64,000 nt of DNA from a virus (lineage: Duplodnaviria > Heunggongvirae > Uroviricota > Caudoviricetes), in the IMG/VR virus record IMGVR_UViG_3300024272_000027; one strand, given 5' to 3'. The position numbers were made by a program, and so were the translations under genes. Positions 1 to 64,000 of this stretch are shown here, piece after piece. Within the stretch, counting starts at the first letter, position 1, and each line of letters opens with the position of its first letter. Below the pieces are notes generated by a model. That model worked only from the letters and a program-made list of their open reading frames with translations, searched no databases and had not been told where the DNA came from.

Positions 1-195
1 TGTATTCAAAATTGTAAACCCACCAGGTCTCTTAAGAGATATCAAAGGTAGCTTAATAGGGTCATCATTTGTAGTATCAGCAATCGTTTCAAGTAAGCGT
101 CTTGAATCGCTGGGATTTACAACTGTAACAGCTGTGCCCTCAGTCCACGCTTTTAATTTTGCTACAAAAGCATCATCGTATAAACCAACGGACAT
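1..195 (-). CDS. partial CDS (runs off window start), possible tail terminator/sheath stabiliser (T4 gp15-like)
   Basis: Hand translation MSVGLYDDAFVAKLKAWTEG...IKLPLISLKRPGG; GGAGG RBS; TAATG overlap with upstream gene; position downstream of neck genes; LPLISL resembles gp15-type motif. Confidence 0.4.
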   Translation of the reverse strand, partial: MSVGLYDDAFVAKLKAWTEGTAVTVVNPSDSRRLLETIADTTNDDPIKLPLISLKRPGGFTILNT

Positions 196-623
196 TAAAT
201 ACCTCCGTAGAATAAATTTTCATACTGCTTGATATAATTATCAATATTAGCTATAACGCGTTGTATTGTGTCACTAATTATTGGATACCCTCGTACTTGT
301 AAATCGCCGTAGCAGACAAATCTGCTTAGTCTGCTTAAAGGTATATTTGTATTACTGACATAGATATTTGAAGGAACATATATTAGATAACAATCCTTCA
401 CTCTACGATATCTAAGGGTACGCACAACGCGTTGCATCTCGCGATACAAGTTAAAGTTTATTGAACGTATACTAAACTGCTCACTTGTCAATATACGGTC
501 ATTCAAATTACGTAACTTATAAGGTTTTATTGCAGTTGCACATTCTATTCTAATGACACTTAATAACCACTCCATAAAGTAATCATCAGTGTCTATTGTT
601 CGTTGAATGGTGAAAGTCATCAA
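195..623 (-). CDS. hypothetical virion-associated protein
   Basis: 142-aa ORF translationally coupled in neck/head-completion operon. Confidence 0.6.
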   Translation of the reverse strand: MMTFTIQRTIDTDDYFMEWLLSVIRIECATAIKPYKLRNLNDRILTSEQFSIRSINFNLYREMQRVVRTLRYRRVKDCYLIYVPSNIYVSNTNIPLSRLSRFVCYGDLQVRGYPIISDTIQRVIANIDNYIKQYENLFYGGI

Positions 624-1450
624 TCAGCACTCGCAATCTTTACCCAACTGCTTCCATCATATTCATAGAAACCTCTTCCTTGGGTCATTAAATCAGGATT
701 CTTTTTCAGTTCGTCATAACCTTTACCGTCACGACTGGCTCCAGGTCCATCGCCTCTAACAAACACTCGCATCCCTTTTTCAGGATTTTTGATGTCATCC
801 AGTGAGCCTACTTGAGCATTCTTAATTAAACGTTCTTTTTCTCGAGGTCCAATCTTTTCCGTTGAGGAGTTGCCATTCTCAGGGGACTTATCGTTCTCAC
901 TAGCATTACCTGACCAAGACTCAACTGTTCCAAATATTGTGTCCAAATTATCAGCTGTTGACTCATTTCCTGCGGGTTTTATTATACCTTTGTCATATAA
1001 TTGGTCAACAGATATCTTAGAAGTGTCTTTAAAATATCTAGTTAACCTTGAAGGGTCAAGAACTGTTTCAAATACATTAACTGTATACTGAAACTCTTGA
1101 GGATTTCTTTCATACAGACGTTTGTCTGTCAAATAACTATGATTCAAATCAATCAATCGTTTTTGATGCATATCTACAAGTATATCAAACAATTTATCAT
1201 CTGTTTTATTTAAAGGTACGGCTGATAAAAGTTTATCTGTAAAAGCTATGAAGGGATTCTGCTTAGGGTCAATACCGAATAACTTCAGTGATTTACGAAA
1301 AGGGTGCCACATATTCATAACAGCAGGAATATCATATCGCTGTAAGATGTCTGTAGCCATTTGACCTCTCACTTTATCCGAAGCAGAGTTCCATTTACTT
1401 ATCTCTTGAGCTGTTATGGAGGGCACCTTTTCAACTAATCTAAATCTCAT
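620..1450 (-). CDS. hypothetical protein, candidate internal head protein (leader MRFRLVE)
   Basis: 276-aa ORF with ATGA overlaps at both ends; N-terminus matches MKFKLFE/MKFKLVE leaders elsewhere in window. Confidence 0.65.
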   Translation of the reverse strand: MRFRLVEKVPSITAQEISKWNSASDKVRGQMATDILQRYDIPAVMNMWHPFRKSLKLFGIDPKQNPFIAFTDKLLSAVPLNKTDDKLFDILVDMHQKRLIDLNHSYLTDKRLYERNPQEFQYTVNVFETVLDPSRLTRYFKDTSKISVDQLYDKGIIKPAGNESTADNLDTIFGTVESWSGNASENDKSPENGNSSTEKIGPREKERLIKNAQVGSLDDIKNPEKGMRVFVRGDGPGASRDGKGYDELKKNPDLMTQGRGFYEYDGSSWVKIASAD

Positions 1451-1950
1451 AAGCGATAGTTTTCCTCCTTTAACAGATTAAATGAAGTATCTTTAAAATC
1501 GTTCAATGAAGAGTCATAAGTGTTTTCATATTCAGGGACTATCTCACACGCAATAGATGCAGGATATACCATTATATTTGTTATCTTTACAACCCTAAAT
1601 AAACGACCTTTTGCATCATCAATACCACTAGGAACTACAAACAACGCACCTTGCTCTAAGTTAGGCAAATCATATCTAACGTGTATAATAGACGCATTCT
1701 GTTGTAGTTCACTCACCCAACCAATTTTCTTCAAAGTTTGTTGGTCAGGATGCTCATTAAAAATACATCCTTCCAACATAGGTGGATGATAATTAGCATC
1801 AATCTCTGCATAAGTTGTGTATTTCTTACCAGGTTTAACTGCTCGGTATATAACATTTATGCCAAGCAGTTTAACCATCTCTTTGAAATAATTACGCTGT
1901 AACTTAATATCAGGCGTGAGCAGTATACCATATCTATTTTCAATATTCAT
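1447..1950 (-). CDS. head completion/neck protein (T4 gp14-like)
   Basis: 167 aa; 'QRNYFKEMVKLLGINVIYR' start and 'GRLFRVVKI' strand resemble gp14-type proteins; synteny with gp13-like gene. Confidence 0.55.
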   Translation of the reverse strand: MNIENRYGILLTPDIKLQRNYFKEMVKLLGINVIYRAVKPGKKYTTYAEIDANYHPPMLEGCIFNEHPDQQTLKKIGWVSELQQNASIIHVRYDLPNLEQGALFVVPSGIDDAKGRLFRVVKITNIMVYPASIACEIVPEYENTYDSSLNDFKDTSFNLLKEENYRL

Positions 1951-1970
1951 ATGATATCACTCTTTCTTGA

Positions 1971-3725
1971 TTATTCGTATTCTACATAACCTTCTTGATG
2001 TAAGAATTCACCTACATCATCATCTGACATCCATTTAACAAATGCCATTAACATTCTTGTTTTACCGTCAGGACTTAGTTCACTGATGATTTCATAAGCC
2101 GCATCTTTATTTGGGGTAGGTGTGAATGTTTCATTTAAGCAACTCATACCACGCTTTTTATAACTGTCAGCCATTCTATCATCAATTTCTCCTACGCTGT
2201 TTATCTTAGGATATTTGTCGCCTTTAATCTTCATATAAGTATCTTTTGCTGCTTGCTCAGAAGTAGCTTTTACCATAACAACAGAATTTACACCATTACT
2301 GTCATATCCCACTGTGTAGTAAGATTCAGATAATGATTCTTTCTTGTCACGTCTTAAAAGTGCATTGATGCTATTCTGTGCGTCACTTAATTGATTTAAG
2401 TAGTTTTGCATCTCAGCTTCGTACTTAGCAACTTCTGCACCATTTTCAGCATCAGCAAGACGTTTTTCATAATAATCAATTCTATGTTGAATATCCCATA
2501 ATTGAGACTTAAGTTTTGAAAGCTCTTTCTTAGCGTAATCGTACTCGCTTGAGTTAGAAGCATTTGCTTTCAAGTCAGCAACTTTTGCTGCTGCACGGTC
2601 TATATAGCCTTGTGTGCTCCTCATATCCTTCTTCAACTGTTTGAAAGTTCTCACAGCACTTGTAGCCTCAATGTTTGAAGCGTAGTTACGAGCGTCAGCT
2701 CTTCTATCACGCTTATACTGTATATCTTTCAAACGTTTACTTTCGTATTCATCTATATCAGCTGAATACTTTGCTTTGTATTTCTCATACTCATTACGTG
2801 AAATGTCTCCAGCTTCCCAACGAGCTTCTAAATCAGCTAATCTATCTTTAGCACGTTGATGATATTTCTTTTCAAAATCACCATAACTGCCCCAACCATC
2901 TCTACGATGTTTACCTAATTCAAGATTAGCATCACGTTGAGAACCAAAACGACCTGAAGGGTCATATTCGTCGCTCTTAAAACGACCATCTTCTCCGACG
3001 CCTAAACGAGCTTTCATCTTTTCAGGGTCAACTGTTTTTTCATCAGCTACGTAAAGTTTATCAGCAACACTTAGGATATGTTTTAGTGGCACATATTTGC
3101 TATTGTATTCATCTCTACCAGTACGGGTTGTGTATTTCTTGTTGTGTGGTAGATATTGGATATAATTGTCTTGAGTACCATCATTATAGAAAGTAACAAG
3201 CTCACCGTTTACAAGTGCTTTAACTGTTGAAAGGGTTCCTTCTTTCTTCATTGCTAAAGCTTGTTCAGGTGTGATTTCTGTATATTCACTGTTCTCAAAA
3301 TCAACTTTACCCATTGAGTCATAGTTACGAGTAGCATAACTATGTACTCTTGACTTATCATAAGCTTTTGCCAAATCTTTAGGGATACGTTCTTGAAGTG
3401 GCTCAACACTTTCGTCAACTACATCCTCAGTTTTGATGCCGGCTACAATAGCTTCAATAGTTGCTTTAGGGTCTCTTTCTGTAAAGAGATGGTTGAATAT
3501 ATCAACATCAGTTACAGTATACCAAGGCTCATCTGGATAGAAATTCTCAATAACATTCTGGAAAGCTATCTCATATGATTTGATATTTGAATCACCACGA
3601 GCAGCTAATTCATCAGCAGCTTGTTGTAATGCTGCTTTAATATCTGTGGAAGGGTCTGCAACCGCATAGTTTTCAGGACTTTCATAAAGTTTCTTAAAAC
3701 TTTCATTTATGCGTTTTAAACTCAT
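1971..3725 (-). CDS. large modular protein with coiled coil, candidate internal head protein
   Basis: 584 aa; leader MSLKRINESFKKLYES; internal sites PLQE, ESLSE, CLNE; heptad-rich segment in C-terminal half. Confidence 0.7.
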   Translation of the reverse strand: MSLKRINESFKKLYESPENYAVADPSTDIKAALQQAADELAARGDSNIKSYEIAFQNVIENFYPDEPWYTVTDVDIFNHLFTERDPKATIEAIVAGIKTEDVVDESVEPLQERIPKDLAKAYDKSRVHSYATRNYDSMGKVDFENSEYTEITPEQALAMKKEGTLSTVKALVNGELVTFYNDGTQDNYIQYLPHNKKYTTRTGRDEYNSKYVPLKHILSVADKLYVADEKTVDPEKMKARLGVGEDGRFKSDEYDPSGRFGSQRDANLELGKHRRDGWGSYGDFEKKYHQRAKDRLADLEARWEAGDISRNEYEKYKAKYSADIDEYESKRLKDIQYKRDRRADARNYASNIEATSAVRTFKQLKKDMRSTQGYIDRAAAKVADLKANASNSSEYDYAKKELSKLKSQLWDIQHRIDYYEKRLADAENGAEVAKYEAEMQNYLNQLSDAQNSINALLRRDKKESLSESYYTVGYDSNGVNSVVMVKATSEQAAKDTYMKIKGDKYPKINSVGEIDDRMADSYKKRGMSCLNETFTPTPNKDAAYEIISELSPDGKTRMLMAFVKWMSDDDVGEFLHQEGYVEYE

Positions 3726-3736
3726 TCAAATCCTCC

Positions 3737-5362
3737 TTAACCTTTTATTGTGCCATAAATACGAGTTGAATTACCAGCTGTATCTTTTGCTTTATAATTG
3801 TAGTTGAATGACTCAGTAATAAACTTTCCTTCGTCTATTCTACCTTTTAGTGTGAAGGCTTTCTTACCTCTAGTAAGTTGTGTGTTTTCACCAATAAATC
3901 TGTATTTGCCTGATTTTGTAAAATCTTTTGCTTCAAAGATAAAAGATGTTTTCTTTTTAGCGCCTGAGTTAAAAGTGATAACACCTTCAAGTATTATCTT
4001 ATCATCTTTCATTGAACAATCCGTAGTTTTATATGATTGAACATTTTCATAAACTTTCTTAAGATAGCCTTCTCCAAGTCCGTCAAAAGTCTCATCATCA
4101 AACTCATCAAGCTCAACATCGCTAAATTCATCCTCAACAGCACCGTTTAATAATTCGTCTTCGTGCTCATCTGTTAAAGGGGTAATAACTTCAGCACCAT
4201 CTACAGGAGTCTCTTCAGCTGTTTTTGGTTCAGTAGTAACTGTAACTTTACCGCTATCATCAGTGTTAACATTAACAATGCTATCATCTGTTTCAACATT
4301 TACATTGTTAACTGATTCTTTAATAGATTTAGATTCATCAAGTGATGAATCATCAAAATCAAATACGATATTGACGTATGCGCGATTCCATTTTGCCTTA
4401 TTCATTCTATCGGCACTCTCAATATACTTAAATTTAGTTCCATCAGTAATTTTAATAATCTCGGCTTCAACTATATCGCGTTCTTTATTGCTATCTGCAA
4501 CTACTTCACAGCCTAGCTTTTTATAGGCATTTATAATAAAATCAACCTCAGGATATTTATCCTTTATAGGTGTAATTAAATTATTAAATTCCGAAGTAAC
4601 TGACTCAGATTCTTTAATAGATTTAGATTCATTAAGTGGTGTATCATCAACAGATTCCATCTTTGTTCCCATACCATCGCCTTTTAAAATGATGTTATAA
4701 AGGAACTGAGCTGCACGAGTACCTGGCATTTTAGCTAACTTAGCTTTGATATTTTGTAGATACCCTTTATTCTTAACTTCAGGTTCAATTGAATCTAAGA
4801 AACTAATTGCTGATGCTGTGTCATACACATTAGCTAATTCATCACTATGTGCAGCCATAACGTTACTTAGAGTACCGCCGATGCCTGACATTGGTCTGTC
4901 TAAAGTAGCAACTGCTTCCTGTAACGATTCTTCAACAACGTCGTCATCTTTATTATCAGTATCTGCAGGTTTAGCATCATCATCTGTATCAGTACTGTCT
5001 TCTGATTCTCCAGTTTTACCACCGAAAGCTGATACTTCACCCATAACCTTAAATCCGCCCACAGTGTAGCAGTACGGACATTCTTCTTCAACATTAGCTA
5101 ATGTCTGGTCGTCATTTAGTTCAATTTCTTCAAGGTCTTTAAACAACTTTGAATGACAAGTTGTACAATCAAGAATTACCTTTCCAACATATGAGTCTTC
5201 TAAATCTCCCTCTGTTTCAGCTTCGGGGTCGATAACTGAAATGTCATCCGCTAAGTCATCATTTTGCTCAAATTCGGCAAGTTTAGCGATACCATCATCT
5301 GAAACAGAGAAGGTATCTTCGTTTAAAGCATTCAATGCTCTAAAAGCTTCTGTTAACTTCAT
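3737..5362 (-). CDS. acidic Zn-binding modular protein, candidate prohead core/internal protein
   Basis: 541 aa; leader MKLTEAF..ALNE; CTTC...CPYC pairs; two ESKSIKES linkers. Confidence 0.7.
   Translation of the reverse strand: MKLTEAFRALNALNEDTFSVSDDGIAKLAEFEQNDDLADDISVIDPEAETEGDLEDSYVGKVILDCTTCHSKLFKDLEEIELNDDQTLANVEEECPYCYTVGGFKVMGEVSAFGGKTGESEDSTDTDDDAKPADTDNKDDDVVEESLQEAVATLDRPMSGIGGTLSNVMAAHSDELANVYDTASAISFLDSIEPEVKNKGYLQNIKAKLAKMPGTRAAQFLYNIILKGDGMGTKMESVDDTPLNESKSIKESESVTSEFNNLITPIKDKYPEVDFIINAYKKLGCEVVADSNKERDIVEAEIIKITDGTKFKYIESADRMNKAKWNRAYVNIVFDFDDSSLDESKSIKESVNNVNVETDDSIVNVNTDDSGKVTVTTEPKTAEETPVDGAEVITPLTDEHEDELLNGAVEDEFSDVELDEFDDETFDGLGEGYLKKVYENVQSYKTTDCSMKDDKIILEGVITFNSGAKKKTSFIFEAKDFTKSGKYRFIGENTQLTRGKKAFTLKGRIDEGKFITESFNYNYKAKDTAGNSTRIYGTIKG
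4314..4632. repeat. 25-bp perfect direct repeat (4314-4338, 4608-4632) flanking an in-frame 98-codon module
   Basis: gattctttaatagatttagattcat at both positions, 294 bp apart; encodes ESKSIKES on minus strand. Confidence 0.95.
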
Positions 5363-5400
5363 ATGAACAATCTCCTTATCGTAGTTTATAATTACATTTG

Positions 5401-5410
5401 TAAATACAAT
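5401..5410 (-). promoter_or_regulatory. putative late promoter motif ATTGTATTTA
   Basis: One of ten ATTGTATW copies upstream of structural genes. Confidence 0.55.
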
Positions 5411-6121
5411 TTAGTCAAGAGGGTAAAGTAACTGAGTATTTTGCTGTAAGTATGTTCTTAACTCGCTTAACTCAGATTGACCTTCTTGTAACATTGCTGC
5501 TGCATCTGATGTCCAAAGTGCATTACTTTGTGTGAATCTTCCTCTAATACGTCCTAAGGTTATTTTAGTTAACGCTTTTGATAGACGCATTAAAACATCA
5601 ATCCAGAAGTCAGAAGTTATCTCACTAACATCATCATAGCGTGGAATGTATTCAATAGTTACTTGTGAGCCTGAATCCAGACGCGTGTTTATGTATAAAC
5701 GCTTTTCTGCATCCTCGTAGTACCAAGCTAAATCAGTAGACAATGTATTACTAACTTGCTGTATTGTACTCCAAGAAGCAAATCGGTTTACATAATCACT
5801 AAAATTATACATATTTCCTACACCTGATGTTAGTTGCCATAATCCTATCTGCATCGGGTCAATTCCTGACTCGGGTTGTTGACTTGTCGTACCAGAAGCT
5901 TGTGCTCTATATACACGAGCTATAGCATTTACTTTCTGTTTTGACATATCAATACACTTTTCATAAGGCACAGTAACAATTCTTGTTGAACAAATGTATC
6001 TTTGTAATTCTCTCAGTGCTGAATTAACTATCTGCATAATTGTTTCGTCACCGATTTCGAGTTCGAGAACACCACCAGTAACACTGAGTTTTATTTCATC
6101 GACATATGCACGCATATCCAT
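5411..6121 (-). CDS. neck protein (T4 gp13-like)
   Basis: 'LSVTGGVLELEI..TIMQIVNSALRELQRY', 'ALTKITLGRIRGRF'; directly downstream of MCP; start moved to MDMRAY (GAGGAG RBS). Confidence 0.65.
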   Translation of the reverse strand: MDMRAYVDEIKLSVTGGVLELEIGDETIMQIVNSALRELQRYICSTRIVTVPYEKCIDMSKQKVNAIARVYRAQASGTTSQQPESGIDPMQIGLWQLTSGVGNMYNFSDYVNRFASWSTIQQVSNTLSTDLAWYYEDAEKRLYINTRLDSGSQVTIEYIPRYDDVSEITSDFWIDVLMRLSKALTKITLGRIRGRFTQSNALWTSDAAAMLQEGQSELSELRTYLQQNTQLLYPLD

Positions 6122-6158
6122 ACAGTGATATCTCCTCTCATAATGATAGTTATATTCA

Positions 6159-6168
6159 TTTATACAAT
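6159..6168 (-). promoter_or_regulatory. putative late promoter motif ATTGTATAAA
   Basis: Upstream of gp13-like start, downstream of MCP terminator. Confidence 0.55.
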
Positions 6169-6185
6169 TAGTTGTTATATACAAA

Positions 6186-6219
6186 AATAATGCGTAGCAT
6201 ATTTCAGCTACGCATTATT
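6186..6219 (-). terminator. intrinsic terminator after major capsid gene
   Basis: aataatgcgtagc / gctacgcattatt 13-bp inverted repeat followed by T run on minus strand. Confidence 0.85.
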
Positions 6220-6239
6220 ATTATAAACTAAAACTTAAA

Positions 6240-7670
6240 CTAGTTAATTGTGTCAGCTGTGATTTCATTACCAGGGATGAATTCACCAGCAACAAGTAAC
6301 CAAGAATAATCTCCAACGTCAGGAGTTTCTGCACCTGTGTTAAGTTCCTCAATGTCAACTCTCTTACCATCAACAATCTTGTATGTTGAAAGAAGTTTCA
6401 TATCATACATTGTTGAGAAGCCTTGACTCATTGTACCATCAGCAAATCCAAGAAGCTGTGTAGGAACGATTGCCATATAAGGAGCATATACACCAGCTGA
6501 TGTCTGTAAATCAGAACCATTAACGCCGAAGAAGAATCTGTTCTCATCAATTGAAGGAGAAACAAATACTTTTAATCCATCAACAGTACCAGCAAGGTAA
6601 GGTCCATTGATTGTTGAAACAGAAGCTGCATTCCATCCAGGTAAATAAGGAAGAATTGTAAGGATGTTTGCACCAACTACCATATAGTTAGGAGCGAACT
6701 TCTGAGTTCTTTGATAGATGATTTTCTTAGCACGAGCAATGATTTCAGTAAATGTCTCATAGTACTGTGAACGACTTACGTAAGTACCATTACCATTTTT
6801 CTTAACGTGCTCATCATAGCTTTCAAATCTTAATGAACGGTCAAGTTCTGCACCCTTGTTAAGCATAAATACGCCTTCGGTATCAATCTCATAAGCAAGT
6901 TCGCCTTGAGCTTGAGTGCTTAACTGCTCACCGATGTCATAACCGTAATCAGTCTTAGCTTGGAAAGCAGCGATTTGGCTGTAGTAAACAGCAATTCTAC
7001 GAGCGTGTGCGTGTAATTGCATATAGCTCATTTTAGCTTTCAATGTAGGAATAGCGTTTCCGTTGTTACCTTCTTGAGGAATGATAACGTTGTCATAAGT
7101 ATAAGCAACTTTACCTTTTGAAGGTGCTTCATACTTACCATCTTCACCTGCTGTTAAAGGAGTGTAAGCAGTTGCACCGTCAGCACAGAATTTAACTGAG
7201 CCTGCAACTGGTTCCCAAGCAAATGCGATTGTTCCAGCTTCAACAGGTTCTACAATCTTATCAGATGTGTAGTTAACTCTGTCTTCAGTCATCTTAGGAT
7301 GTCTGTAAACGCCGTTGAATAAATCACCGTCTGTAACTCCACCTTTAGTTACACCAGCAGTATAACGTAGATATGTGATGTATCCAGTGATAGAGCTCAT
7401 TGGTTGAGTTAACATTAAATCTGGAAGAATTAAGTTAGGAAGTGCAACAGTTGAAACGTTTAAGCAAAATCTCTTGTAATCGCCAAGAGCGCTTCTTTGT
7501 GTAGCTGCACTGTTGTCAAATGCTTCGTTGATGAATTTGCTTGTATTGTTTAATACAGAAGCAATAAGAAGCTTTTTGTTAGCACTCATACGAGCACCAT
7601 TGTGTGACTTCTGATGAACAGATTCAGAAATAGAAAGTCTGTTCTTATAAGATTCTAATAAAGTAGCCAT
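6240..7670 (-). CDS. major capsid protein (T4 gp23-like)
   Basis: 476 aa; TQPMSSITGYITYLRY, HARRIAVYYSQ..QAKTDYGYDIGEQLSTQAQGELAYEIDTE, AGVYAPY match gp23-family motifs. Confidence 0.93.
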   Translation of the reverse strand: MATLLESYKNRLSISESVHQKSHNGARMSANKKLLIASVLNNTSKFINEAFDNSAATQRSALGDYKRFCLNVSTVALPNLILPDLMLTQPMSSITGYITYLRYTAGVTKGGVTDGDLFNGVYRHPKMTEDRVNYTSDKIVEPVEAGTIAFAWEPVAGSVKFCADGATAYTPLTAGEDGKYEAPSKGKVAYTYDNVIIPQEGNNGNAIPTLKAKMSYMQLHAHARRIAVYYSQIAAFQAKTDYGYDIGEQLSTQAQGELAYEIDTEGVFMLNKGAELDRSLRFESYDEHVKKNGNGTYVSRSQYYETFTEIIARAKKIIYQRTQKFAPNYMVVGANILTILPYLPGWNAASVSTINGPYLAGTVDGLKVFVSPSIDENRFFFGVNGSDLQTSAGVYAPYMAIVPTQLLGFADGTMSQGFSTMYDMKLLSTYKIVDGKRVDIEELNTGAETPDVGDYSWLLVAGEFIPGNEITADTIN

Positions 7671-7691
7671 TCTATAATGTCCTTTCGTAGT

Positions 7692-9218
7692 TTAGTTAAT
7701 TAAATTAAATAGTGAACTATCAACTACATCATCAGGATTTGTAAATCTTTGAGTAGATGTGTCTTCTTTCAAAGTTACACGGCTAATATTTGCATTACCT
7801 AATTCAAATGGTAACTTGTTCATATTACGTTTATAACTTCTCAAACCCTCGCAAACAGAATCAATATCATCGAAAGAATATCCCTCGCTTAATCGGTTCT
7901 TTATTTCGTTTGCTGTGATTCCTAAGTTAAGAGCTTTACTGTGAATATAGCGGTCAACAGCTTCGGCAGCTTGCTTTCTATAAGACTCAACTAATTCATT
8001 ACTGCGACTTAACTTTTGTGCATACTGTGAATTCTTTATCTGAGAATCAGTCTTTAAAGACTCAAGTTCTTCTTTTAAAGCTTTCACTTCTGCTTGAGCA
8101 CTATTACGTGCTCTTTGAACGCTTTCATTTAACTTTTTGTTCTCAGCTTGTAGTTCTAAGATTCGTGTGTCACGCTGTGAAACACTTTCTTTTAACCCTA
8201 ACCTTGACTTACGTGCGGCTTGAAACTTGGTTTGATAAGATTCAATAATACCTTTACGTTCATCAGCTAAATTACTCACAGACTCAAGTTGCTCTTTCAT
8301 CGACTTAAGTTGATTACTTAAGGCTTGAGCTTTGCTTACTGACTCAGATAATCTCTTAACTGCGTCTTTCAACTTTGTGTTCTCTTCTTGTAGACGACTC
8401 TCTTTAGTATAACTAACTGACAGTTTTTCGTGAAGAGTAACAACCTGTCTCTGTAAGCTATGGTTTTCTTTTAAAGCTTCCTGAAGTTCGTTTACTAAAT
8501 TTGTTCCGTCATCGTCGGCTACGCCTTCTTCAACTTTCTCAGTTTCTTCTGTCTTTGTTTCATCAGAAGAGTCGCTATAATCAATATCAAGATTATCAAG
8601 TGTCTCGGTCATTATTTTCCTGTCTTCAACACTTGCTCTCTCTAATGATTCGCGTAAAGCTTTCTTAAAGTTAATTTTATTTGTGTCTAATGATTCTGCT
8701 AACTGTAATCTTGCATCTTTACAAGCGGGAAGTAGCACTAAATCAAAAGCATTGAATGAATAAGTATCCTCATCAACAATTTCTTCGTTACCATCAAAAT
8801 AAGTATCGCCAGAACCTCTTGATGAAATACCAAGATTAAATCCATACTTTGCTAACGCATAAGCAATACGTCCACAAGGAGTATCGATTATATCAAAATA
8901 GCCAACTAATTTACCATCAGGCCCTTTAGTGGGAGGCTCAGGCATCATAATTGCTATCTTTTCTGAATTTGTTTCATCTCTGTCTGTTGGGTGGTCAAGT
9001 TCACCTGGAACACCGCCCTGAGCAAACATTTCTTTTGTTAAAGGATTATCAAAAACCTTCTCCCATAATGATTCAGTATAACGTCTTTCATTACGTGTAG
9101 GTTTAATTACATCAGCGATTGGCCCATATAAACGACCTAGAATACCTCTACGCTGTTTTTCTTCGGGTGATAACTCTTTAAACTTCAGTTCAACATTTTC
9201 TGTAAAACTCTCTAACAT
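7692..9218 (-). CDS. prohead protease (T4 gp21-like) fused to coiled-coil scaffold
   Basis: GELDHP, LGISSRGSG, FDLV..P motifs in first ~170 aa; ~300-aa coiled coil after. Confidence 0.9.
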   Translation of the reverse strand: MLESFTENVELKFKELSPEEKQRRGILGRLYGPIADVIKPTRNERRYTESLWEKVFDNPLTKEMFAQGGVPGELDHPTDRDETNSEKIAIMMPEPPTKGPDGKLVGYFDIIDTPCGRIAYALAKYGFNLGISSRGSGDTYFDGNEEIVDEDTYSFNAFDLVLLPACKDARLQLAESLDTNKINFKKALRESLERASVEDRKIMTETLDNLDIDYSDSSDETKTEETEKVEEGVADDDGTNLVNELQEALKENHSLQRQVVTLHEKLSVSYTKESRLQEENTKLKDAVKRLSESVSKAQALSNQLKSMKEQLESVSNLADERKGIIESYQTKFQAARKSRLGLKESVSQRDTRILELQAENKKLNESVQRARNSAQAEVKALKEELESLKTDSQIKNSQYAQKLSRSNELVESYRKQAAEAVDRYIHSKALNLGITANEIKNRLSEGYSFDDIDSVCEGLRSYKRNMNKLPFELGNANISRVTLKEDTSTQRFTNPDDVVDSSLFNLIN

Positions 9219-9265
9219 TGTTACCTACTTATCACCTTTCTAATCATATTAACTGTAATCAAAAT

Positions 9266-9275
9266 ATAATACAAT
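9266..9275 (-). promoter_or_regulatory. putative late promoter motif ATTGTATTAT
   Basis: Upstream of protease-scaffold gene. Confidence 0.5.
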
Positions 9276-9393
9276 TTAATTTAGATAAAAAATTTCTGAA
9301 GTTAGTTGGAACACTAAAAATTATAAATATAATAATATATGTAAATTAAGTAAGTTAAGTAAATAAAGTAATTTACTTATATATGTATATTAC

Positions 9394-9855
9394 TTATATT
9401 ACTTTATTTAGACTTTCTAATGCTTTTAAATCTGCCTTGATTAACTTTAGTAATGTTATACATAATGTCAAATCATATGTCTTAAAATAGTTATTCAATA
9501 CTCTGCTAATTTCTTCAGCCCTTGAATGTTTTAAAAACAATTCTTTATCTTCAACTGTGTTACTATGTAACAATATCTGTGTTAGTAAACTTGCTAAAGT
9601 TACAACTATATCTCTAGGTTCTTTTTCATCAACTTGTACAATACATTTGTAAAGTTTTGACCTCTTATTATTATAGTTAATTCTAAGTTTATCATAGAAG
9701 TTCAACACATCAAATGTTTTATAGCTATTTATGAATTTCAACACCTCTAAATCAATAGAGGTGTTTTTAACAACTTTATTTACTGCATCTTTAGTGTCAA
9801 CTCCTGAATCTGATAATTCAGCAAGTAACATTAAACAGTCATTCTTTGTAATCAT
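9394..9855 (-). CDS. hypothetical helical protein between portal and protease
   Basis: 153-aa ORF with AAGGAG RBS. Confidence 0.7.
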   Translation of the reverse strand: MITKNDCLMLLAELSDSGVDTKDAVNKVVKNTSIDLEVLKFINSYKTFDVLNFYDKLRINYNNKRSKLYKCIVQVDEKEPRDIVVTLASLLTQILLHSNTVEDKELFLKHSRAEEISRVLNNYFKTYDLTLCITLLKLIKADLKALESLNKVI

Positions 9856-9889
9856 CTTTTGTTATCTCCTTTTGGTATAACCAACAAGT

Positions 9890-11770
9890 TTATTCATTAT
9901 CACTATCCGTTAAGTCAATTCCTAAATCATCCGGTGACGGTAATACAGCTCCTCCGCTTGTGTCAGTAGCAGTATCATCACTTTCGGAAGATATGTCCTC
10001 GCCCGTAGGCCCTCCGCCTAAATCACCACCAAATGAATCGTTGAAGTTCATAGGAGCACCTAAATCAGCAGTTTCATCCACAGGTGGGTCCTCCTCTTCA
10101 AAAGGTGTTTCTTCTTCAAGTTTTTCAATCTGGTCCTGTAATACTTGAATTATATCGTTATCATCAATAACATTTGCAAGTAATGACTTAAGTATTTTTA
10201 GTTTAGCTACAGGGTCTTCAATCTCAGCTAACATATTCATAATGTCTGTGGTTAACTGAACTTTACTACTTAGATTGTCACGTCTATCGATTTCTTCTTG
10301 AGTAGTAGGAGGTAACATATGTATAACAAATTCATTAACATAACTATCAAGTCCTTTATCAAGAAGCATTAAGTTAACGGCATCTGTAATAGCTTGAATT
10401 AAAGCATTCTGTATTCTTTTTATCATCTTAGCATATCGGCTAGAAATGATTGATAAAGAGCTTCCACCATTAAAGCCAGTTGAGTCGTCCGTCTGTGAAA
10501 AATATTGTTTAGGAACTCTTAACTGTCCATATAGTTTATTCATATAGTAATCCAAATCCGCTAATGACTTAACATCAACGTCACCGCCGATTTGAGTTGT
10601 AGATATAGAACCCACACCGCCGTGTGTTGGGACATAGACGTTATTTTCTACGGGTCCTGGATTAGTATATTCTGTCATACCATTACCTGTGTTGATAGCG
10701 CTCTTCTGCTCTACCATTTGTTTTATGCCGAGTAATGTTTTAGTAACATTTTCTTTTGGCATATCACCAACTTCAACATTTATAAGTCTAACAATTGACG
10801 ATTTGGTAATACGGTTAAGTAATACTGAATTTTCAAGTAATTGTAGTTGTCGCCATACACTATATATGTTTGATAATAACGATTGACCCTTTTTAACTTT
10901 ATATGTTAATGCGTTATCGTCGTCATTAAAATCCTTATCGGTCAAGAAAATGTTTATAGTCTCTTCTTCACGTGATGCATTGTCTTCAAGGGACGCGTGA
11001 ACAAATTCTGTTGGTGGATAAACATTTATATCTTGTTTTTTAAACTTATATGAATAATTCCACGTATTGAATGTTGTGTTATCGTTTCGCATAACAGTAT
11101 TGGTTACAGGTGCTTCAACGTAACCGATTGTTTTACCAAAACGTGTTAACTCAAACATTGTTGCAGGATTTGCAACCATCTCCATATAATGAACATATCT
11201 ATCGTTCTTTTTATATGCTTTGAGTTTTATGTCTTCATCAAGTTTTTCTTGAGCATTTTCATTTAATGTTTGTTTTTTATCTTTGTTATTATCAAACAGG
11301 ATAGCATCATTATATTCAGAATCTCTATAGAGTCTTAGATATAAATCACCATATTTGCATAAACTATAACACCACTTGTAAATGTTTTTATTAACATTTA
11401 AGGAGTCAAGTAAGAACTCCACCATTTGACCGATATCATTATCTGCTGATTCAACCCATACAATATTTCCTGAATCATTACGTTCAGTAGCATCTTCAGC
11501 ATAGGTTTCCACAACTGCACTTATAGTCCCATCTTCACACATTGTGTCAAAGACATTATACATCTGATTACGATTTTCCGCTTTCTGATTTAAACCGTTA
11601 AGGGACTGGATATCAAGCTGTGATGATAGTCCTGCTTGAATAATATTATTATATAATGTGTTGTTTAAATCTACGTCGCGTTTTCGCTCAGGGGCAACGA
11701 CAGGTTTTATAGGTTTGTTATACAACTCGTCGTCATTAACAACAACAGTATCATCTATAATATCTGGCAT
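9890..11770 (-). CDS. portal protein (T4 gp20-like)
   Basis: 626 aa; LLENSVLLNRITKSSIVRLINVEVGDMPK, SRYAKMIKRIQ motifs; between terminase and protease. Confidence 0.92.
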   Translation of the reverse strand: MPDIIDDTVVVNDDELYNKPIKPVVAPERKRDVDLNNTLYNNIIQAGLSSQLDIQSLNGLNQKAENRNQMYNVFDTMCEDGTISAVVETYAEDATERNDSGNIVWVESADNDIGQMVEFLLDSLNVNKNIYKWCYSLCKYGDLYLRLYRDSEYNDAILFDNNKDKKQTLNENAQEKLDEDIKLKAYKKNDRYVHYMEMVANPATMFELTRFGKTIGYVEAPVTNTVMRNDNTTFNTWNYSYKFKKQDINVYPPTEFVHASLEDNASREEETINIFLTDKDFNDDDNALTYKVKKGQSLLSNIYSVWRQLQLLENSVLLNRITKSSIVRLINVEVGDMPKENVTKTLLGIKQMVEQKSAINTGNGMTEYTNPGPVENNVYVPTHGGVGSISTTQIGGDVDVKSLADLDYYMNKLYGQLRVPKQYFSQTDDSTGFNGGSSLSIISSRYAKMIKRIQNALIQAITDAVNLMLLDKGLDSYVNEFVIHMLPPTTQEEIDRRDNLSSKVQLTTDIMNMLAEIEDPVAKLKILKSLLANVIDDNDIIQVLQDQIEKLEEETPFEEEDPPVDETADLGAPMNFNDSFGGDLGGGPTGEDISSESDDTATDTSGGAVLPSPDDLGIDLTDSDNE

Positions 11771-11795
11771 TCTATCACTCCATTATTCATAATAT

Positions 11796-11805
11796 ATTAT
11801 ACAAT
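11796..11805 (-). promoter_or_regulatory. putative late promoter motif ATTGTATAAT
   Basis: In terminase-portal spacer. Confidence 0.55.
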
Positions 11806-11807
11806 TC

Positions 11808-13856
11808 TTACCATACCATTATGCCTTGAGAAATATATTCGCTATTAAGCGGAATGGCAGGTCCAAATCCAAAATCAAGTTGTTTAGCTTGTTCACTTGG
11901 AGAACTTGTATTAGAGGTATTTGTAGGAAGTCCGTTAAATACTCCTTTTAGTTCATTTTCAAAGTCAACTGTAATTTGTTGTAAAGTTTTAGTTTCAACA
12001 GATGAACTTACTTCAAGTGTTGACTCTATATCTTCACCATAATCAAATGCAAATTGTTCTGCATTCTGAGAAGCGTTATAAACAGCACCGCAAAGAGCAT
12101 CGGCTGCGTCTTTTGAGTTTATACCTGCTGCACTGTGGTCAATTTTACCGCTGTTATTATCTCTTTCAAGACCTATGAGCTCTTCTGTTAATAATTCAGA
12201 ATCGTACATAAGTATGCGTTCTTCATATATAGTAGTTCTTAGATATTGATAAGGTTTACATATATGGTCTATATCCACTCTATCAGCTGATATTACACAA
12301 TAGTTAAAACCTTTAGCGGCTAGTTGCTGCCCAGTGTCAACGGACTGGAAGGTATCAGTTGATATACCTTTTATGTTAAAGCCTTGCTCTTTAAGCCAGT
12401 ATATGAATTGTCTATTCTTTTCAAAAGATATTTGATAGCCTTTTGGAGCTTTAACTGATACAGAAAATCCTAACTGGAAAAATAAATCTCGTGACGGTGG
12501 TTGACCTTCTGTTGGAGGCTTCTTACCGGCTACGAACACACCTGCAATACCTGTCTTGTCTCCGGACACTGACATATCCATATGTATATACAGGGGCATA
12601 TGTTTTATTTTCGGGTCAATAGCTTGTATATCAAAGAAGTCTGCATACTGTGCTTTATCCTGATTACTATTACCTACTTCAATGACATCACGTTTAAATC
12701 CGTTACGCATATTATCACGTTTAACAACTGCTAAACGGGGTCCAGATATATATCTATTTGAATTAGATAATGAGAATCCCGCAATGTCTGTCAGAGCTGT
12801 TTCAATATCGTCTAAGAAGTTTTGATAGTATCCCATAGGAACATCAAGTAATGTATATCCTCTGTCACGATACAATTTTAAATCGGTCTCAGTATAGTTA
12901 AGTGGTACAACTTCAGAACTCAAGAATTTATTACCAACTGCAACTTTAAACTTATTAGGGCTATCTTTATCCGTACGGATTATCCATTGCGGTTCATCGA
13001 TAACAAGAGTTGTTTTACTTTCTTGTTTTTTCTTGCCTTCAATGAAAGTTTCCATAAATGATTGGTCTGTTCGTTTTGAAGACGCTAACACCAGTAATGT
13101 AGGATTCTTCTCGCCTTTCATAAAACGAGATTGCATACGAACAGCAGCTGTGTTGACAAGTGTCTTTGCTTTCTCTTTTTGTTTAGCAACATCTTGATTA
13201 GGCTGAAACGAAATTTCATCAAAGAATGCCCAGTAAACAGCACGACCAATTATATGTCTTGATAAAGAACCTGCTATCAATTCAATACCTTTGGGCGGAT
13301 TCCAAGTTACGTTTGTAGTACCTGAAGTTGTTCCGTGTTCCATAAACCAAGGGGATGATTGCAACAACTGTTGACATTTGTCCCACGCAACGCCTTTTGA
13401 CGCGTCTAGTGTAATGTTCATAAATGCAAAAGTAATCTTATCAATAGGCTGTAATCCATAATGTAAGTAAGGGTCTTTTAAACATATCATACGATACAAT
13501 TCATACAAACCGCATAATACAGCTACGAAGGACTTACCAAGACCGATAGCACCTGAGAGCGCTAAAGTGTTGTAAGCAGCTGGCTCCAACGGGTCCGGAA
13601 ATACTTTTTTCAAAGTTTCTACCCAGTAAGGGAATACGGTGAACTTGCCTTCGTCATTGATGAGGCCTTTACCTAGATATCTTGCGTCTGTAAGAAATGT
13701 ATGTATGTCAACAGGAATCTCATCATAGTCAGCATATATTAAATCATTATATAAACTTGAAGAGCCCTCTGAAGACATTTGTTGTAATATCTTTAGAGCG
13801 AGCTCTCGTTCTTTTTCAGATAAATTTTCTAATTCTTTGAAGTCATTAGATATCAT
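11808..13856 (-). CDS. terL: terminase large subunit
   Basis: 682 aa; Walker A SGAIGLGKS, Walker B FFDEI, nuclease HMDMSVSGDKTG and KDAADA. Confidence 0.93.
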   Translation of the reverse strand: MISNDFKELENLSEKERELALKILQQMSSEGSSSLYNDLIYADYDEIPVDIHTFLTDARYLGKGLINDEGKFTVFPYWVETLKKVFPDPLEPAAYNTLALSGAIGLGKSFVAVLCGLYELYRMICLKDPYLHYGLQPIDKITFAFMNITLDASKGVAWDKCQQLLQSSPWFMEHGTTSGTTNVTWNPPKGIELIAGSLSRHIIGRAVYWAFFDEISFQPNQDVAKQKEKAKTLVNTAAVRMQSRFMKGEKNPTLLVLASSKRTDQSFMETFIEGKKKQESKTTLVIDEPQWIIRTDKDSPNKFKVAVGNKFLSSEVVPLNYTETDLKLYRDRGYTLLDVPMGYYQNFLDDIETALTDIAGFSLSNSNRYISGPRLAVVKRDNMRNGFKRDVIEVGNSNQDKAQYADFFDIQAIDPKIKHMPLYIHMDMSVSGDKTGIAGVFVAGKKPPTEGQPPSRDLFFQLGFSVSVKAPKGYQISFEKNRQFIYWLKEQGFNIKGISTDTFQSVDTGQQLAAKGFNYCVISADRVDIDHICKPYQYLRTTIYEERILMYDSELLTEELIGLERDNNSGKIDHSAAGINSKDAADALCGAVYNASQNAEQFAFDYGEDIESTLEVSSSVETKTLQQITVDFENELKGVFNGLPTNTSNTSSPSEQAKQLDFGFGPAIPLNSEYISQGIMVW

Positions 13857-13889
13857 CTACTTGAACTCCTACTTAAAGTTATTTATAAT

Positions 13890-13899
13890 ATAATACAAT
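13890..13899 (-). promoter_or_regulatory. putative late promoter motif ATTGTATTAT
   Basis: Between holin terminator and terminase RBS. Confidence 0.55.
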
Positions 13900-13902
13900 A
13901 CA

Positions 13903-13942
13903 AAAAGACACTTTGAGCCAATTATAACTCAAAGTGTCTTTT
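13903..13942 (-). terminator. intrinsic terminator after lysis genes
   Basis: aaaagacactttgag / ctcaaagtgtctttt 15-bp inverted repeat. Confidence 0.85.
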
Positions 13943-13944
13943 AA

Positions 13945-14334
13945 TTACTTATTTAAGTTAACTTCAGATTCAATACGAGTATTGATATAAACAGTTAAAT
14001 CAGCAACTGCTGTTTGTAAGTATTCTTTTGCATCTGCAGTTAATAACTTCATAACAGTATCATAAGTTTGTTTGAAGGCTTTCTTCTGTGCTTCAGCGTC
14101 AAATTTGCCTTCCTTCTTCAATGCTTCAACATAAGTTTGATTTGTTGCTATAACAGCATCACATATCGTCTTATCGAGCATATCAAAGTATTTCTTAGCT
14201 AATTCACTTTCGTGTTTGAGTTTTAATTCTGATATTTTAGCTTTGATTAGAAACACTAAGTAAAGAGTTCCTACTCCCAGTAAAGGAAATACTACTATTT
14301 CAAATAATTCAGATAAAATGTTCATCCAGTCCAT
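13945..14334 (-). CDS. holin (LL-H-like)
   Basis: 129 aa; one N-terminal TM, AVIATNQTYV and IESEV motifs; next to endolysin. Confidence 0.75.
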   Translation of the reverse strand: MDWMNILSELFEIVVFPLLGVGTLYLVFLIKAKISELKLKHESELAKKYFDMLDKTICDAVIATNQTYVEALKKEGKFDAEAQKKAFKQTYDTVMKLLTADAKEYLQTAVADLTVYINTRIESEVNLNK

Positions 14335-14337
14335 TGA

Positions 14338-14604
14338 TTATTCCTCCGTTGTACTCTCTTCTGTAACGTCATTATTTTGTTGTTCGTTCTTATCTTTTAT
14401 CACTTTAACAGTTTTTATAGCTGTTAGGGCAACTATCTCTGTACCCCAGAAAGCAAACCACGCATTAGTTAAAGTAGGGCTTACTTCAACACTTGTAAAA
14501 TATTGAAGTACAAAGTTGGATGCTGTGTAAAGTATTATCATTACACATATCAAAACAAGCATTATGTTTGAAACTTTTTTCTTCGGTTTAGGGCTTTTAG
14601 ACAT
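14338..14604 (-). CDS. two-TM membrane protein, holin-like
   Basis: Two hydrophobic helices; coupled to endolysin; start moved to MSKSPK (AAGGAG RBS). Confidence 0.6.
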   Translation of the reverse strand: MSKSPKPKKKVSNIMLVLICVMIILYTASNFVLQYFTSVEVSPTLTNAWFAFWGTEIVALTAIKTVKVIKDKNEQQNNDVTEESTTEE

Positions 14605-16417
14605 TCTTATCGCTCTCCTTATCAATACCAAATAGTTTTATAAAGAATCTAAGAACCTTTTCAAGTAACGCCATAACTACATTTATCTTATCAGTATCAA
14701 GTCCGTCATCAGGCTCAACTTGTGGTTCATCTTTACCGAAATACTTTTCAATGTCAGCATCGGATACAGTTGTTGCTAGTAAGCCGTTTGCAATCTTACG
14801 TATCTTTTGTCCATAAGTATTTTCGGCTTTCATTGCAGCTTCTGGCGTTGAATATGATGCTTTATCATACCCAGGCACTGCCCATCTACCCGCTAACTGT
14901 TCCCAATAAGGAGCAATACCTCTTGTAACATATTTAAAACGTGGGTCTAACACTGTTTCGTTATTGGGTAAAGTATCTTTACATCCATAAGCAAACAAAT
15001 GTTGTAACTGAGCAGTAACACCTTCTTCGATAGTGTTAAACTTACCTCCTTCTATGCCTGTTGATGTTACACCAAGACCACAGTAGTTATGATGTTCTGG
15101 TTTAACTGCTGAGCCTTGATACTTAAACCAACCTGTTTCCAGTATTGATTGCGAAATCGCCCAAGTGGGGTCAATACCATATCTAGGAGCAAGTTTATAG
15201 AAAGCTTTTGCAATTTCAATATCAAAAGAACTATTATTGCTAAGAATATATTTTATTGCTTGTACAACCTCAGTGTCGGAGCTGTCTCTTCCTTTATCAA
15301 CTATCTTCTTAGTAATCGGGAAGTTTAAATCATAAACAGCTGTAACAGTTGTTGTAGTTTCTTTCTTATCATCAGTAGGTGTAACAGGTTTCGGTGCAGG
15401 AGTTGGTTCAACTTTCGGTGCTGTGTAAGCGTAAACCTCTTTACCATTCCAATCAAATACTTTATAACCACTACCAGCTTTTTGACAAGCGTCTTTAGCA
15501 TTAAGTAAAGAACTGAAAGCTCCTACTTGAGACTTACTGTCAGCCCAAGTTTTTCTCACTCTGTATAGTTTTTGCACACTTTCCTCTTGTTTAGGTGCAA
15601 CGTTTTCAGACGGATTTATCCAACTGCCTGCTGATGCTCCAGTACTGTCAACACTGATATTATACATACCGTTAACACCATTTGGATACTTATTATAGAT
15701 GTAGTAAGTTCCAGCCAGTAACTTATCTGTTTTTGCATTAGTTTGTGCTTTTGCGTCTGCTGCTGTAGGATATCTGTTTATACTTGTAACTACTTTATAT
15801 GTTTTACCTGTTGTAGTAGTTGTTTGAGTTTGTTTCTTTGATAACTTTGCTCTTTTAACAATAACATTTACACAAGCTTGAGCACATTGAGTAGCAAACT
15901 TATCAGTAAGTATGATAGGCACATCAGTTTTACTATCCATAAACCCTAATTCAAGTAATACCGCGGGCATATTTGTTTCTCTTACTTCGTGCAAATTTGC
16001 TTTAGCAAGAGGTGTTGCACGATTACCTTTTAGACCTGTTAATGATATAAGTTCATTATAAAGTTCTTTTTGCCAAGCTAAAGTTTCGTTATTTACTGAG
16101 GTATATACAAATGCGGAAATGCCTCCGCCTGTTCCTCCATTTATACCTGCGTTAGCGTGTATAGCAAGATAAAAATCCGCTTTCCACTTGTTTGCTTTAT
16201 CTGTACGTGTTTTTAAAGCTATGTCTGTTTTGCCTGTAGGGTCATCAATACGTAAGACTTCTACACCATTATAGTTTTTAAGTAGATTTTCAATCTTATC
16301 ACAAATACGTCTGTTTAGATAATTCTCTCGTGTTTCATTGGGGTCAAGTGCTTTCATACAGCGTTTACCTGCTGTACTCATTCCGTGACCTGCATTTAAT
16401 GCTAGTTTAAATGACAT
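14597..16417 (-). CDS. endolysin: Amidase_3 + cell-wall-binding segment + glucosaminidase (GH73-like)
   Basis: LNAGHG..E, HANA, LLELGFMD amidase motifs; LYRVRKTW..KSQVGAF binding segment; AISQSILETGW..HNYCGLG..FNTIEEGVTAQLQHL glucosaminidase motifs. Confidence 0.88.
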   Translation of the reverse strand: MSFKLALNAGHGMSTAGKRCMKALDPNETRENYLNRRICDKIENLLKNYNGVEVLRIDDPTGKTDIALKTRTDKANKWKADFYLAIHANAGINGGTGGGISAFVYTSVNNETLAWQKELYNELISLTGLKGNRATPLAKANLHEVRETNMPAVLLELGFMDSKTDVPIILTDKFATQCAQACVNVIVKRAKLSKKQTQTTTTTGKTYKVVTSINRYPTAADAKAQTNAKTDKLLAGTYYIYNKYPNGVNGMYNISVDSTGASAGSWINPSENVAPKQEESVQKLYRVRKTWADSKSQVGAFSSLLNAKDACQKAGSGYKVFDWNGKEVYAYTAPKVEPTPAPKPVTPTDDKKETTTTVTAVYDLNFPITKKIVDKGRDSSDTEVVQAIKYILSNNSSFDIEIAKAFYKLAPRYGIDPTWAISQSILETGWFKYQGSAVKPEHHNYCGLGVTSTGIEGGKFNTIEEGVTAQLQHLFAYGCKDTLPNNETVLDPRFKYVTRGIAPYWEQLAGRWAVPGYDKASYSTPEAAMKAENTYGQKIRKIANGLLATTVSDADIEKYFGKDEPQVEPDDGLDTDKINVVMALLEKVLRFFIKLFGIDKESDKNV

Positions 16418-16430
16418 ATTGATTCCTCCT

Positions 16431-17660
16431 CTATTTATTGTTAGGTAAATCAGTGATAGTTAGTCGAGAGTTACTTGGTCCTACCATATAACAATCAACT
16501 ATGTTTTTAAACTGGTTACCAATTTTTATTTTCATATCAACTTTAAATTTTAAAGCATCACTGAAGTAGTAGTTGTTTTCTGCGACATCAATTTGTCCAC
16601 TTTTTAATTTATAGTAGTAAAGACTTGATATGATGGGGTAGTAAACGGTAGTGAGACTATAACAGTTAGTGAACGCAGAGTATCCAATATTCACTGTGTT
16701 ACTACTCATATAAATTGTGTGTAAGTTTGAACAGTTTTCAAAACAATATTGAGGGATTGTTGTCAACTTATTAGATAGTGTAACTGTAGTAAAAACACCT
16801 CCGCTAAAACAATACGAACTTAATTCAACAACATTATCTGGAATTATAACATTGCTAGCAGGTATTCTACCAAAACAACGTGAAGTTACGTATTTAGTGT
16901 CGGACGTAAATGTGAAAGTGTCCACCACCACTCCAGCAAATGCATAAGGAGTTATATTAGTAATAGTTCCTGCAAGTACTAATCTATCGATATAAACTAT
17001 GGGGTCACCAATAGATATAGTTCGTTCAAATGCATTGTCACCTATATATTTTATAGTAGATGGTAGCGATATATGTAACACTCCTGTATACTGATTATCA
17101 TAGAAGGCATAATCAGCTATAATAGTTGTACCATACAAGATATTTTCAATTTCCCGTCTGTTAAGGTTGCAACCACGAAAAGCGCTTTGAGGGACATATT
17201 CTTGGTCTTGTAAGTTGAGCCATCTATATTCATTGAATTCAAAATCAAGCTTACTACAGTTTTGAAATGTAGACACCCCAATTTGATTTACACAGTTACC
17301 ACTGGTCCATATGTATTCAAGATTGTTGCAGCCCATAAAAGCACGGTCACCTAGTGTGCAACAATTAGGAGGAAGGGTAACTTGCGTTGTTGTAGTATTT
17401 CCTTCAAAAGCTCCTTGAGTAACGTTACCATCATAATCTGTTTTACCAATGACGGCGTGTACAGGCACACTCACATATGAACTAGTCTCTGAGTGTAGAG
17501 CTTGTACAGTTGAAGGTACTTGTACCATCTCTTCTGGCACATTTCCTTCCCAAGTGCTTATATAAGGACCGTTATAGCGAGTAATCACAGCATATGTACC
17601 TGATTGTCCAACTATTCCTACAGTTTCAAATTCCCATTCGCCTAAATCTGGCATAGCCAT
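16431..17660 (-). CDS. BspA-type leucine-rich-repeat protein, candidate receptor-binding protein
   Basis: Repeats such as VTLPPNCCTLGDRAFMGCNNL, TLSNKLTTIPQYCFENCSNL; in tail-fibre cluster. Confidence 0.85.
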   Translation of the reverse strand: MAMPDLGEWEFETVGIVGQSGTYAVITRYNGPYISTWEGNVPEEMVQVPSTVQALHSETSSYVSVPVHAVIGKTDYDGNVTQGAFEGNTTTTQVTLPPNCCTLGDRAFMGCNNLEYIWTSGNCVNQIGVSTFQNCSKLDFEFNEYRWLNLQDQEYVPQSAFRGCNLNRREIENILYGTTIIADYAFYDNQYTGVLHISLPSTIKYIGDNAFERTISIGDPIVYIDRLVLAGTITNITPYAFAGVVVDTFTFTSDTKYVTSRCFGRIPASNVIIPDNVVELSSYCFSGGVFTTVTLSNKLTTIPQYCFENCSNLHTIYMSSNTVNIGYSAFTNCYSLTTVYYPIISSLYYYKLKSGQIDVAENNYYFSDALKFKVDMKIKIGNQFKNIVDCYMVGPSNSRLTITDLPNNK

Positions 17661-17673
17661 ATGTGCTCACCTC

Positions 17674-19329
17674 TTATTCTGAATATACAAATATAATTGT
17701 ACCTTCTGGCTGTTCAGGTATTGTATCTGTATCTTTAAATACTTTTATGTTGTTAGGAGATAATGCAGCACTTATTGCCGTGTCAACGTAATCTTTGTTA
17801 GCAGCGTGTTTTTTAGCTGTAGGTGTACTATGTATGTTAAAATGTCCGAACGCTGTAACATAATTAGCTCCAAACTTTAGATAATTACCACTTCCTGCGT
17901 TACCTACTTGAGTTGTTGAGTGATTAAGTACTAGATTACATTCATCATTAGTGTCAACAGAAACTTCAGCAAATTTTTGTTGACACTCGTCTGCGGAAGT
18001 TGGTACAGTTTTTGAATTATAAGGTGTAGTATGTAAGTGCTTATCATATTCTACATATAATAAGTTTTTCAGATTGTCACCGTTACTTATAATGTCAAGT
18101 CCAATATGACACACTGGGTACTGCACTGCTTCAGTACTAACCCATCCTTCAGCATCAGAAATTAAAGTAGTGCACGCATAAGGAACATATTGAACACCTT
18201 CACCGGTACCTCTTACAAGCATCAACTGAGATAGTGTATCATTGGACCAACTATATAGAAGAGTGTACGTACCTGGTAAAAGGTATATAGGTGTGTCAGT
18301 AGACATAATAATTATACCATTACTATCTGTAAGTGTAATTTCACGTTGTATTATGCCATCTAACGTAAAAGTAACAGCATTCTTATCTCGAGTGAGGCTG
18401 CTCACTTTTTCTGCATATATAAATACATCTATTGTATCACTTGTAGCTGTGAATGTTTCATTAGAAGGGAACATATTTAATCCTATGAAGTTTACGGGTA
18501 CGCCAGATTTTATAGGTTCATATTCCTCATTATAAAAGGAAGATGCAGGTTCAATAAATAAGCATATTTCAGCATTTCCTTCTGATGCTTTTACATTATT
18601 TGCTACTATGTTCACATATTGACACTTATTATAAGTTGTGTCAATTATTATGTCTGTGTCTACGTTAAGAGTTTGCTCATTTCTAACAATTCCGTCTGCG
18701 TCTTTTAGTTTGATACTAAACGGAAATGACCCCGTATTCTGCAAACTATAAGTGCCATCAACAGGTAACTCAATAGTGTGGTCAATAGATAGGTCAGACG
18801 CATTTGAAGAGTTCGGTCTAAATACTACAGGGTAAATTAGACTACGGTCAATAGTCCAATCATTTCCTGAACAATGTGGCACTATTGTAGATAAATCTAG
18901 CAAATTGTTCGAGCCTACACGTATTTTCATATCAGACTGTATTTGATGTATATCGTCTAAATATATCGAACTGCCTATAACAGCTGTGCGTTCGCTAAAT
19001 ACAACGGTGTTAAGATGCTCTACATTTTCAATGTAAGCAACCATTTCCTCATAACTAAGGCCACTGCCACCGCCAGTTTCTACAAAAGGTAGTGCGTTTA
19101 CATTTGACACTCCGTCACCAAATTTTAATCTGAATTTATTTGAAGATTGCACAGGGTAACTAACACCATTGATAGTTACCGCTGTATTATATGTTACTCC
19201 GTGTGCGTCGGGTTTATAAACAACTAGTTCGCTGTCCCTGGGAACAAAATCGACTGCTTTAGCCCACTCAATAGCCGTATCGTGTCTTGCAATACTTATA
19301 CCACTATATATAGTTGGTTCTGTGCTCAT
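17674..19329 (-). CDS. tail fibre-type protein with Mtd N-terminal-like domain
   Basis: RHDTAIEW...RLKFGDGVSNVNALPF N-terminus; PTAKKHAANKDYVD fibre motif near C-terminus. Confidence 0.75.
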   Translation of the reverse strand: MSTEPTIYSGISIARHDTAIEWAKAVDFVPRDSELVVYKPDAHGVTYNTAVTINGVSYPVQSSNKFRLKFGDGVSNVNALPFVETGGGSGLSYEEMVAYIENVEHLNTVVFSERTAVIGSSIYLDDIHQIQSDMKIRVGSNNLLDLSTIVPHCSGNDWTIDRSLIYPVVFRPNSSNASDLSIDHTIELPVDGTYSLQNTGSFPFSIKLKDADGIVRNEQTLNVDTDIIIDTTYNKCQYVNIVANNVKASEGNAEICLFIEPASSFYNEEYEPIKSGVPVNFIGLNMFPSNETFTATSDTIDVFIYAEKVSSLTRDKNAVTFTLDGIIQREITLTDSNGIIIMSTDTPIYLLPGTYTLLYSWSNDTLSQLMLVRGTGEGVQYVPYACTTLISDAEGWVSTEAVQYPVCHIGLDIISNGDNLKNLLYVEYDKHLHTTPYNSKTVPTSADECQQKFAEVSVDTNDECNLVLNHSTTQVGNAGSGNYLKFGANYVTAFGHFNIHSTPTAKKHAANKDYVDTAISAALSPNNIKVFKDTDTIPEQPEGTIIFVYSE

Positions 19330-19378
19330 TTAGATATAGTCCTTTCTATAGTGTATTTACGCAGAGAGGTTTCAAATA

Positions 19379-20614
19379 CTACTCAACGGGTACCACATTG
19401 TAAGTTAAATCAGAGAAAGTGCACTTGCAACGAAGCGATGTAGCTGAAATCGTTTCAGAACTAACTACACATTTTGTTATCTTACCAATGCCTGTGTATG
19501 TATATAAAGTGATTGTATCAATAGCACTGTTATCATCACCTGTTCTTGTTATAGAATCAACAAGATATACTTCATTGTTGTTTCGTATTGTATATCCTAG
19601 TTTATCTGCAGCATATAATTCAGCGGGAGAATACATTTCGTTAGTTCTATTACCTGCTATATTTATAAGTATACTGCGATGTCCCTCAGGGTATGCAATG
19701 TAAGATATATGCCCATCTGCGTCAGTATCAATGAATACAACTGCACCTCTAACTAAGTTGATACCTCCAGCTTTATAAGTTGCCTCATCAGCACATAAGC
19801 ACTCAACACCGTCATCAGGGAATACAGTTTCACTACCGCAAGTTATAGGTCTCAAAGATATTATCATAGTACTATCTTCAACACGATATGTGTGAACGGT
19901 ATATAATCCTGAGGTCATAGTTACATCAGGTAATCTCCAAACTCTATTTAGATATTCAGTATTACGTTCATCAAGTACTTCATCTTGCACATTAGTACCT
20001 GCACTAGCGTTAGTAAACATAGAACTAACACTTCTCAGTGTAGCCACGTCTGTTCCCTTAACAGGATGTTTAACACCTCGAATATTTACAAGGCTGCTCT
20101 CAGTAGTACCACTTTCCTCTTTAGTGCCACTTATCTCTATTGTATCAGAACCATCAGTTTTAAGCGTTATTTGATAAAGTGGTTCATCTAATGATGTACG
20201 ATAATTACGCCATTCAATAGGGCCGTTGTTAGTAAATCTAATAATATCACCAGCAGTGTGATTTATCGCTTCAACATATGCGGCATTACTACATAATCTT
20301 GCTGAACCCGTTCCTAGAGCAATGCGACCTCCGCTGTTGTATAGTTGCAATATTCCATTCTTTGTTACGTTTCCAGACTCATCGCAAGTATCAAGGTTGA
20401 TATTATACACATCATTAGTATTGTCTGTTTTTGTAACAGTTCCAAAGAAATCCATTTTTCCTGACAAGTCCATAGATTCAGGAAATTCAATACTGCCCAC
20501 GTAGTCAAAAACGGCCTTTGCACTCGGGTATTGCGTATTAGTACTATGTTCGTTAATAATTTGAGTTTTATTCTTCGCTGATTCAATATCAGTTATATTT
20601 AATACGTATGACAT
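19379..20614 (-). CDS. tail fibre-type protein
   Basis: STNTQYPSAKAVFDYV and HPVKGTDVATL fibre-type motifs; start moved to MSYVL (GGAGG RBS). Confidence 0.65.
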   Translation of the reverse strand: MSYVLNITDIESAKNKTQIINEHSTNTQYPSAKAVFDYVGSIEFPESMDLSGKMDFFGTVTKTDNTNDVYNINLDTCDESGNVTKNGILQLYNSGGRIALGTGSARLCSNAAYVEAINHTAGDIIRFTNNGPIEWRNYRTSLDEPLYQITLKTDGSDTIEISGTKEESGTTESSLVNIRGVKHPVKGTDVATLRSVSSMFTNASAGTNVQDEVLDERNTEYLNRVWRLPDVTMTSGLYTVHTYRVEDSTMIISLRPITCGSETVFPDDGVECLCADEATYKAGGINLVRGAVVFIDTDADGHISYIAYPEGHRSILINIAGNRTNEMYSPAELYAADKLGYTIRNNNEVYLVDSITRTGDDNSAIDTITLYTYTGIGKITKCVVSSETISATSLRCKCTFSDLTYNVVPVE

Positions 20615-20630
20615 TCGTAACCTCCAGTTA

Positions 20631-20789
20631 TTATAAGAAGTCAGGAACCGCAAGGGTTCCTGTCTGAATCTTACTATTATTTATAAAATCATTATACTCT
20701 TCTTCAGTGCATTCTTCGTAGCCTTCAGGACATATATCTTTCTTTACATCCATAGTACAACCAGAGTAATGAACAAGTTTATAATACAT
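20631..20789 (-). CDS. 52-aa protein missing from ORF track, possible fibre assembly chaperone
   Basis: Hand translation MYYKLVHYSGCTMDVKKDICPEGYEECTEEEYNDFINNSKIQTGTLAVPDFL; AGGAG RBS; fills gap between fibre genes. Confidence 0.65.
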   Translation of the reverse strand: MYYKLVHYSGCTMDVKKDICPEGYEECTEEEYNDFINNSKIQTGTLAVPDFL

Positions 20790-20800
20790 TAACTAATCTC

Positions 20801-23800
20801 CTAACTACAATATGTTTTGTGCATATATAACATCTGCTGAATTATCTCATCTTCAGTCAGTGGTCTATTATGTATACATATTGATATACAATTTACAATC
20901 TTGGTCGCATTACTTACATTTGCACAAGGAATTATACCGCCAGTATAAGGAAGTCCGGATAAATCCTGTAGTGTTCGATGCGAAGTTATGTATTGACCGT
21001 TTATAAAAAAGTCAAGTATATTATCGTTAGCTCTTTTTCTCAACGTTATCACACTTTTAATATTACGACATTGATATAAGTATCCGCCGGCACTGTCGTA
21101 TGAATAAGGGTACACAACCTCATCAACGGTGTACGAATGATTACAATTTTGAGTATGTTTATCCATTGCTAAGTAGGTGTAATCACAATCTTCTCGTCCC
21201 ATAACAGCGTCACGCATACGCAGCCATAATTCACCTTTTCTCTCTTGTAATACCCTATTGGTAAGTATTACTTCAAACTTTAAATAAAAATAATCGGTTT
21301 TTAGCATCTCAGCAGTTCCGTTACTACCTGCGCCAGCACCTTTAGGATTCAGTGCAAAAGAGACTGTCCATCCTAAGTCATTATTGCATTTATTAAATTC
21401 ACTTATAGGTGTTTGAGCTGCAGCTGCGGTAATGGATTTGTTATATATTAAACCATCAGTAATGCATTCACCATTCAGCTCTCCAGCGCTCACTTCAAAC
21501 GTAGTTGAAGATATGAAAGAGTCGCTCGTTGTATCATTAGTGAATCCGCTTAATGTGTTCTTATCAGGAATTATATTTAGATTATTGTTATAACAACTAA
21601 GTGTATGTGTACCACTTCTTAAAGGTATGAAATATTGTTGATTGTATACTAGTGGAGTGGCAGTAATGTTGTTACCGATGAAGAATCCATCACTCTCCGC
21701 CTCAGAAGGATGTACACAACAAGTTTTCTCTAACTGGATAACATTTCCCACAGATAAGTTGTTATCAGAGTTAATGTTTAACTTAGTGTTACTTACTGTT
21801 GGATAACTAAGCGTGTTATAATACATACAGTCCACTGTACCATTACCAACAGCTAAGCGAGCCTGACCTTTTAAAGGGTCAATATGGTGCTTATAACTTT
21901 TTTCAAGTATCTTTCGACTTTCGTAAGACGAACTTATTCTCCATTCGCTATCACTATTTAACCTATATAGGTTATGTATCTTACTGTATATGACCCACAG
22001 TATAGCAGTCATTGCAGTATGTAGAGGGGTTGCAAAAGATGTTCCGCTACCGCATACAATACTCTTTAGTGCTGTGTTATAATATCGTACACTTTCTCCA
22101 TAGCAACTATATGTGTAAGAGTGTGGCTGTTTTGACACATCGGCAGTTGAAAACGCACTGAACTGTTTATCTAAACTAATCGAGCTGACAAAACGGCAGT
22201 TTTCGGACATTATATAAGAAGTTGCTGTGTTACTGGGGCTATCCGTGGTGTAAGGAAATCCGTCACCATCATTTCCTTGAGCGTTAAAAGCAAAGATGCG
22301 TTGTAAAGATTGACTATTCAATTCATTCTGAAATTGGTAAGAGGGTGTTTTTACATCTCCTACAAATTGTTGACCTAAAGACCTTGTAAATAAGTTAATA
22401 TCATCCATATTAACGCACGTTATGTTTGATTGTGGATGACAATTATTATTATAGTACACTTGAGAAGCGTTACTTAAGTCGCTTACATATACTCCACAGC
22501 CTCTTGCTACTAGTGCAGTCCAGTCGGCTTGAGTACTTTCGTGCCAAGCTACTGATTGATTCTTTGACGCTGACGCGGTTGACAATAAATAATATCTGGA
22601 TTCTGGACTAATACCGTAAGTAGTATTTGTAATGGAGGTGATGCCACGGTCTCCCATAAAACTATAGCAACTTTCACCGTGGTCGGACGTAAGTAGTTTA
22701 AAAGCCTCTTCAGTACCATCCTCACGTTTTAGAGTGCTTAATTTGCGTTCGTCATCTGGGGTAGGAATAATAATAATATCAGAAAACACTTTATAGCATC
22801 CAGGCTCAAGCCAAGGGCATAGCACATTCTTGATATTCGTATCAATCTCATCTTCTGACGTAAACACAGGCACTGGAGCTACGCCTCCTGTGGTGCTCCA
22901 ACCGTCAGGCTCCCAACCTACCCATCCAAATGCGTGAACTCTATTAAAGTTAACTGATGGATGAATCCAGTTATTACAATCAACTGATGTTATACCAACG
23001 CCTTCGCCTTTTTCTGCTGTTTCCCATACATCAGCGATATGTGCGTTTCTGAAAGGTGTGTCACAGTATTTCCAAGCTTCCTCATTATATTGAATAGCGG
23101 AACCAAACACCCAGTTTTTGAAAATACTTCCTTCTTTGTTTGTATAAGTCCAAGTAGACTTATCTAAACCTTCTAGTTGTCTACGCAACATAATCATACG
23201 GTTGTAATCACTTAACTCAACAAATCTTCCGCCTATGTATTGGTACCAGGGGTGTTCAACACTTGCAATGTCACGATATATTTCGTTCTCGCATTTCTTT
23301 AAAGGGTACTTATACTCTTTATCGTGATAGAAGGTATTGTTAAGGGCTTTACGATATCCACATAAACCGAGGTTTACCCAATCGTATAATATTATTGAAC
23401 CAAATGCTTTATTATTTCGGTCAGGAAGTTGTTTTATTATGTCTCGCATCTTGTCGATGTCAGAACATATCGGATTATTAAACATATGTAGATACTGCAG
23501 ATTTCTACATTCGGCAACATTCAACTCTGAAATATCGTTGTTATATATCAATAACTTGTTTATACCGTTTTGACGATTAAAATGTAACTCTGTTACTCCT
23601 GTATCGTGTAAATCAAGTTCCGTTATATTTTCAGCGTTGTTAATAAAGATAGTGTAAAGAGGCTGAGGAAAATCTTCATTAACAGCCGTAAGAGTATGAT
23701 TATCTACAGTTATTGTTTGAGGTTCATCAGTTAAAGTGTAGCTGTTATATCCTGAATGAGTTCTTACAGTAATAGAGCCTGTGCCGCAAGCTTTAAATGA

Positions 23801-25726
23801 CATAATGCTTTGACTTGTTTTAATATGCACATCAGGTTTGTTTTGTTCATAGTATTTATCAGAACTACAAGGCTCATACAGCTCCTCGCTATCACGAAGC
23901 TCTTGTAACACATTCCAATCAACATTATCAGAAACTAATGCTATACTATCAGCAAGTCCTGTAAAAGTTTCTAAAGTGCTTTCTTTATCTTGTAGCATAG
24001 CATCGCAATTGTCTTTGAAACAGTTTGTTAATCGAGGCGCTATAGAAGCTTTACTGATTATTGTTATTGGATATGTGCCGTTGTTAGTATGTGCTGTATA
24101 GTTTCCTCCTGACTGTGAGATAGCGTTACATAAAGTGAAAACATTCTCAAAAGGTATACGACATACTTGCCCGTCATAATCATCATCTCTATGATGAAAA
24201 TGAGATGTATTATTGATATACACATAACCTTCTTTATCAATTCCGTATATCAACGTTGCGTGACCTTGTGTACTTCCAGCGCCTCCAGGTCCGCATAGCA
24301 TAGCATAACAGCCGTTTTTCAATGCATTTATGAAATATAACAGATAATCTTCCCAGTTAGAGCTGTCTTGAAGATAACTACTTACTACATCAACATTCTC
24401 GAAATCGCTGTCAGCAGGAGGTCTATAATCACCGTGATTAAGTCCTAGTATCTCACACTTAAGACCTATACGATTAGCAACAAATGTTGAGAAATAATTA
24501 GTATTAAATACAACTGTAGGACCGTATGTCTTATGGTCGTAGTATCTAAACTTAGAGTTACTATTTTTGTAACCACTATACCACTTATGTGTTACCTTAC
24601 TTTCGTCTCCATATACGGGGTCAGAGGCAGCCCATTCATTGATAAGACGCGGAATACCCCATTCGTCTCTGCCACCAGTTATACGAACTATATAATCTTG
24701 AATCTGTTTCGGGCACTGTACAATAGATTTTCCAAAAGGTTGTAGTAATCCAATATAAGCCCCCAGTATTGAGTGTAGCGTACAACCTGTGCTAGTATCA
24801 ATAGGAGAAGGGAAATATATCTCCTGATTTGCCAAATCTCCTGCATAATCTTTGTTAAAATAGTTATTAAAACTGAAATCAGATAAATACTTTGAGTATT
24901 TCTTAGTTACTGGGTCATAATCACCCCAGTTAAACCAATCAATGTTACTTATGTCAGCAGACACGTTGTCTGACCACGGCTCATCGTCTTGCGGGTAAGA
25001 ATACAATGCAGGATGTATTATAGCGTTATCAATATTGTTTGCACATAAGTCTAACCAACAATCTACAAACGCTTTATTTGACCATAAACTTGCAACACGG
25101 CTTGCGTTAGTGGTAACTTTTGAGCGCTCGGAGTCGCTTAATCTGTAGGCTGACTGATTTAAAGCATATCGTTCTATTGAGGTTATCGTGCTGTGTTTAA
25201 AATCTTCTAAACGTTCAGTCATAAACAAAGCTGATTCGCCAATTGTTGTACAACTGGGCACGTCAAGTGTAATCAATTCAGCACATCCATACAAGAGTCC
25301 TTTGCTAAGGACTCTGAGTTTATTCATCTGTAGATACTTAAGTTCTGCACAACATTTAAAAACATTGACTCCTACGGTAGTTACATTATTAAAAGTAACT
25401 CTCTGTAAAGATGTATTGTCAAAAGCGTTGTCGTTGATAGTAGTTATACTATCTGTGTTCTGGACATCCACTAGTTGATAAGCTTCAGAGCAAAAATATT
25501 TAGGAATAGTCGTCACAGTGTTCGGTAGTACGATAGACACTATTCTAGTATTCTGTTTAAACATATTTTCAGCTAGAGTGGTTACCTCAGTGTCATTTAC
25601 AGTAGAAGGTATGACGATTGTGGTAGGAAGTTGTTCGTACTTGTCCCCTGTAGGTTTATATTCATCTTTTAAACTAAGGAGTCCAGCAGTTGTTATATTA
25701 AAATATTTACCATATATGTCATTCAT
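20801..25726 (-). CDS. 1641-aa tail-associated multidomain protein: BspA LRR, C39-like peptidase, LRR, S8 subtilase, LamG-like
   Basis: N-terminal BspA repeats; TGCTLHS/GHATLIYGID/INN; SVDC/DHGE/QGNDG/GTSFATP; C-terminal IHNRPLTEDEI. Confidence 0.75.
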   Translation of the reverse strand: MNDIYGKYFNITTAGLLSLKDEYKPTGDKYEQLPTTIVIPSTVNDTEVTTLAENMFKQNTRIVSIVLPNTVTTIPKYFCSEAYQLVDVQNTDSITTINDNAFDNTSLQRVTFNNVTTVGVNVFKCCAELKYLQMNKLRVLSKGLLYGCAELITLDVPSCTTIGESALFMTERLEDFKHSTITSIERYALNQSAYRLSDSERSKVTTNASRVASLWSNKAFVDCWLDLCANNIDNAIIHPALYSYPQDDEPWSDNVSADISNIDWFNWGDYDPVTKKYSKYLSDFSFNNYFNKDYAGDLANQEIYFPSPIDTSTGCTLHSILGAYIGLLQPFGKSIVQCPKQIQDYIVRITGGRDEWGIPRLINEWAASDPVYGDESKVTHKWYSGYKNSNSKFRYYDHKTYGPTVVFNTNYFSTFVANRIGLKCEILGLNHGDYRPPADSDFENVDVVSSYLQDSSNWEDYLLYFINALKNGCYAMLCGPGGAGSTQGHATLIYGIDKEGYVYINNTSHFHHRDDDYDGQVCRIPFENVFTLCNAISQSGGNYTAHTNNGTYPITIISKASIAPRLTNCFKDNCDAMLQDKESTLETFTGLADSIALVSDNVDWNVLQELRDSEELYEPCSSDKYYEQNKPDVHIKTSQSIMSFKACGTGSITVRTHSGYNSYTLTDEPQTITVDNHTLTAVNEDFPQPLYTIFINNAENITELDLHDTGVTELHFNRQNGINKLLIYNNDISELNVAECRNLQYLHMFNNPICSDIDKMRDIIKQLPDRNNKAFGSIILYDWVNLGLCGYRKALNNTFYHDKEYKYPLKKCENEIYRDIASVEHPWYQYIGGRFVELSDYNRMIMLRRQLEGLDKSTWTYTNKEGSIFKNWVFGSAIQYNEEAWKYCDTPFRNAHIADVWETAEKGEGVGITSVDCNNWIHPSVNFNRVHAFGWVGWEPDGWSTTGGVAPVPVFTSEDEIDTNIKNVLCPWLEPGCYKVFSDIIIIPTPDDERKLSTLKREDGTEEAFKLLTSDHGESCYSFMGDRGITSITNTTYGISPESRYYLLSTASASKNQSVAWHESTQADWTALVARGCGVYVSDLSNASQVYYNNNCHPQSNITCVNMDDINLFTRSLGQQFVGDVKTPSYQFQNELNSQSLQRIFAFNAQGNDGDGFPYTTDSPSNTATSYIMSENCRFVSSISLDKQFSAFSTADVSKQPHSYTYSCYGESVRYYNTALKSIVCGSGTSFATPLHTAMTAILWVIYSKIHNLYRLNSDSEWRISSSYESRKILEKSYKHHIDPLKGQARLAVGNGTVDCMYYNTLSYPTVSNTKLNINSDNNLSVGNVIQLEKTCCVHPSEAESDGFFIGNNITATPLVYNQQYFIPLRSGTHTLSCYNNNLNIIPDKNTLSGFTNDTTSDSFISSTTFEVSAGELNGECITDGLIYNKSITAAAAQTPISEFNKCNNDLGWTVSFALNPKGAGAGSNGTAEMLKTDYFYLKFEVILTNRVLQERKGELWLRMRDAVMGREDCDYTYLAMDKHTQNCNHSYTVDEVVYPYSYDSAGGYLYQCRNIKSVITLRKRANDNILDFFINGQYITSHRTLQDLSGLPYTGGIIPCANVSNATKIVNCISICIHNRPLTEDEIIQQMLYMHKTYCS

Positions 25727-26138
25727 TAGTTATAGCCTCCTCTTGAGCTTGTGCAGCGTTTCCGCCATCAATTACCATAAACACGCTTGTTGAAGGTGCC
25801 CCTCCAATAGCTGCCTCAACAGCTTCTACGCGAGTAGATAAAGCCTCGACATTTTTTTGTTGAGCTATCAGTATAAGATAATTATCATACGCAACACCAC
25901 TAATCTCTCGAGTCTCTCTAACAGTCGGACCTATTACATACAACGCACCACGCACAGTAATAACTTGACCCACATAAGCTACAGGGTTAGTGGCTGCATA
26001 TATAACGGCGTTATTGTAATTATCAAATATTGATGTAGGGTCAAGCGGGATGCCGTTCAATCTGTTTAACGCATTAGTCCAGTCCATTATATTGCCTGCG
26101 GCTAATGAAGTTTGAACTTGTTCATAACTTTTTGGCAT
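25719..26138 (-). CDS. tail/fibre-associated protein
   Basis: 139 aa; PLDPTSIF...AATNPVAYVGQVITV motif typical of fibre-associated proteins. Confidence 0.6.
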   Translation of the reverse strand: MPKSYEQVQTSLAAGNIMDWTNALNRLNGIPLDPTSIFDNYNNAVIYAATNPVAYVGQVITVRGALYVIGPTVRETREISGVAYDNYLILIAQQKNVEALSTRVEAVEAAIGGAPSTSVFMVIDGGNAAQAQEEAITNE

Positions 26139-26153
26139 TGTCTATATTCCTCC

Positions 26154-27866
26154 TTATGACCAAGTTAGTTGTAATTTTGTTAATGTTGTAAACGCGCTAT
26201 CGGGATTTACGTACCACACATCGTAAGGTGTTGTATTAGTTGAACCACCGCGAGCATCAGCAACATCAACTGAAATCTTTGAGCAAGCAACAGTTGTTGC
26301 CGGCTCTTTGGTTGTATTCTTTATAGTTAAATTTGTTTTTGTACCTTGTTTTGCAGCAAAGAAAATTTGCTTTGTGTTTGCCGGAACTTCATACGTTGTG
26401 GGAAGACCAGAAGCATTTGTGCCCCACTTTTGTAATGAACGTATTTGTGCTGATGTTATATTTTGAGGATTAGGTAATGCATCGGATGTTAACTTGTATC
26501 CCCAGAAGGGTTTACGATAAGCTGTAACAGTTTTTGACAAGTTTAAAGTATTACCGTTAATACGTTTAGCTGGGATTACTCTTCCGATGCTATCAACGGG
26601 CAAAGCGCCTGCGTTGTGAGTCACATTACATCTAACGACTAATTTGTCTTGGTCCAACATAACATACCCTGAGCTATAAGTGAGGGTTTTATCAGAAACA
26701 GTTAGATTTTTATCTGTTCCTGAAGCACAATCAATAACACCAGAACAGCTATAAGTGTAACTACTACTTGTTAACCCAGTGCCTGATTGATACTGGTAGT
26801 ATCCTTTAGCATCAGTAATCGGACTATTACCACTCATAGCTACACATCCGTAAGAATACGAGCCTGGGTTAAAAGATAAGGTGCTAACAGATACTGTTTT
26901 AAAAGTGGTGCCCACCTCAATATTACTCACTGATGTGCCCATAGTTGCTGAAGGGGCAGTAACAACAGGCTCCTCTGAGAAGAAGTTAAGCGAATTATTG
27001 ATTGCTGCTATTTCAACATCAACTATGTCTTTTCGTAAACTTTCATCCGCATTGAGGTAGTCAGCTTCTATGTTTGAAATACCTTCCTGTCGTGCCTTCA
27101 CTTCTGCAATAAGAGCTAACTTAAGTGCATTTGTAGTAGCATCAAAAGTGTCCTTAACAACTACAGACGAACCGTCAGTACCTTGTAAAGGGGCTCCAAA
27201 CTCATCTTTAACATATAGATTACCAATGAAATTTGAATGAGCTGCAGAAAACGTTAAACTTGAAGATGTTAGAGAAGTGCCTAATTCAGCTTTTATATAG
27301 GGAGTATATTCACTACCGTTGTTAAAAAATATACCTGTTTTCTTATATATATTACCGATGTGGATAATCTCCGCTGTAGCGCTATTTACTCTTTGAACAA
27401 TCTCATCAACTACAGAGTGAACCTCTCCAATAGGAGGTCCTATTAAGGAACGTTTTGTGTCACCTACTTTTAACCCGATATTCTTCTGTGATGTGCTTCT
27501 GTTGGTTAAAGATGTTGTATTATTCCATTCAACATTAGGAACCTCTAACCTAATCGGATGCTCTTGTATACCCTTATAATTATATGTGGAGCCCTCCACA
27601 GGCTCAAACAAATCGTTACAAAACTGCGGACTAAGGATAGCCATACCGAGGTGACCGATTTGTTTAAATATTCCTGAGTTTTCGCTTTCATTATTACCTA
27701 CAAACCATTCTTGATGTCGATTAACATCAGCGGTTAACCCACCGCCGTCAGTCGGACCCCATAAACAGTCACCAATTGTAATAAACGCTTTACTAATTGT
27801 GTTCATATTAGCTGCATTTAAACGTGTGACATTATTGACCCACTCTATAGGGCGTTCAATAGGCAT
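26154..27866 (-). CDS. tail/baseplate-associated structural protein
   Basis: Beta-rich T/S/G C-terminus (AYRKPFWGY...); start moved to MPIERP (AAGGAG RBS). Confidence 0.6.
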   Translation of the reverse strand: MPIERPIEWVNNVTRLNAANMNTISKAFITIGDCLWGPTDGGGLTADVNRHQEWFVGNNESENSGIFKQIGHLGMAILSPQFCNDLFEPVEGSTYNYKGIQEHPIRLEVPNVEWNNTTSLTNRSTSQKNIGLKVGDTKRSLIGPPIGEVHSVVDEIVQRVNSATAEIIHIGNIYKKTGIFFNNGSEYTPYIKAELGTSLTSSSLTFSAAHSNFIGNLYVKDEFGAPLQGTDGSSVVVKDTFDATTNALKLALIAEVKARQEGISNIEADYLNADESLRKDIVDVEIAAINNSLNFFSEEPVVTAPSATMGTSVSNIEVGTTFKTVSVSTLSFNPGSYSYGCVAMSGNSPITDAKGYYQYQSGTGLTSSSYTYSCSGVIDCASGTDKNLTVSDKTLTYSSGYVMLDQDKLVVRCNVTHNAGALPVDSIGRVIPAKRINGNTLNLSKTVTAYRKPFWGYKLTSDALPNPQNITSAQIRSLQKWGTNASGLPTTYEVPANTKQIFFAAKQGTKTNLTIKNTTKEPATTVACSKISVDVADARGGSTNTTPYDVWYVNPDSAFTTLTKLQLTWS

Positions 27867-27958
27867 TATGTTATCTCCTTTACTATATATTTTTATAACA
27901 ACCAGCATAACAAAGAAGATAAGCTGGAGTTCATTCATAGATATCAAGTATTCATTAT

Positions 27959-27968
27959 TAAATACAAT
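27959..27968 (-). promoter_or_regulatory. putative late promoter motif ATTGTATTTA
   Basis: Upstream of tail-fibre operon, downstream of terminator at 27998. Confidence 0.55.
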
Positions 27969-27997
27969 AGTTTAAAGATTTGATACAGTAAAATAAA

Positions 27998-28017
27998 AGC
28001 GAGGAATATTCCTCGCT
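27998..28017 (-). terminator. intrinsic terminator
   Basis: agcgaggaat|attcctcgct palindrome followed by T run on minus strand. Confidence 0.75.
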
Positions 28018-28021
28018 ATAC

Positions 28022-28399
28022 TTAATTTGTTATCCAGAATAATGTAGGACTTACTAGTGTTGTAACCGTCTCAGTTCCATCTGTAAGTAGTTCACGTAAC
28101 TTTATAGTATAATAATACTTGCCAACTTTTAAGTATTCAGTATCTATACTATTAAATATCATCAATGTGTTCCCATCACTATCAGTAACACTATCTGAAT
28201 TATATACCTTCCTAATAATAGCGTCCTCGAAAGGCTGGCCTGGCTCCATAACACCGACGTATAATCGTTCGCTAGGTTTTAGAGGCCTATACTTCACATT
28301 AAGCTTTGTTCCTTCGTTTATGTATATAGGTAGTTCAAATGTGTCTCCACGCGACACTGTTATTATGCCATTCTCTTTTTCATAGTCCATCAATATCAC
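28022..28399 (-). CDS. BppU N-terminal-like baseplate/fibre anchor protein
   Basis: ITVSRGDTFELPIYIN...GKYYYTIKL pattern. Confidence 0.55.
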   Translation of the reverse strand: MILMDYEKENGIITVSRGDTFELPIYINEGTKLNVKYRPLKPSERLYVGVMEPGQPFEDAIIRKVYNSDSVTDSDGNTLMIFNSIDTEYLKVGKYYYTIKLRELLTDGTETVTTLVSPTLFWITN

Positions 28400-29014
28400 C
28401 TACAATACTATCAAAGTTGCTTTATCAACAAATGTAACTTCATTCTCGCCTGTAATCTTTGAAGCGCTATAGTATACGCCAGGTTTAAATATCTCGTTAG
28501 TATCTTTATTTAACTCCAGTACGAGGTCAGCAGCATTAGTTGTAGCTAATGAATAAATAGGTTCCCAACGAAAGTTATAAAATAATACCTCAAATGTTTT
28601 ATTAGTCATATCAGGAGTTAGACTAATCTCTTTTGAATCTCCTGCTATATAGAATAATTCGTCATCCTCAACCCACTTATACTGATTATTAACAACTTCA
28701 ACGCAAGTCCACGAAATACATTCAGCTGTATTATATGCTTTCTGGCCTACAATACCTACAGTGTCAACTGTAGGACATTCATCAACATTGTTATAAATGA
28801 TGGCGTCTTCCTTGACAGTAATAGTTCTTTTAACAGTATAGGGTAGCTCAAACTCAGCGCCGTGAGTCCAACTTAATCCAATAGGATTACCTTTAATGTT
28901 GTATGCAATAAATGGCTCTTTATCCACAATAACAACTTCAGGTTTCTGTTGAGGAGTAGTATTATTCGGTATGTAGTTAGGGTCTATATTATCATATTTA
29001 TCAAACATACTCAT
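28400..29014 (-). CDS. hypothetical baseplate/tail-associated protein
   Basis: Beta-rich ORF; start moved to MSMFDK (AAGGAG RBS). Confidence 0.55.
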   Translation of the reverse strand: MSMFDKYDNIDPNYIPNNTTPQQKPEVVIVDKEPFIAYNIKGNPIGLSWTHGAEFELPYTVKRTITVKEDAIIYNNVDECPTVDTVGIVGQKAYNTAECISWTCVEVVNNQYKWVEDDELFYIAGDSKEISLTPDMTNKTFEVLFYNFRWEPIYSLATTNAADLVLELNKDTNEIFKPGVYYSASKITGENEVTFVDKATLIVL

Positions 29015-29041
29015 AACTATTCTCCTTTGATTGTTTAATAT

Positions 29042-29051
29042 AATATACAAT
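29042..29051 (-). promoter_or_regulatory. putative late promoter motif ATTGTATATT
   Basis: Immediately downstream of terminator 29053-29085. Confidence 0.5.
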
Positions 29052-29052
29052 A

Positions 29053-29085
29053 ATAGGCAGCTACTAAAAACAAGCAGCTGCCTAT
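29053..29085 (-). terminator. intrinsic terminator
   Basis: ataggcagct / agctgcctat inverted repeat after gene stop at 29106. Confidence 0.7.
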
Positions 29086-29105
29086 ATGTTTATATTTAAT
29101 GTGTA

Positions 29106-30419
29106 TTAGAATAAATCAGGCATATTGATTACCATTGAATATTTATAGAATCCATTGGAGTTTTTGTTTTCATCACGTTTTGGTTCTTCACAAGTTACGC
29201 CATAGTGGTCTGCAACTTTTTTAGCAAATTCAAACTCTTCAGGAGATTTAGCATAAACTATGATGTCTTTCTCACCGTGTGGGTAAACGTGCTCGTATCT
29301 TTCACCACGTTTAGCTTTGATTTGTTTATCAACCTGTTGACCTTTGCCTTCGTTGTCAACACTTGCACTTAGTTCATCATAAACTGCGTACCAAACATCT
29401 TCTGAACTATAATCCCAAGGGTCTTTTTCTTCGTTTGGTGAACGAACCCTTTTCTTTGTTTCGGGTTCTGCAACTGCTACAGGAGATTCATTTAATGTAT
29501 CATCATCCAGTTGAAAGAAATCAGGGTCTGTGTTACCTGTTTTAGAAGTGCCATTTAAGAATGGAACTGTGTTACCATTAGCCTGAACACTTGCAGTAAC
29601 AGGAATTTCAAAATCAAGGAACTCTTTAATGTCATCAATATTATCATCATCTACCGATTCATTACTAACGTTTCCAGCGGTACCATTCAAGAATCCTACT
29701 GAGGACTTGCTAGCGTCAAGTCCTACATTCAAGTCAAGAACTTCATTTTTTACAGTTCCTCCTGAACCTCCGAGGAACCCTACTGAAGAGCCACTAGCAT
29801 CAAGCGATATATTAGCATCAAAAAGCTCCTCTAAATCGTCGCTTTCAATAGATTCTGTTTTAGATTGTAGTATAGTATTAAGAACATCTGCAGGAATAAG
29901 TTCTAGTTGTTTATCTATGTAATCAATTGCTGCAGGATATCTTTCAGCCCAGTAAGCGTTGAAGTTTTCAACTGACTGTTTATTATCCATAAGCTTAGGC
30001 ACAAGTCTCTTTAGAGTGGTAATTCCGTAGTCTCTGTAATCATCACCCTCACCTAACATCTTAACCAGTTGTGTTATGTCAGATGTCATATCATATACAA
30101 TCGGAACACAAGGGCCTCTACCGAACTCCATAGGGTCACCAAAGTCAACGGCTTCTGCTAATTTCATTTTCTTAAGTTCAGGAGTGCTCTTTAGTTTTTG
30201 TTCTTTATTATGATTAACTTTTAAGAAGTCATCTACTTCTTTTGTCTTTTCTTTAAAATCATTTTCAAGCTTCTTCTCTGTCTCCATATGTTGATTAACT
30301 GCATCAGCATAAGCAATCGGAACTGCAGCTACAACATCTTCAACAGGCTCTTTAGGAAGCATTCTTTGTCCTATGAGCGCTTCGTTCATAGGATTCATCT
30401 TATAAGGTTTAAATTTCAT
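29106..30419 (-). CDS. acidic modular protein with three ~28-aa tandem repeats, candidate internal head protein
   Basis: Leader MKFKPYKMNPMNE (GGAGG RBS); repeats LDASGSSVGFLGG / LDASKSSVGFLNG / VQANGNTVPFLNG. Confidence 0.65.
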   Translation of the reverse strand: MKFKPYKMNPMNEALIGQRMLPKEPVEDVVAAVPIAYADAVNQHMETEKKLENDFKEKTKEVDDFLKVNHNKEQKLKSTPELKKMKLAEAVDFGDPMEFGRGPCVPIVYDMTSDITQLVKMLGEGDDYRDYGITTLKRLVPKLMDNKQSVENFNAYWAERYPAAIDYIDKQLELIPADVLNTILQSKTESIESDDLEELFDANISLDASGSSVGFLGGSGGTVKNEVLDLNVGLDASKSSVGFLNGTAGNVSNESVDDDNIDDIKEFLDFEIPVTASVQANGNTVPFLNGTSKTGNTDPDFFQLDDDTLNESPVAVAEPETKKRVRSPNEEKDPWDYSSEDVWYAVYDELSASVDNEGKGQQVDKQIKAKRGERYEHVYPHGEKDIIVYAKSPEEFEFAKKVADHYGVTCEEPKRDENKNSNGFYKYSMVINMPDLF

Positions 30420-30462
30420 TATGTACGAATCCTCCATCTATATATGTATGTATTAGATACTT

Positions 30463-30494
30463 ATTATATAATATAATGCTTAAAAAGTCAACTG
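30463..30494 (-). promoter_or_regulatory. sigmaA-type promoter CAG-TTGACT-17-TATAAT
   Basis: Exact 17-nt spacer; member of YAGTTG-N20-TATAAT family. Confidence 0.8.
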
Positions 30495-30502
30495 TTATTT
30501 TG

Positions 30503-30877
30503 TTATTTTAAACCAATTTTTATAAGAATAACAGTTACAGCTGCAGTAACTACAAGCTTAATAATAGTATCAAGGACGCCTTCAAATCTTTTTACGGGTT
30601 TCTGCTCCAAGGTATTTATTCTTTCATTTTGTGCTTTTATCTCTTGTAACATACCTTGCATATTCTGAGATAAGGACGCTACATTTAAAGAAATTTTCTG
30701 TATTTCATTTACCATTGTTGCTTGTTTATTTAAACGAGCCTCCATAACAGGTAACTTATCATCTGTAATAGATTTGATTTCATCTTCCATTTTTTGGATT
30801 TTAAGGTCCACTTTATTCCATCTTTTATCACTTTGTAGTTTACATTCTAATACTGCATTTTCTACTGTTTTTTCCAT
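30503..30877 (-). CDS. coiled-coil protein with C-terminal TM (XhlA-like/holin-like)
   Basis: Long coiled coil then IIKLVVTAAVTVILIKIGL. Confidence 0.6.
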   Translation of the reverse strand: MEKTVENAVLECKLQSDKRWNKVDLKIQKMEDEIKSITDDKLPVMEARLNKQATMVNEIQKISLNVASLSQNMQGMLQEIKAQNERINTLEQKPVKRFEGVLDTIIKLVVTAAVTVILIKIGLK

Positions 30878-30965
30878 CTCGGATATCTCCCTTATCAATA
30901 ATTAGTTTTGTCATTAAATGGCAAACAGTAAGTGCAGTTTGCTTTATCTTGAATATATGTAAAGA

Positions 30966-31006
30966 AATGTAACTTCATCATATTGTTAATACAATGAAGT
31001 TACATT
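30966..31006 (-). terminator. 13-bp inverted repeat terminator, loop region overlapping a late-promoter motif (30986-30995)
   Basis: aatgtaacttcat / atgaagttacatt, followed by TTCTTT on minus strand. Confidence 0.7.
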
Positions 31007-31015
31007 AGTTAATTT

Positions 31016-33490
31016 CTATTCACCTGACGCCCACTTCTTATAAGCTTTTTCGTAATCAGGATTTCCTTTGTTGTCGCGATATAATTGGTCGATAGTTGCT
31101 GTTATTGCTTCACCGTCACCCTTTAATTCTTTTTCAATTGTTTTGAATGACTGATAAACTTCTTCCCAAGATTCTTTCATAACGTTGTCATCCTCCTCAA
31201 TATTATTATTTGGAGAACTGTTAGAATTATTTAAGTCTTCTTCAACGATATCGGTAACTCCACCAATTTGTTGTTGACCTTCTATCTCGCCAGTATCGAT
31301 TGCTTTTGCATTTGGTGATACTGTTTTAAGAAGTTCTTGTAGCTGTCCAACGTGTTTGTTTTCTTCGGTGTTGATTTCATCAACTACAGTTGCTATATCT
31401 TCAAAGCCTTCTGCTCTAGCACTAACAGCTATGTCATTGTACATCTGAATTGTTTTAAACTCATCTTGTACTGCTGTGTTAAGCAAGGAAGCTAATCCTG
31501 ACTCAGGACCTTCAGTAGGCCCAGCTAAAGTGTCAGTAACAACGTCTGTTACATCTTCGTGTAAACTTTCATTAGTCATTGTGTAACTACTAATAATTGA
31601 TTCAAGTTTAGCATAGAAATCTCTGCATATCTTTGTAATGTATGCTGCCTTGTGTGAAGGTAACACATCTAGCATCTCTAAAACTTTAGCACAAATGTCA
31701 GGTACTTCCACATCAAGATATCTACTTGCAGTGTATTTATCGTCATCAAAGTCTTCTCTGAATAGCGATTCATTTAATGTAAACTTTGATTCAACGCTTT
31801 CATTTACTGCATTTGAAATCGGTTCATAAGCCATTACCTCTTCAGGATAAGTAGGATTTTCACTATCACCTGTAAGACTACTTATTGCATAATGGTCAGC
31901 CAATATGTCTTCAGCCGCATCACCGCTTGTACCTTCAGGCAGTTTAAATCTTCCTTCCTTAGTAAAGTTATCAGTAGCGTCTTTAAGGAATTCATAAGCT
32001 TTATCAAATGATTCTTGTGAGTATCTTAGTGACTTTTTAATAGGTTTGTCCTCTGATAAAGGTCTTATAAATCTTTCAGGAGCTTCGTCACCAAATTCAT
32101 CATCTTGTTCTGCTTGGATATCAGAAATGTATCTATTACACTCATCTTCAGAACCTTCAAATTCGATTTGGTCCATACCATCTTGAGTGAAGTATACACA
32201 GTGAGTAGATTTAGATTCATCAAGTAATTTATTATCTCTTGCATACTGCATTAAATCATCAGTACTGATATTACCGAATGGTGTAGTAACATAATCACCA
32301 TATCTGCTAGCAATATCATCATATGCTCTAGTGCGTTTAGCAATGTACCCTTTTGGAGGAACTGCTTCAGGATTACTAGAAAGATACTTATCTATTCTTT
32401 TAATAACTCCTGTACGATTATCCCAACCATCAATTCCTTCACTCAGTTTACTTGCGTCAAAGCCAAGATAGTTTACCATAGTTGATTTAGCTTCATCTTC
32501 GGATACATTTAACTCTTTTGAAATAGCTTTCATTTCGTGTTGAGCTTCTGTATCCCAATTACCTGAAACTGGTTTTGAAGTTGAGTACCTGTCAGCAATC
32601 TTATCAACGATTGCTTTCTGTTCGTCAGATAAAGATTCAGTTACTTTGTTTTTACTGTGAATATTCTCTAGAGTGCTAACATATAAGTTATATAGGTCTT
32701 CAGTAGGAGTCTTACCATTCTGTTTCATAAAGTTTGAAAACTCTTCGTAAGAATCACAAGCAACACCCATTTCATACATCTCTTTTGCATCCTGTTTTAC
32801 TTTATCTTCAACAGACGACTCAACAGTTGATGAATTAGATTGAGCAGATGGTGGATACACATAACCTTTCTGTCCTGCGTACTCCCATATAACTATACAT
32901 TCATTTCCTTCATTATCTTTTGTGAGATTCCAAACGTCAGTATCAACTTCAGTTTTACCTGTATCTTCATTAGTCCAAGTAGTTTCACATTCGATACTGT
33001 TAGGATATTCACCGCCGCTTGCATTATGAATAGCTACAACTTTTGAAGTGTAGTCGCCACCGTACAGTCCGCTAAATGTGAAAGTGTCACCAACTTTAAA
33101 ATGTGCGTTAGCTGACTCTTTAAGTTTATTATGTGCTTCAATATTCTTTATTTCAATATTGTCGCCATACTTTGCTTTCATCTGAGCAATAGCTGACTCT
33201 TCTCTATAATCATAACAGTAATCAGCAAATGTTTTACCATCTTGCTCAATAGTTATTTTATATCCGCCTTCATTTAATGATGCTTTACCTGCCCAACTGT
33301 CAATTGTTGCTTTAGCATCTTTAAGAGTAGCAAGACCTTCTTCTTTTACGGCTCTTTTAACCTTTTCAGGTGTTCCTTCATAAGAGTAGATATCCCAACC
33401 ATCGCCTGCTCTATTTTTAAGAATTACATAACCATTGTAAAATTCTTTTTGGAAGCCTTCTGATGCTTCATTTAATTTTCTAATTTTCAT
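31016..33490 (-). CDS. 824-aa acidic modular protein, candidate head-cargo polyprotein
   Basis: Leader MKIRKLNE; internal sites SLNE, KLKE, KLSE, LLDESKS, PLSE, TLNE, SLHE; ferritin-like helical segment near C-terminus (tentative). Confidence 0.75.
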   Translation of the reverse strand: MKIRKLNEASEGFQKEFYNGYVILKNRAGDGWDIYSYEGTPEKVKRAVKEEGLATLKDAKATIDSWAGKASLNEGGYKITIEQDGKTFADYCYDYREESAIAQMKAKYGDNIEIKNIEAHNKLKESANAHFKVGDTFTFSGLYGGDYTSKVVAIHNASGGEYPNSIECETTWTNEDTGKTEVDTDVWNLTKDNEGNECIVIWEYAGQKGYVYPPSAQSNSSTVESSVEDKVKQDAKEMYEMGVACDSYEEFSNFMKQNGKTPTEDLYNLYVSTLENIHSKNKVTESLSDEQKAIVDKIADRYSTSKPVSGNWDTEAQHEMKAISKELNVSEDEAKSTMVNYLGFDASKLSEGIDGWDNRTGVIKRIDKYLSSNPEAVPPKGYIAKRTRAYDDIASRYGDYVTTPFGNISTDDLMQYARDNKLLDESKSTHCVYFTQDGMDQIEFEGSEDECNRYISDIQAEQDDEFGDEAPERFIRPLSEDKPIKKSLRYSQESFDKAYEFLKDATDNFTKEGRFKLPEGTSGDAAEDILADHYAISSLTGDSENPTYPEEVMAYEPISNAVNESVESKFTLNESLFREDFDDDKYTASRYLDVEVPDICAKVLEMLDVLPSHKAAYITKICRDFYAKLESIISSYTMTNESLHEDVTDVVTDTLAGPTEGPESGLASLLNTAVQDEFKTIQMYNDIAVSARAEGFEDIATVVDEINTEENKHVGQLQELLKTVSPNAKAIDTGEIEGQQQIGGVTDIVEEDLNNSNSSPNNNIEEDDNVMKESWEEVYQSFKTIEKELKGDGEAITATIDQLYRDNKGNPDYEKAYKKWASGE

Positions 33491-33603
33491 CTATAGCTCT
33501 CCTCTGTTCTTTGAGATAATTTGTCAACATATGTACAATAGGTTTCAGTAGAGGACTGTGTTTCAAGTCCTCTATCAAAATCTTCTACTAACTTAAATTT
33601 CAT
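33487..33603 (-). CDS. 38-aa ORF missing from ORF track with leader MKFKLVE
   Basis: Hand translation MKFKLVEDFDRGLETQSSTETYCTYVDKLSQRTEESYR; ATGA overlaps at both ends. Confidence 0.6.
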   Translation of the reverse strand: MKFKLVEDFDRGLETQSSTETYCTYVDKLSQRTEESYR

Positions 33604-34301
33604 ATACTCAACTCCTCTGATGCTAATTCAACTCGCCTGTCTTTAAGAGCATCGAGTAGTCCGTTGTTTCTTATTTGTTTGAAGATAAGATTACCTTTTC
33701 CAAACTCTCCATCCACAACTAATGAATTTCTTCTCAACAGATATAATTCATCAATTATGTTTAATATATCTTCTTCAGTTCCTATCGATAATATCTGATT
33801 TATTCTATCAGTAAAATCACTTAACTCAGGTTCTAATTCAACATCAACAGCAGAAAGTTTTACAGGTTCTTTTATCCACATATCTTTTAACACTGAATAT
33901 ATACCATTTGATTGTGGAGAAGATTTAACATCTTCAACATATAATTCAACATCATATCCACCATAAGTAATATCATACTTATTGTTAAAGTTTGCTTTGA
34001 AAGCATTCATAGCGGCTTGAACTAACTCTTCAGGATAACCGTATTGTTCAAAGTTAGTTATAATATGTATATCTATGTCACTTTTATCATTATAATTATA
34101 TGACGCATTAGAACCGACTAAGTTTATATCTAAAACAACAATCGGTATATCTAAAGTGGTTTGAAATTCATCAACAAGATGTAATATCTTATCTTTCACT
34201 TCAGGCTTAAGTTTATTATTAAACCACAATACAGGATTTAATTCATCCTGTATTGTGACTAACTCTTCATTTATATAAGATTCAAATAACTTAAACTTCA
34301 T
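33600..34301 (-). CDS. Pol-beta-superfamily nucleotidyltransferase with leader MKFKLFE..INE
   Basis: GSNASYNYNDKSDIDIHII (GS...DxD) and YDVELYV third acidic strand. Confidence 0.8.
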   Translation of the reverse strand: MKFKLFESYINEELVTIQDELNPVLWFNNKLKPEVKDKILHLVDEFQTTLDIPIVVLDINLVGSNASYNYNDKSDIDIHIITNFEQYGYPEELVQAAMNAFKANFNNKYDITYGGYDVELYVEDVKSSPQSNGIYSVLKDMWIKEPVKLSAVDVELEPELSDFTDRINQILSIGTEEDILNIIDELYLLRRNSLVVDGEFGKGNLIFKQIRNNGLLDALKDRRVELASEELSI

Positions 34302-37300
34302 TACCTTTAGCCTCTTTAGCTAAACGAGCTTCTGTTTCCTCAGGAGTCTCAACTCCATCTGGCATATCATACTTTGTGTCTCCACCATAGATAGAAGCGA
34401 GTTCATCGTCATCCCACTCATCTTCTTCAAACCCTTCTTTCTTAGAAGGTTTGTTTAAAAGTGGAATATCGTATGTCGAACGAATATAAGCAGTAGGATA
34501 TCTGTCTTTAACTGCTTTATAATCATCAAGTGCAACAGCTCTTTCTGCGTATTGAGTTGCTGCTTTCATATCAGTTCCAAAGTTGTCATCGGTAGCATTA
34601 TAATAAAGATTTAAACCATCTTCTTTTGCTATAATGATATACTTTTCAACACCTTCTTTAAGAGTACCATTAGGACATCCTTCAGTCTCACAATAGCCAT
34701 TATCATTTAACTTCTTACCACACTCAGTGCAGTGAGTTAAATCTTTATCAACTGATTCCATATATTGTGAAGCATCTTCTGCGGATACTTCAACTGTTAT
34801 AGCATCCGCATAGATGAGAAGCTTAGCACAAACTGTGCCGTCTTCATTTACATATTCTGTAACATTAGGTTCGTCTCCGTGCTGAGTAACTTCCTTAAAT
34901 CCCTCTGATTGAATATCATAGTGAACTAAAGTAGCATCAGAATCATCTTCGCTGTTATTAAAGTAAATCTGATATACGTCAACATACTTTGTTATCTTAT
35001 TAGCACCATACTCTTTAAGTGAATTGAATAATCTATTAGCTACTGCTTCAAGATTACTATCAACATCTTCAGTAATCATCGGAGAATATCTTTCAAATTC
35101 TTTATCAAGTATTCCTTTTAATCTATCGCTAAATCCATATTTGTCAAGGTTCCCTTTATCTTTGATTACGTCATCAATAGATAACCCTTTGAGTTCTTCG
35201 GCGCCTTCTGTATCTTTCGGATTTAATTTTAGATACCATTCATCAGCTGGTTGAATACCTTCTTTAATAGATTCAGTAGCCGTACGAGTTCTACCATTTA
35301 TTCTATAACTATTAGGTATTCGTATGTTATCTGCATTTATATATTGACTATAACTGATGATTTCATCCTCATCAAAATAATCAACTAAGTCTCTACCGAA
35401 AACATATTTATTATCGTTGATATAGAATTTACTATCAGGAAGTCTTGTACTTAACATATCAGCGTTTGATTTAGATACTCCGAAATCATCCAATCCGTCT
35501 TCTGTGATAGATTTAGATTCACTCGCTGGAAACTCTTCAAACCAATCATCGTGCTCACGACCGAACGGGATTTCAACTTGAACACCACTGCTCAGTTCTT
35601 TAAACAATACACCATAATAAGAACCACCATAAGTGCTGTGGATAGTTTGTTTACCTATAGCTTCAAACTTAGTGCCCTTGGGGAATTCTATATTGATATT
35701 TCTATATCGCTCATCAGGATGAGAAGAGTTATAATGCACAAATTGAGTAGCATTCTTAAATACTTTTTCTGCCTCAAAATGAAGGAACATAATCTTTCCT
35801 GTATAGTATAAAAACTCTGTCTTCAAGGTCCATATAGTACCAGGTTTAAATAATGAGTATAAGTATTCGCTGTAACTACTACTAGACTCGGTCGATTCTT
35901 TAATAGATTTAGATTCGTTAGTAGTCTCATAATCTTTATCTAGGAAACCAAATTTCTTTAGTACGGATACACTCTCATCCTCATCTAAACGAGTAAGCAG
36001 TTTGAGAATAATTTTACATACATCTTTTTTAGAGCTGTATTTAGAATCATCTGCAAGTCCTTCTTCAAGTGCAGCAAGAAGCCATTCTTTCCAACTGTCT
36101 GTTCCATCAGTCTCAGCATCTAAAGGCTGCCAATTACATTCATCTACTATCTCAGACATAACATCATCTAAATTAGCTGGGTGAGCATTTTGTACTAAAT
36201 ATTTACACATTTGAGTTATCTCTTCACCAGGCAGGTAATAGATATTATCGTGCATACTATATAGTACAGTATCTAGATGTGCATCTTCTTTAATAGATTT
36301 TGATTCATTTATGTCGTCGTTCTCCCAATCATTAACTTTTGACTGTAAGAACTCTTGAGCTTCTTTAACTGTATCACAAGGACCCCAATCAATAAATCCT
36401 GTATCAGTATCAACAACAAAGAATCCGCTAATAGCAGTACTATCTTCATCGTCTTCGTCTTCACGACGATAAGCCCACCATACTGCCCAGTTGTCAAAAT
36501 CTAAATGAACTGTGTCACCACATTGTTTAAACCACATCCAAGTGTAACCATCTTCAATGAACTGATTACCAGCGGTTACTGTAGTGTTGTCTTCATCCCA
36601 ATCTTCCATATCATATAAGATGTCTGTGTCATCACTTTCATTAAGTGTTAACTTTTCGCTCATATATCCGCTTGGAGTATATTTTCTGATAATAGCATCT
36701 GTATCATCCATATCTATTTTCTTAACAATAGCACTCATTGGATATTCGTGTTGTCTTTCTCCCCACGCCCAACCTAAGAAGGTTCTGCCGTGATAGAGTT
36801 CTTTTTCCACTTTAACAGGAATGATGTTTGGGGTTCCATTTTTCTTTGTATTAAGATTAACTTCTACCCATTCACCTTTATCATAACCTTCTGTGAGCAT
36901 TTCATTCATTTTCTTTAAACGTACTTCACGAGGAAGCATTCTTAGATTATAGTACTTAACTGCTCTTGCCTTTTCTTCGTCAGTGAGTTCTTTTTCGTAC
37001 TCACGTGCTTTATCCATATTAACACCATACTGATATGTTATGGCAGCAAGTAGTTGTTCTTCATCAGAACCATTTCTATCTATGCGGTCATATTCGTCAT
37101 CGTCAGGCATATACCCTTCACGCATATCAGTTACTTTCATTTTAACTGGATTAGCAACGCCAGATTTCTTCAAACTATCAAAAGCTGCTTGAGCGTCTTT
37201 ATCATTGTAGTATATTCTACCAGACTCATCATCACCAACAAAATACTCCTCTTTAGCATCTTCAGTTAATGACTCATTTTTAGCTAACGCTATATCTATT

Positions 37301-38589
37301 GCATTAGTACCTCTATCCAGTATATCTACAGCTGTGTCATCTGAAAGAATACCATCATTATTTTTACTAATTATAGTATCAGCTGAACGCACTAATTTTC
37401 CATATGAGTTGCTCACGGATTTCCAAGGCGGTAGTGCTTCATCCAATTCAGCTTTGTTTTCGTGCGGAGTGCGCCCTATCAAAGATTCATTAAGCATATC
37501 AGCTTTCTTATGAATAACATCAAGAACAGCATCAACTGTGCCATCTGTATACTGCTGATTATCAATATGGTCTTTGAAGATTCTATATACTTGTCTCAAG
37601 TCTTCCATTGATGCACAATCATATATTTTGTTTGTCCACTGATTAACAGCGTCTTCGTCAACTATATCTTGTGACTGGTCGTTACGAATAAATGCACGAG
37701 CAATACCTGAAGTAACTGGTTCAAAGTATGCAAAGTGGTCAAGTGCTGCTACAATAGGATTAAGTTTGTCGCAAAGTTCCATTAAGTCATCATAACCTAA
37801 CTCTGCTCTAACTTCAACTTGAATCATATCATCAGCTGTATCTTTTATTTCAACAGCTGTATAAGCTTCTATTTCATCAGCTTCATATCCAACCTCTGCC
37901 ATAAAAGCATTAACAACTTCTTTAATCTGTGGTTCTAAGTTTGAAGTGTCAACATCTTCTGTTAAACTTTCATCAACTTCATCATCTGATTGACCTAGAT
38001 GATTGTAGTCAACAAAATTCATAATATCACTAACGATATATTCATAAGAAGAATGACAATAAGGCCCTTTACCATTTATATAGTAAGTGAGCTCTTCCCA
38101 GTCAGTATCAAAAGTAACATCAACTGTAACACCATTGTAGGTTACTTTATACTCTGTTCCTGAACCCTGAACATCATCAATGAAAAAACTATCTTTAGCA
38201 TAGTGATTCATTGCATAATCAATGTTGTCTAAACGACCTTGTAAAACTTCAGGGTCAATATCTTCTTTAAGTTCTTTTAACTGTAAGTCCTCATCTTCAA
38301 ACTTGTCCATCAAGTTCCAAAGTGTGCGGTCACCACCATCGTTGATTTCATCAATAATTTTCATATCGCTAACATCATCGTCACCAAGTGCTTCTGTAAT
38401 AGCATCACACTTAGAAGATAAGAATTTATTGATTGTAGCAGGATGGTCATAAGCATCAATGTACTTTACTAACTTTTGTTTATCGTCGTCATCTAACTTA
38501 CAAGCTTCATATAAAGTTGTTAAGTCATAACGAGCGTCAGTCTTTCTGTCAAGTTCTAGTAAAGCTTCGCGAATGTTTATTTGTTTCAT
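34291..38589 (-). CDS. 1432-aa acidic modular protein, candidate head-cargo polyprotein
   Basis: Leader MKQINIRE; repeated linkers ESLTE, EMLTE, TLNE, ESKSIKE (x2), ESKSITE, ESIKE, MITE, TLKE; Zn ribbon near C-terminus. Confidence 0.8.
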   Translation of the reverse strand: MKQINIREALLELDRKTDARYDLTTLYEACKLDDDDKQKLVKYIDAYDHPATINKFLSSKCDAITEALGDDDVSDMKIIDEINDGGDRTLWNLMDKFEDEDLQLKELKEDIDPEVLQGRLDNIDYAMNHYAKDSFFIDDVQGSGTEYKVTYNGVTVDVTFDTDWEELTYYINGKGPYCHSSYEYIVSDIMNFVDYNHLGQSDDEVDESLTEDVDTSNLEPQIKEVVNAFMAEVGYEADEIEAYTAVEIKDTADDMIQVEVRAELGYDDLMELCDKLNPIVAALDHFAYFEPVTSGIARAFIRNDQSQDIVDEDAVNQWTNKIYDCASMEDLRQVYRIFKDHIDNQQYTDGTVDAVLDVIHKKADMLNESLIGRTPHENKAELDEALPPWKSVSNSYGKLVRSADTIISKNNDGILSDDTAVDILDRGTNAIDIALAKNESLTEDAKEEYFVGDDESGRIYYNDKDAQAAFDSLKKSGVANPVKMKVTDMREGYMPDDDEYDRIDRNGSDEEQLLAAITYQYGVNMDKAREYEKELTDEEKARAVKYYNLRMLPREVRLKKMNEMLTEGYDKGEWVEVNLNTKKNGTPNIIPVKVEKELYHGRTFLGWAWGERQHEYPMSAIVKKIDMDDTDAIIRKYTPSGYMSEKLTLNESDDTDILYDMEDWDEDNTTVTAGNQFIEDGYTWMWFKQCGDTVHLDFDNWAVWWAYRREDEDDEDSTAISGFFVVDTDTGFIDWGPCDTVKEAQEFLQSKVNDWENDDINESKSIKEDAHLDTVLYSMHDNIYYLPGEEITQMCKYLVQNAHPANLDDVMSEIVDECNWQPLDAETDGTDSWKEWLLAALEEGLADDSKYSSKKDVCKIILKLLTRLDEDESVSVLKKFGFLDKDYETTNESKSIKESTESSSSYSEYLYSLFKPGTIWTLKTEFLYYTGKIMFLHFEAEKVFKNATQFVHYNSSHPDERYRNINIEFPKGTKFEAIGKQTIHSTYGGSYYGVLFKELSSGVQVEIPFGREHDDWFEEFPASESKSITEDGLDDFGVSKSNADMLSTRLPDSKFYINDNKYVFGRDLVDYFDEDEIISYSQYINADNIRIPNSYRINGRTRTATESIKEGIQPADEWYLKLNPKDTEGAEELKGLSIDDVIKDKGNLDKYGFSDRLKGILDKEFERYSPMITEDVDSNLEAVANRLFNSLKEYGANKITKYVDVYQIYFNNSEDDSDATLVHYDIQSEGFKEVTQHGDEPNVTEYVNEDGTVCAKLLIYADAITVEVSAEDASQYMESVDKDLTHCTECGKKLNDNGYCETEGCPNGTLKEGVEKYIIIAKEDGLNLYYNATDDNFGTDMKAATQYAERAVALDDYKAVKDRYPTAYIRSTYDIPLLNKPSKKEGFEEDEWDDDELASIYGGDTKYDMPDGVETPEETEARLAKEAKGNEV
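35260..36308. repeat. dispersed ESKSIKE linker repeat, four copies (35260-35273 partial, 35500-35521, 35894-35916, 36286-36308)
   Basis: Core ttctttaatagatttagattc with 0-2 mismatches to copies at 4314/4608; spacings 240, 396, 390 nt (all in frame). Confidence 0.9.
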
Positions 38590-38679
38590 CTCAACAATCC
38601 TTTACTTAAAATTTTGTTTACAAAGTAATTTAGCGCACAATAAAGTGCACAAAATAATGTTTATAAAATTATTTAATTT

Positions 38680-38689
38680 TAAATACAAT
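38680..38689 (-). promoter_or_regulatory. putative late promoter motif ATTGTATTTA
   Basis: Upstream of the 1432-aa/NTase/824-aa operon. Confidence 0.55.
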
Positions 38690-38695
38690 TGAAGG

Positions 38696-39046
38696 CTACT
38701 CATCAATTGCCTGTAGCTGATGGATAGCCTCTAATAAATCATATTCACCGTAGTCACAAACAGGACATTCGCCCATATCATTCAAATCATATCCACATTG
38801 TTCACATTTGTCTCTATGAGCATTGTTAACAATAAGATTACAGCTATCATCTGTAATGGGGTCATATACTGTAAGATGTTTATCAACTATATCATATCTT
38901 GATGCTTCTATTGAATTAAACTCACCAAGTCTAAAAAGGATATTGTTCCTAGCTTTAGCTACTGACGGAGCCATTGTGTAGATTGTTTTGTTACCGATAT
39001 AGTTGCCGTAGTAATAAACTGGACCTTCATAACAATATCTTGTCAC
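38696..39046 (-). CDS. hypothetical protein with C-terminal Zn ribbon
   Basis: CEQCGYDLNDMGECPVC; GTG start after AAGGAGG. Confidence 0.7.
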   Translation of the reverse strand: MTRYCYEGPVYYYGNYIGNKTIYTMAPSVAKARNNILFRLGEFNSIEASRYDIVDKHLTVYDPITDDSCNLIVNNAHRDKCEQCGYDLNDMGECPVCDYGEYDLLEAIHQLQAIDE

Positions 39047-39073
39047 AACCAACCCTCCTTTTATTATACTGTT

Positions 39074-39105
39074 ATTATAAATGAAGTAAAACAAAAACCC
39101 AACTA
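39074..39105 (-). promoter_or_regulatory. sigmaA-type promoter TAG-TTGGGT-17-TATAAT
   Basis: Member of YAGTTG-N20-TATAAT family. Confidence 0.7.
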
Positions 39106-39106
39106 T

Positions 39107-39120
39107 ACGCGTATACGCGT
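39107..39120. repeat. 14-bp perfect palindrome acgcgtatacgcgt
   Basis: Direct reading; abuts the -35 of the promoter at 39074-39105. Confidence 0.85.
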
Positions 39121-39218
39121 TAGAGGGCTTATAGTAATATAAGTTATTATATATAATATAACATTGTTTATTAGTAAATAATTATTTAATAGTTTTTAGC
39201 GGAAGGTGAAATAAGGTG

Positions 39219-39608
39219 TTAGTCTTCCGGAACCTCAACATCATCGTCATCGATAGGAAGTTCTCTTTCCTCAGTGGGAGTATTCCAATCTTCATATTCA
39301 CTTAAGAACTTTTCAGCAGCATCAACGGCTTGATATTTGTTTCCTTTTCTTGAATAGTTAAATGAATTGTCATCTGTTTTTGTAATGTAGCAAGTAAAGT
39401 TATAAGTTGTATTATCAACAGTAAACTGTGCTTTAACATCGCCTGTGGAGTCTTGGAATGATATGTTGTTCATTTCCTCCACGCGTTTAAAATCTGCACC
39501 GTCAAATAACTGAGTTAGTTCATCAAGAATAGCAAAGTTTTCTGCTTGTTCTTCTTTTAAATCTTCTTCCAATTCTTCTAACGGAATTACATCTTCTGCC
39601 TTTACCAT
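39219..39608 (-). CDS. acidic hypothetical protein
   Basis: 129 aa, AAGGAG RBS, late motif ATTGTATAAA at 39631-39640. Confidence 0.7.
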   Translation of the reverse strand: MVKAEDVIPLEELEEDLKEEQAENFAILDELTQLFDGADFKRVEEMNNISFQDSTGDVKAQFTVDNTTYNFTCYITKTDDNSFNYSRKGNKYQAVDAAEKFLSEYEDWNTPTEERELPIDDDDVEVPED

Positions 39609-39642
39609 TTAAAATCACTCCTTGTAATTATTTATACAATAA

Positions 39643-39672
39643 TAGCAGCGCCTTGATGCTTAGACGCTGCTA
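39643..39672 (-). terminator. stem-loop/terminator at early-late boundary
   Basis: tagcagcg / cgctgcta inverted repeat. Confidence 0.6.
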
Positions 39673-39737
39673 AAGGTTTATATATAATGTAATATACTTT
39701 ATTACCTACGATAAAAATAACTTAAGCTGAAAGAGTT

Positions 39738-40175
39738 TTATTCAACATTTTTCCAACAGAACTGAACACTGTAATCAACTGATTCAGGGCTGAGTAATAC
39801 ACCGCAAGTACGATACACTTTATCAATATATTCTTTTATAAGTTGAGCCTTCTTTGTTTCCCAAATTGGATGTGCTGTTAATTTATTTATCTTCCCATCA
39901 ACATAACTGTTGTAATCTACTCCATAGAAGTCTCTACCCTGCACAAAGAATGCGTGCTCAACATTTAGTGACATTGCTTCAACAACCTTAGGTCTAACTG
40001 CTGTAAACTTATAAGGAGCATATACTGAGCCACCATAAGCTATGCCCTCATTAACAGGAGTTATAATCGGATTAAAGTGTATATGCATTCTGATAGGAAC
40101 TCGTAGATAGTCCTTACCATTACAACCTGTATACCATACAGGATTTGCTTGTGCGTTAAGTAATGTACAATTCAT
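39738..40175 (-). CDS. hypothetical protein
   Basis: ORF; start moved to MNCT (GGAGG RBS). Confidence 0.65.
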   Translation of the reverse strand: MNCTLLNAQANPVWYTGCNGKDYLRVPIRMHIHFNPIITPVNEGIAYGGSVYAPYKFTAVRPKVVEAMSLNVEHAFFVQGRDFYGVDYNSYVDGKINKLTAHPIWETKKAQLIKEYIDKVYRTCGVLLSPESVDYSVQFCWKNVE

Positions 40176-40189
40176 ATTAACAACCTCCA

Positions 40190-40462
40190 CTACATATCAA
40201 TTGATAATTGTTCTGCTTTATCATACTGTTGGTCTAATGCTTGACCACAATATCTGCAATAAGGACTAGAACCCACAAGAGTTCTACAACGAGGACAAAC
40301 TATTTCGTTCTTTGCTATAACAGGTTTTTGTGGTAACTGTTTCTCAAGTGCTTCAATAGCAGTATCAAAGTTACCAACATACTCTTTGAAGATGCCGTTG
40401 AATAATTTCACTTTGAAGAACTTCATTGCATCAATTGCAATTTGTATTTTATCTGTAATCAT
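40190..40462 (-). CDS. Zn-ribbon protein
   Basis: ALEKQLPQKP..CPRC..YCRYCGQAL motif common in clostridial phages. Confidence 0.75.
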   Translation of the reverse strand: MITDKIQIAIDAMKFFKVKLFNGIFKEYVGNFDTAIEALEKQLPQKPVIAKNEIVCPRCRTLVGSSPYCRYCGQALDQQYDKAEQLSIDM

Positions 40463-40893
40463 CAGAACTTCACCTCGTTGTATTCTTCTTTATCAGCAGC
40501 ATCATACTCTTCTCTGCTCATATAATGATATATAACATTACCACTGCTAGTTTTATATCGTAGTATAACATCGCGTTCCTCAACTATGTGTTGTTTTAAC
40601 GTGCTGTTGTAATTCAGTGTGGGCTTGTCCTCGTCATTAAGTTCAACAGTAAGTATACCGTACAGGAATAATGTTGATACCCAATACGGATACTCTCTGT
40701 TATAGAATCCGAGGAAGTGTGGCTTAACTCTTATTGTCGTTTTATCATCGCTGAGTTCAGAGTTCCAACCTAAGAAGCACAACACTTCACAAGTTTTAAC
40801 TTCACTATCAATCTTTATCTTAACATATTCGCCAATCATAGTATTATTCTTCCTCCACCAATCTGTAAACAGGTTCCTCTTTAGCTTTATCAT
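40462..40893 (-). CDS. hypothetical protein
   Basis: 143-aa ORF; start uncertain (overlap with upstream gene). Confidence 0.6.
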   Translation of the reverse strand: MIKLKRNLFTDWWRKNNTMIGEYVKIKIDSEVKTCEVLCFLGWNSELSDDKTTIRVKPHFLGFYNREYPYWVSTLFLYGILTVELNDEDKPTLNYNSTLKQHIVEERDVILRYKTSSGNVIYHYMSREEYDAADKEEYNEVKF

Positions 40894-41272
40894 AGAAGTT
40901 ATAATACTGTTCGATACGATATTTCTTACCGGTATACTCTTCCATAAGCATCTTTATTAAGTTTATATCAGCGTGCCAGTAGCCAACACCATTGATAACA
41001 CAGTCATCATATAACTGAGTACCAAACTGACCGTTAATACATCCAGCCCTACTTGACCAAACATATCCAGCGCCGTGACCGTTGCCTTCTTTTAATTGTT
41101 TACAGCCGAAGTAGTAGATACCATCTACATTTGTTGACTCACAGAAGAGCTCTTCTGTTTCTCTTTCAACGAGCTTGGAATGAATCTTTTCTATATGCTC
41201 AATCTTTTCATCACAAGAGATATAATATCTTGGCGAACCATTTATAGTAGCAACCTTATCAATTTTCAACAT
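40844..41272 (-). CDS. hypothetical protein
   Basis: 142-aa ORF after promoter, AAGGAAGG RBS. Confidence 0.7.
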   Translation of the reverse strand: MLKIDKVATINGSPRYYISCDEKIEHIEKIHSKLVERETEELFCESTNVDGIYYFGCKQLKEGNGHGAGYVWSSRAGCINGQFGTQLYDDCVINGVGYWHADINLIKMLMEEYTGKKYRIEQYYNFYDKAKEEPVYRLVEEE

Positions 41273-41303
41273 CTATAACAACCTTCCTTCTTATTATATC
41301 ATT

Positions 41304-41335
41304 ATTATATAATAACAGTTAATGTAATTCAACTA
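41304..41335 (-). promoter_or_regulatory. sigmaA-type promoter TAG-TTGAAT-17-TATAAT
   Basis: Member of YAGTTG-N20-TATAAT family. Confidence 0.8.
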
Positions 41336-41344
41336 AATAAAAAA

Positions 41345-41366
41345 AGGCTACCGATTAAAGTAGCCT
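41345..41366 (-). terminator. intrinsic terminator
   Basis: aggctac / gtagcct then T run on minus strand. Confidence 0.75.
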
Positions 41367-41374
41367 CTTAGTTA

Positions 41375-41617
41375 TTATCGTCCGACTGTAAATAGCCAGT
41401 ATATCCAGTATTGAATTGCAAGTAACGGTAGTGCGGCTGTGTATAATAATGCAAGTATTATAGCACCAAACCAGTTAACGTTTGCTTCTTCGTATACAAC
41501 AACGAAGTTAGTATAACGTCCTGCGTCAAAGTAGAAGTATCCCTCACAACACGCAGCGAGTACTATAATCTCTGCTATAGCATTAATCATTATCCAACCG
41601 TATAATAACCAATCCAT
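41375..41617 (-). CDS. small two-TM membrane protein
   Basis: 80 aa, two hydrophobic segments. Confidence 0.65.
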   Translation of the reverse strand: MDWLLYGWIMINAIAEIIVLAACCEGYFYFDAGRYTNFVVVYEEANVNWFGAIILALLYTAALPLLAIQYWIYWLFTVGR

Positions 41618-41620
41618 AGC

Positions 41621-42319
41621 TTAAGCCTCCTTGGTTTGCTGTTTGTTTAACTTACTCCAAGTATACCATCCATAGATACAATTGATTGTCCAAGCTATAT
41701 ACATTGCAACCATCGACCAGTTACCCGCTACGAACCACAACTTAATACAAATGATATCAATTAGTAGCCACCATATCCATTGTTCTCTGTAACGCTTAAT
41801 CATAAGTAACTGAGCGAACACAGCCATAACATTTGTAGCAGCGTCTGTAAATGCCTGTGCACTACCAATAGCATCAAGAGCTAATCCTGTAATATATGTA
41901 GCAAGTATTGTTCCTAAGATAGATAATATCCAAGCTTTAGCACTAAATCGCTTAGCCGTAACATCTTGTGTGCCATCATCATTCTTAGTCATTGTTCTCT
42001 TCCATAAGAAGATACCGATAATCATTGTGACTAGATAGAATATGTTTTCAATAACTTCACCGTAGAACATATTCTGCCACGCTAATATCAGATAAGATAC
42101 TGTCTGAACAAATCCGATATAGTAGAACGATATCTTCCCTTTAGCACAGAGTACTGTAGATATCACTCCAGAGATACCTGATATAATTCCTAACGGGGTA
42201 TCAGGTGCGATAATGAATACTACTATTTGAAGTAGTAACATTGATATTAGATATAGCTTTTCAAAGACGCTATATCCTGTCCACATTTCATTCTTTAACC
42301 ATTTCAAGGCCTTTGCCAT
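41621..42319 (-). CDS. pnuC: nicotinamide riboside transporter PnuC
   Basis: 232-aa polytopic membrane protein; FTDAATNVMAVFAQLLM..RYREQWIWWLLID motif; adjacent to nadR. Confidence 0.9.
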   Translation of the reverse strand: MAKALKWLKNEMWTGYSVFEKLYLISMLLLQIVVFIIAPDTPLGIISGISGVISTVLCAKGKISFYYIGFVQTVSYLILAWQNMFYGEVIENIFYLVTMIIGIFLWKRTMTKNDDGTQDVTAKRFSAKAWILSILGTILATYITGLALDAIGSAQAFTDAATNVMAVFAQLLMIKRYREQWIWWLLIDIICIKLWFVAGNWSMVAMYIAWTINCIYGWYTWSKLNKQQTKEA

Positions 42320-43454
42320 TTCTCTCCAACTCCCTTACATCATCAACAATCTTTTTAAAATTATTCCAATAACCTCCATCGAGGATTGTAACCTTATCCC
42401 AGTTGCCTGACTCTTTGATATTCTTACAGAGTAAATCAAACAACTCTTGGCGCTCTTTCATTCCGGAGTGAGCCATATACCTTTGCCCATCATCAACAAA
42501 TGTTCCGTGAGGACACAGTAGATATATCTTATCCCATCGACACTTAGCAGTTATTTCATCAGCTACGACAGCAACCTTTTCATAATCTTCTTGTGTAAGA
42601 ACACAACTGTCATCTTTAGCATAATACTCAGCATACATCTTAGTAACCATCGAGTCACTATCCGCAAAGAATATTCCTTTGTTAGCATCTGAGTTAATTA
42701 ACTTCTTATTCAAATCATACTGACCTTGAAGGAATGCTATAAAGTCAGTAGCATCAAATTCCCAATCGCCTAAACAACTTTCAGTTATGTAATCTCTTGC
42801 CCATTCATAACTGAAAGGAGCATTGAAATACTTACCAAGGTCAGCTGTCATAACTGTTTTGCCCTCTGATGCTGTACCACATATAAGTATGTTAGTACTG
42901 AATACTCGCTTAAAAGGAAATGTAATCTTATCCCAATACTTGATAGGATTACTTCTAATAAGAGTTCCACTAATAGGATTATCAGCTTTACGGTCAACTA
43001 ATACGGCTTTCTCATTCCACATATCAAGTAAGTCATCATAGTATGATTGGTCGCCCACATACCAAACTCTTTCAGGTCTACTAAGGCCTAAGTCCTCATT
43101 GTCATAACCGAATTTGTTAGTAGCCTTTTTAAATATGTTCTTGAACTCTTTCATCCATCCTTCCCAACCGTTTGGATAAGAATCAAGTTTAAGTTCAGTA
43201 TCGTTGATAGCATATACAGCTACCAAGTCATCGTCTGCAAAGAACTCACGAACATATCTGTATCGCTTGTTGTGCGGCATAAGTGGTTCACCTTTGTCTC
43301 CATCATAACCACAAACAATAACAATACATCCAGCATCGTTCTCCTTCTTAGCTTGCATAATCAAGTCTAAGTGTCCTTGATGTAGCGGTGCAAACGAACC
43401 GAACACTACACCAACTGTTTTACCGCTTAGGCACTTCTGATGATAATGTAACAT
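42288..43454 (-). CDS. nadR: NadR-type NMN adenylyltransferase / ribosylnicotinamide kinase (no HTH)
   Basis: FGSFAPLHQGH (HxGH) N-domain; ICGTASEGKT Walker A, EWARDY, FADSD kinase domain. Confidence 0.9.
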   Translation of the reverse strand: MLHYHQKCLSGKTVGVVFGSFAPLHQGHLDLIMQAKKENDAGCIVIVCGYDGDKGEPLMPHNKRYRYVREFFADDDLVAVYAINDTELKLDSYPNGWEGWMKEFKNIFKKATNKFGYDNEDLGLSRPERVWYVGDQSYYDDLLDMWNEKAVLVDRKADNPISGTLIRSNPIKYWDKITFPFKRVFSTNILICGTASEGKTVMTADLGKYFNAPFSYEWARDYITESCLGDWEFDATDFIAFLQGQYDLNKKLINSDANKGIFFADSDSMVTKMYAEYYAKDDSCVLTQEDYEKVAVVADEITAKCRWDKIYLLCPHGTFVDDGQRYMAHSGMKERQELFDLLCKNIKESGNWDKVTILDGGYWNNFKKIVDDVRELERNGKGLEMVKE

Positions 43455-43683
43455 CTTTCATAGTCTCCTTCACTTCAGGTTTCACTTTTGTATCTTTATC
43501 ACACACTTGGCAGGCCACACCTATCTTATGTATGTTATTGCAGTCACGACATTGAACGTAGATATCATACTTAGATGGATTCATTAAGTAGTATTCCATC
43601 TCCTGTATTGTCCAACCACGAGTGCTCTGAGATAGTCCTGACTTCTTGTTTTCTACTCTTACAATTTCATCGTATCTCTTCAT
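43420..43683 (-). CDS. small Cys-motif protein
   Basis: 87 aa, CRDC..CQVC. Confidence 0.6.
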   Translation of the reverse strand: MKRYDEIVRVENKKSGLSQSTRGWTIQEMEYYLMNPSKYDIYVQCRDCNNIHKIGVACQVCDKDTKVKPEVKETMKDVTLSSEVPKR

Positions 43684-43696
43684 AACAACCTTCCCC

Positions 43697-44107
43697 TTAT
43701 AACATATATGATTTTACAGTTCCAATCTTTGTAAGCATATCATAAAGCATTGTTGCTCTCTCGCTAATTACAGAACCATTACCATCGTCTGTTAGTATAG
43801 CTTCTGATAAACTCTTCTTAACCTTACGCACAATATAATCAAGCTGCTCATCACTAAAGTAAAGTCCAGTGTCAATTACGTCAGCAGGTTCGGCTTCAAA
43901 ATATATGCGTTCTGTTCGGTTGCCATCTTTAATGTTTATTTCAAGATGGTCACCAAGGTCACACACATAATTGTAAAACTCGTTCTTATCTCTCCAAGTG
44001 GAATAACCTGCTCTCTCGCTTGATGCTTCATCAAGTTCTAAATCCCAAGTAGGATAGAGCCTAACAATAAGATTAAATCCTTCAGGTGCGTTCTTAACAG
44101 TAATCAT
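43697..44107 (-). CDS. hypothetical protein
   Basis: ORF after promoter; start moved to MITVK. Confidence 0.7.
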   Translation of the reverse strand: MITVKNAPEGFNLIVRLYPTWDLELDEASSERAGYSTWRDKNEFYNYVCDLGDHLEINIKDGNRTERIYFEAEPADVIDTGLYFSDEQLDYIVRKVKKSLSEAILTDDGNGSVISERATMLYDMLTKIGTVKSYML

Positions 44108-44140
44108 AATAAATACCTTCCTTTTTTGTTCTACATACAT

Positions 44141-44172
44141 ATTATATAATGACAGTAAAGATAATACAACTA
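44141..44172 (-). promoter_or_regulatory. sigmaA-type promoter TAG-TTGTAT-17-TATAAT
   Basis: Member of YAGTTG-N20-TATAAT family. Confidence 0.8.
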
Positions 44173-44177
44173 AATAG

Positions 44178-44207
44178 AAAAGGCGTCACCTTTCGGCAAC
44201 ACCTTTT
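44178..44207 (-). terminator. intrinsic terminator with GAAA tetraloop
   Basis: AAAAGGTGTTGCC-GAAA-GGTGACGCCTTTT on minus strand. Confidence 0.75.
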
Positions 44208-44248
44208 CAAGGAAATACATCGAATCTTCTGTTCTTTTAAGTGGTCTT

Positions 44249-44914
44249 CTACATCCACTGTTTTTTCTTCTTTGTGCAGTTCTTCCAGCTTCTATCATCA
44301 TTACTACTGATACGAATATCATCCCAACTAGTAGGTAAGTGTCTTCTTTTAGCTCTTACATACTGTTTGTACTCAGGGTCAGTATTCTTTTTAAATTCAT
44401 TTGTAGTTTGAGGATGTCTGTAGTAGCGTCTATGACTACGATAACTAGTGCTAGGAACAGGACCGCAACGATAGATATACTTACCTTCGAGTTTACCATT
44501 CCACCATCTGTATTTGTAAAGAACATCACCATACTGAACATCGTCAGGAACTAATCTGCTTTCACGACGTTCCTTTCTCTGTAAGTATCTTTTCTTAGCT
44601 TCATCCCAGTACATTCTAGCGTCAATAATACGATAGTAGCTATCATAAAACATATAACGTCTAGGTCCAGGAACGCTATGAAGAGTTTTAGTATCAATGA
44701 TATCCATTGTATCATTCACGCTTAAAGCAATCTCTTCAAGGTAACGATTCTTTATCTTTTCAGATTCCCACCAGTGATAACATTCAGATGTAGTATAGGA
44801 GAGCCAATCAATGAGGTCTTCTTCACTTACGAACTCTCTAATCTGTTTGTTACCTCTGTGGAGGTCAATAAGGTAGTATCTTGTTTTGTTTTCAATTGTA
44901 GTCATTCTAATCAA
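44249..44914 (-). CDS. hypothetical protein with basic C-terminal motif
   Basis: 221 aa; RHPQTTNE...VRAKRRHLPTSWDD...RSWK..KKKQW. Confidence 0.7.
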   Translation of the reverse strand: MIRMTTIENKTRYYLIDLHRGNKQIREFVSEEDLIDWLSYTTSECYHWWESEKIKNRYLEEIALSVNDTMDIIDTKTLHSVPGPRRYMFYDSYYRIIDARMYWDEAKKRYLQRKERRESRLVPDDVQYGDVLYKYRWWNGKLEGKYIYRCGPVPSTSYRSHRRYYRHPQTTNEFKKNTDPEYKQYVRAKRRHLPTSWDDIRISSNDDRSWKNCTKKKKQWM

Positions 44915-44975
44915 CCTTTCTAAAGTTTCTTAGAAGACTGCCATCCTCTCAAGTAACACCACTGTCACTCCTTAT

Positions 44976-45377
44976 CTATATATGTTTATAATCCGGACAA
45001 ATTGTTCCATTAGGAATCTTTACGCAACTGCATCCGTAATGAGGTGCACCGCTATAACGTGAACAACCATCGGAACAACTTTCGTATCTATTACACTCCT
45101 GACTAACAACGCAACTTTTACAAAGTGCATCTGATTTTATAGCAGGAGGTATCTTGTTATTACATACATTACTATTGAAGTATTTCTCACATTCTTCAAC
45201 ACTACAGTTGTTATAGTTTAACGGATGCTCATCATAGAACTCACCGATGTCAGCAACATCACATTTAATATGATGATGTATAAGGTCTAAGTTTTCAATC
45301 TCTGTAACGATATCATCCTCTGACCAATCACCGTTAGGGTCAATCAAGTATCCTGTAAGTTTATATATCTTTGCCAT
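44976..45377 (-). CDS. hypothetical protein with Cys-rich C-terminus
   Basis: 133 aa, GAGG RBS. Confidence 0.7.
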   Translation of the reverse strand: MAKIYKLTGYLIDPNGDWSEDDIVTEIENLDLIHHHIKCDVADIGEFYDEHPLNYNNCSVEECEKYFNSNVCNNKIPPAIKSDALCKSCVVSQECNRYESCSDGCSRYSGAPHYGCSCVKIPNGTICPDYKHI

Positions 45378-45381
45378 ATTG

Positions 45382-45528
45382 TTATACCTCGTATACTATC
45401 ATAGCATAAGGAGTAAAGGTTCCTGCAGATGCTAACTTAATATCTATTATCTTCACATCTTTGTGCTCTCGTAGCCATTTGTTCATCTTATCTTCATAAG
45501 CATCTTCAAACATCTTAACCTGTATCAT
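45382..45528 (-). CDS. 48-aa Cse60-like (sporulation protein family) ORF missing from track
   Basis: Hand translation MIQVKMFEDAYEDKMNKWLREHKDVKIIDIKLASAGTFTPYAMIVYEV; GAGG RBS; ATGA overlap. Confidence 0.6.
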   Translation of the reverse strand: MIQVKMFEDAYEDKMNKWLREHKDVKIIDIKLASAGTFTPYAMIVYEV

Positions 45529-45926
45529 TCTGCTACCTCGCTCACAATCTCAACTTTATAGCCGAGTTCTTTTTCAATCTGCTCAACTGTCATCTTCTTA
45601 GCAGGAACTTTCTTAACAACATTGTAATCAAATCTGATATATTGATTATCAGGAACAATTTTTACAATAGTTGTTTCAAACTTAGGTAATAAGTCTTCCA
45701 ACAACATTTCAAGTTTTTCTTTAAGCCAATATTTTGCGTCGCCTGTGATGTCATTAGTTACTTTGTGAGATGAAGATAATCCGAACCAAATCTTCGGTAT
45801 TAGTTCACAGTCACCAATATTAACATCAGCAGTAGCGGGAATCTGTTTTAACTCTTTACAGATAGTAGCTTCCATCTTAGTAAAGACACAACCGGCAATA
45901 AATTCATATGTCTGTTTCTTCATCAT
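45525..45926 (-). CDS. hypothetical protein
   Basis: C-terminal KKMTVEQIEKELGYKVEIV motif common in phage proteins. Confidence 0.7.
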   Translation of the reverse strand: MMKKQTYEFIAGCVFTKMEATICKELKQIPATADVNIGDCELIPKIWFGLSSSHKVTNDITGDAKYWLKEKLEMLLEDLLPKFETTIVKIVPDNQYIRFDYNVVKKVPAKKMTVEQIEKELGYKVEIVSEVAE

Positions 45927-46101
45927 ATTGATTATCCTCCTGTTCGTATATGCACTCTGAAGACTGGAAGTCTTCAGTATTTACACGCCACTTACAATCA
46001 ATAGGTACTAAGTTTTTCATCTTGCCCTCCATAACAAGATGTTCCGCAACAATCTGATTTACTTCTCTGGGGGTAAGTACTATCTTTATATCAACCACCA
46101 C
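45904..46101 (-). CDS. hypothetical protein
   Basis: 65-aa ORF in coupled run. Confidence 0.55.
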   Translation of the reverse strand: MVVDIKIVLTPREVNQIVAEHLVMEGKMKNLVPIDCKWRVNTEDFQSSECIYEQEDNQYDEETDI

Positions 46102-46102
46102 C

Positions 46103-46471
46103 CTAACAAGCTGTGCACATCAAGAGATAACTTCTAACACTGTTCAGATGCGTCTTAATACATTCAATGGATTTAGGGTTCCAATTAGAGAAGTTAAACC
46201 TCCACCCTTTAAAATCAAATTGAAAATTATCTTTACCATCCATACTATTAAGAAGTTTGCTGAAACATTTCGCTTCTTCATAACTACAAAAACAGATAGT
46301 AACTTTATCGGAAGTATACTTAAGACCTAGTTCACCCATTGAAGCTTCGTTAACAGCTGTACCAACTTCAATGGGTGGTTCAAATTCTCTAAATCTTAAG
46401 CTTATATATTCACTGCCTACAAAGATGTCACCATAACCAAAATAGAATGTTTTAGTTTTAAAATCAATCAT
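46103..46471 (-). CDS. hypothetical protein
   Basis: 122-aa ORF, GGAGG RBS. Confidence 0.7.
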   Translation of the reverse strand: MIDFKTKTFYFGYGDIFVGSEYISLRFREFEPPIEVGTAVNEASMGELGLKYTSDKVTICFCSYEEAKCFSKLLNSMDGKDNFQFDFKGWRFNFSNWNPKSIECIKTHLNSVRSYLLMCTAC

Positions 46472-46472
46472 A

Positions 46473-46817
46473 CTAATCAGCCTCCACTAAGTTACCATTA
46501 GCATCACAAGGACTAACAGTATCATCAAAGTTATCAACTGCATAACCTCTGAAGCATATTCTGCCTGTAGGAGTAACTCCTCTTTCTTCAAACCAGAACT
46601 TTGTGAACTCACTATCAAGATTGTCCTCAATAGTTCCATAGATATAATTACAACTGTCCCAACCAGTAGTGCCGTCAGGCATACGAACTTCAACATTATA
46701 GCCTCTTAAGAGACCATCGCGTTCGCCTTCGTCAATCTTGTTAAGAGCGCCAGGCCAAATATCACCCGCGGGTACATACTGTAAACAACTTAAAACTTTC
46801 TTTTCCATAATTAACAA
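46473..46817 (-). CDS. hypothetical protein
   Basis: 114-aa ORF first after promoter. Confidence 0.7.
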   Translation of the reverse strand: MLIMEKKVLSCLQYVPAGDIWPGALNKIDEGERDGLLRGYNVEVRMPDGTTGWDSCNYIYGTIEDNLDSEFTKFWFEERGVTPTGRICFRGYAVDNFDDTVSPCDANGNLVEAD

Positions 46818-46843
46818 CCTTCCATATCGTTTATTATGATTAT

Positions 46844-46875
46844 ATTATAAGGTATCATTGTTAATTATTCAACTA
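46844..46875 (-). promoter_or_regulatory. sigmaA-type promoter TAG-TTGAAT-17-TATAAT
   Basis: Member of YAGTTG-N20-TATAAT family. Confidence 0.8.
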
Positions 46876-46897
46876 TCAATATAACAGTAAATAAAAA

Positions 46898-46927
46898 TCC
46901 TCAAGAGCACTATTGCACCCTTGAGGA
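46898..46927 (-). terminator. intrinsic terminator
   Basis: tcctcaag / cttgagga then TTTTTATTT on minus strand. Confidence 0.75.
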
Positions 46928-46988
46928 CATATATATATCACACTTAGCAGTTTAGACGCTGCTAAGATTATATTCTGTTGTAGTATAA

Positions 46989-47030
46989 TTAGTGGTTGAT
47001 ATCAAACATTGATAATGAACTCTTTTCCAT
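46989..47030 (-). CDS. 13-codon mini-ORF MEKSSLSMFDINH
   Basis: AAGGAG RBS 7 nt upstream of ATG; followed by two hairpins. Confidence 0.3.
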   Translation of the reverse strand: MEKSSLSMFDINH

Positions 47031-47041
47031 TATGTGTCTCC

Positions 47042-47458
47042 TTAGTAGAAGTCTCTTGGAGATAATCCTCTATAACCGTATGGGTCTTTTCTTTCAGCTT
47101 CCACATCATCAAATTGTTCAGAAGCATCTCTATAGAAGTAATCTTTAATGTCATCTTTGAAACTATCAACATCAACAAACTCCATTACCCAATCTTTATC
47201 TTCCTCATAGGCCTTTTCCCAATCAATTGAGTACTTAACATTTGTTCCTTCTTGATGTTTCTTTAGTAGATGTATATCACCATCATTAAGTATATCAGTT
47301 ATGATTTCACTGCGTTCTTGTTCGCTCATATTACCGAAGCCTTCTTCAGCTGCTTCTACAATAACTTCGATTGATTGTTCACCAAAGTATGTTTCTAAAT
47401 CGCTATTACTGACTTCATATTCAAAGTCTCTATCATCGAAATCATATGTTAGAGTCAT
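47042..47458 (-). CDS. very acidic hypothetical protein
   Basis: 138 aa, about 40 D/E by hand count. Confidence 0.75.
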   Translation of the reverse strand: MTLTYDFDDRDFEYEVSNSDLETYFGEQSIEVIVEAAEEGFGNMSEQERSEIITDILNDGDIHLLKKHQEGTNVKYSIDWEKAYEEDKDWVMEFVDVDSFKDDIKDYFYRDASEQFDDVEAERKDPYGYRGLSPRDFY

Positions 47459-47540
47459 ATTGTATTACCTCTTCCGTTTTTACTACTTTATGTTTTAATT
47501 TAGCAGTTTTGATTTACAGTTTTTATAATTCTTTTCAACT

Positions 47541-47861
47541 TTACTGTATATCATTCTCTCTTTCCCAACGTATTCGTATTATATCACTCATCGGAAGTAT
47601 ATTATCTTCAAAGTAAGGTTTAAGGAAGTTCTTCTGTTGCTCTGTAAGAAAGTTTTTCCAATATACACGCCATTCTTTTATTCCTAATTGTGATATTGTT
47701 ATTTCTGCAAATCCTTTATTTTGTAGTTTTTCATCGGCTCTATTTGCATATTCATCTTGTAGAATTTTTCTTGCAAGACTTAAATGTTCATACACTGCAC
47801 AAGGATAGAAATCACCATCGGGAGAAAGCCATCCTGTTTTCAATTCATTACTTGTCTGCAT
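47541..47861 (-). CDS. hypothetical protein (GWLSPDG motif)
   Basis: 106 aa; GWLSPDGDFYPC..YEH. Confidence 0.7.
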   Translation of the reverse strand: MQTSNELKTGWLSPDGDFYPCAVYEHLSLARKILQDEYANRADEKLQNKGFAEITISQLGIKEWRVYWKNFLTEQQKNFLKPYFEDNILPMSDIIRIRWERENDIQ

Positions 47862-48522
47862 ACTTATCGATATACACCTCTAGTCCGAATTCTATTTCGG
47901 GAGCATTCTTTCTCGTTAAACTTTTACTGCTGTTATTCTTTTCAAGTAGTTCTCTCTTTACTCGCTCGATTGTTTTTAATGCTTTTGCTTTTGTCATCGG
48001 AGTTGGCACAATACTTATACTCCAATCGTTACAATCAATATAAGTACTCACGTATAGTTGTCTGCCACTTTTATTTGTGCCTGCTGTGATAAGATACAAA
48101 TCAGTTTCTAAACCAATGTGTTCATTTGCTGCTTGTAGCATATTGTCCGTTGCGATTACTACTTCTTGGAGCGGTAATTCTTTCTTCCTTTCAAGAATTA
48201 CTTTTGTTAACTCTATTGCATTTATTTCCGCTGCCTCATTTATTACAACGGGTTCGTGCACTACTGGCATATCCCACAAGTCAACGGGCTCAACCGCTAT
48301 CGGCTTTATATCACTTTTGTTAAACATTTCTTTTAACGAGGGAACTTCTTTATCTAATGACTTTCCCTCTTTGAGTAATACTTTAAAGCGTTCAACAGCG
48401 TCTTTTAACACTTTTCCTTGATAAGTTTCTATCGAGTAGTCTTCCCATTTACCTGAAAGATTAGTAGCGTATGTAACTTTATCTCTCTTCGGTATTATTT
48501 CAATTCCTTTTGCAATAATCAT
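47848..48522 (-). CDS. hypothetical protein
   Basis: 224 aa, first after promoter, AAGGAAGG RBS. Confidence 0.75.
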   Translation of the reverse strand: MIIAKGIEIIPKRDKVTYATNLSGKWEDYSIETYQGKVLKDAVERFKVLLKEGKSLDKEVPSLKEMFNKSDIKPIAVEPVDLWDMPVVHEPVVINEAAEINAIELTKVILERKKELPLQEVVIATDNMLQAANEHIGLETDLYLITAGTNKSGRQLYVSTYIDCNDWSISIVPTPMTKAKALKTIERVKRELLEKNNSSKSLTRKNAPEIEFGLEVYIDKYADK

Positions 48523-48546
48523 ATTGACACCTTCCTTTATAACATA

Positions 48547-48578
48547 ATTATAAGGTAGTCAGATGTTTTATCCAACTA
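48547..48578 (-). promoter_or_regulatory. sigmaA-type promoter TAG-TTGGAT-17-TATAAT embedded in hairpin 48551-48583
   Basis: taaggtagt / actacctta inverted repeat overlaps promoter. Confidence 0.75.
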
Positions 48579-48604
48579 CCTTAACTGTTACGCTATATCA
48601 GGAA

Positions 48605-48883
48605 TTAGTTTGCAACTTCATCTGTAGGACTCTGGTCAACACCATCACAAGCACAATCAGGCTCGCCACACTCACACTCTGCCCTTGTTTTTTCCGGTGT
48701 AGGGTCAGTCATTAACCATCTGTATTCATATCTAACAGCATCTTCATACTGATTAGTATTGAATAACTGACCGCTGGAAGTCATATAAAACAAGTTTGTG
48801 TTATTAACAGTAACAAGTTTTACATTTACTTCTGCCATTCTTTCAGGAGTCATATCCTGCATAATTCTGTCATAATTGTTCAT
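48605..48883 (-). CDS. hypothetical protein
   Basis: 92 aa, AAGGAG RBS. Confidence 0.7.
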   Translation of the reverse strand: MNNYDRIMQDMTPERMAEVNVKLVTVNNTNLFYMTSSGQLFNTNQYEDAVRYEYRWLMTDPTPEKTRAECECGEPDCACDGVDQSPTDEVAN

Positions 48884-48921
48884 CTTAACTTATCTCCTTA
48901 AATATAATATTCATATATACA

Positions 48922-49191
48922 TTACTCCGTCTGTAGTTTTGACAGAGTAAACAGTATTGAATTGATATCTTTTTCCTCAAGTTCTTTGTAAGGTAACTCA
49001 AGATAATATGTTGTAGGTAACTTATGATACTTACAACCCATAAATAGTAAGTCATTTAGACCCCATTTATCTATAAGCTGTTTAGCGTCATCATTGAATA
49101 CCTCCCACTTACCTTTACGAATAAACTCGTTGAACTCCGCAGCAATTGCTACAACTTTGTCTCTTAACTCTTGTGGCACATTTAATTCCAT
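48922..49191 (-). CDS. hypothetical protein
   Basis: 89-aa ORF. Confidence 0.65.
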   Translation of the reverse strand: MELNVPQELRDKVVAIAAEFNEFIRKGKWEVFNDDAKQLIDKWGLNDLLFMGCKYHKLPTTYYLELPYKELEEKDINSILFTLSKLQTE

Positions 49192-49192
49192 A

Positions 49193-49405
49193 TTAACATT
49201 CCTTCCTAACTTTTATTGCCTTATATATTATATAAGGAACAGCCCATATAGGACAACTAACAATAAGTCCGAGTAAAGCTATAATAAATCCGATTGAACC
49301 GATTAATCCATAAGCCATTTGCTCGAATATTGTTAAGTCATATTCATAATCTTCGTATGCTAAATCTGTATGCCAGTAGTCCAGGAATCTATCTTTTATG
49401 CTCAT
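49193..49405 (-). CDS. small membrane protein
   Basis: 70 aa with one long hydrophobic segment. Confidence 0.65.
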   Translation of the reverse strand: MSIKDRFLDYWHTDLAYEDYEYDLTIFEQMAYGLIGSIGFIIALLGLIVSCPIWAVPYIIYKAIKVRKEC

Positions 49406-49680
49406 AAAGCAGTAAACTCCCCTTTAGCTTCATTCAACTCTTTACGCACTACAGTTGCTAACTTCATTGCAATATCTTCTTCAAGAGGTTCAAAGTGTAT
49501 AATGCTGTGATTCTCAACTTGATAATCGCTTTTCATACTTTTTATTTCAATTGATGCAATAGCTTTATTTCTGCTGAAAACATCTGGACCTACAAAACTT
49601 TGAAATAAATCAAGCAAGTCACTCAGATAGTTAATACGGTCGTTAAGTGCTTTTGCTTTATTAAAAGTACTTTCTGTCAT
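49402..49680 (-). CDS. hypothetical protein
   Basis: 92 aa, GGAGG RBS. Confidence 0.7.
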   Translation of the reverse strand: MTESTFNKAKALNDRINYLSDLLDLFQSFVGPDVFSRNKAIASIEIKSMKSDYQVENHSIIHFEPLEEDIAMKLATVVRKELNEAKGEFTAL

Positions 49681-49681
49681 A

Positions 49682-50065
49682 CTATATAATCCTCCACAAT
49701 ATAAGCCAAGTTAATACTATTTGTAGTAAATGAACCGATTGGTCAACTATAAGATTTATCTGATGTTTATTTGCTTTCATATCATCAATCAATGCGTGAG
49801 CTAGAAGATTGCTTATAAATATTGATACTACCGCTGGTGTAAGTTTAAATGAAATTGAAACAAATATCGGAAGCATTATCATAAAGGCCCAACTGAAACT
49901 ATGGCACAACAAAGCTATGACGTAATCGTGTTTATACATATCTTTGTAACCTTCTTGCTTCACCCACCACTCTTTTTGTTTCATTGAAGCAAGAATACCT
50001 TGAAGTCTGTAATCATCTATGATATGCAAGAATATCATAATAAGTAGTATATGTATCTTATTCAT
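49682..50065 (-). CDS. DUF3307-like membrane protein
   Basis: LHIIDDYRLQG..K, H..SW, HALIDD.K, DQSVH motifs. Confidence 0.8.
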   Translation of the reverse strand: MNKIHILLIMIFLHIIDDYRLQGILASMKQKEWWVKQEGYKDMYKHDYVIALLCHSFSWAFMIMLPIFVSISFKLTPAVVSIFISNLLAHALIDDMKANKHQINLIVDQSVHLLQIVLTWLILWRII

Positions 50066-50076
50066 AATTTCACCTT

Positions 50077-50541
50077 TTAAATCAACCTTAGAATTTCTTT
50101 GGGTACAAACTCAGAAACATCTTTTCCGTATTGAATAAGTTCTTTCACCATTGAAGATGATATGGCTGCATTGGATGCCCTAAAGTAAATGTGCCTTAAT
50201 TCTGGGTTGATGAGTTCATTTACAGCAGCAATATTTTCTTCATAGTTATAATCAATGTTGTTTCTTAATCCTCTGATTATATAATCAACATAATGCTTTT
50301 TAGCGTAATCAGCTATGAGTTCATCGCATACAACAACTTCAACATTGTTGATGTCAAGTCGCTCAAGTATATCCCATATAGCATCTTGCGTGAGCTCTCG
50401 TTCTCTTCTAGTTCTATGGGTCTTTGATGCGTTTGTACATATCAGTAGATAAACTGTATCAAACATTTTTGACGCTTCAACAACTATATCAAGGTGCCCA
50501 TTAGTAAAGGGGTTAAAAGAACCTGCGTATATTGCTTTCAT
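50077..50541 (-). CDS. coaD: phosphopantetheine adenylyltransferase
   Basis: YAGSFNPFTNGHLDI, IIRGLRN..DY.YE, ISSSMVKEL. Confidence 0.88.
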   Translation of the reverse strand: MKAIYAGSFNPFTNGHLDIVVEASKMFDTVYLLICTNASKTHRTRRERELTQDAIWDILERLDINNVEVVVCDELIADYAKKHYVDYIIRGLRNNIDYNYEENIAAVNELINPELRHIYFRASNAAISSSMVKELIQYGKDVSEFVPKEILRLI

Positions 50542-50542
50542 A

Positions 50543-50704
50543 CTATCTACAAGGCTTAGGTTCAAAGTGTTTAGCACTCACCCAACGCCATTCACCTTTC
50601 TCAAAAACTAGAAAGTGAGGATAACCATTACGGTCATTTCTCACGGAATAGATTGTAACAGGACCTTCAAATGATGGTTTACGTTTATCATATAAATTAA
50701 ACAT
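50543..50704 (-). CDS. hypothetical protein
   Basis: Start moved to MFNLY (GAGG RBS). Confidence 0.6.
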   Translation of the reverse strand: MFNLYDKRKPSFEGPVTIYSVRNDRNGYPHFLVFEKGEWRWVSAKHFEPKPCR

Positions 50705-50978
50705 TATCCTCACCTCTTGTACAGTAAGCAACTATCTTACTACCTATCTGTCTACCTTCAAAATAGAAAGGCTCTGCCACAAACTTTATCTTAAAGCCCG
50801 CCTCTTGATAATCAAATAATTTGTCACAGGCATCTGTGTAATTGCAGCAGTTAAACTTTATATCAAAGTTATGCTTAATTGCATATTCTAAGTTTTCCTC
50901 AGCTGCAAATAAGTTATCAAGATGCACATAATCAATTCCGTTTTCACGGATAAGTTTTACACCGTATTTAGCTCCCAT
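50697..50978 (-). CDS. hypothetical protein
   Basis: 93 aa, AAGGAG RBS, first after promoter. Confidence 0.7.
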   Translation of the reverse strand: MGAKYGVKLIRENGIDYVHLDNLFAAEENLEYAIKHNFDIKFNCCNYTDACDKLFDYQEAGFKIKFVAEPFYFEGRQIGSKIVAYCTRGEDNV

Positions 50979-51006
50979 AAGATACTCCTTCCATTGTTAT
51001 ACATAT

Positions 51007-51038
51007 ATTATATATGATAATAAACAAAGAACCAACTA
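51007..51038 (-). promoter_or_regulatory. sigmaA-type promoter TAG-TTGGTT-17-TATAAT overlapping terminator
   Basis: Member of YAGTTG-N20-TATAAT family. Confidence 0.75.
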
Positions 51039-51051
51039 TTACTAGTTGGTT
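51030..51051 (-). terminator. intrinsic terminator whose 3' arm is the -35 region
   Basis: AACCAACTA-GTAA-TAGTTGGTT then CTTTGTTT on minus strand. Confidence 0.75.
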
Positions 51052-51248
51052 TCTACTTTAATATATTCAATGTCATAGTATAACAAATCATTCTCACGAG
51101 GCCATTTGTCAAATACAGGAGTTACTTTAACGGTATAACCACTTCGCAGTAATGCTTCTGTCATACGTTGAACATTATCCATATACTTTATTCGGCTCCC
51201 ACCGCGGTCATAATTGATTGAAGTATTAGTTGTTTGTGCACTTCCCAT
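51042..51248 (-). CDS. hypothetical protein
   Basis: 68-aa ORF, GGAGG RBS. Confidence 0.6.
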   Translation of the reverse strand: MGSAQTTNTSINYDRGGSRIKYMDNVQRMTEALLRSGYTVKVTPVFDKWPRENDLLYYDIEYIKVETN

Positions 51249-51706
51249 TATTGTCCTCCTGTAAGACTTTTTAAGGTTTCTTTTGTGAGTTGTAATGTGC
51301 GTGTTTGTTCTCCATTGTTATTAACTATATATAAGTCCCTGTCGCCCACAGTAACTTTAGTTAAACCATATTCACGATGCTGAAAATCATCGATGGAATA
51401 TAATGTAGTCCCACTTACGTATGTAAATGCATAACAAAGTTCAACACGCATCACTCCACCAAAATTGTTTGTGATGGGTTTATCATACATATATACGCTA
51501 GTTACTTCATAATACTGTATACGGCTTTCATACTCCTGTTGCTTTTGTAATTCATACGCTTGCTGCTCAGCTGGAGTCAATGAATTATACCACTCAGTGT
51601 GTTTCTTGTGGTCAGTGTATATCCAGATGCCTAACCCAGCAACAACAATTGCTATACATAAAAGTATAACTACCCACCAAGCATTTTCTTTTAAAAATTC
51701 TTTCAT
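51248..51706 (-). CDS. membrane-anchored hypothetical protein
   Basis: N-terminal TM. Confidence 0.7.
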   Translation of the reverse strand: MKEFLKENAWWVVILLCIAIVVAGLGIWIYTDHKKHTEWYNSLTPAEQQAYELQKQQEYESRIQYYEVTSVYMYDKPITNNFGGVMRVELCYAFTYVSGTTLYSIDDFQHREYGLTKVTVGDRDLYIVNNNGEQTRTLQLTKETLKSLTGGQ

Positions 51707-51966
51707 TTCTTATCTCTCTTGCAATCAGCGGAACAAGTTTTATCAACAAACTTTTCTGTTGTTTCGGGCATAATAGTTCCGTGCTTAACTAAATCAAAGA
51801 GCAACTTACTCTTCTTATACACATCTTTATATTCAGATGGTGTGTCACAAAACATATTATTTGAAACATAAAATAATCCATTTGATAAGTCTCTTAATTC
51901 ATTGTAATCTAGTTCAACTACAACGTGTTTATACGGTGTTGTAGTGTCAAGCTGTTTTATTATCAT
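51703..51966 (-). CDS. hypothetical protein
   Basis: Start moved to MIIKQL (GGAGG RBS), removing overlap with upstream gene. Confidence 0.65.
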   Translation of the reverse strand: MIIKQLDTTTPYKHVVVELDYNELRDLSNGLFYVSNNMFCDTPSEYKDVYKKSKLLFDLVKHGTIMPETTEKFVDKTCSADCKRDKK

Positions 51967-51991
51967 AGTTACATAACCTCCAGTTTCTTCC

Positions 51992-52246
51992 TTAATCGCC
52001 TTTGTATAGTAATGGGTCGCCATCAGCATCCACAAGTACTGTAAATGTCTTGCCGTCTCCACCTGATACATACATAACTTTAGTTGACCTATCGTAATAC
52101 ACTGTGTAATAAAGAGTCGCATCAATACATTCGAAGTAATCGATACTTGATGCGTCTACAGTATTGCTTTCTCCACAACTTGTTATGCTTAATGTTAAGC
52201 ATAGTATAGCAGTAATGCATAGAAGTATACTTAGTATCTTTTTCAT
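51992..52246 (-). CDS. small lipoprotein
   Basis: MKK + hydrophobic stretch + lipobox ITSC; VYYDRSTKVMY..LVDADG.PLLY. Confidence 0.75.
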   Translation of the reverse strand: MKKILSILLCITAILCLTLSITSCGESNTVDASSIDYFECIDATLYYTVYYDRSTKVMYVSGGDGKTFTVLVDADGDPLLYKGD

Positions 52247-52247
52247 A

Positions 52248-52424
52248 TTATTTCTTCAACCTTTCTCCACAACAAGGACAATATTTTACGTGGCATTCCC
52301 ACACTTTAGACCCCACTGCATTATCAATTACAGTAAACTTACGTCCTGACAAGTGACATCTTCTTCTGTGTCTATTACCTAATCTATCAATAAATATATC
52401 TTTAAAATAATCAATTAGTTTCAT
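52248..52424 (-). CDS. 58-aa ORF missing from track, Cys motif
   Basis: Hand translation MKLIDYFKD...HVKYCPCCGERLKK. Confidence 0.6.
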   Translation of the reverse strand: MKLIDYFKDIFIDRLGNRHRRRCHLSGRKFTVIDNAVGSKVWECHVKYCPCCGERLKK

Positions 52425-52656
52425 TATAAGTCCCCTTATCGTGTAAATTTATCAATTGTTGTTTATCTATAACAATAACACGACTATCATATTCATATCT
52501 GCCGTCATCAATTAGCTTACTAACAGTATCAGCATCAATAACTGTTTTATTGAATAGGACAACGACGTGTCTGCCTGTACTCTTAACGGGTTCACCATCT
52601 GAGGTACAAACATAAGTATCAAATTCAATAGCGGATAAATTCTTTGGTGTTAACAC
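52411..52656 (-). CDS. hypothetical protein
   Basis: GTG start after GGAGG inferred. Confidence 0.55.
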   Translation of the reverse strand: MLTPKNLSAIEFDTYVCTSDGEPVKSTGRHVVVLFNKTVIDADTVSKLIDDGRYEYDSRVIVIDKQQLINLHDKGTYNETN

Positions 52657-52859
52657 ATTCCGCCTCCAACCCAAGGTCCGTCATAACTGTCATCTACGCA
52701 TTCTTTTGTAAAACACATAGGGCAAACAAGATAATCAACAGCACGACGCTTTCGGCCTGTCTTATATTGCATACCGTACATTGTTTTATATTCCTCATCG
52801 ATAAACCAAACCGCTTCCATATCGGCTCCGCATTCCGGACACTGTCCATATTTACTCAC
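52650..52859 (-). CDS. Zn-ribbon protein
   Basis: CPECG...CPMC. Confidence 0.7.
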   Translation of the reverse strand: MSKYGQCPECGADMEAVWFIDEEYKTMYGMQYKTGRKRRAVDYLVCPMCFTKECVDDSYDGPWVGGGMC

Positions 52860-53289
52860 TCGATATCGCCTTCCTTAATCTGCAATCTTGTTCAGTATCA
52901 ATGCAATACTGAACAAACATCTCAGATGGTAACTTTTCAGATAAATCTTTAAGCGTAAGATGCGACACTCTCACTTCATCAACAACACAACTGCCTTTGA
53001 TAAAATTCTTCTTGTACATACGCACGGGGTCACAAGGCCATTCGCGTATTTCCATATAGTCTTCTTTCTTAAAAAATGTTTTTAAGAACCCTACATTAAA
53101 AGCAGAATGTTTCTGTATATGTGCACTCAACTCGTCCCAGGAAGCATCAACAATATCGAAATCAGTGTGTACTGCAGTTATACCTTTCATTGAGCAATAA
53201 GCGTAGAAGGGTTCAGTATACTGTATGTAAGGTCCTGTCTTACTACTTATGTCAAGTTTATATCTAATCTTGAATATGAACTTCTCCAT
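52852..53289 (-). CDS. hypothetical protein
   Basis: Start moved to MEKFIF. Confidence 0.65.
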   Translation of the reverse strand: MEKFIFKIRYKLDISSKTGPYIQYTEPFYAYCSMKGITAVHTDFDIVDASWDELSAHIQKHSAFNVGFLKTFFKKEDYMEIREWPCDPVRMYKKNFIKGSCVVDEVRVSHLTLKDLSEKLPSEMFVQYCIDTEQDCRLRKAISSE

Positions 53290-53509
53290 ATAAGCTCCAA
53301 CCTTTCTCCCAAACGCCACCTTGACGAATTCTCATTCCATCGTGATTATCTACCCAATTCTCGAATAGATAGCCGTTCTCATCATAGATGTTTCCATCAC
53401 AATCTTTCATATAGATGTATTCATCCTCAGCAAAAGATTCGTGTTTAACTTTCACACCTCTGTTATCACACATATATTCTATAACTTGGTCACGAGTCAT
53501 CTCCTGCAT
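53264..53509 (-). CDS. hypothetical protein
   Basis: 81 aa; KVKHESFAEDEYIYM. Confidence 0.65.
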   Translation of the reverse strand: MQEMTRDQVIEYMCDNRGVKVKHESFAEDEYIYMKDCDGNIYDENGYLFENWVDNHDGMRIRQGGVWEKGWSLYGEVHIQD

Positions 53510-53829
53510 ACTACGCTACCTCCTGCATCAATATCCCCTTGAACATTGCCACAAGTAATTGAGCCACCAGCATCAATATCGCCATTAACATTTCCGCTAA
53601 CAGTACAGCTTCCGCCACAATCAATATTACCTGCGTTACCTTGTACTGTAACGGACCCCGCACATTCAAGTACAGACACGTCACCTTCAATGATAACCGT
53701 TATTGAGTTTACAGGGTCGCCACCTGTAACAACTTTACCATCTACAATAATTGAATCGTTGTTTATAACAACATTTCTACCACTACAGTTAAATACTTTA
53801 CCGTTAACTTTTATATGATTAAAATTCAT
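53497..53829 (-). CDS. Gly-rich beta-helix repeat protein
   Basis: Tandem GDIDAGGSITC-type repeats. Confidence 0.75.
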   Translation of the reverse strand: MNFNHIKVNGKVFNCSGRNVVINNDSIIVDGKVVTGGDPVNSITVIIEGDVSVLECAGSVTVQGNAGNIDCGGSCTVSGNVNGDIDAGGSITCGNVQGDIDAGGSVVCRR

Positions 53830-53846
53830 ACTTATTCCTGCTTCTC

Positions 53847-54005
53847 TTAAAATATTCTCAGCACATAGGCTCGTTTACCGCACTTAGGGCACTTTATTCT
53901 GCGCTTACCAAACCAATGAAAAGGGGTGTGCCAAACCCAAGAAAACCAATTTTTATAAGTTATACAACATCCGCATCTAGGACAAATTACTCTTATTTCT
54001 TTCAT
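53847..54005 (-). CDS. 52-aa Zn-ribbon ORF missing from track
   Basis: Hand translation MKEIRVICPRCG..WFSWVWHTPFHWFGKRRIKCPKCGKR..; GGAG RBS. Confidence 0.7.
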   Translation of the reverse strand: MKEIRVICPRCGCCITYKNWFSWVWHTPFHWFGKRRIKCPKCGKRAYVLRIF

Positions 54006-54088
54006 ATCTCTCCAACCATTTCTTTTAATGATTCTTCACCAACAGACTGATTATTTTCCAATGTATAGTTCTCATCGCTATTTTTCAT
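54002..54088 (-). CDS. 28-aa ORF missing from track
   Basis: MKNSDENYTLENNQSVGEESLKEMVGEI; GAGG RBS; ATGA overlap with next gene. Confidence 0.45.
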   Translation of the reverse strand: MKNSDENYTLENNQSVGEESLKEMVGEI

Positions 54089-54266
54089 ATACCTCAACAC
54101 AGCCAAAAGATAATATTTTATCTGTTTCCGCAACCTTATCTAAAATTGCTTTACAGTGAACAGCAAAAGCTTCAGAGAAATTATTAGCATCAGAATAAAC
54201 AGTAAATACTTTTGGTTCACCGTCAATAATTCTTGTTATTTTAGTTTCTATTTGATTAGTTCTCAT
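54078..54266 (-). CDS. hypothetical protein
   Basis: 62-aa coupled ORF. Confidence 0.6.
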   Translation of the reverse strand: MRTNQIETKITRIIDGEPKVFTVYSDANNFSEAFAVHCKAILDKVAETDKILSFGCVEVYEK

Positions 54267-54583
54267 TAAACTTCTCTCCAGCCATTTCTCTGTATAATTC
54301 GTCTCATATTCTCAACACCTACTGGATTCATTGAATGAATATGAATAGGATAATTACGACCAGTTTCTTCAAGCCAGTCGAGAAGTTTGATATAATCGCC
54401 ACCTTGAGAAACATAGTCTCCAGCATCGTGGTCTATATCAATAAGTTCAATTCTATAAGCACTGTCAGGGAAACTAATCTTATGATGTTCTTCTGCTCTA
54501 ATTGTATCTTTTGCTTCGCTAACACTCTTACACCATACATACCCCTCAGGTGCAGGTCTTACATCATCTATCCAAAGTTTCAC
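54266..54583 (-). CDS. cyclic-phosphate-processing receiver-like domain protein
   Basis: KLWIDDVRPAP, IDIDHDAG, IHIHSMNPVG..NM motifs. Confidence 0.8.
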   Translation of the reverse strand: MKLWIDDVRPAPEGYVWCKSVSEAKDTIRAEEHHKISFPDSAYRIELIDIDHDAGDYVSQGGDYIKLLDWLEETGRNYPIHIHSMNPVGVENMRRIIQRNGWREV

Positions 54584-54864
54584 TAGTATAAATCCTCCGA
54601 ATATAATTCAGTTTGATTTGTATCTGAATGATAGTATCTGTGAGTTTCAGATATCTGACCGCAACTTGAAGCGTGCAACAATGCATCAAACCGATTATAG
54701 AATGAGCCTTTGTGGTCAATGAACCCTTCTTCTTTCTTAGCAAGGTTCCAATTATCATTTAACTGTGAAATAATTGCATAACAACTTCCGTGTCTATGAC
54801 CACATATAATCATTTCAGTTCCTGAAGTTCTGTTAGTAAGTTTAATTGCAGCACATACTATCAT
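54583..54864 (-). CDS. conserved-looking phage hypothetical protein
   Basis: IVCAAIK..GHRHG..EEGFID..G.FYNR motif. Confidence 0.7.
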   Translation of the reverse strand: MIVCAAIKLTNRTSGTEMIICGHRHGSCYAIISQLNDNWNLAKKEEGFIDHKGSFYNRFDALLHASSCGQISETHRYYHSDTNQTELYSEDLY

Positions 54865-55100
54865 TTATAAACCTCGCTATATGATATCAGTGTTGCACCT
54901 TTTGAGAGTGCTTCACAGAAGCTATGTAATGCAGATTCAACTTCCTCTTTACTACCTGTGAACACTGTATAGTTCTCAATAGTACTTAGCAGTCTCAACT
55001 CATAAGTTTCAAATACAGACGCAGAACCCACCTTGTGAATCTCAGCTCTGATACAGTTATCAAAGTTTATCACTTTGTTATTCTTTGTCACAACATACAT
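54861..55100 (-). CDS. hypothetical protein
   Basis: 79 aa, AAGGAGG RBS. Confidence 0.7.
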   Translation of the reverse strand: MYVVTKNNKVINFDNCIRAEIHKVGSASVFETYELRLLSTIENYTVFTGSKEEVESALHSFCEALSKGATLISYSEVYK

Positions 55101-55126
55101 ATATAATTCCTCCTTATTATATCTAC

Positions 55127-55158
55127 ATTATAATATAAAAGCAGGCAAATATCAACTA
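55127..55158 (-). promoter_or_regulatory. sigmaA-type promoter TAG-TTGATA-17-TATAAT overlapping terminator
   Basis: Member of YAGTTG-N20-TATAAT family. Confidence 0.8.
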
Positions 55159-55169
55159 TACTTGCCTGC
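55141..55169 (-). terminator. intrinsic terminator overlapping -35
   Basis: gcaggcaa / ttgcctgc then TTTTATATT on minus strand. Confidence 0.75.
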
Positions 55170-55201
55170 GTGTAACCTGTTTTCAAAGTTCGTTGTTATT
55201 A

Positions 55202-55399
55202 TTAAGTTAATCTTTCACCGCAGTAAGGACAATAGGAGACATCTCGCATTCTTAAATCCATATACCAGTTTTCATCAGCTGGTTGGTCTTCACTCTTGTC
55301 GTACAGGATATAAAACTTTGAATAGATATTTATCTTTCCTTGCTCTCTTATAAATATTGCATTATGATTACGAGCTTCTTTACAATTATGTAATAGCAT
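55202..55399 (-). CDS. small Cys-motif protein
   Basis: LHNC...VSYCPYCGERL. Confidence 0.65.
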   Translation of the reverse strand: MLLHNCKEARNHNAIFIREQGKINIYSKFYILYDKSEDQPADENWYMDLRMRDVSYCPYCGERLT

Positions 55400-55542
55400 T
55401 AATCAATATACTCCTTGAATAATTCAGTTAAATCAGTAACATCATCGTCATCGAAATCATTATCATACGCCTGCTCTCTTAGACGCTGCTTGGTTTGTTG
55501 CTCTTTGTAATATAAGTAATTATCATCTATTTTTCTTTGCAT
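55399..55542 (-). CDS. 47-aa ORF missing from track, acidic C-terminus
   Basis: MQRKIDDNYLYYKEQQTKQRLREQAYDNDFDDDDVTDLTELFKEYID fills gap exactly. Confidence 0.5.
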   Translation of the reverse strand: MQRKIDDNYLYYKEQQTKQRLREQAYDNDFDDDDVTDLTELFKEYID

Positions 55543-55730
55543 TTGACAAAAGCTCCTTTAAAGTATTCTACGGAATGCTCCATAGGGCCATATCCTTCAA
55601 GTCGTTGTCCTACTGATAAGCTAACGTCAGTTGGTGTTACATCATATCCGTCTTTGTTTAGATAATCAGCAATTATCTGTTGAACATCTGATTCTGATAG
55701 TTCGATAGTGATATTCTTCTTGATTTCCAT
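55527..55730 (-). CDS. hypothetical protein
   Basis: 67 aa, GGAGG RBS. Confidence 0.7.
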   Translation of the reverse strand: MEIKKNITIELSESDVQQIIADYLNKDGYDVTPTDVSLSVGQRLEGYGPMEHSVEYFKGAFVKCKEK

Positions 55731-55746
55731 AATGACCTCCTATACT

Positions 55747-56685
55747 TTAATGTGCGTTTAAATCTCCCGCGTGAATGATTTCTAAATCCGTATATAAAGT
55801 ATGTCCAAGTAGCTTCATATATTTTTCTTTTAAGTGTGGTTCATTATCAATAAAATGCATCTGCATATGCCATCTGATTAAAGTGGCAATATATAATCGG
55901 ATATTGTCATTAGCAGCCTCTGTGTTAAAGAATAATGAATTATAGCTACCAACGTGCTCGTGAAAATAGTAGTGTGCGTTATCCGTTGTCTCACCCTTTG
56001 TGTTAACAAATGTTTTACAGAAGGGTTTACCGCAATCGTGTATAGCTGCCGCTACAAGCTGTGCGTGTTCCGCATCCTCACCTACACTTGAATGCGATAA
56101 GTTGTAATCAGTCACATATTGCATACACTGACGGCAATGCTCTCCAAGCGTTTCCTTATGATATTTGTTATGTTGTTCAAACGTAAGAGTATCAAATATG
56201 AATTGAGACCACGGTCCGTATGCTTGTTTATATGTATCTTTTCCGTAATAAAGTTGTATGTCGTCCCAGCCTTCATACCAATAAGGAACATCAAAGTTAC
56301 GATACATTCGTTCAATTACACCTTTAGGAACTTTTCTTTCCCTTTGTTGATTTTGTTCTAAACAAACTTCATACGGAGTTGCAACAACAATACAAGTTTT
56401 TACGCATTCAATGTTTTTCAGTTCTTCAAGAAAAGCTTTACGTCGTTTATAATTGATATTAGTAGCATCATATAAACAACTTATACCATCTTTTAATGAA
56501 TCTTTAACTCGCTTATGTAATGTCTTAAACACTTCAGAATTTATGTCTTGACGATTAACATCGCCGCTAAGTTCTTCTCTTATGTCATCTGAGCTATATA
56601 CAGCAACACCTTGGTGCTTATAAAACTCTGCGAGATGGGACTTACCACAGCCTGGCAATCCAACCAGCATTATAAAATTAACCAT
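55747..56685 (-). CDS. polynucleotide-kinase-like P-loop domain fused to HD phosphohydrolase
   Basis: VGLPGCGKS, SSDDIRE, DATN; H..TLGEH..IHDCGKP HD motif. Confidence 0.85.
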   Translation of the reverse strand: MVNFIMLVGLPGCGKSHLAEFYKHQGVAVYSSDDIREELSGDVNRQDINSEVFKTLHKRVKDSLKDGISCLYDATNINYKRRKAFLEELKNIECVKTCIVVATPYEVCLEQNQQRERKVPKGVIERMYRNFDVPYWYEGWDDIQLYYGKDTYKQAYGPWSQFIFDTLTFEQHNKYHKETLGEHCRQCMQYVTDYNLSHSSVGEDAEHAQLVAAAIHDCGKPFCKTFVNTKGETTDNAHYYFHEHVGSYNSLFFNTEAANDNIRLYIATLIRWHMQMHFIDNEPHLKEKYMKLLGHTLYTDLEIIHAGDLNAH

Positions 56686-56950
56686 TTTCTTTATCCTCTT
56701 TTAGTTTTTCAACATCGCTGTTAAATTGTTTTATATCTTTATTATAATATTGTAATGATGGATATACAACTTTATCTCTGTATGCTTTGTTAAACCAGCT
56801 ATATTCCCAACCAAACGTAACTAAATCATCGTAAGGTTCAATATGTTTAACTGAACATTCTAAACAATATGTTCTACCCTCTTTAACAAGAGCGCTCTGA
56901 ACTGTTTGATTAAACTTATCTTCTTTACCACAGATACAGCATTTATCCAT
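56678..56950 (-). CDS. Zn-finger protein
   Basis: CCICG...YCLEC. Confidence 0.65.
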   Translation of the reverse strand: MDKCCICGKEDKFNQTVQSALVKEGRTYCLECSVKHIEPYDDLVTFGWEYSWFNKAYRDKVVYPSLQYYNKDIKQFNSDVEKLKEDKENG

Positions 56951-57747
56951 TACAGTTCCTCTTGAAGAGATAATCGGATTGCTCTAACAAGCATATCTGA
57001 CATAATAGCATCAACTTCATTATCAATTTCCACTGAGTGTGAATCCATATACGCCTGTTTTACTGCTTTAACATAATCAACAGTCTCACTAGCAATCAAC
57101 TTTGCTTGTGCTAAGTTATAATAGTATGTTGATTTTACTTTCACTAAGTACTCAGGGTTTGTAGGTATTAAGCACTCTTCATAAGGAACACCTTCAATAT
57201 ATCGGTCAAGGAACTCACTACATCTTAAGATATGATGTAACTGTTTATTATCATAGCCATACTTTTCAATCTTATCTTTGAGTGTAGGATAAGGATGACA
57301 CAATGCAGCATTCTTCTCCATAACCATACCCGCTATGCAGTTAATACCAGCGTAGTTATTATAACGAGCAATACGCTCTTTATATGTTTGCATTGTGCTC
57401 CATATATGAGTATATCCTGCATTAACTATATAATAATCAGTGAACAGTATTTCTAAGAAATTTATATTCTGCTTCTTGAAGCATTGCCACATCAACCGAA
57501 TATCTTTCAAATCAATATGTGAGTTATCTTCTCTAATATGAGTAGTGCTTACAGGAGATTTGTTTAACACAATATCTTCTAGTGTGGGCAATACAATAAC
57601 TTTTGTATCAATATCAGAGCCTTCATAATCTAGATGATAATTCTGCGAACCTTGCAAGAATACACCGAACACTTTATGTCCCATATCCTGCACCGTTTTA
57701 ATATCACTTTTTAAACGGTCAAATATCTTCTTATCTTTATCAGTCAT
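56950..57747 (-). CDS. Pol-beta nucleotidyltransferase (Nuc-transf/RlaP-like)
   Basis: LQGSQNY.LD..GSDIDTK, KQNINFLEILF motifs. Confidence 0.85.
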   Translation of the reverse strand: MTDKDKKIFDRLKSDIKTVQDMGHKVFGVFLQGSQNYHLDYEGSDIDTKVIVLPTLEDIVLNKSPVSTTHIREDNSHIDLKDIRLMWQCFKKQNINFLEILFTDYYIVNAGYTHIWSTMQTYKERIARYNNYAGINCIAGMVMEKNAALCHPYPTLKDKIEKYGYDNKQLHHILRCSEFLDRYIEGVPYEECLIPTNPEYLVKVKSTYYYNLAQAKLIASETVDYVKAVKQAYMDSHSVEIDNEVDAIMSDMLVRAIRLSLQEEL

Positions 57748-57752
57748 ATGTA

Positions 57753-58190
57753 TTAATCATCGCTTTCTATAGTTTCAGTAATCGGTACAATCTCACAACC
57801 TGCCACCCAAGATGAGCTCCAGCACTCCATTGCAGCTTCTGCTTTCTTATAACTGTTATATGTTTTGATTGCAGCATTTCCGATATCATTTATTTTCTTA
57901 AAATGGAATTGTCGTGAAAGACCACATAATATTTCAGTGCGATTATGTTTTAATATCACGTATCGTGTACGTTGAATCTTCAACTTAGTTGTGTCATTAT
58001 TCTTAACTCTTTCCAACTCTTGCTCAAGTACACGGATGTCTTCGTCATATTGATTAAGTTTGCTATTCAGCTCATCAGTGGAATAAATTGAAGGAAACGC
58101 TTTTATCAGCAGTTTGCCCGCACGCAGCTGATTTACTGTACTTTGAAGTTCTTCAGCACTCATCATAACTTTAGCTAACACACTAATCAC
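57753..58190 (-). CDS. hypothetical protein
   Basis: 145-aa ORF. Confidence 0.7.
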   Translation of the reverse strand: MISVLAKVMMSAEELQSTVNQLRAGKLLIKAFPSIYSTDELNSKLNQYDEDIRVLEQELERVKNNDTTKLKIQRTRYVILKHNRTEILCGLSRQFHFKKINDIGNAAIKTYNSYKKAEAAMECWSSSWVAGCEIVPITETIESDD

Positions 58191-58329
58191 TTCCTAATTT
58201 CTGTTTATGCTTTTCTTTTCTATTGTAAGAACCTTTACCCTTCTTGTTTTCAATCTTAAAACCGCGTTTCTTAAAGTGCAAAAACAATTGGAGTTCTTCA
58301 GGCTTCATCTTAAACGCTCTTTTATCCAT
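58183..58329 (-). CDS. 48-aa ArfA-like alternative ribosome-rescue peptide, missing from track
   Basis: MDKRAFKMKPEELQLFLHFKKRGFKIENKKGKGSYNRKEKHKQKLGSD; NKKGKGSYxRKxKH matches E. coli ArfA (NKKGKGSYMRKGKH). Confidence 0.7.
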   Translation of the reverse strand: MDKRAFKMKPEELQLFLHFKKRGFKIENKKGKGSYNRKEKHKQKLGSD

Positions 58330-58330
58330 A

Positions 58331-58678
58331 TCATTTACCCTTTGTATCAACAGGTGTTACTATTGGAATACCTTTATAGTCGTAGTAATTACCGTAGCTG
58401 TCTCTGTACCCTGCTCCAGGCGTCCAAACCTTATCCACTTGCCAACTTATAGGATGAGCACCGCCTGTTTTCGGTGTGGTGGATTCATAATCTGATGTTC
58501 TTGGTGTTAAGTGATTTCCAGCCCCTGTAGTAATCTTAAACTTACCGCATAAGATACATACTGCTATCCATATCAATATCGGACCACAAATTATTCCAAC
58601 CCAGATATCAAAATCAATATTAGCAACAAGCCATATTAAAAATAGTACTGTAATTACTTGTATAATCCGTTTTTTCAT
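58331..58678 (-). CDS. two-TM membrane protein
   Basis: 115 aa; first after promoter. Confidence 0.7.
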   Translation of the reverse strand: MKKRIIQVITVLFLIWLVANIDFDIWVGIICGPILIWIAVCILCGKFKITTGAGNHLTPRTSDYESTTPKTGGAHPISWQVDKVWTPGAGYRDSYGNYYDYKGIPIVTPVDTKGK

Positions 58679-58703
58679 AATATCAACCTTCCTTTATACT
58701 TAC

Positions 58704-58735
58704 ATTATATATTATAAATAGAAAGGACTCAACTA
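58704..58735 (-). promoter_or_regulatory. sigmaA-type promoter TAG-TTGAGT-17-TATAAT overlapping terminator
   Basis: Member of YAGTTG-N20-TATAAT family. Confidence 0.8.
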
Positions 58736-58757
58736 TTTATTTGACAGTTGAGTTCTT
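58723..58757 (-). terminator. intrinsic terminator whose 3' arm is the -35 region
   Basis: AAGAACTCAACTG...TAGTTGAGTCCTT then TCTATTT on minus strand. Confidence 0.7.
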
Positions 58758-58761
58758 GTTG

Positions 58762-59142
58762 TTATCTGTATTTTACAAAAAAGTCATATAACTCTTCAGC
58801 GGTTTCAATGCTTATCTCAAGTTCTTCATCAGTGTCGTTAAACTCAGAATGTGGTTTTATGTAAACCACTTTAGCATTTTCGTACAACCACCAACTTATC
58901 GTTGACCCGTACTTAGGGTTAGCGACATCGCCTACGGCTATTTCAAGTAATCTAATAGATGTATCTAGCCACTTTGTGCCCACAGTTGATATGAACCAGC
59001 TACTTGAAAATTCGCTTAATGCTTTGTCAAACTTTGCCCTGTCATCTAGACCATCTTTTATAGCAGTCAACGCTTCAACAAACTGCTCTTTACTTATATG
59101 TATATTGTTATTCAAGGAAATCATCCTCCAACACAAGCACAT
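58762..59142 (-). CDS. hypothetical protein
   Basis: ORF; true start probably ~20 nt downstream of track start. Confidence 0.65.
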   Translation of the reverse strand: MCLCWRMISLNNNIHISKEQFVEALTAIKDGLDDRAKFDKALSEFSSSWFISTVGTKWLDTSIRLLEIAVGDVANPKYGSTISWWLYENAKVVYIKPHSEFNDTDEELEISIETAEELYDFFVKYR

Positions 59143-59890
59143 TCAGCTTACCTGTATGAGCTACACAACGGTCAATACCAATAATGTTATACTTATCACT
59201 CTTGTATGGCTCCCAGATGGCATCGTCACCAAATTCTGATATGTCTTTGTCACCACTAAATAATGAATGACCTGTTGAACAATGCCAATGTCCGAATACG
59301 AGTGTCTTCCCAGTTTCATTCAGTTCGTCCTGAGCATTCCAGAAAGGGTTGCCCCACATTGCCTCTTCCCACTCTTTATCTGTAGCGTTACGCCAATCCG
59401 CTTTATATGAGTGATTCTTGCCCAGCTGATGCCACGGCTTACTTGCATAAGTATATTCAACCTCTGTAGGTACCCAACTGTGAACAAATACATAATTCTG
59501 AGTCTCAAAGTAATTCACTAGTAACTCTCTATATCGTGCTAACTTGTTATAAGTTGTATTACAGCAAGTTTCAAAATCATATCCAGCACCCATATCACCT
59601 AAATCTTGAATAGTTGTTATTGTTCCGTTATGTCTGTCGTGAGTATAAGGGAACCCTCTCTTACAACATTCATCAAGCAACAAATCGTGATTACCTTTTA
59701 CGATAATCTTACGTTCAAGTTCCATTAAGAATTTAAGAACTAATCCGCTGTCAGGACCTCTATCAAAACAATCACCACAAACAATAAGCCAGTGGTCTTC
59801 ATTATCTTTATCAAATCCTGCATCGTTTAATGCTTCCATAAGTGGTTCGTAATATGAATGTATATCAGATGTTACAAATAGTTTAGGCAT
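59108..59890 (-). CDS. calcineurin-like metallophosphoesterase
   Basis: TSDIH, CGDCFDRG, KGNHD, FVHS, FGHWH motifs; start moved to MPKLF. Confidence 0.88.
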   Translation of the reverse strand: MPKLFVTSDIHSYYEPLMEALNDAGFDKDNEDHWLIVCGDCFDRGPDSGLVLKFLMELERKIIVKGNHDLLLDECCKRGFPYTHDRHNGTITTIQDLGDMGAGYDFETCCNTTYNKLARYRELLVNYFETQNYVFVHSWVPTEVEYTYASKPWHQLGKNHSYKADWRNATDKEWEEAMWGNPFWNAQDELNETGKTLVFGHWHCSTGHSLFSGDKDISEFGDDAIWEPYKSDKYNIIGIDRCVAHTGKLNVLVLEDDFLE

Positions 59891-60464
59891 AACCACATCG
59901 CTCCTTTGACTCTCTATATTTAAACTTAGCATATTCATACCAAGTAGCTTTATTTCGTTTTAATGTATGTAAAAAATTTGGCATCGCAAATGAATGCAGC
60001 ATACCTTCAATAAACATCTTATTAACTGGATGCATTGCTAAGGGTTTCTGCTGTTTCATCAGCCACCAGTTGTATTCACCTGTGTAAGTAAATTTCTTGC
60101 CATTGTAAGCCCTGCCAGCGCCTAGATAGTCACACAGCATCTCAAGATTATACTTAAACGGCATTAACAAAGGCTGACCACCATTATCAAAATTATCTTG
60201 CCAATATTCATAATGATGTTTGTTGCGTCCTTTATGGTGCATCCAAGCTCTTGACCAACCGATATCTTCTTTACAAGTATCAATCGGTGAACGAGTTCCT
60301 GAATAATACTTAACGGATTCAAAGAATTCAGTGGGACTAAATTTTGATAAATCGTGTAGTAATCCTGTGATAGGCATTCCAAACCTACAACAGTAATAGA
60401 ATACCCACCACTTATGTATACAAACAGTTTTCAAATGTCCGAAAAATTTTTGTGTGTAATTCAT
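59883..60464 (-). CDS. DUF5662-like (HD-related) protein
   Basis: HLKTV..HKWWV, GLLHDLSKFSP.EF, AWMHHKGRNKHHYEYW, EMLCD. Confidence 0.8.
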   Translation of the reverse strand: MNYTQKFFGHLKTVCIHKWWVFYYCCRFGMPITGLLHDLSKFSPTEFFESVKYYSGTRSPIDTCKEDIGWSRAWMHHKGRNKHHYEYWQDNFDNGGQPLLMPFKYNLEMLCDYLGAGRAYNGKKFTYTGEYNWWLMKQQKPLAMHPVNKMFIEGMLHSFAMPNFLHTLKRNKATWYEYAKFKYRESKERCGYA

Positions 60465-60467
60465 TTG

Positions 60468-60629
60468 TTACCTCAATAACATAAACTTCAACCAATCGGG
60501 CATATCACTTGTTGCAATAAAGTATGTAACAGCTATTCCGATAATAATAACTAGGATAGGTACAGCTATAAACATCGCTGTGTTTAGTTTGAATATCAAA
60601 TCTTTATTCTTCTTTATTTTCCTTTTCAT
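60468..60629 (-). CDS. 53-aa membrane ORF missing from track
   Basis: MKRKIKKNKDLIFKLNTAMFIAVPILVIIIGIAVTYFIATSDMPDWLKFMLLR; ATGA overlap. Confidence 0.65.
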   Translation of the reverse strand: MKRKIKKNKDLIFKLNTAMFIAVPILVIIIGIAVTYFIATSDMPDWLKFMLLR

Positions 60630-61420
60630 AGCCATCTTTCAATAAACTCCCTGTCTTGTGTAAATATCGGAATGTTTAAATCTATAACCCATTGCTTTCG
60701 GTTAGGCCCTTCAACAATAACATCTGAACAATCCTTTCTATAACAGCATACACCACGTTTAAAAGGGGCAGGCATATCATTAAAGTTAATCCCTAGTTCT
60801 AACATAAGCATATCCTGTATGTCATTCTGGTCTTTACAATCAAGTTCTTTATGACTGAAGTGTGTTTGTCCTAACATTTGAATTGCATTACGTGTAGCGT
60901 CTTGCTGCCTCCAGATGAAACAATTAGCAACTTCCTCTTTAGGAATATTAAACACTCTAGCATCAAACATTGCACCTTTATCAACCGCTCTAACCATAGT
61001 TAGATAGTATTCTTCACTAGTTGTATTTTCGTTGAAATAACTTTCAAATGCTTTTCTGAACTCTTGATTAAATGCAAGTGTTGCCATACTGGCTGCAACA
61101 GAACACATCTTCTGAACGGAATAACCAAACCAAGCGTCTGTCGTTAGTTTTTCATAATCAGTCAATAGTAATGTAATTTCATCAGATTGTGTATAGCCAA
61201 TCTTACAGCCTTGGATATTCTTACATAAGTAACGAAGAGTTTCGTTCATTGCTTCGTGAAATATTTCATCATAAGGTCTGTTAAAGCCTTTTGTAAAGCT
61301 ATGGAATGCTTTACCATCCAATCTTATAATAACAGGAGTTCTTCTTGTTAGATATGTTTTACTTCTATTTTCATAGAACTCTTTCATTCTATCGCCTAGT
61401 GCGTCTTTTACCATAATCAC
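60626..61420 (-). CDS. tRNA(His) guanylyltransferase Thg1-like
   Basis: IIRLDGKAFHSFT, YTQSDEITL, FDAR, WRQQDATRN motifs. Confidence 0.9.
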   Translation of the reverse strand: MIMVKDALGDRMKEFYENRSKTYLTRRTPVIIRLDGKAFHSFTKGFNRPYDEIFHEAMNETLRYLCKNIQGCKIGYTQSDEITLLLTDYEKLTTDAWFGYSVQKMCSVAASMATLAFNQEFRKAFESYFNENTTSEEYYLTMVRAVDKGAMFDARVFNIPKEEVANCFIWRQQDATRNAIQMLGQTHFSHKELDCKDQNDIQDMLMLELGINFNDMPAPFKRGVCCYRKDCSDVIVEGPNRKQWVIDLNIPIFTQDREFIERWL

Positions 61421-61839
61421 AACTCCATTTCCATCTGCATATCCGCAGGTTTTATAATAGGTTTTCTAACAATCATATCAATCATTGTAAGTGTTTCCTC
61501 TGAATTGATAAGTCTATTTTCAACAATACGATTAACAGTGTATGAACGATTAACAGCATTGTAACTAACTACTTTGTACACTATATCGTGTCCGTGCACA
61601 TATAAACTAGGAAAAACAATGAATGTGCCTTCAGGTAAGTACAGATAATCTTGATACTTGATGTCATCTTTCCAATCAAACATCGGACATCTTTCCCAGT
61701 ATCTTGTAGTTCTATGAAATTTCAAACTATCTCTACAATAACATAGTTTATTGGATGAAATTTCGTCTTTATGCCAAAAACAACAATGAGCACAATATAT
61801 ATTTTTAGGGTTTGAAATATTAACTTTACGATGTTTCAT
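61417..61839 (-). CDS. hypothetical protein with N-terminal Cys cluster
   Basis: CAHCCFW...C..CP. Confidence 0.65.
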   Translation of the reverse strand: MKHRKVNISNPKNIYCAHCCFWHKDEISSNKLCYCRDSLKFHRTTRYWERCPMFDWKDDIKYQDYLYLPEGTFIVFPSLYVHGHDIVYKVVSYNAVNRSYTVNRIVENRLINSEETLTMIDMIVRKPIIKPADMQMEMEL

Positions 61840-61842
61840 ATA

Positions 61843-62382
61843 TCATTCTCCTATTACTTCTATTTGACAAGACTTCATAACCTCTAAAGCTGCCTTATGT
61901 TTTTCGACTGTGGTTCCCGCACAACAAGAGGCGTCAACTGTTATCAAAGCATCAGGATAGAACATACGTAATGCTACTGCATTTGACACTACACAAATAT
62001 CAGTGCAAACACCGCAAAGTTCAAACTCAAGTCCTAATCCAAAATCATACTCATCCTCATCAAAATGAAAATATGTCTTCCAGTTATCATAGCCAAAAGT
62101 AGGTTTATCCACAACACTATTACTATGCTTTATATAAGGTAGCAATTCATCAATAACTTGCCATCCGTCGGAACCTGCAGTACAATGCAACACAGGAAGC
62201 ATTGTACCTTCAAGAGTATCAAAATAATCACTGTGGTGAGTATCACGAGTAAAGAGCACATCACCATCAAAGTTTTTTACCTTTTCAACAACATTAGGCA
62301 CAATAGCTCGAGCTTCTTCTGTTCCAAGAGGTCCTGTTATGAAGTCATTCTGCATATCAACAACGATTAAAATCTTTTTCAT
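61843..62382 (-). CDS. pncA: isochorismatase-family cysteine hydrolase (nicotinamidase PncA-like)
   Basis: VVDMQNDF, FTRDTH, HC, DKPTFG, GVCTDICV motifs. Confidence 0.8.
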   Translation of the reverse strand: MKKILIVVDMQNDFITGPLGTEEARAIVPNVVEKVKNFDGDVLFTRDTHHSDYFDTLEGTMLPVLHCTAGSDGWQVIDELLPYIKHSNSVVDKPTFGYDNWKTYFHFDEDEYDFGLGLEFELCGVCTDICVVSNAVALRMFYPDALITVDASCCAGTTVEKHKAALEVMKSCQIEVIGE

Positions 62383-62825
62383 ATGCTCATATCCTTTATA
62401 ACTTTGTTTGCTACCTTCATATCAACTTTACCTTTAAGTTGAGGCATAACAAATTTCATAACAGCTCCAACATTCGGAAAATCTCTACCCTTACATAATT
62501 CATATATCAAATGATTGATTTCTCGTTCGTCAGTTATAAGAGTAGGAACATAATGTTTGAGTACTTGCATCTTTGATTGATACAGTTTTAAAACATCGGA
62601 CCTGTCAGCAGGACAAGTATCAATCATTTCTTGTAATGTTTTCTGTTCTTTAAGTAGAACTTCGTCCACAACAGCTTCTGTAATATTGTCACCAAGTCGC
62701 TTATCAATAGCAACTTTCTTGATGTTGCCAACAGCACTGCGGAGCACATCACGAGTCAGTGTGTCACCGCATTTCATTGCTTCAATTATGTCTTTGTTTA
62801 ATAATTCAAGTGTCATACTTATCAC
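62379..62825 (-). CDS. GatB/YqeY domain protein
   Basis: EAMK.GD..RDVLR, GAVMKFVMPQLKGKVD motifs. Confidence 0.85.
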   Translation of the reverse strand: MISMTLELLNKDIIEAMKCGDTLTRDVLRSAVGNIKKVAIDKRLGDNITEAVVDEVLLKEQKTLQEMIDTCPADRSDVLKLYQSKMQVLKHYVPTLITDEREINHLIYELCKGRDFPNVGAVMKFVMPQLKGKVDMKVANKVIKDMSI

Positions 62826-63253
62826 CTACTATTTAAACTTTGTAGTTTAGAACTTACGAATTCATATATAGTCTTTTCTGGGAATACTTTTGCTTCCACA
62901 ATATCAAATATTTGAGTACCTACTACACAGACAGTTATGAAAGATGCAAGTGCTGCTACAACTATCATAGCAACAGTCACAAAAGGCATAGCTCTACTGT
63001 CAAAATCCCATCTGTCTTCCTCATCTTGCTTACGTTCTTTGTGAAGTAGCGTACCTGCTATAATCCACATCAGTATTGTGATACCACACCATAATGCAAT
63101 CCAAGCAACTGAGGTCCATATCTCATAACTAATATACTTTGCACATAGTTCTTCAACTTTAGGAAGTATATTTTCGGCACTCCAATCAATAGCTATACCT
63201 AACTTCTCACATAAATCATTTATTACTGCAATAATCTGGTCACTTACATTCAT
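62822..63253 (-). CDS. two-TM membrane protein
   Basis: 143 aa with two hydrophobic helices. Confidence 0.7.
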   Translation of the reverse strand: MNVSDQIIAVINDLCEKLGIAIDWSAENILPKVEELCAKYISYEIWTSVAWIALWCGITILMWIIAGTLLHKERKQDEEDRWDFDSRAMPFVTVAMIVVAALASFITVCVVGTQIFDIVEAKVFPEKTIYEFVSSKLQSLNSR

Positions 63254-63686
63254 TTTTTAGTTCCTCTCTTATTTCCATTAAAAGAAATCCTAACATATTT
63301 CTGCCCTTACCATTGCATACTCCCCAGAAAGTATCGTTCCAGTGGTTACCTTCTACTAAGAAGTGGTCACCTGTGGACAGTAGTTTGGATTTCATTTGAG
63401 GTGTGTTGAATTTTAATCGTAATGCATCACGCATTACTTGTACTTTAACCTCTTCCCAATCAGGTCTTAATTGTGCCTTACGTCCTAAGCGTTTAGCTTC
63501 ACCAGGTGTACTAGCTGCAAGAATTTCGTGCCCTTCTTCATCAGATAATGTTTTCATATACTGAAAATAATGTTCAATTGTCGGTGCGTTATAGAAAGTA
63601 AGCTCTGTTTCATCTATAGGTACTGGTATAGGGCTTGGATAGAAGTTACTTAGAAAAGCATAATCGCCGCTAAATGAGTCAATCAT
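63240..63686 (-). CDS. NADAR (YbiA-like) family hydrolase
   Basis: FLSNFY, EHYFQ..K, PGEAKRLGR, DWEEVK, LVEGN.WNDTFWG, GRNMLG.LLMEIR. Confidence 0.9.
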   Translation of the reverse strand: MIDSFSGDYAFLSNFYPSPIPVPIDETELTFYNAPTIEHYFQYMKTLSDEEGHEILAASTPGEAKRLGRKAQLRPDWEEVKVQVMRDALRLKFNTPQMKSKLLSTGDHFLVEGNHWNDTFWGVCNGKGRNMLGFLLMEIREELKNECK

Positions 63687-64000
63687 ATCTCATAATCCTC
63701 CTCAATAGCTTTGATAACATCAGACACGATACTCTTATAACCACCATCGTCACCATCAACTGTTTTATAGGGAATACAACAATCTGATAACAACGCTTTT
63801 ATAGGCTCATTGAGAGCATCACTTTCAGCTTCTGTTTGATTACGACCTTTCGGATTATAAGGTTTAACTCTCTTTATATAGTAATTCATATTTGCATATG
63901 TATTAAAAATGTTCAGTACTACATTTTGAAAACTATAATCTAATGCAGGATTCTTATTATAGATTAAACTTAGAGGTAAAGGGCTATCAGTAACAAGTAC
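63683..64000 (-). CDS. partial CDS (start beyond window), C-terminus of NadR/AAA_28-like P-loop protein
   Basis: Frame open to window edge: VLVTDSPLPLSLIY...NYYIKRVKPYNPKGRNQTEAES. Confidence 0.65.
   Translation of the reverse strand, partial: VLVTDSPLPLSLIYNKNPALDYSFQNVVLNIFNTYANMNYYIKRVKPYNPKGRNQTEAESDALNEPIKALLSDCCIPYKTVDGDDGGYKSIVSDVIKAIEEDYEI

What the first reader, a model, noticed from the sequence alone, without database searches (positions are those of the whole stretch)
4314..36308. Shared 22-25 bp linker (ESKSIKE) in three putative head-cargo genes: a candidate recombinational domain-shuffling system
Seen: the minus-strand sequence ATGAATCTAAATCTATTAAAGAA(TC) occurs at 4314-4338 and 4608-4632 (identical 25 bp, 541-aa gene), 35894-35916 (23 bp identical), 36286-36308 (1 mismatch), 35500-35521 (2 mismatches), 35260-35273 (partial; all four in the 1432-aa gene) and 32206-32220 (15 bp, 824-aa gene). 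Synonymous positions are conserved, and all within-gene spacings are multiples of 3 (294, 390, 396, 240 nt), bracketing unrelated 80-132 aa blocks. Known: T4 gp21 cleaves after Glu in L/I-x-E contexts, and this window encodes a gp21-like protease. Inference: the linker is both a maturation cleavage site (IKE/ITE) and a homology patch that lets cargo domains be swapped, inserted or deleted in frame, producing variable arrays of proteins packaged in the head and injected into the host.
Basis: partly seen in the sequence, partly recalled or inferred. Interest (0 to 1): 0.88.

Follow-up and report, generated by a model that had tools for sequence, protein, structure and literature searches.

The report
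Shuffling linker in phage head polyproteins
A large uncultured animal-gut phage strings unrelated small protein modules into long acidic head-region proteins, joined by a short linker that looks like a cutting site for its head protease. One 21-base version of that linker is kept nearly letter for letter at many different module junctions in this phage and its relatives, marking where modules are gained, lost and replaced.

Summary
GAATCTAAATCTATTAAAGAA (ESKSIKE) occurs in frame at five junctions in two genes, plus two partial copies, and nowhere else in the 161.5-kb genome. Codon usage cannot explain it (0 of 200,000 simulations). The blocks it brackets are unrelated.

The word is one derived form of a general linker, ES-[L/I/V]-x-E. 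Seven of that motif's eight occurrences lie in head-module genes of a phage with a T4-type capsid protein, portal and S77 protease.

Relatives support cassette turnover:
- One lacks every ESKSIKE-bracketed cassette and fuses two of the genes.
- Four different states occupy the same site of the 541-aa gene.
- The same 21-mer sits at about 14 further junctions with different neighbours in nine related contigs.
- Cassettes recur in different genes.

Limits:
- Only 5 of 12 homology-block ends lie at a strict linker.
- Ordinary recombination in conserved flanks also moves cassettes.
- Other ES-L-x-E linkers show no DNA conservation.
- Cleavage, packaging and injection are untested.

The closest known systems are T4 internal proteins with their capsid-targeting leader, and PeSL linker-mediated shuffling. 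Earlier AI notes of this scan describe the same kind of system in other phages with other linker words.

The parts
3737..5362 (-). 541-aa polyprotein gene (P0001). It has a conserved N-terminal zinc-ribbon domain, an acidic spacer, a helical module, a lineage-specific cassette and a conserved beta-rich C-terminal domain.
   Evidence: 47 related loci in IMG/VR have a hypervariable middle. In the AlphaFold model the folded parts are 60-112, 163-230 and 352-541, and all three linkers lie in stretches with pLDDT under 50.
4608..4632 (-). ESKSIKE linker copy 1 of the 541-aa gene (aa 245-251), upstream of the accessory cassette.
   Evidence: It is identical over 25 bp to copy 2. A further 18 nt upstream is similar, with 4 mismatches.
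4339..4607 (-). Accessory cassette (about aa 252-342) bracketed by two identical linkers.
   Evidence: Absent from relative G001, replaced by another cassette in L119, and replaced by 1059 other bases in a 90.5-kb bovine-gut contig.
4314..4338 (-). ESKSIKE linker copy 2 (aa 343-349), at the junction with the conserved C-terminal domain.
   Evidence: The final Glu (E349) is invariant in 18 homologues. Metagenome contigs diverge exactly at 4339.
4916..4930 (-). Older linker ESLQE (aa 145-149) in the acidic spacer of the 541-aa gene.
   Evidence: Its Ser codon is TCG, so it does not share the repeat's DNA.
34291..38589 (-). 1432-aa acidic polyprotein gene (P0002, pI 4.3).
   Evidence: It is mosaic relative to the single 1535-aa gene of G001.
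36286..36306 (-). ESKSIKE linker (aa 762-768, TCA variant).
   Evidence: Homology with G001 ends inside it, at aa 766.
35896..35916 (-). ESKSIKE linker (aa 892-898), exact 21-mer.
35500..35520 (-). ESKSITE linker (aa 1024-1030), with 2 mismatches in the 21-mer.
35260..35274 (-). ESIKE linker (aa 1106-1110). This is the 15-nt form from which the 21-mer differs by a 6-nt tandem duplication of AATCTA.
37957..37971 (-). ESLTE linker (aa 207-211), the right border of an 86-aa block absent from G001.
37261..37275 (-). ESLTE linker (aa 439-443), at the start of a block shared with G001.
33600..34301 (-). 233-aa nucleotidyltransferase-like gene with a capsid-targeting-type leader (MKFKLFE|S). It lies between the two polyprotein genes.
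   Evidence: It is absent from G001 and present at 72-76% identity in L106 and L113.
31016..33490 (-). 824-aa polyprotein gene (P0003). Its last module is a ferritin-like domain.
   Evidence: In G001 only residues 646-824 exist, fused to the P0002-like gene.
32206..32220 (-). Truncated linker word (D-ESKS, 15 nt) in the 824-aa gene.
   Evidence: The module that follows it recurs in L093 at 72% identity.
31556..31570 (-). ESLHE linker (aa 641-645), in front of the ferritin-like module.
   Evidence: The block shared with G001 starts at aa 646.
29106..30437 (-). 443-aa acidic head-region protein with a leader-like N-terminus. It shares a cassette with a P0001-like gene of another phage.
   Evidence: E 5e-6 to L029.
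1971..3725 (-). 584-aa protein with the leader MSLKRINE|S and one ESLSE site.
7692..9218 (-). Prohead protease (S77, T4 gp21 type) fused to a coiled-coil tail rich in L/I-x-E-S sites, probably the scaffold.
6240..7670 (-). Major capsid protein (Pfam Gp23), with candidate propeptide sites ISE|S and INE|A.
9890..11770 (-). T4-type portal protein (Pfam Portal_T4).

Best explanation
The 541-, 1432- and 824-aa genes encode acidic 'beads-on-a-string' polyproteins of the head module, probably together with the 233-, 443- and 584-aa neighbours. The phage has a T4-type capsid protein, portal and S77 prohead protease.

Shown:
- Unrelated modules are joined by a short motif, ES-[L/I/V]-x-E, that is almost confined to these genes.
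- One derived DNA form of it, the 21-mer coding ESKSIKE, equals the ESIKE word plus a 6-nt tandem duplication, which points to a single origin.
- That 21-mer has been copied to many non-homologous junctions in three genes here and in at least nine related contigs.
- It keeps its silent positions while its flanks are unrelated.
- Relatives differ by whole cassettes at these junctions, and cassettes recur in different genes.

Inferred:
1. The proteins enter the prohead through an N-terminal leader of the T4 capsid-targeting type (MK...[L/I]-x-E followed by A or S).
2. The protease cuts after Glu in the linkers. The ESKSIKE linker offers two sites, [L/I]-[N/D]-E|S and S-I-K-E|S/D. This would release the modules as separate small proteins inside the head.
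3. The identical in-frame 21-25-nt word serves as a short homology patch for the phage's own recombination system. A RecA/UvsX-type gene is present. Cassettes could then be inserted Campbell-style (leaving the cassette between two linker copies, as in the 541-aa gene), deleted or exchanged without breaking the frame. Ordinary homologous recombination in the conserved end domains then spreads the resulting alleles.

What the modules do after release is unknown.
For: Repeat and its statistics.

Motif confinement: 7 of 8 ES[LIVM]xE occurrences lie in five head-module genes that hold about 8% of the residues.

Single origin by a 6-nt duplication.

Relative G001 (156 kb; 53% codon identity at conserved residues):
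- It lacks the 541-aa gene's cassette and has one ESINE linker there.
- It lacks all ESKSIKE-bracketed cassettes, the NTase gene and P0003 residues 1-640.
- It fuses the P0002-like and P0003-like genes into one 1535-aa frame.
- It carries its own ESKSIKE copy between other cassettes, 25 of 25 nt identical to a window copy.

Four states at one site: G000, G001, L119 (capsid protein 100% identical, different cassette) and a 90.5-kb bovine-gut contig with 1059 other bases. Other contigs diverge exactly at the edge of the linker.

The same 21-mer lies in frame at junctions with different neighbours in L058/L104, L095, L086, L093, L106, L113, L114 and L117.

Six copies found without using the DNA pattern match the consensus at 33 of 41 codons, where about 50% is expected. 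Their Ser codon is TCT in 10 of 12 cases, where 20-33% is expected.

Cassettes shared between different genes: E 3e-17 to 5e-6.

Five of 12 homology-block ends lie within 3 aa of a strict linker, against 9% by chance.

The linkers lie in low-confidence inter-domain stretches of the model, and the P1 Glu is invariant in 18 homologues.

Leader-like N-termini occur on 6 head-region proteins, against 2 elsewhere among the 211 predicted proteins.

A RecA-family gene is present.

Other lineages repeat their own linker DNA in-gene: 31-34 nt coding ESFKHRRTIKE in L051 and L055. A cassette swap between 90-95% identical phages has its left breakpoint at the end of that linker.
Against: - No direct evidence of cleavage, packaging or ejection.
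- Seven of 12 block ends are not at a strict linker.
- In L034 versus L055 the right breakpoint lies about 50 aa inside the C-terminal domain, and another indel sits in an acidic spacer.
- The L119 allele was exchanged through a recombination tract in the conserved flanks and brought its own, different linkers.
- The other ES-L-x-E linkers show no silent-site conservation. Breakpoints at linkers could therefore reflect selection for intact domains rather than homology-driven crossover.
- The ESKSIKE array in the 1432-aa gene may have arrived en bloc, so G000 may record as few as two or three events.
- 21-25 nt is short for recombinase-mediated exchange.
- All modules are strongly acidic (pI 4.0-5.7). 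From general knowledge, this resembles T4 core-derived peptides more than the basic T4 internal proteins.
Confidence: 0.6

Rival explanations
1. Hitch-hiking plus selection. The linker is only a tolerated inter-domain spacer and cut site. Its DNA identity reflects recent copying together with cassettes, or en-bloc acquisition of an array from one donor. Breakpoints cluster at linkers because only recombinants that keep domains intact survive. The exchanges themselves arise from illegitimate recombination or from ordinary homologous recombination in conserved flanks.
For: - The L119 allele was exchanged through flanking homology and carries different linkers.
- Some breakpoints lie away from linkers.
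- The older ES-L-x-E linkers are not conserved in DNA.
- The ESKSIKE region of the 1432-aa gene is one contiguous block absent from G001.
Against: - The 21-mer is flanked by different, unrelated cassettes at about 19 junctions in nine or more contigs.
- The cassettes next to it in G000 have no detectable relatives anywhere, so the linker is far better conserved than anything it could be hitch-hiking with.
- Conservation drops sharply at the edges of the word.
- The 541-aa gene's cassette lies between two identical copies, as a crossover within the word would leave it.
Confidence: 0.28
2. These proteins are scaffold or core components rather than delivered cargo. Like T4 gp22, gp67 and gp68, they would help build the prohead, be cut into small acidic pieces and mostly leave the head. 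Cassette turnover would then be nearly neutral filler variation. This rival concerns function only and is compatible with either recombination model.
For: - The proteins are extremely acidic (net charge -56, -161 and -75).
- They have many candidate cut sites.
- Apart from a ferritin-like domain, no enzymatic or anti-defence domain was found.
- The ESKSIKE cassettes are orphans.
Against: - A separate protease-scaffold fusion with a coiled-coil tail already exists.
- Folded, conserved domains are present: a zinc ribbon, a beta-rich C-terminal domain and a ferritin-like domain.
- An NTase-like enzyme gene with the same leader sits in the operon.
- Rapid turnover of accessory cassettes is the pattern reported for the T-even internal proteins, which act against host defences (PMC12373910, PMC3012670).
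Confidence: 0.25
3. The word is conserved for a DNA- or RNA-level function unrelated to recombination by homology. Examples would be the target of a sequence-specific nuclease or recombinase, or a translational signal.
For: Silent positions are conserved across phages whose flanking proteins are only 35-59% identical.
Against: - Every family copy is in the same reading frame, inside polyprotein genes, exactly at module junctions.
- No endonuclease or integrase gene is linked to it.
- Copies found independently of the pattern do drift by 1-4 bases.
Confidence: 0.07
4. Chance or codon bias. ESKSIKE is a common low-complexity peptide written in the preferred AT-rich codons.
For: Exact matches also occur in unrelated viral and metagenome contigs: one 379-aa protein family, a giant-virus gene and others.
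Against: - 0 of 200,000 simulations reach the observed identity.
- TCT makes up only 20% of Ser codons, yet fills 7 of 8 Ser positions here.
- The genome has no copy outside these genes.
Confidence: 0.01

Closest known systems
T4 internal proteins IPI, IPII, IPIII and Alt, with the capsid-targeting sequence, processed by prohead protease gp21 (PMC7411985, PMC3012670, PMC12373910; Repoila et al. 1994 as cited there)
   Same: - T4-type capsid protein, portal and S77 protease.
- Short N-terminal leaders ending in [L/I]-x-E followed by A or S.
- A highly variable, non-core set of head-associated proteins that differs between close relatives.
   Different: - Here the variable units are domains inside long polyproteins, joined by internal cut-site-like linkers. 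They are not separate small genes that each carry a leader.
- The proteins are very acidic.
- Nothing is known about their targets.
- Packaging and cleavage are inferred only.
PeSL-mediated modular shuffling in T4-type phages, and the Susskind-Botstein 'linker sequence' model (Arbiol et al. 2010, PMC2839356; Comeau et al. 2014, PMC4122927)
   Same: - A short conserved repeated sequence flanks variable cassettes.
- A cassette between two copies in one phage corresponds to a single copy in a relative.
- The proposed mechanism is homologous recombination on short patches by the phage's own machinery.
   Different: - PeSLs are intergenic elements of about 100 bp combining a promoter and a stem-loop, and they move whole genes.
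- Here the word is 21-25 nt, lies inside coding sequence, keeps the reading frame and doubles as a putative protease site.
- Circular intermediates have not been looked for.
Conserved in-frame motifs as recombination points in T-even tail-fibre genes (the 'His boxes' of gp37; recalled from Tetart et al. 1998, paper not held)
   Same: A short conserved coding motif brackets hypervariable protein segments that are swapped between phages.
   Different: That case involves a different protein class (adhesins). The motif has a structural role, not a cleavage role.
Polyvalent proteins of phages and conjugative elements (Iyer et al. 2017, PMC5512222)
   Same: Long multi-domain proteins encoded beside virion genes, predicted to be packaged, processed and delivered with the DNA, with highly variable domain content.
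   Different: - Apart from a ferritin-like domain, no characteristic conflict domain and no embedded metallopeptidase was detected here.
- Processing would be done by the prohead protease at a standard linker.
- That paper does not use the words 'linker' or 'shuffling' (0 occurrences each).
Head and inner-body proteins of phiKZ-like giant phages processed by the prohead protease (SPN3US motif A-x-E, phiKZ motif S-x-E; PMC5694885, PMC7411985)
   Same: Many head proteins are cut after Glu at a short motif, some at multiple sites. Families of head proteins vary in number between phages.
   Different: In those phages the variation comes from paralogous whole genes, and the cuts remove propeptides. 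No shared DNA word at junctions of unrelated modules has been reported.

Membership tests
T4-type capsid-targeted, gp21-processed head proteins | The phage encodes an S77 (gp21-type) prohead protease together with a Gp23-type capsid protein and a Gp20-type portal. | tested here: met
   PHROG 207 at E 4.9e-30. Pfam Peptidase_S77 at E 1.9e-5 (24.7 bits, cut-off 27). Gp23 at 2.5e-24. Portal_T4 at 8.4e-39.
T4-type capsid-targeted, gp21-processed head proteins | A short N-terminal leader ending in an [L/I]-x-E cleavage motif. | tested here: met
   A regular-expression search finds it on P0002, the NTase, P0003, the 443-aa and 584-aa proteins and the capsid protein, against 2 hits elsewhere among the 211 predicted proteins. 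P0001 starts MKLTE|A. This is a sequence pattern only.
T4-type capsid-targeted, gp21-processed head proteins | The protein is physically present in proheads or virions and is cut by the protease. | not testable with these tools
   There is no cultured phage and no proteome. Indirect support only: the P1 Glu is invariant in 18 homologues and the linkers lie in low-pLDDT stretches.
T4-type capsid-targeted, gp21-processed head proteins | The protein is ejected into the host with the DNA. | not testable with these tools
   None.
Linker-mediated modular shuffling (PeSL type) | A conserved repeated sequence flanks variable cassettes, with presence or absence between relatives. | tested here: met
Linker-mediated modular shuffling (PeSL type) | The element is intergenic and combines a promoter with a stem-loop terminator. 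| tested here: not met
   All copies lie in frame inside coding sequence and code for ESKSIKE. This is therefore an analogue of PeSLs, not a member.
Linker-mediated modular shuffling (PeSL type) | Crossovers map inside the element, and excised circles are detectable. | tested here: inconclusive
   Contigs diverge exactly at the linker edge and one homology block ends inside the word. Contigs cannot show rare joints or circles, and other exchanges use the flanks.
Polyvalent proteins (Iyer et al. 2017) | Several recognisable conflict or effector domains and, often, an embedded zincin-like peptidase. | tested here: not met
   Pfam on the whole proteins and on ten separate modules gives only a ferritin-like or rubrerythrin hit on P0003 residues 669-754.
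Tandem-duplication repeat protein | The blocks between repeats are paralogous. | tested here: not met
   All module pairs give blastp E > 0.02.
Inteins or other self-splicing in-frame elements | A Hint or endonuclease domain inside the inserted block. | tested here: not met
   The bracketed cassettes have no Pfam hit of that kind. They are 75-125 aa long.

The most novel reading that the evidence does not exclude
The 21-nt word would be the core site of a dedicated in-frame cassette-exchange system, the coding-sequence counterpart of integron or PeSL cassettes. Cassettes would excise as circles and reinsert at any linker in any of several head polyprotein genes. Co-infecting gut phages could then trade capsid-delivered proteins as standard parts, with the same word guaranteeing both the reading frame and release by the head protease. 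Different T4-like lineages would use different words.
Probability: 0.3. Interest if true: 0.85.

Novelty: new variant of a known kind. Interest (0 to 1): 0.66.

Why it matters
If the linker is both a protease site and a recombination joint, it explains how large phages can rapidly re-assort the set of small proteins they load into the capsid without ever breaking a reading frame. These proteins are the class to which T4's injected anti-restriction proteins belong. Such a linker would be a natural, portable standard connector for protein parts.

It would also give a simple sequence signature for finding capsid cargo genes in metagenomes: a leader, repeated cut-site linkers and silent-site conservation. 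Most of those modules currently have no homologues or known function.

The hypothesis is directly testable by virion proteomics and recombination assays.

Tried and rejected
- Megablast of 10 kb and tblastn of P0002 against 50,697 phage records: no match.
- PHROGs and Pfam on the three proteins and on ten separate modules: nothing except the ferritin-like domain. The weak DMAP1-like hit on the 541-aa gene's cassette (E 3.6e-4, below the cut-off) was not used.
- The search for related loci with P0002 in IMG/VR found nothing. The orthologue was found only by searching the relative's genome directly.
- The search for homologous proteins on P0002 residues 769-1105: none at E <= 0.001.
- Fold searches with the P0001 model: one uncharacterised viral homologue. 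The best solved-structure match was Z 6.5 to generic beta sheets or barrels, so no assignment was made.
I used peptide scans of the fetched loci instead.
- Matches to the 21-mer outside this phage family are probably chance in AT-rich coding DNA and were not counted: a 379-aa protein family, a giant-virus gene, and the tandem ESKSIKESKSIKE in L094 and L115. L070/L100 (beside a T4-like portal of 27% identity) and L078/L107 were left as uncertain.
- Read laying showed no contig with the simple 294-nt in-frame deletion between the two linkers in runs X5 and X6. Contigs drop rare variants, so this says nothing either way.
- G001's copy alone (6 of 7 codons identical) would not be significant against the 57% codon identity seen at orthologous E, S, K and I residues. 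The argument rests on the non-orthologous positions and the number of copies.
- Repoila et al. 1994 is not held and is cited only through papers that cite it.

Full report
**Observation.**
- It is exact at 4316-4336, 4610-4630 and 35896-35916.
- It has one silent change at 36286-36306 and two changes at 35500-35520 (ESKSITE).
- A 15-nt ESIKE form lies at 35260-35274, and a 15-nt partial copy at 32206-32220.
- The two copies in the 541-aa gene are identical over 25 bp and similar over about 43 bp.
- No shuffle of the window produced a match, and the complete 161.5-kb genome has no other copy at up to four mismatches.
- From the genome's own codon usage, an ESKSIKE peptide would be written this way 0.36% of the time. 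TCT is only 20% of Ser codons, yet fills 7 of 8 Ser positions.
- In 200,000 simulations of four independent encodings, none reached the observed mean of 20.5 identical bases out of 21 (null 15.4 +/- 0.9).
- The blocks between linkers are unrelated to one another, so this is not a tandem-repeat protein.

**Setting.** The window is the structural region of a large uncultured phage of 36% G+C, with nearly all genes on one strand.
- It has a Gp23-type capsid protein, a Gp20-type portal, a gp13-type neck protein and an S77 prohead protease fused to a coiled-coil tail.
- Runs that hold its DNA are animal feces and bovine-gut metagenomes.
- The three genes are very acidic (pI 4.3-4.5) and have no family assignment. 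The one exception is a ferritin-like domain at the end of the 824-aa protein.

**The linker as a motif.**
- ES-[L/I/V/M]-x-E occurs eight times in the predicted proteome. Seven of these are in five head-module genes that hold about 8% of all residues.
- Preceding residues are usually [L/I/V/T]-[N/D], so the ESKSIKE linker offers two T4-style [L/I]-x-E sites. The T4 gp21 preference for Leu/Ile-x-Glu is my own knowledge. PMC5694885 and PMC7411985 document gp21 processing of core proteins, and A-x-E or S-x-E motifs in giant phages.
- The capsid protein has ISE|S and INE|A near its N-terminus, and the protease's coiled-coil tail is full of L-x-E-S.
- Six head-region proteins start with MK...[L/I]-x-E-[A/S], like the T4 capsid-targeting sequence. 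Only two proteins elsewhere do.
- In an AlphaFold model of the 541-aa protein built on 18 homologues, the three linkers fall in low-confidence inter-domain stretches. The last Glu of the linker before the C-terminal domain is invariant.
- This all fits a cleavable linker but does not prove cleavage.

**Origin of the 21-mer.**
- The word equals the 15-nt ESIKE word found at aa 1106 of the 1432-aa gene plus a 6-nt tandem duplication (AATCTA). The ESKSIKE copies therefore most likely share one origin.
- The ordinary ES-L-x-E linkers in this genome and in relative G001 use AGT, TCA, TCG or TCT for Ser and either Glu codon. DNA conservation is thus a property of this sub-class, not of all linkers.

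**Closest relative (G001).** G001 is a 156-kb IMG/VR contig, with about 73% nucleotide identity in aligned genes and 53% codon identity at conserved residues.
- Its 541-aa orthologue is 440 aa and reads ...KM-ESINE-DVNNV. It lacks the 109 residues that include the cassette and one linker.
- Its P0002-like and P0003-like genes are a single 1535-aa frame. That frame contains P0002 residues 1-120, 209-370, 438-482, 631-766 and 1373-1423, and P0003 residues 646-824, interleaved with other modules.
- Nowhere in G001 are the three ESKSIKE-bracketed cassettes of P0002, the cassette of P0001, the NTase-like gene, or P0003 residues 1-640.
- G001 has one ESKSIKE copy of its own, between different cassettes, identical over 25 of 25 nt to a window copy.
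- Of 12 internal ends of shared blocks, five lie within 3 aa of a strictly defined linker, against 9% expected. Several others lie near degenerate sites, but some do not.
- The 86-aa block at P0002 residues 121-206 lies between ELKED and SLTED, where G001 has a single ELTED.

**Population variants at one site.**
- Contig L119 has a 100% identical capsid protein but carries a different cassette in the 541-aa gene, with RRVE and AESLTE borders. Nucleotide identity falls from about 100% to 80-85% across residues 60-430. This allele was therefore exchanged by recombination in the conserved flanks.
- A 90.5-kb bovine-gut contig is 98.9% identical over 4647-5362. It replaces 4347-4646 with 1059 other bases.
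- Other contigs match the C-terminal domain plus the linker and diverge exactly at 4339, with a different upstream module that ends ...DDDL before DESKSIKE.
- One junction thus shows four states among close relatives.

**Wider family.**
- The 541-aa family has 47 loci in IMG/VR, with conserved ends and a hypervariable middle built of modules separated by ES-[L/I/V]-x-E.
- Exact-pattern scans and peptide scans of the fetched loci found the same 21-mer, in frame, in related contigs L058/L104, L095, L086, L093, L106, L113, L114 and L117. Relatedness is shown by homologous neighbouring genes. The flanking modules differ each time, and conservation drops sharply at the edges of the word.
- Most of these were found through the pattern itself. 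I therefore counted only the six copies found independently: 33 of 41 codons equal the consensus, where about 50% is expected, and Ser is TCT in 10 of 12 cases, where 20-33% is expected.
- Cassettes recur in different genes. G001 residues 1130-1258 match P0001-like genes of L034 and L058 (E about 1e-16). G001 residues 334-388 match L020 (3e-16). The window's 443-aa protein matches L029 (5e-6).
- Other lineages repeat their own linker DNA. L051 and L055 carry 31-34 identical nt coding ESFKHRRTIKE. L034 versus L055 (90-95% identical) swap cassettes with the left breakpoint at the end of that linker but the right one about 50 aa into the C-terminal domain.

**Interpretation.**
- Shown: a lineage-specific in-frame DNA word sits at many junctions of unrelated modules, is conserved at silent sites, and marks sites of cassette gain, loss and replacement. 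Cassettes also move between genes.
- Inferred: the word is a protease cut site and a short homology patch used by the phage recombination system, for which a RecA/UvsX-type gene is present. The cassette between two identical copies is what a crossover between a linker on a circular or foreign cassette and a resident linker would leave. This is the model proposed for PeSLs (PMC2839356).
- The main rival is that identity reflects recent copying and that selection alone places breakpoints at linkers. Exchange through conserved flanks certainly also occurs. Against pure hitch-hiking, the word is far better conserved than any neighbouring cassette, and the G000 cassettes have no detectable relatives at all.
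- Whether the products are delivered cargo or expendable core material is open. Their strong acidity favours neither clearly.

**Comparison and novelty.**
- The system works like a combination of T4 internal proteins (leader, gp21 processing, hypervariable set; PMC7411985, PMC3012670, PMC12373910) and linker-mediated modular shuffling (PeSLs; PMC2839356, PMC4122927). It is a member of neither: the units are domains inside polyproteins, and the linker is coding.
- It lacks the domains that define polyvalent proteins (PMC5512222).
- I found no paper in the held library that describes prohead-protease linkers doubling as conserved DNA joints. This is not proof of absence.
- Earlier AI notes of this scan report the same kind of system in other uncultured T4-like and giant phages with other linker words. 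I did not test those.
- I rate it a new variant of a known kind, of good but not top interest, because the biochemical half of the model is untested.

Noticed in passing
window 31229-31486 (-), P0003 residues 669-754: A ferritin-like or rubrerythrin domain (Pfam E 2.4e-7 and 8.8e-6) forms the last module of a putative capsid-targeted polyprotein. It is conserved in G001, L106 and L114. A ferritin-like protein inside a capsid recalls encapsulin cargo.
   Followed up: partly
window 33600-34301 (-): A 233-aa nucleotidyltransferase-like gene (weak Pfam hits) carries the same leader type (MKFKLFE|S) and lies between the two polyprotein genes. It overlaps the stop of the 1432-aa gene. It is absent from G001 and present at 72-76% identity in L106 and L113.
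   Followed up: partly
window 7692-9218 (-): The prohead protease is fused to a C-terminal coiled coil of about 300 aa that carries about ten L/I-x-E-S sites. This is probably a protease-scaffold fusion that digests itself.
   Followed up: no
L051 and L055 (IMG/VR sample 3300045988), P0001-like genes: A different, longer linker word (31-34 identical nt coding ESFKHRRTIKE) is repeated in-gene and here brackets a tandemly duplicated cassette. A sister contig, L034, carries another cassette at the same place.
   Followed up: partly
window 29106-30437 (-): The 443-aa acidic protein contains three copies of a motif like LDASGSSVGFLGG. The same motif occurs in the P0001-like genes of L029 and L031.
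   Followed up: partly
L070 and L100, 152-aa ORF just upstream of a T4-like portal (27% identity to the window's portal): The exact 21-mer, read MN-ESKSIKE-A, occurs in a very distant T4-like phage beside its portal and protease genes. This could be chance or a much wider spread of the word.
   Followed up: no
L094 and L115: A tandem ESKSIKESKSIKE, encoded by the same word twice, lies in contigs with no detected relation to this phage.
   Followed up: no
window 14597-16417 (-): A 606-aa two-domain endolysin (PHROG 435 at E 2.4e-57; PHROG 8124 at E 1.1e-33) sits in the middle of the structural gene block, between the terminase-like gene and large tail or fibre-like genes.
   Followed up: no
L058 and L104, P0001-like gene residues about 500-620: A leucine-rich-repeat-like module (recognised by eye, not tested) sits directly upstream of the ESKSIKE linker. 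This shows that quite different fold types are used as cassettes.
   Followed up: no

Follow-up and report, generated by a model that had tools for sequence, protein, structure and literature searches.

A modular acidic ORF in an uncultured phage with a T4-type head, with candidate prohead-protease sites at its module joints

The window, the whole stretch of 64,000 nucleotides analysed here, is part of the 161-kb genome of an uncultured gut myovirus with a T4-type head (PF07068, PF07230, PF03420/phrog_207), whose head set comprises a portal, an S77 protease with a fused scaffold tail and a gp23-type capsid protein. It contains an ORF, gene A, that the initial annotation had described as acidic and 1432 residues long; this is indeed the case, D and E accounting for 22% of the product. 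The features of the locus are listed in Table 1. Gene A encodes a 163-kDa multidomain precursor in which ~15 joints delimit 16 segments of 5-18 kDa each; the modules have pI values of 4.1-6.2. Every linker quoted in the initial annotation is found in the product, although its figure of about a dozen was an undercount. The Trp-rich block (aa 652-768, 8 Trp), the helical block (aa 769-898, six helices) and the Zn ribbon (four Cys near aa 1286-1305) that it described are also present, while its beta-rich block corresponds to aa 899-1030, where the predicted model is too poor to judge. An assembly artefact was rejected, gene A being unbroken in one contig of a sequencing run that may be its source and having syntenic intact homologues in relatives.

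Table 1. Features of the gene A locus and the head region (aa, residues of the gene A product; ↓, candidate cut).
Feature	Position	Strand	Remarks
Head-region gene	3737..5362	-	13 sites; 98-aa module flanked by two perfect 21-nt joint copies
Major capsid protein, gp23-type	6240..7670	-	PF07068
S77 prohead protease with fused coiled-coil scaffold tail	7692..9218	-	PF03420, phrog_207
Gene B, second candidate polyprotein, 824 aa	31016..33490	-	CTS-like start, 11 sites, ferritin-like module
Nucleotidyltransferase-like gene with CTS-like start	33600..34301	-	missing or replaced in relatives
Gene A, acidic candidate polyprotein	34291..38589	-	ORF 1432 aa; relatives at same position
Module aa 1313-1385 and conserved acidic peptide aa 1386-1432	34294..34653	-	
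Accessory helical module aa 1111-1174, alpha/beta module aa 1175-1281, accessory Cys4 zinc ribbon aa 1282-1312	34654..35259	-	
Hypervariable block	35260..36306	-	four E-S-K-S-I-K/T-E joints around three accessory modules
Accessory modules of hypervariable block			aa 769-898, 899-1030, 1031-1110
21-nt direct repeats encoding joints	36286-36306, 35896-35916, 35500-35520, 35260-35280	-	repeat family D1
Trp-rich acidic beta/alpha module aa 652-768	36286..36636	-	37 homologues; dN/dS 0.07
SH3/Tudor-like beta module aa 568-651	36637..36888	-	fold match Z 6.3, generic
Small alpha/beta module aa 444-491 and accessory helical module aa 492-567	36889..37260	-	
Module unique to this phage, aa 369-443	37261..37485	-	213-nt in-frame insert, N-E↓S at both ends
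Widest-spread module aa 212-368: ferredoxin-like alpha/beta domain and 3-helix bundle	37486..37956	-	58 homologues
Acidic disordered spacer aa 67-109 and alpha/beta module aa 110-211	37957..38391	-	AlphaFold
Conserved N-terminal 4-helix domain aa 9-66, family hallmark	38392..38565	-	53 homologues; pLDDT 79-88; dN/dS 0.06
Basic N-terminal propeptide, 8 residues, putative function	38566..38589	-	ends I-R-E↓A; resembles T4 capsid-targeting sequence
Candidate late promoter element ATTGTAT	38683-38689	-	~100 nt upstream of gene A start codon

The T4 head protease cleaves according to the rule L/I-x-E (PMC12991175). The bare motif L/I/M-x-E is modestly enriched in the gene A product (30 occurrences vs 21.2 in shuffled sequences, p=0.03). 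When followed by S, A, G or D, it occurs 20 times vs 6.3 expected (p<=0.002), this P1′ set having been picked on the same data on which the enrichment was counted, and no other ORF in the 161.5-kb genome is as rich in sites as gene A. Some matches (Glu28, Glu312, Glu843) fall inside confidently modelled domains, so that cutting at every site is impossible.

Homologues of gene A measure 1041-1535 aa and differ in their module sets. Between close relatives that are ~90% identical, whole modules are gained or lost at the linkers by in-frame indels with a linker at either end, and the same joints recur in other sequencing runs. Breakpoints in the gene A product coincide with linkers of the refined motif in 10/12 cases (p=8e-5) and of the T4 rule in 9/12 (p=0.002). 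In three groups of relatives, 59%, 65% and 81% of breakpoints, as events that are not independent, have a site of the T4 rule L/I-x-E, set a priori, no more than 8 aa away, compared with 24-33% expected. Modules are also reordered and moved between genes, and ~90 homologues yield more than 200 module clusters, including enzyme modules (a methyltransferase and a ferritin-like domain). A methyltransferase module of this cargo pool is also encoded by itself, in a gene with a textbook T4 capsid-targeting sequence (CTS), and is found within giant podovirus-type proteins. Purifying selection acts on all modules tested, among them accessory ones (dN/dS 0.05-0.20). The modules are exchangeable cassettes, and gene A is an open cassette array. 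Among cultured phages we found none that encodes a gene A homologue; Bacillus phage HSE3 and Listeria phage LIS04 have their head gene order in common with this phage, and in neither does the region up to 20 kb from the capsid gene contain a gene of this size. A 142-kb contig match in a Bacteroidaceae bin was set aside as host evidence since it may be a binned phage contig.

The individual modules illustrate this mobility. At the N-terminus, Glu8 is invariant in the 30 homologues compared and closes a basic 8-mer ending in I/L-x-E, which has the form of a CTS (for its biology and definition see PMC9026906) but no match to the T4 CTS sequence proper. Module aa 110-211 is missing in the P0010-P0020 group, with a relative in a clade-2 polyprotein, and the widest-spread module (pLDDT 88-98, generic fold matches only) is present in clade-2 polyproteins too. 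Absence of module aa 369-443 from 9/9 close relatives is mirrored by an identical skip in other sequencing runs, and the helical module aa 492-567 is a 216-nt in-frame insert. In P0057-P0060, the SH3/Tudor-like module sits directly behind the 8-residue CTS-like peptide of a different gene. The Trp-rich module, for which a PDB sequence search returned no match, changes position between homologues, and the terminal acidic peptide is in some of them placed directly behind the N-terminal domain. All three accessory modules of the hypervariable block were found in 0/9 close relatives, which have other modules there instead. Relatedness between the alpha/beta modules aa 212-312 and aa 1175-1281 was not detectable. 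The 21-nt repeats encoding the joints of the hypervariable block are identical at 19-20 of 21 nt, against 14 for the 99th percentile of the null, and are conserved at silent positions too. Most other joints share only 8-9/12 nt, which is near the null, and still encode L/I/M-x-E followed by a small residue, often doubled.

An AlphaFold model of aa 1-768 (pTM 0.35) contains compact confident domains separated by low-confidence gaps at the linkers. The product is predicted to fold domain by domain and not as one continuous fold, for which reason a fibre was rejected, and the sites are denser at domain boundaries than inside domains. In these two checks, neither outcome that the initial annotation had named as refuting its reading occurred. 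The model of aa 769-1432 is poor (pLDDT 49), and several segments are disordered. No repeated Ig-like or fibre fold was present in the models or fold searches. The six helices of aa 769-892 (pLDDT 50-65, no homologues) gave VIA Z scores of 5.5-6.1 against PYD/CARD chains, no more than helical bundles reach by chance, and Foldseek lent no support to a CARD/pyrin-like death fold. Searches of the whole product and of single modules against Pfam, PHROGs and PADLOC, of the family modules against NCBIfam and of the ESM Atlas by features returned nothing usable for gene A, nor did profiles of the two best-conserved modules match a PDB sequence. Foldseek (PDB, viral), VIA wide and Atlas, queried with two whole-half models that leave single domains under-tested, matched nothing beyond generic folds (ferredoxin-like, three-helix, Tudor-like, helical-bundle) and two gut-phage proteins that are uncharacterised. 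Across 265 family modules, Pfam matches were limited to the ferritin-like domain, the methyltransferase and a weak zinc ribbon, and no search run detected an IPI-III or Alt homologue among the gene A modules. The suggestion of the initial annotation that the modules are anti-defence or host-takeover effectors gained no direct support, as no entry of Pfam, PHROGs or PADLOC and no solved structure matched any of them.

A late-type promoter motif had also been proposed upstream of gene A. The T4 late motif TATAAATA is absent there and a T4 promoter of this type was rejected; what stands is a phage-specific candidate, ATTGTAT. This motif, chosen by eye from the same data as its count, occurs in 14/22 intergenic gaps of the structural region vs 3/59 elsewhere (p=8e-8), and the upstream element is conserved in five relatives (L001-L005). 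A sigma-70 scan stayed at chance level. Contigs from RNA runs cover part of gene A, but such contigs cannot demonstrate transcription.

The enzyme that would process gene A is encoded in the same head module. The S77 protease has intact His, Ser and Asp motifs, its scaffold tail contains 11 L/I/M-x-E↓S/A/G/D sites vs 2.5 expected, and the capsid protein has three within its first 50 residues. The tail of the homologous L-x-E-type protease of the cultured Bacillus phage HSE3 contains 12 such sites, compared with 3.3 expected. Other phages have the C-terminal part of gene B fused to gene A, and the 98-aa module of the head-region gene recurs in a gene B homologue (P0058, 76% identity). A CTS-like start of the gene A type is found on gene B and on the neighbours of the capsid protein as well. 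The initial annotation had missed both the exchangeability of the modules and the membership of these neighbouring genes in the same system.

In a sister phage group, homologous modules are joined by I/V-x-A/S↓S/A in place of L/I/M-x-E. The scaffold tails of nine proteases of the L-x-E group contain 4-10 L/I/M-x-E (0.8-2.0 expected) and 0-2 I/V-x-A/S-A/S, those of the sister group 4-11 I/V-x-A/S-A/S and 0-3 L/I/M-x-E; this second motif was derived from the cargo first and found in the scaffold tails afterwards. Cargo linker and scaffold tail agree in 22/22 genomes, which represents a single change on the protease tree and hence one contrast, not 22. If the reading proposed below holds, a lineage of T4-type prohead proteases appears to have exchanged Glu for Ala/Ser as the residue after which it cuts, its substrates following. 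Module gain and loss at the sites, domain-by-domain folding and this tracking of the scaffold-tail motif uphold the description of gene A as a polyprotein of small domains with prohead-protease-type joints.

We consider an array of cargo proteins, loaded into the head and released by the protease, the best overall explanation and a fairly probable one. Gene A would be made late, judging from ATTGTAT and its place at the start of the structural block. As in T4, the N-terminal 8-mer, perhaps with the conserved domain behind it, would carry the 163-kDa precursor into the prohead core. In the maturing head, the S77 protease would cut after Glu at L/I/M-x-E↓small, as its scaffold tail and the propeptide of the capsid protein also require, to produce ~15 separately folded proteins of 5-18 kDa, a step strongly constrained by the comparative data. 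From the sequence evidence, it is very likely that the head protease cuts the product at the linkers. By analogy with T4, the pieces probably stay in the head and are ejected, and might be small enough to exit with the DNA like IPI-III. The 21-nt repeat may aid module exchange in the hypervariable block. Variability, purifying selection and the example of T4 are the sole grounds for the suggestion that the modules probably act on host defence or machinery in the first minutes of infection; that several of them counter defence is possible though somewhat doubtful. Few injected proteins are known, and to our knowledge phages have no other tools that take effect before their own genes are read. 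If this reading holds, hundreds of small candidate effectors could be delimited exactly from sequence alone, cleavage of a polyprotein by the head protease would be an added phage delivery strategy, and a class of huge unannotated acidic ORFs would be explained. We propose only tentatively that such a "cargo magazine" is general in phages with T4 heads, that is, one capsid-addressed ORF with a recombining array of effectors released by the head protease, whose linkers co-evolve with protease specificity (Glu here, Ala/Ser in the sister group). In that case, the more than 200 module clusters would amount to a ready-sorted collection of proteins that phages inject into gut Gram-positive hosts to counter defence and take over the host.

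Other explanations have to be weighed. The same protease could cut gene A in the cytoplasm late in infection, yielding late factors or a decoy substrate that are not packaged. T4 gp21 can indeed act on a cytoplasmic host protein, at an L-P-E loop (PMC12991175). T4 internal proteins are basic (PMC9026906), so that the acidic modules would be harder to pack among DNA and suit the cytoplasm better than a DNA-filled head. However, the basic start with its invariant I/L-x-E at residue 8 is built like a packaging signal, gene B and the neighbours of the capsid protein begin in the same way, and late-acting factors would gain nothing from fusion. We regard this possibility as unlikely. The product might be cut but not delivered and serve as an internal core or filler, as T4 gp22/gp67/gp68 do, its acidic fragments leaving the head or just filling it; its segments are strongly acidic, several are disordered, and T4 cuts its core proteins at multiple sites (PMC9026906). 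Yet the scaffold role is already taken by the coiled-coil tail of the protease, and neither the variation of whole folded domains between 90%-identical phages, nor purifying selection on accessory domains, nor homologues with methyltransferase and ferritin-like modules would be expected of a core component, which makes this improbable. An uncut polyvalent or surface-display protein, in which silent-site-conserved 21-nt repeats suffice for shuffling without proteolysis, fusion of CTS-bearing genes leaves L-x-E scars and the polypeptide travels intact as some polyvalent proteins do (PMC5512222), is similarly improbable, since most other joints are near the null in nucleotides yet keep the motif, often doubled, a pure DNA joint needs no linker switch along with the scaffold tail, and no repeated Ig-like or fibre fold occurs.

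The protease-released cargo array resembles known systems without matching any. In T4, gp21 removes the CTS from IPI, IPII, IPIII and Alt, and Ip1-3 inhibit type IV restriction enzymes (PMC9026906, PMC12373910). Common to both are a T4-type head module with an S77 protease, a short basic N-terminal peptide ending in I/L-x-E, pieces predicted to be IP-sized and a hypervariable cargo locus. T4, however, uses one small gene and one cut for each basic, single-domain cargo, whereas gene A places ~15 acidic domains with internal sites behind one putative targeting peptide in a single large precursor, with no homology to IP or Alt in the searches run. It differs too from the scaffold/core proteins gp22, gp67 and gp68, which are conserved, essential, mostly coiled-coil and cut to small peptides, in having globular domains of variable presence. 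For the head ejection proteins of phiKZ-like giant phages (SPN3US gp245, A-x-E; PMC5694885, PMC10052503), a gp21-related protease with a lineage-specific three-residue motif likewise cuts internal head proteins, and substrates with several sites occur. Yet in SPN3US the cuts mostly take off propeptides that are then degraded (PMC10052503); the known multiple sites sit in propeptides that are destroyed, and the mature products are single proteins, not rows of swapped domains. Short conserved repeats also serve as exchange points of accessory modules in the PeSL-mediated shuffling of T4-like phages (PMC4122927), but PeSLs are promoter-terminator elements between whole genes, while the repeat here lies in frame inside one ORF and encodes a putative cut site. 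Polyvalent proteins of phages and conjugative elements (Iyer et al. 2017) are large mosaics of 2-15 unrelated domains per polypeptide, predicted to be packaged and delivered with the DNA, for which release by proteolysis and cassette-like recombination have been suggested (PMC5512222). Gene A is a comparable mosaic among relatives. Unlike them, it encodes no protease in cis, where the one proposed for them is a metallopeptidase (MPTase), its joints carry the prohead-protease motif, and it has no Pfam domain, as against named families such as MPTase, MuF, LPD, ArdC-N, ART and DarA-N. In the literature searched, which left out most subscription papers, we found no phage polyprotein cut by a prohead protease and no such combination. 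By analogy, gene A would work like the internal proteins of T4 and the polyvalent proteins of Iyer et al. combined.

The product of gene A (1432 aa, with Asp and Glu making up 22%) is a string of domains. In an AlphaFold model of residues 1-768, based on an alignment of 56 rows (mean pLDDT 74.7, pTM 0.35), confident blocks are interrupted by low-confidence stretches at 65-109, 198-210, 373-401, 428-445, 491-495, 561-570, 639-667 and 762-768, which coincide with the linker positions. The second half gave a poor model because homologues are lacking. Cut at every joint, the protein would fall into 16 pieces, each about 5-18 kDa in size and with a pI in the range 4.1-6.2. The cleavage rule of T4 gp21 is I/L-x-E (PMC12991175). 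Bare L/I/M-x-E is weakly enriched in the protein (30 versus 21.2 expected), and the refined motif, L/I/M-x-E followed by S/A/G/D, occurs 20 times versus 6.3 expected. The small domains described in the initial annotation are recovered in the model of residues 1-768, and the protease-type sites between them in the motif counts. The refined motif is also enriched in the coiled-coil tail of the protease (11 versus 2.5 expected), at the capsid N-terminus, in gene B and in the head-region gene 3737-5362; by the same counts, enrichment is absent from the portal, terminase, tail and metabolic genes of this phage.

Cassettes are exchanged at these linkers. We found 51 long homologues of gene A, and the nine closest share blocks 70-95% identical, with no single alignment spanning more than 28% of the query; the differences between gene A and its close relatives comprise entire modules. 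Two in-frame inserts with linkers at their edges encode residues 366-437 (213 nt) and 490-562 (216 nt), gene A lacks a 186-nt zinc-binding module which relatives have after Glu207, and five gene A modules are absent from all nine close relatives, where other modules occupy the same joints. In three groups of relatives, 59-81% of breakpoints lie within 8 aa of a T4-rule site (L/I-x-E), where 24-33% would be expected, events being shared among proteins; in the gene A protein 10 of 12 fall at linker sites. The same module skips recur in independent sequencing runs. Module order varies as well: some homologues have the Trp-rich module ahead of the core module, and the acidic peptide of the C-terminus is in places found behind the N-terminal domain. 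Modules also pass from gene to gene: 568-651 directly follows an 8-residue start resembling a capsid-targeting sequence (CTS) in gene B homologues, and another phage group has gene A fused to the C-terminal part of gene B. Every module tested is under purifying selection (dN/dS 0.05-0.20), and when 91 proteins were split by a rough automatic procedure, the resulting 694 segments fell into 269 clusters. A 21-nt direct repeat encodes the linker of the hypervariable block; its copies agree at 19-20 of 21 nt, against a null 99th percentile of 14, and gene 3737-5362 contains two further, perfect copies. Other joints have short microhomology only, and therefore selection on the linker peptide must matter too.

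The head module of the gene A phage is T4-type, with portal, S77 protease and gp23-type capsid. A search with the gene A core module led to a sister group of phages, 130-250 kb in size, in whose polyproteins homologous modules occur without any L-x-E excess; their head genes were then retrieved. The joints of these polyproteins read I/V-x-A/S then A/S, and so do sites in the capsid propeptides and protease-scaffold tails of the group. The tails have 4-11 such sites versus about 2 expected, and L-x-E is nearly absent from them; the L-x-E group has the reverse pattern. The preferred motifs of cargo (proteins of at least 400 aa) and scaffold are concordant in 22 of 22 genomes, which count as one contrast since the switch is a single change on the protease tree (support 99/97). 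The scaffold tails of the cultured outgroups HSE3 and LIS04 are L-x-E-rich, which suggests that the Ala/Ser form is derived. Among T4-type prohead proteases, P1 specificity has apparently shifted, with Ala/Ser taking the place of Glu. A linker motif shared with the scaffold tail and switching with it across two groups supports the proposed link to the phage's own prohead protease.

What is established is that the protein is a string of domains, that cassettes are exchanged at its linkers, that the modules tested are under selection, and that the linker motif also occurs in textbook substrates of the protease and switches together with theirs. Less probably, the protein is a degradable core filler, is processed late in the cytoplasm or is an uncut multidomain protein. 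If the linkers were DNA joints and nothing more, they would not be expected to follow the scaffold-tail motif. In the reading we prefer, that of a delivered polyprotein, gene A would be synthesised late and its product loaded via the N-terminal peptide and, very probably, cleaved in the prohead; the pieces would then, with somewhat better than even chances, be retained in the head and ejected, and might, more tentatively, act early against host defence. Of the late-type promoter motif previously claimed upstream of gene A, the T4 form (TATAAATA) is missing; what stands is a phage-specific ATTGTAT 100 nt 5′ of the gene, followed by an AT-rich stretch, which marks structural genes (14 of 22 structural-region gaps versus 3 of 59 others). 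This arrangement, here and in 13 other such gaps, may be the late promoter of this phage group.

The initial annotation had also proposed anti-defence or host-takeover effectors, a claim that gained no direct support, as no gene A module matched a family in Pfam, PHROGs or PADLOC or a solved structure. Named modules in the wider family are limited to a ferritin-like domain and a class I methyltransferase. The latter occurs in both polyprotein kinds, on its own in a 181-aa gene where a textbook T4 targeting peptide precedes it, and within giant proteins of podovirus type (1600-3600 aa), contexts that would fit virion-delivered cargo without bearing directly on gene A; it is a candidate for a widespread injected enzyme. 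Module 769-892 was modelled, unreliably, at low confidence and without homologues, as a six-helix bundle with weak CARD/pyrin fold matches, a likeness that may serve as a lead; PMC10312443 ascribes phage-side relevance to CARD-like domains. The ferritin-like module of gene B could be an iron-binding protein inside the phage head. In gene 3737-5362 a module is flanked by two perfect copies of the 21-nt joint; this conserved head-region gene thus accepts cassettes too.

The window belongs to a 161,507-nt virus record (96% complete by CheckV) from animal faeces, and bovine gut runs hold pieces 90-99% identical. The nearest cultured capsid matches, just 24-29% identical, are in Bacillus, Listeria and Streptococcus phages, which together with an amidase_3/glucosaminidase lysin suggests a Gram-positive host.

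Features in the window and in sequences fetched from relatives (L-numbers)
Feature	Position	Remarks
Gene A	34291-38589 (-)	
Module 769-892	35914-36285	
ATTGTAT	38683-38689	
Gene B	31016-33490 (-)	second polyprotein, 824 aa; ferritin/rubrerythrin-like module, homologues also match encapsulin-cargo ferritin models
Portal	9890-11770	PF07230
S77 protease	7692-9218	PF03420, phrog_207
gp23-type capsid	6240-7670	PF07068
Head-region gene	3737-5362	CTS-like start
Head-region gene	1971-3725	CTS-like start
Pol-beta-type nucleotidyltransferase-like gene	33600-34301	CTS-like start; in relatives replaced by other genes or missing
Remnant of start of gene alternative to the preceding	33490-33600	
1641-aa gene	20801-25726	BspA-type leucine-rich repeats, weak subtilase match; variable tail-fibre region
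PnuC-like transporter and NadR-like gene	41621-43454	NAD precursor salvage; in most close relatives, not in L004
Long homing-endonuclease-looking gene	L015:2446-3843, L018:3-1400	after capsid gene, some sister-group phages
Sister-group S77 proteases	L019-L021, L105-L131	tails full of I/V-x-A/S|A/S, with almost no L-x-E
Methyltransferase module	L070, L075, L078, L084, L086, L093, L102 (5965-6525); L072, L085, L091	
Core-module homologue	L133	on a 142-kb contig, probably of a phage, within a Bacteroidaceae metagenome bin

A cassette polyprotein whose joints carry the prohead-protease motif is real, with unusually good comparative support, and literature searches returned no description of cassette polyproteins processed by the prohead protease. 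The gene A protein falls outside strict membership of both the T4 internal proteins and Alt and the polyvalent proteins. It has its mosaic build in common with the latter, for whose domains release by an in-cis metallopeptidase has been proposed (PMC5512222), and would work like T4 IPI-III and Alt (PMC9026906, PMC12373910), but multiplied within one ORF.

Follow-up and report, generated by a model that had tools for sequence, protein, structure and literature searches.

The window analysed here, a 64,000-nt stretch of DNA, belongs to a 161.5-kb IMG/VR virus record (IMGVR_UViG_3300024272_000027) that is 96% complete, has a G+C content of 36%, and carries 26 tRNA genes in addition to head, portal, protease and endolysin genes. 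The locus of interest is a 48-codon open reading frame on the minus strand, the product of which is MDKRAFKMKPEELQLFLHFKKRGFKIENKKGKGSYNRKEKHKQKLGSD, followed by TAG. The features of this locus and of its surroundings are listed in Table 1. The original prediction described a 48-residue frame that contains IENKKGKGSYNRKEKHK and ends seven residues past a KH pair, and the translation of 58183-58329 agrees exactly with this description. Additionally, the sequence EKNKKGKGSYMRKGKH that had been given for E. coli ArfA was confirmed by translating arfA from NC_000913.3.

Table 1. Positions of the ArfA-like gene, its parts and the surrounding features in the window.
Feature	Position	Strand	Basis and remarks
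ArfA-like mini-protein CDS, 48 aa	58183..58329	-	ATG 58329, stop TAG 58183-58185; translation, family conservation, purifying selection
ArfA-type tail, residues 27-42, ENKKGKGSYNRKEKHK, predicted mRNA-channel binder	58204..58251	-	Pfam and PDB matches, hhalign versus shuffled controls
Family-specific amphipathic helix, residues 10-21, PEELQLFLHFKK	58267..58302	-	AlphaFold2 pLDDT 85-91; near-invariant E11, E12, L13, Q14 and L15
Shine-Dalgarno-like AAGGG	58338..58342	-	8 nt 5' of ATG 58329
Predicted membrane protein, 115 aa	58331..58678	-	Directly upstream of the ArfA-like gene and translationally coupled to it; 37%-identical homologue in the same position in L003
Terminator-like hairpin overlapping a promoter-like site, TTGAGT-17-TATAAT	58704..58753	-	Consensus matches only
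145-aa protein overlapping the 3' end of the ArfA-like gene	57753..58190	-	No family match
Nucleotidyltransferase, 265 aa, phrog_388	56950..57747	-	Syntenic partner in L003, L004, L005 and L029
AAA_33/polynucleotide-kinase-like P-loop kinase, 312 aa	55747..56685	-	C-terminal HD read from sequence only, without a Pfam match
Calcineurin-like metallophosphoesterase, 276 aa	59108..59938	-	Family matches
Thg1-like 3'-5' polymerase (tRNA 5'-end repair), 264 aa	60626..61420	-	Family matches

The TGA of the upstream 115-aa gene lies at 58331-58333, and a single nucleotide separates it from the ATG of the ArfA-like gene. This ATG is favoured over a TTG at 58350 because close homologues start with MDK(R/K). 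Strong ribosome-binding sites of the GGAGG/AGGAG type precede the gene in all 22 of the homologous loci examined, where the products have 42-55 aa, and the pairwise dN/dS values among relatives range from 0.02 to 0.2, with synonymous sites near saturation. A search of 5.8 billion proteins returned 94 related clusters at 90% identity (41-82 aa), and an exhaustive profile search with a cut-off of E ≤ 1e-3 returned 288 clusters at 50% identity. Among the PHROGs, the gene falls into phrog_37108, which bears no functional label, and the match to its profile is full-length (residues 3-44 against positions 4-46 of 48, E 9.3e-7). The Shine-Dalgarno-like sequence, the one-nucleotide spacing, the dN/dS values and the approximately 290 clusters together establish that 58183-58329 is a real gene. 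A chance open frame that is not expressed would be compatible with a length of just 48 codons, which lies under the ORF cut-off applied for the original prediction, but this reading is scarcely credible in the face of the Shine-Dalgarno site, a translationally coupled start and purifying selection, and of a PHROG family of its own with homologues conserved in the hundreds of clusters.

An NCBIfam search with the 48-aa protein and a megablast search of the region against isolated phages gave no match. One protein that matches the family profile, the 1108-aa repeat protein P0336, was rejected as a low-complexity false positive. Five family members (P0246, P0273, P0280, P0287 and P0307) are 100-257 aa long and run far past the usual stop into unrelated sequence, which may reflect another genetic code in the gene calls, read-through, or fusions.

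An HMM comparison with ArfA had been proposed as a check, and its outcome is divided: residues 27-42 match positions 29-44 of the 44 in the ArfA profile PF03889 with an E-value of 4.5e-5, but the score of 23.3 bits misses the gathering threshold of 25.5 bits, and the 16 aligned residues are those of the basic motif. In the Pfam scan of the 48-aa protein at E-values up to 10, ArfA is the only family returned, and DUF7230 gives no match. Across the family, 78 of the 79 members scanned have ArfA matches at E<0.01; a few weak Eco57I matches are also present, and DUF7230 is again absent. A precomputed PF03889 match is found in about 10 of the 94 related clusters. When the family profile is searched against the PDB, chains of ArfA are the sole matches (E 1e-4). 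In the single-sequence PDB search, rows for designer PPR proteins outranked ArfA; these were rejected as spurious, as they consist of nine weak amphipathic-helix repeats, each of which is insignificant.

Alignment with hhalign places residues F19-D48 of the phage protein on F25-E52 of enterobacterial ArfA (probability 95.4%, E 1.7e-8). With MAFFT alignments of 227 family sequences and 46 canonical sequences, the canonical profile consisting of enterobacterial sequences and four phage homologues, the probability is 95.9%, the E-value 6e-9 and the score 43.7. The reversed control and 30 column-shuffled controls score between 5 and 16, with probabilities of at most 4.4%, and composition therefore does not explain the match. 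The tail of the phage protein is homologous to that of ArfA: both the KGKGS loop and the R..K.KH motif are present when NKKGKGSYNRKEKH is compared with NKKGKGSYMRKGKH of ArfA, and the similar stretch, which is statistically specific, comprises the C-terminal 20-28 residues (NKKGKGSYxRKxKH). Among 224 members, the positions after GS[YF] are occupied by R at +2 (223/224), K or R at +3, K at +5 and H at +6 (120/224), which correspond to R41, K42, K44 and H45 of ArfA.

A short basic motif could also arise by convergence on the conserved rRNA channel, as the similar KKGGS of ArfT, which is not considered homologous, illustrates, and the detectable ArfA similarity of the phage protein is about 20-28 residues long and rich in K and G. 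In that case, the protein might be a small basic cofactor or chaperone that binds RNA or tRNA and serves the neighbouring RNA-repair enzymes, or it might bind nucleic acids in some other role, and the ribosome would not be its target. Such a generic origin of the motif appears improbable, because the invariant residues include the non-basic G, G, S and Y/F as well as H in the exact spacing of ArfA, because the match lies far above the composition-preserving controls, and because the tail lengths are tightly clustered at the length that ArfA needs.

In E. coli ArfA, residues 31-48 lie in the tunnel; a cut at N47 (Y39+8) is tolerated and shorter forms are inactive, and the mature protein has 52-55 aa. 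The tails of the 224 family members extend mostly 9-15 residues beyond GS[YF], with a median of 13, and the product of 58183-58329 stops at the equivalent of ArfA residue 52. The phage gene ends with its own TAG seven codons past KH and lacks both the RNase III/terminator hairpin and the hydrophobic C-terminal extension of arfA. Its 3' region folds no better than shuffled sequences (z +0.37), in contrast to the strong 3' hairpin of the E. coli arfA control (z -4.06). Non-stop regulation is thus absent from the phage gene, and the prediction that it encodes a form equivalent to the truncated, active ArfA is upheld by the position of the stop and by the missing hairpin.

No terminator-like site was found inside or just after 58183-58329; the next one, a consensus match only, is at 55141-55169. 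This arrangement suggests a single transcription unit that would extend from the promoter-like site at 58704-58753 to 55141-55169 and would include the 115-aa membrane protein, the ArfA-like protein, the 145-aa protein, the nucleotidyltransferase, a 90-aa Cys-rich protein and the kinase-HD fusion.

The N-terminal half differs from that of ArfA. It bears a near-invariant signature, K-x(3)-EELQ-x-[YFW]-[LM]-x-F-[KR]-[KR]-R-G, and a conserved I/V is located two residues ahead of the N/P/S that precedes KKGKGS. In ArfA, the minidomain (A18, and a hydrophobic patch of L19, L24 and F25 that binds W319 of RF2) and the strand Q27-E30, which augments the domain-2 sheet of RF2, recruit and activate the release factor. 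The minidomain has no demonstrable counterpart in the N-terminal half of the phage protein, where a different conserved helix is present: when the part before NKKGKGS is aligned with its ArfA counterpart, the hhalign score is 7.9, compared with an average of 6.6 and a maximum of 12.0 for 60 shuffles. The segment EELQLFLH is aligned with NAIEALLH of ArfA only in alignments that include the tail, and because the N-terminal score falls within the shuffled range, this pairing depends on the anchoring by the tail and does not count as separate evidence. The extension of the hhalign alignment into the N-terminal helix was consequently rejected as a sign of homology. Similarly, the G-F-K-I-E segment aligns with R-Q-R-V-E of ArfA, in the region of the mid-protein strand, only under tail anchoring and has no independent significance. 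The predicted likeness to ArfA is accordingly demonstrable for the tail, whereas none is detectable for the N-terminal half taken alone.

The AlphaFold2 model of the phage protein contains one helix (residues 10-21) and is otherwise mostly coil. A Foldseek search of this model against the PDB returned no match, and with a model of one helix plus coil the fold comparison is uninformative. At the level of general organization, the hydrophobic helix, the conserved aromatic position and the I/V directly ahead of the tail are analogous to elements of ArfA. In RF2, the hydrophobic patch of ArfA contacts V/I198, F217 and W319; these residues are conserved in the RF2 of two Acutalibacteraceae MAGs in which family members occur, which serves as a plausibility check only. 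As the N-terminal half alone has no detectable similarity to the ArfA minidomain, the recruitment of RF2 by the phage protein is an inference.

The same observations bear on a reading in which the tail binds the empty mRNA channel and the outcome is not release-factor-dependent rescue. In one variant, the protein would compete with SmpB-tmRNA and thereby spare phage proteins translated from damaged messages the tagging and degradation; in others, it would engage another partner through its N-terminal helix, or would park or inhibit host ribosomes. Taken jointly, these variants form the main rival reading, although a rather unlikely one. They accord with the finding that only the tail is ArfA-like and that the N-terminal half is distinct, strongly conserved and dissimilar to the RF2-activating minidomain, and a review raises the C-terminal peptides of rescue factors as possible inhibitors, citing a peptide that blocks the binding of tmRNA-SmpB (PMC8012679). 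However, the overall architecture is that of ArfA, with a hydrophobic helix, a short linker and a basic tail within 45-55 aa and with the conserved aromatic and I/V residues, and the hydrophobic patch is the part of ArfA that binds RF2. Moreover, ArfA and BrfA are species-specific, and divergence of the N-terminal half is therefore expected if the factor must fit the RF2 of a different host.

The gene neighbourhood agrees with the RNA-repair genes noted in the original prediction. In the window, the ArfA-like gene is accompanied by the Thg1-like polymerase, a DUF5662 protein, the metallophosphoesterase, the nucleotidyltransferase and the AAA_33 kinase-HD fusion, and this gene order is preserved in the loci L003, L004/L005 and L029 at 48-67% identity. 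In a second group of lineages (L017, L020-L028 and L030-L032), the order is phosphoesterase, two small proteins, ArfA-like protein, HAD_SAK_2 protein, AAA_33 kinase and RNA ligase, in which HAD_SAK_2 denotes a 'Swiss Army Knife RNA repair' domain. The two small conserved proteins of this group (L023:5415-6001 (+); L017, L020-L032) have approximately 93 and 108 aa and no Pfam match and are invariably located between the phosphoesterase and the ArfA-like gene, and the end of the 108-aa gene meets the start codon of the ArfA-like gene. Approximately 3 kb downstream of the ArfA-like gene, one of these loci encodes an NMN transporter of the PnuC type together with a NadR-type, cytidylyltransferase-like protein (L023:9248-10407 (+)). 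In a third group (L006-L009), a TROVE/Ro-like gene (L006:1689-3488) and a beta-CASP metallo-beta-lactamase RNase gene (L006:7800-9113) flank the ArfA-like gene.

In L019, a DUF2828/DUF7788 protein is followed by the ArfA-like gene. For L010-L016, L018, L037, L039 and Enterococcus phage EF1, the flanking genes either give no clue or are nucleotide-metabolism genes and tRNAs, and no informative Pfam match was obtained among the neighbours in L010, L013, L018, L037 and L039. Arrays of hypothetical genes that offer no information make up about half of the lineage contexts. The linkage to RNA repair and quality control is recurrent yet not universal, and the immediate neighbour varies. The position directly beside RNA-repair enzymes in several lineages would suit the cofactor or chaperone considered above, but the adjacent enzyme differs between lineages (nucleotidyltransferase, HAD_SAK_2 protein or none), which argues against a dedicated subunit. 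Elsewhere in the same phage, outside the window, an RNA ligase (PF09414, 59 bits) is encoded at 16007-16546 of the genome contig (locus L044) and complements the end-healing enzymes of the window; no release-factor gene or RtcB was found in the phage genome.

The ArfA-like family is essentially phage-borne: seven Enterococcus phage records contain members, as do 30 IMG/VR contigs, mostly of 50-190 kb, and among 185,579 species genomes the family occurs in just five contigs, all of them from Clostridia MAGs. The best clue to the host within the window is a 606-aa two-domain endolysin (amidase plus glucosaminidase) at 14597-16417 (-), the relatives of which belong, with few exceptions, to phages that infect Bacillus, Geobacillus, Paenibacillus, Faecalibacterium and Clostridioides. 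In light of the endolysin relatives, the Enterococcus phages and the Clostridia MAG contigs, the host of this large, gut-type phage is probably a member of the Bacillota, in line with the earlier suggestion of a probable Firmicute phage. Bacillota hosts natively use tmRNA and RqcH, to which BrfA is added in the B. subtilis group of the Firmicutes, and they are reported to be without ArfA and ArfB.

Judged from sequence, there is about an even chance that the product of 58183-58329 is a constitutive, phage-supplied sensor of the empty mRNA channel that, like ArfA, triggers release-factor-dependent rescue. In this mechanism, the basic tail NKKGKGSYNRKEKHK... would enter the mRNA channel left empty when a 70S ribosome stalls on the 3' end of a broken mRNA, in the manner of residues 31-48 of ArfA. 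The N-terminal helix and the short hydrophobic segment ahead of the tail would then engage a class-I release factor of the host, most likely RF2, which would hydrolyse the peptidyl-tRNA so that the ribosome can be recycled. Because the gene carries a stop codon of its own and lacks a 3' hairpin, the factor would be made whenever the operon is transcribed and would not be held in reserve by trans-translation. It is predicted to be co-transcribed with RNA end-repair enzymes, and its likely role would be to maintain a supply of ribosomes for phage translation during the cleavage of mRNAs or tRNAs, either by defence nucleases of the host or in the course of the host shut-off by the phage itself.

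A broader proposal is offered more tentatively, and we would lean against its holding in full: that phages of Bacillota, including cultured Enterococcus phages, supply a constitutive ArfA-type factor, the remodelled N-terminus of which recruits the RF2 (or RF1) of Gram-positive bacteria, and that this factor, together with phage tRNAs and RNA-repair enzymes, counters defence nucleases that cut mRNA or tRNA. If true, release-factor-dependent rescue would reach a large clade with ArfA tails in phages of Gram-positive hosts, and phages, already known to carry tRNAs and RNA end-repair enzymes, would gain ribosome rescue as a further tool. In its distinct N-terminus, the family would provide a natural experiment on the adaptation of a tiny peptide to the release factor of another host. 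As homologues are present in the cultured Enterococcus phages EF1, EF5, H1 and VRE9_1-4, the idea is directly testable.

Among the known rescue factors, the closest in its tail is ArfA (YhdL) of E. coli and other gamma- and betaproteobacteria (PF03889; PDB 5MDV, 5U4I, 5MGP and 5H5U), which is similarly small, has in common with the phage protein the channel-filling tail NKKGKGSYxRKxKH and a preceding hydrophobic helix, and has a mature length of 52-55 aa within which the end of the phage protein falls. The phage gene differs from arfA in its own stop, in the missing hairpin and hydrophobic C-terminal extension, and in being phage-borne and linked to Bacillota rather than to proteobacteria; the described range of ArfA is limited to gamma- and some betaproteobacteria (PMC11633108). 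BrfA (YqkK) of B. subtilis is an RF2-dependent factor of Bacillota that also places its tail in the mRNA channel and has the KH motif in common with ArfA, but it is regulated via non-stop mRNA and is limited to the Bacillus genus. BrfA (PDB 6SZS) is not among the PDB matches at E-values up to 10 with the single sequence or up to 1 with the profile. ArfT of Francisella tularensis, with 40 aa and a basic stretch of the KKGGS type, demonstrates that very small tailed proteins can rescue ribosomes; it works with RF1 or RF2 and is not deemed a homologue of ArfA.

The description of the gene as hidden does not stand, since some family members had already been labelled ArfA by JGI and phage ArfA has been published for proteobacterial phages. 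Citromicrobium phage RXM g10 is annotated as ArfA (PMC8953757), as is gp30 of pelagiphage HTVC027P, which is transcribed both early and late in infection (PMC12753301), and Pseudoalteromonas phage J2-1 carries an annotated ArfA. The proteobacterial phage proteins (RXM, HTVC027P, J2-1, Arash and pf16) are likewise short and 'pre-truncated', with their own stop soon past the basic tail, but they have the canonical N-terminus HxxRG..A..AL..DPLFR and can be aligned with ArfA over most of their length. In the present family, which occurs in Enterococcus phages, uncultured phage contigs and Clostridia MAG contigs, EELQxYLxF+RG replaces this N-terminus. In their jumbo-phage survey, Iyer et al. regard RNA repair and ribosome rescue as an established strategy of phages and do not list ArfA. 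Interest in the locus is thus tempered by the fact that ArfA genes of proteobacterial phages have already been annotated and discussed; what is new is the combination of an ArfA tail with another N-terminal module, borne by phages whose hosts are Gram-positive.

Two further ArfA homologues were observed among the proteobacterial phages. Pseudomonas phage pf16 (KU873925.1) contains an unannotated ORF of the canonical type with SAVGALVTSPLFRSKTEKPKKGKGSYRREK (L041:3986-4138 (+)), the 5' end of which is partly overlapped on the opposite strand by the hypothetical CDS pf16_199 of the record. In Salmonella phage Arash (OQ632216.1), gp99c (L040:3917-4141 (+)), which is labelled 'ribosomal protein L2', is an ArfA homologue with 63% identity to residues 4-41 of E. 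coli ArfA and lies inside the tRNA gene cluster of the phage.
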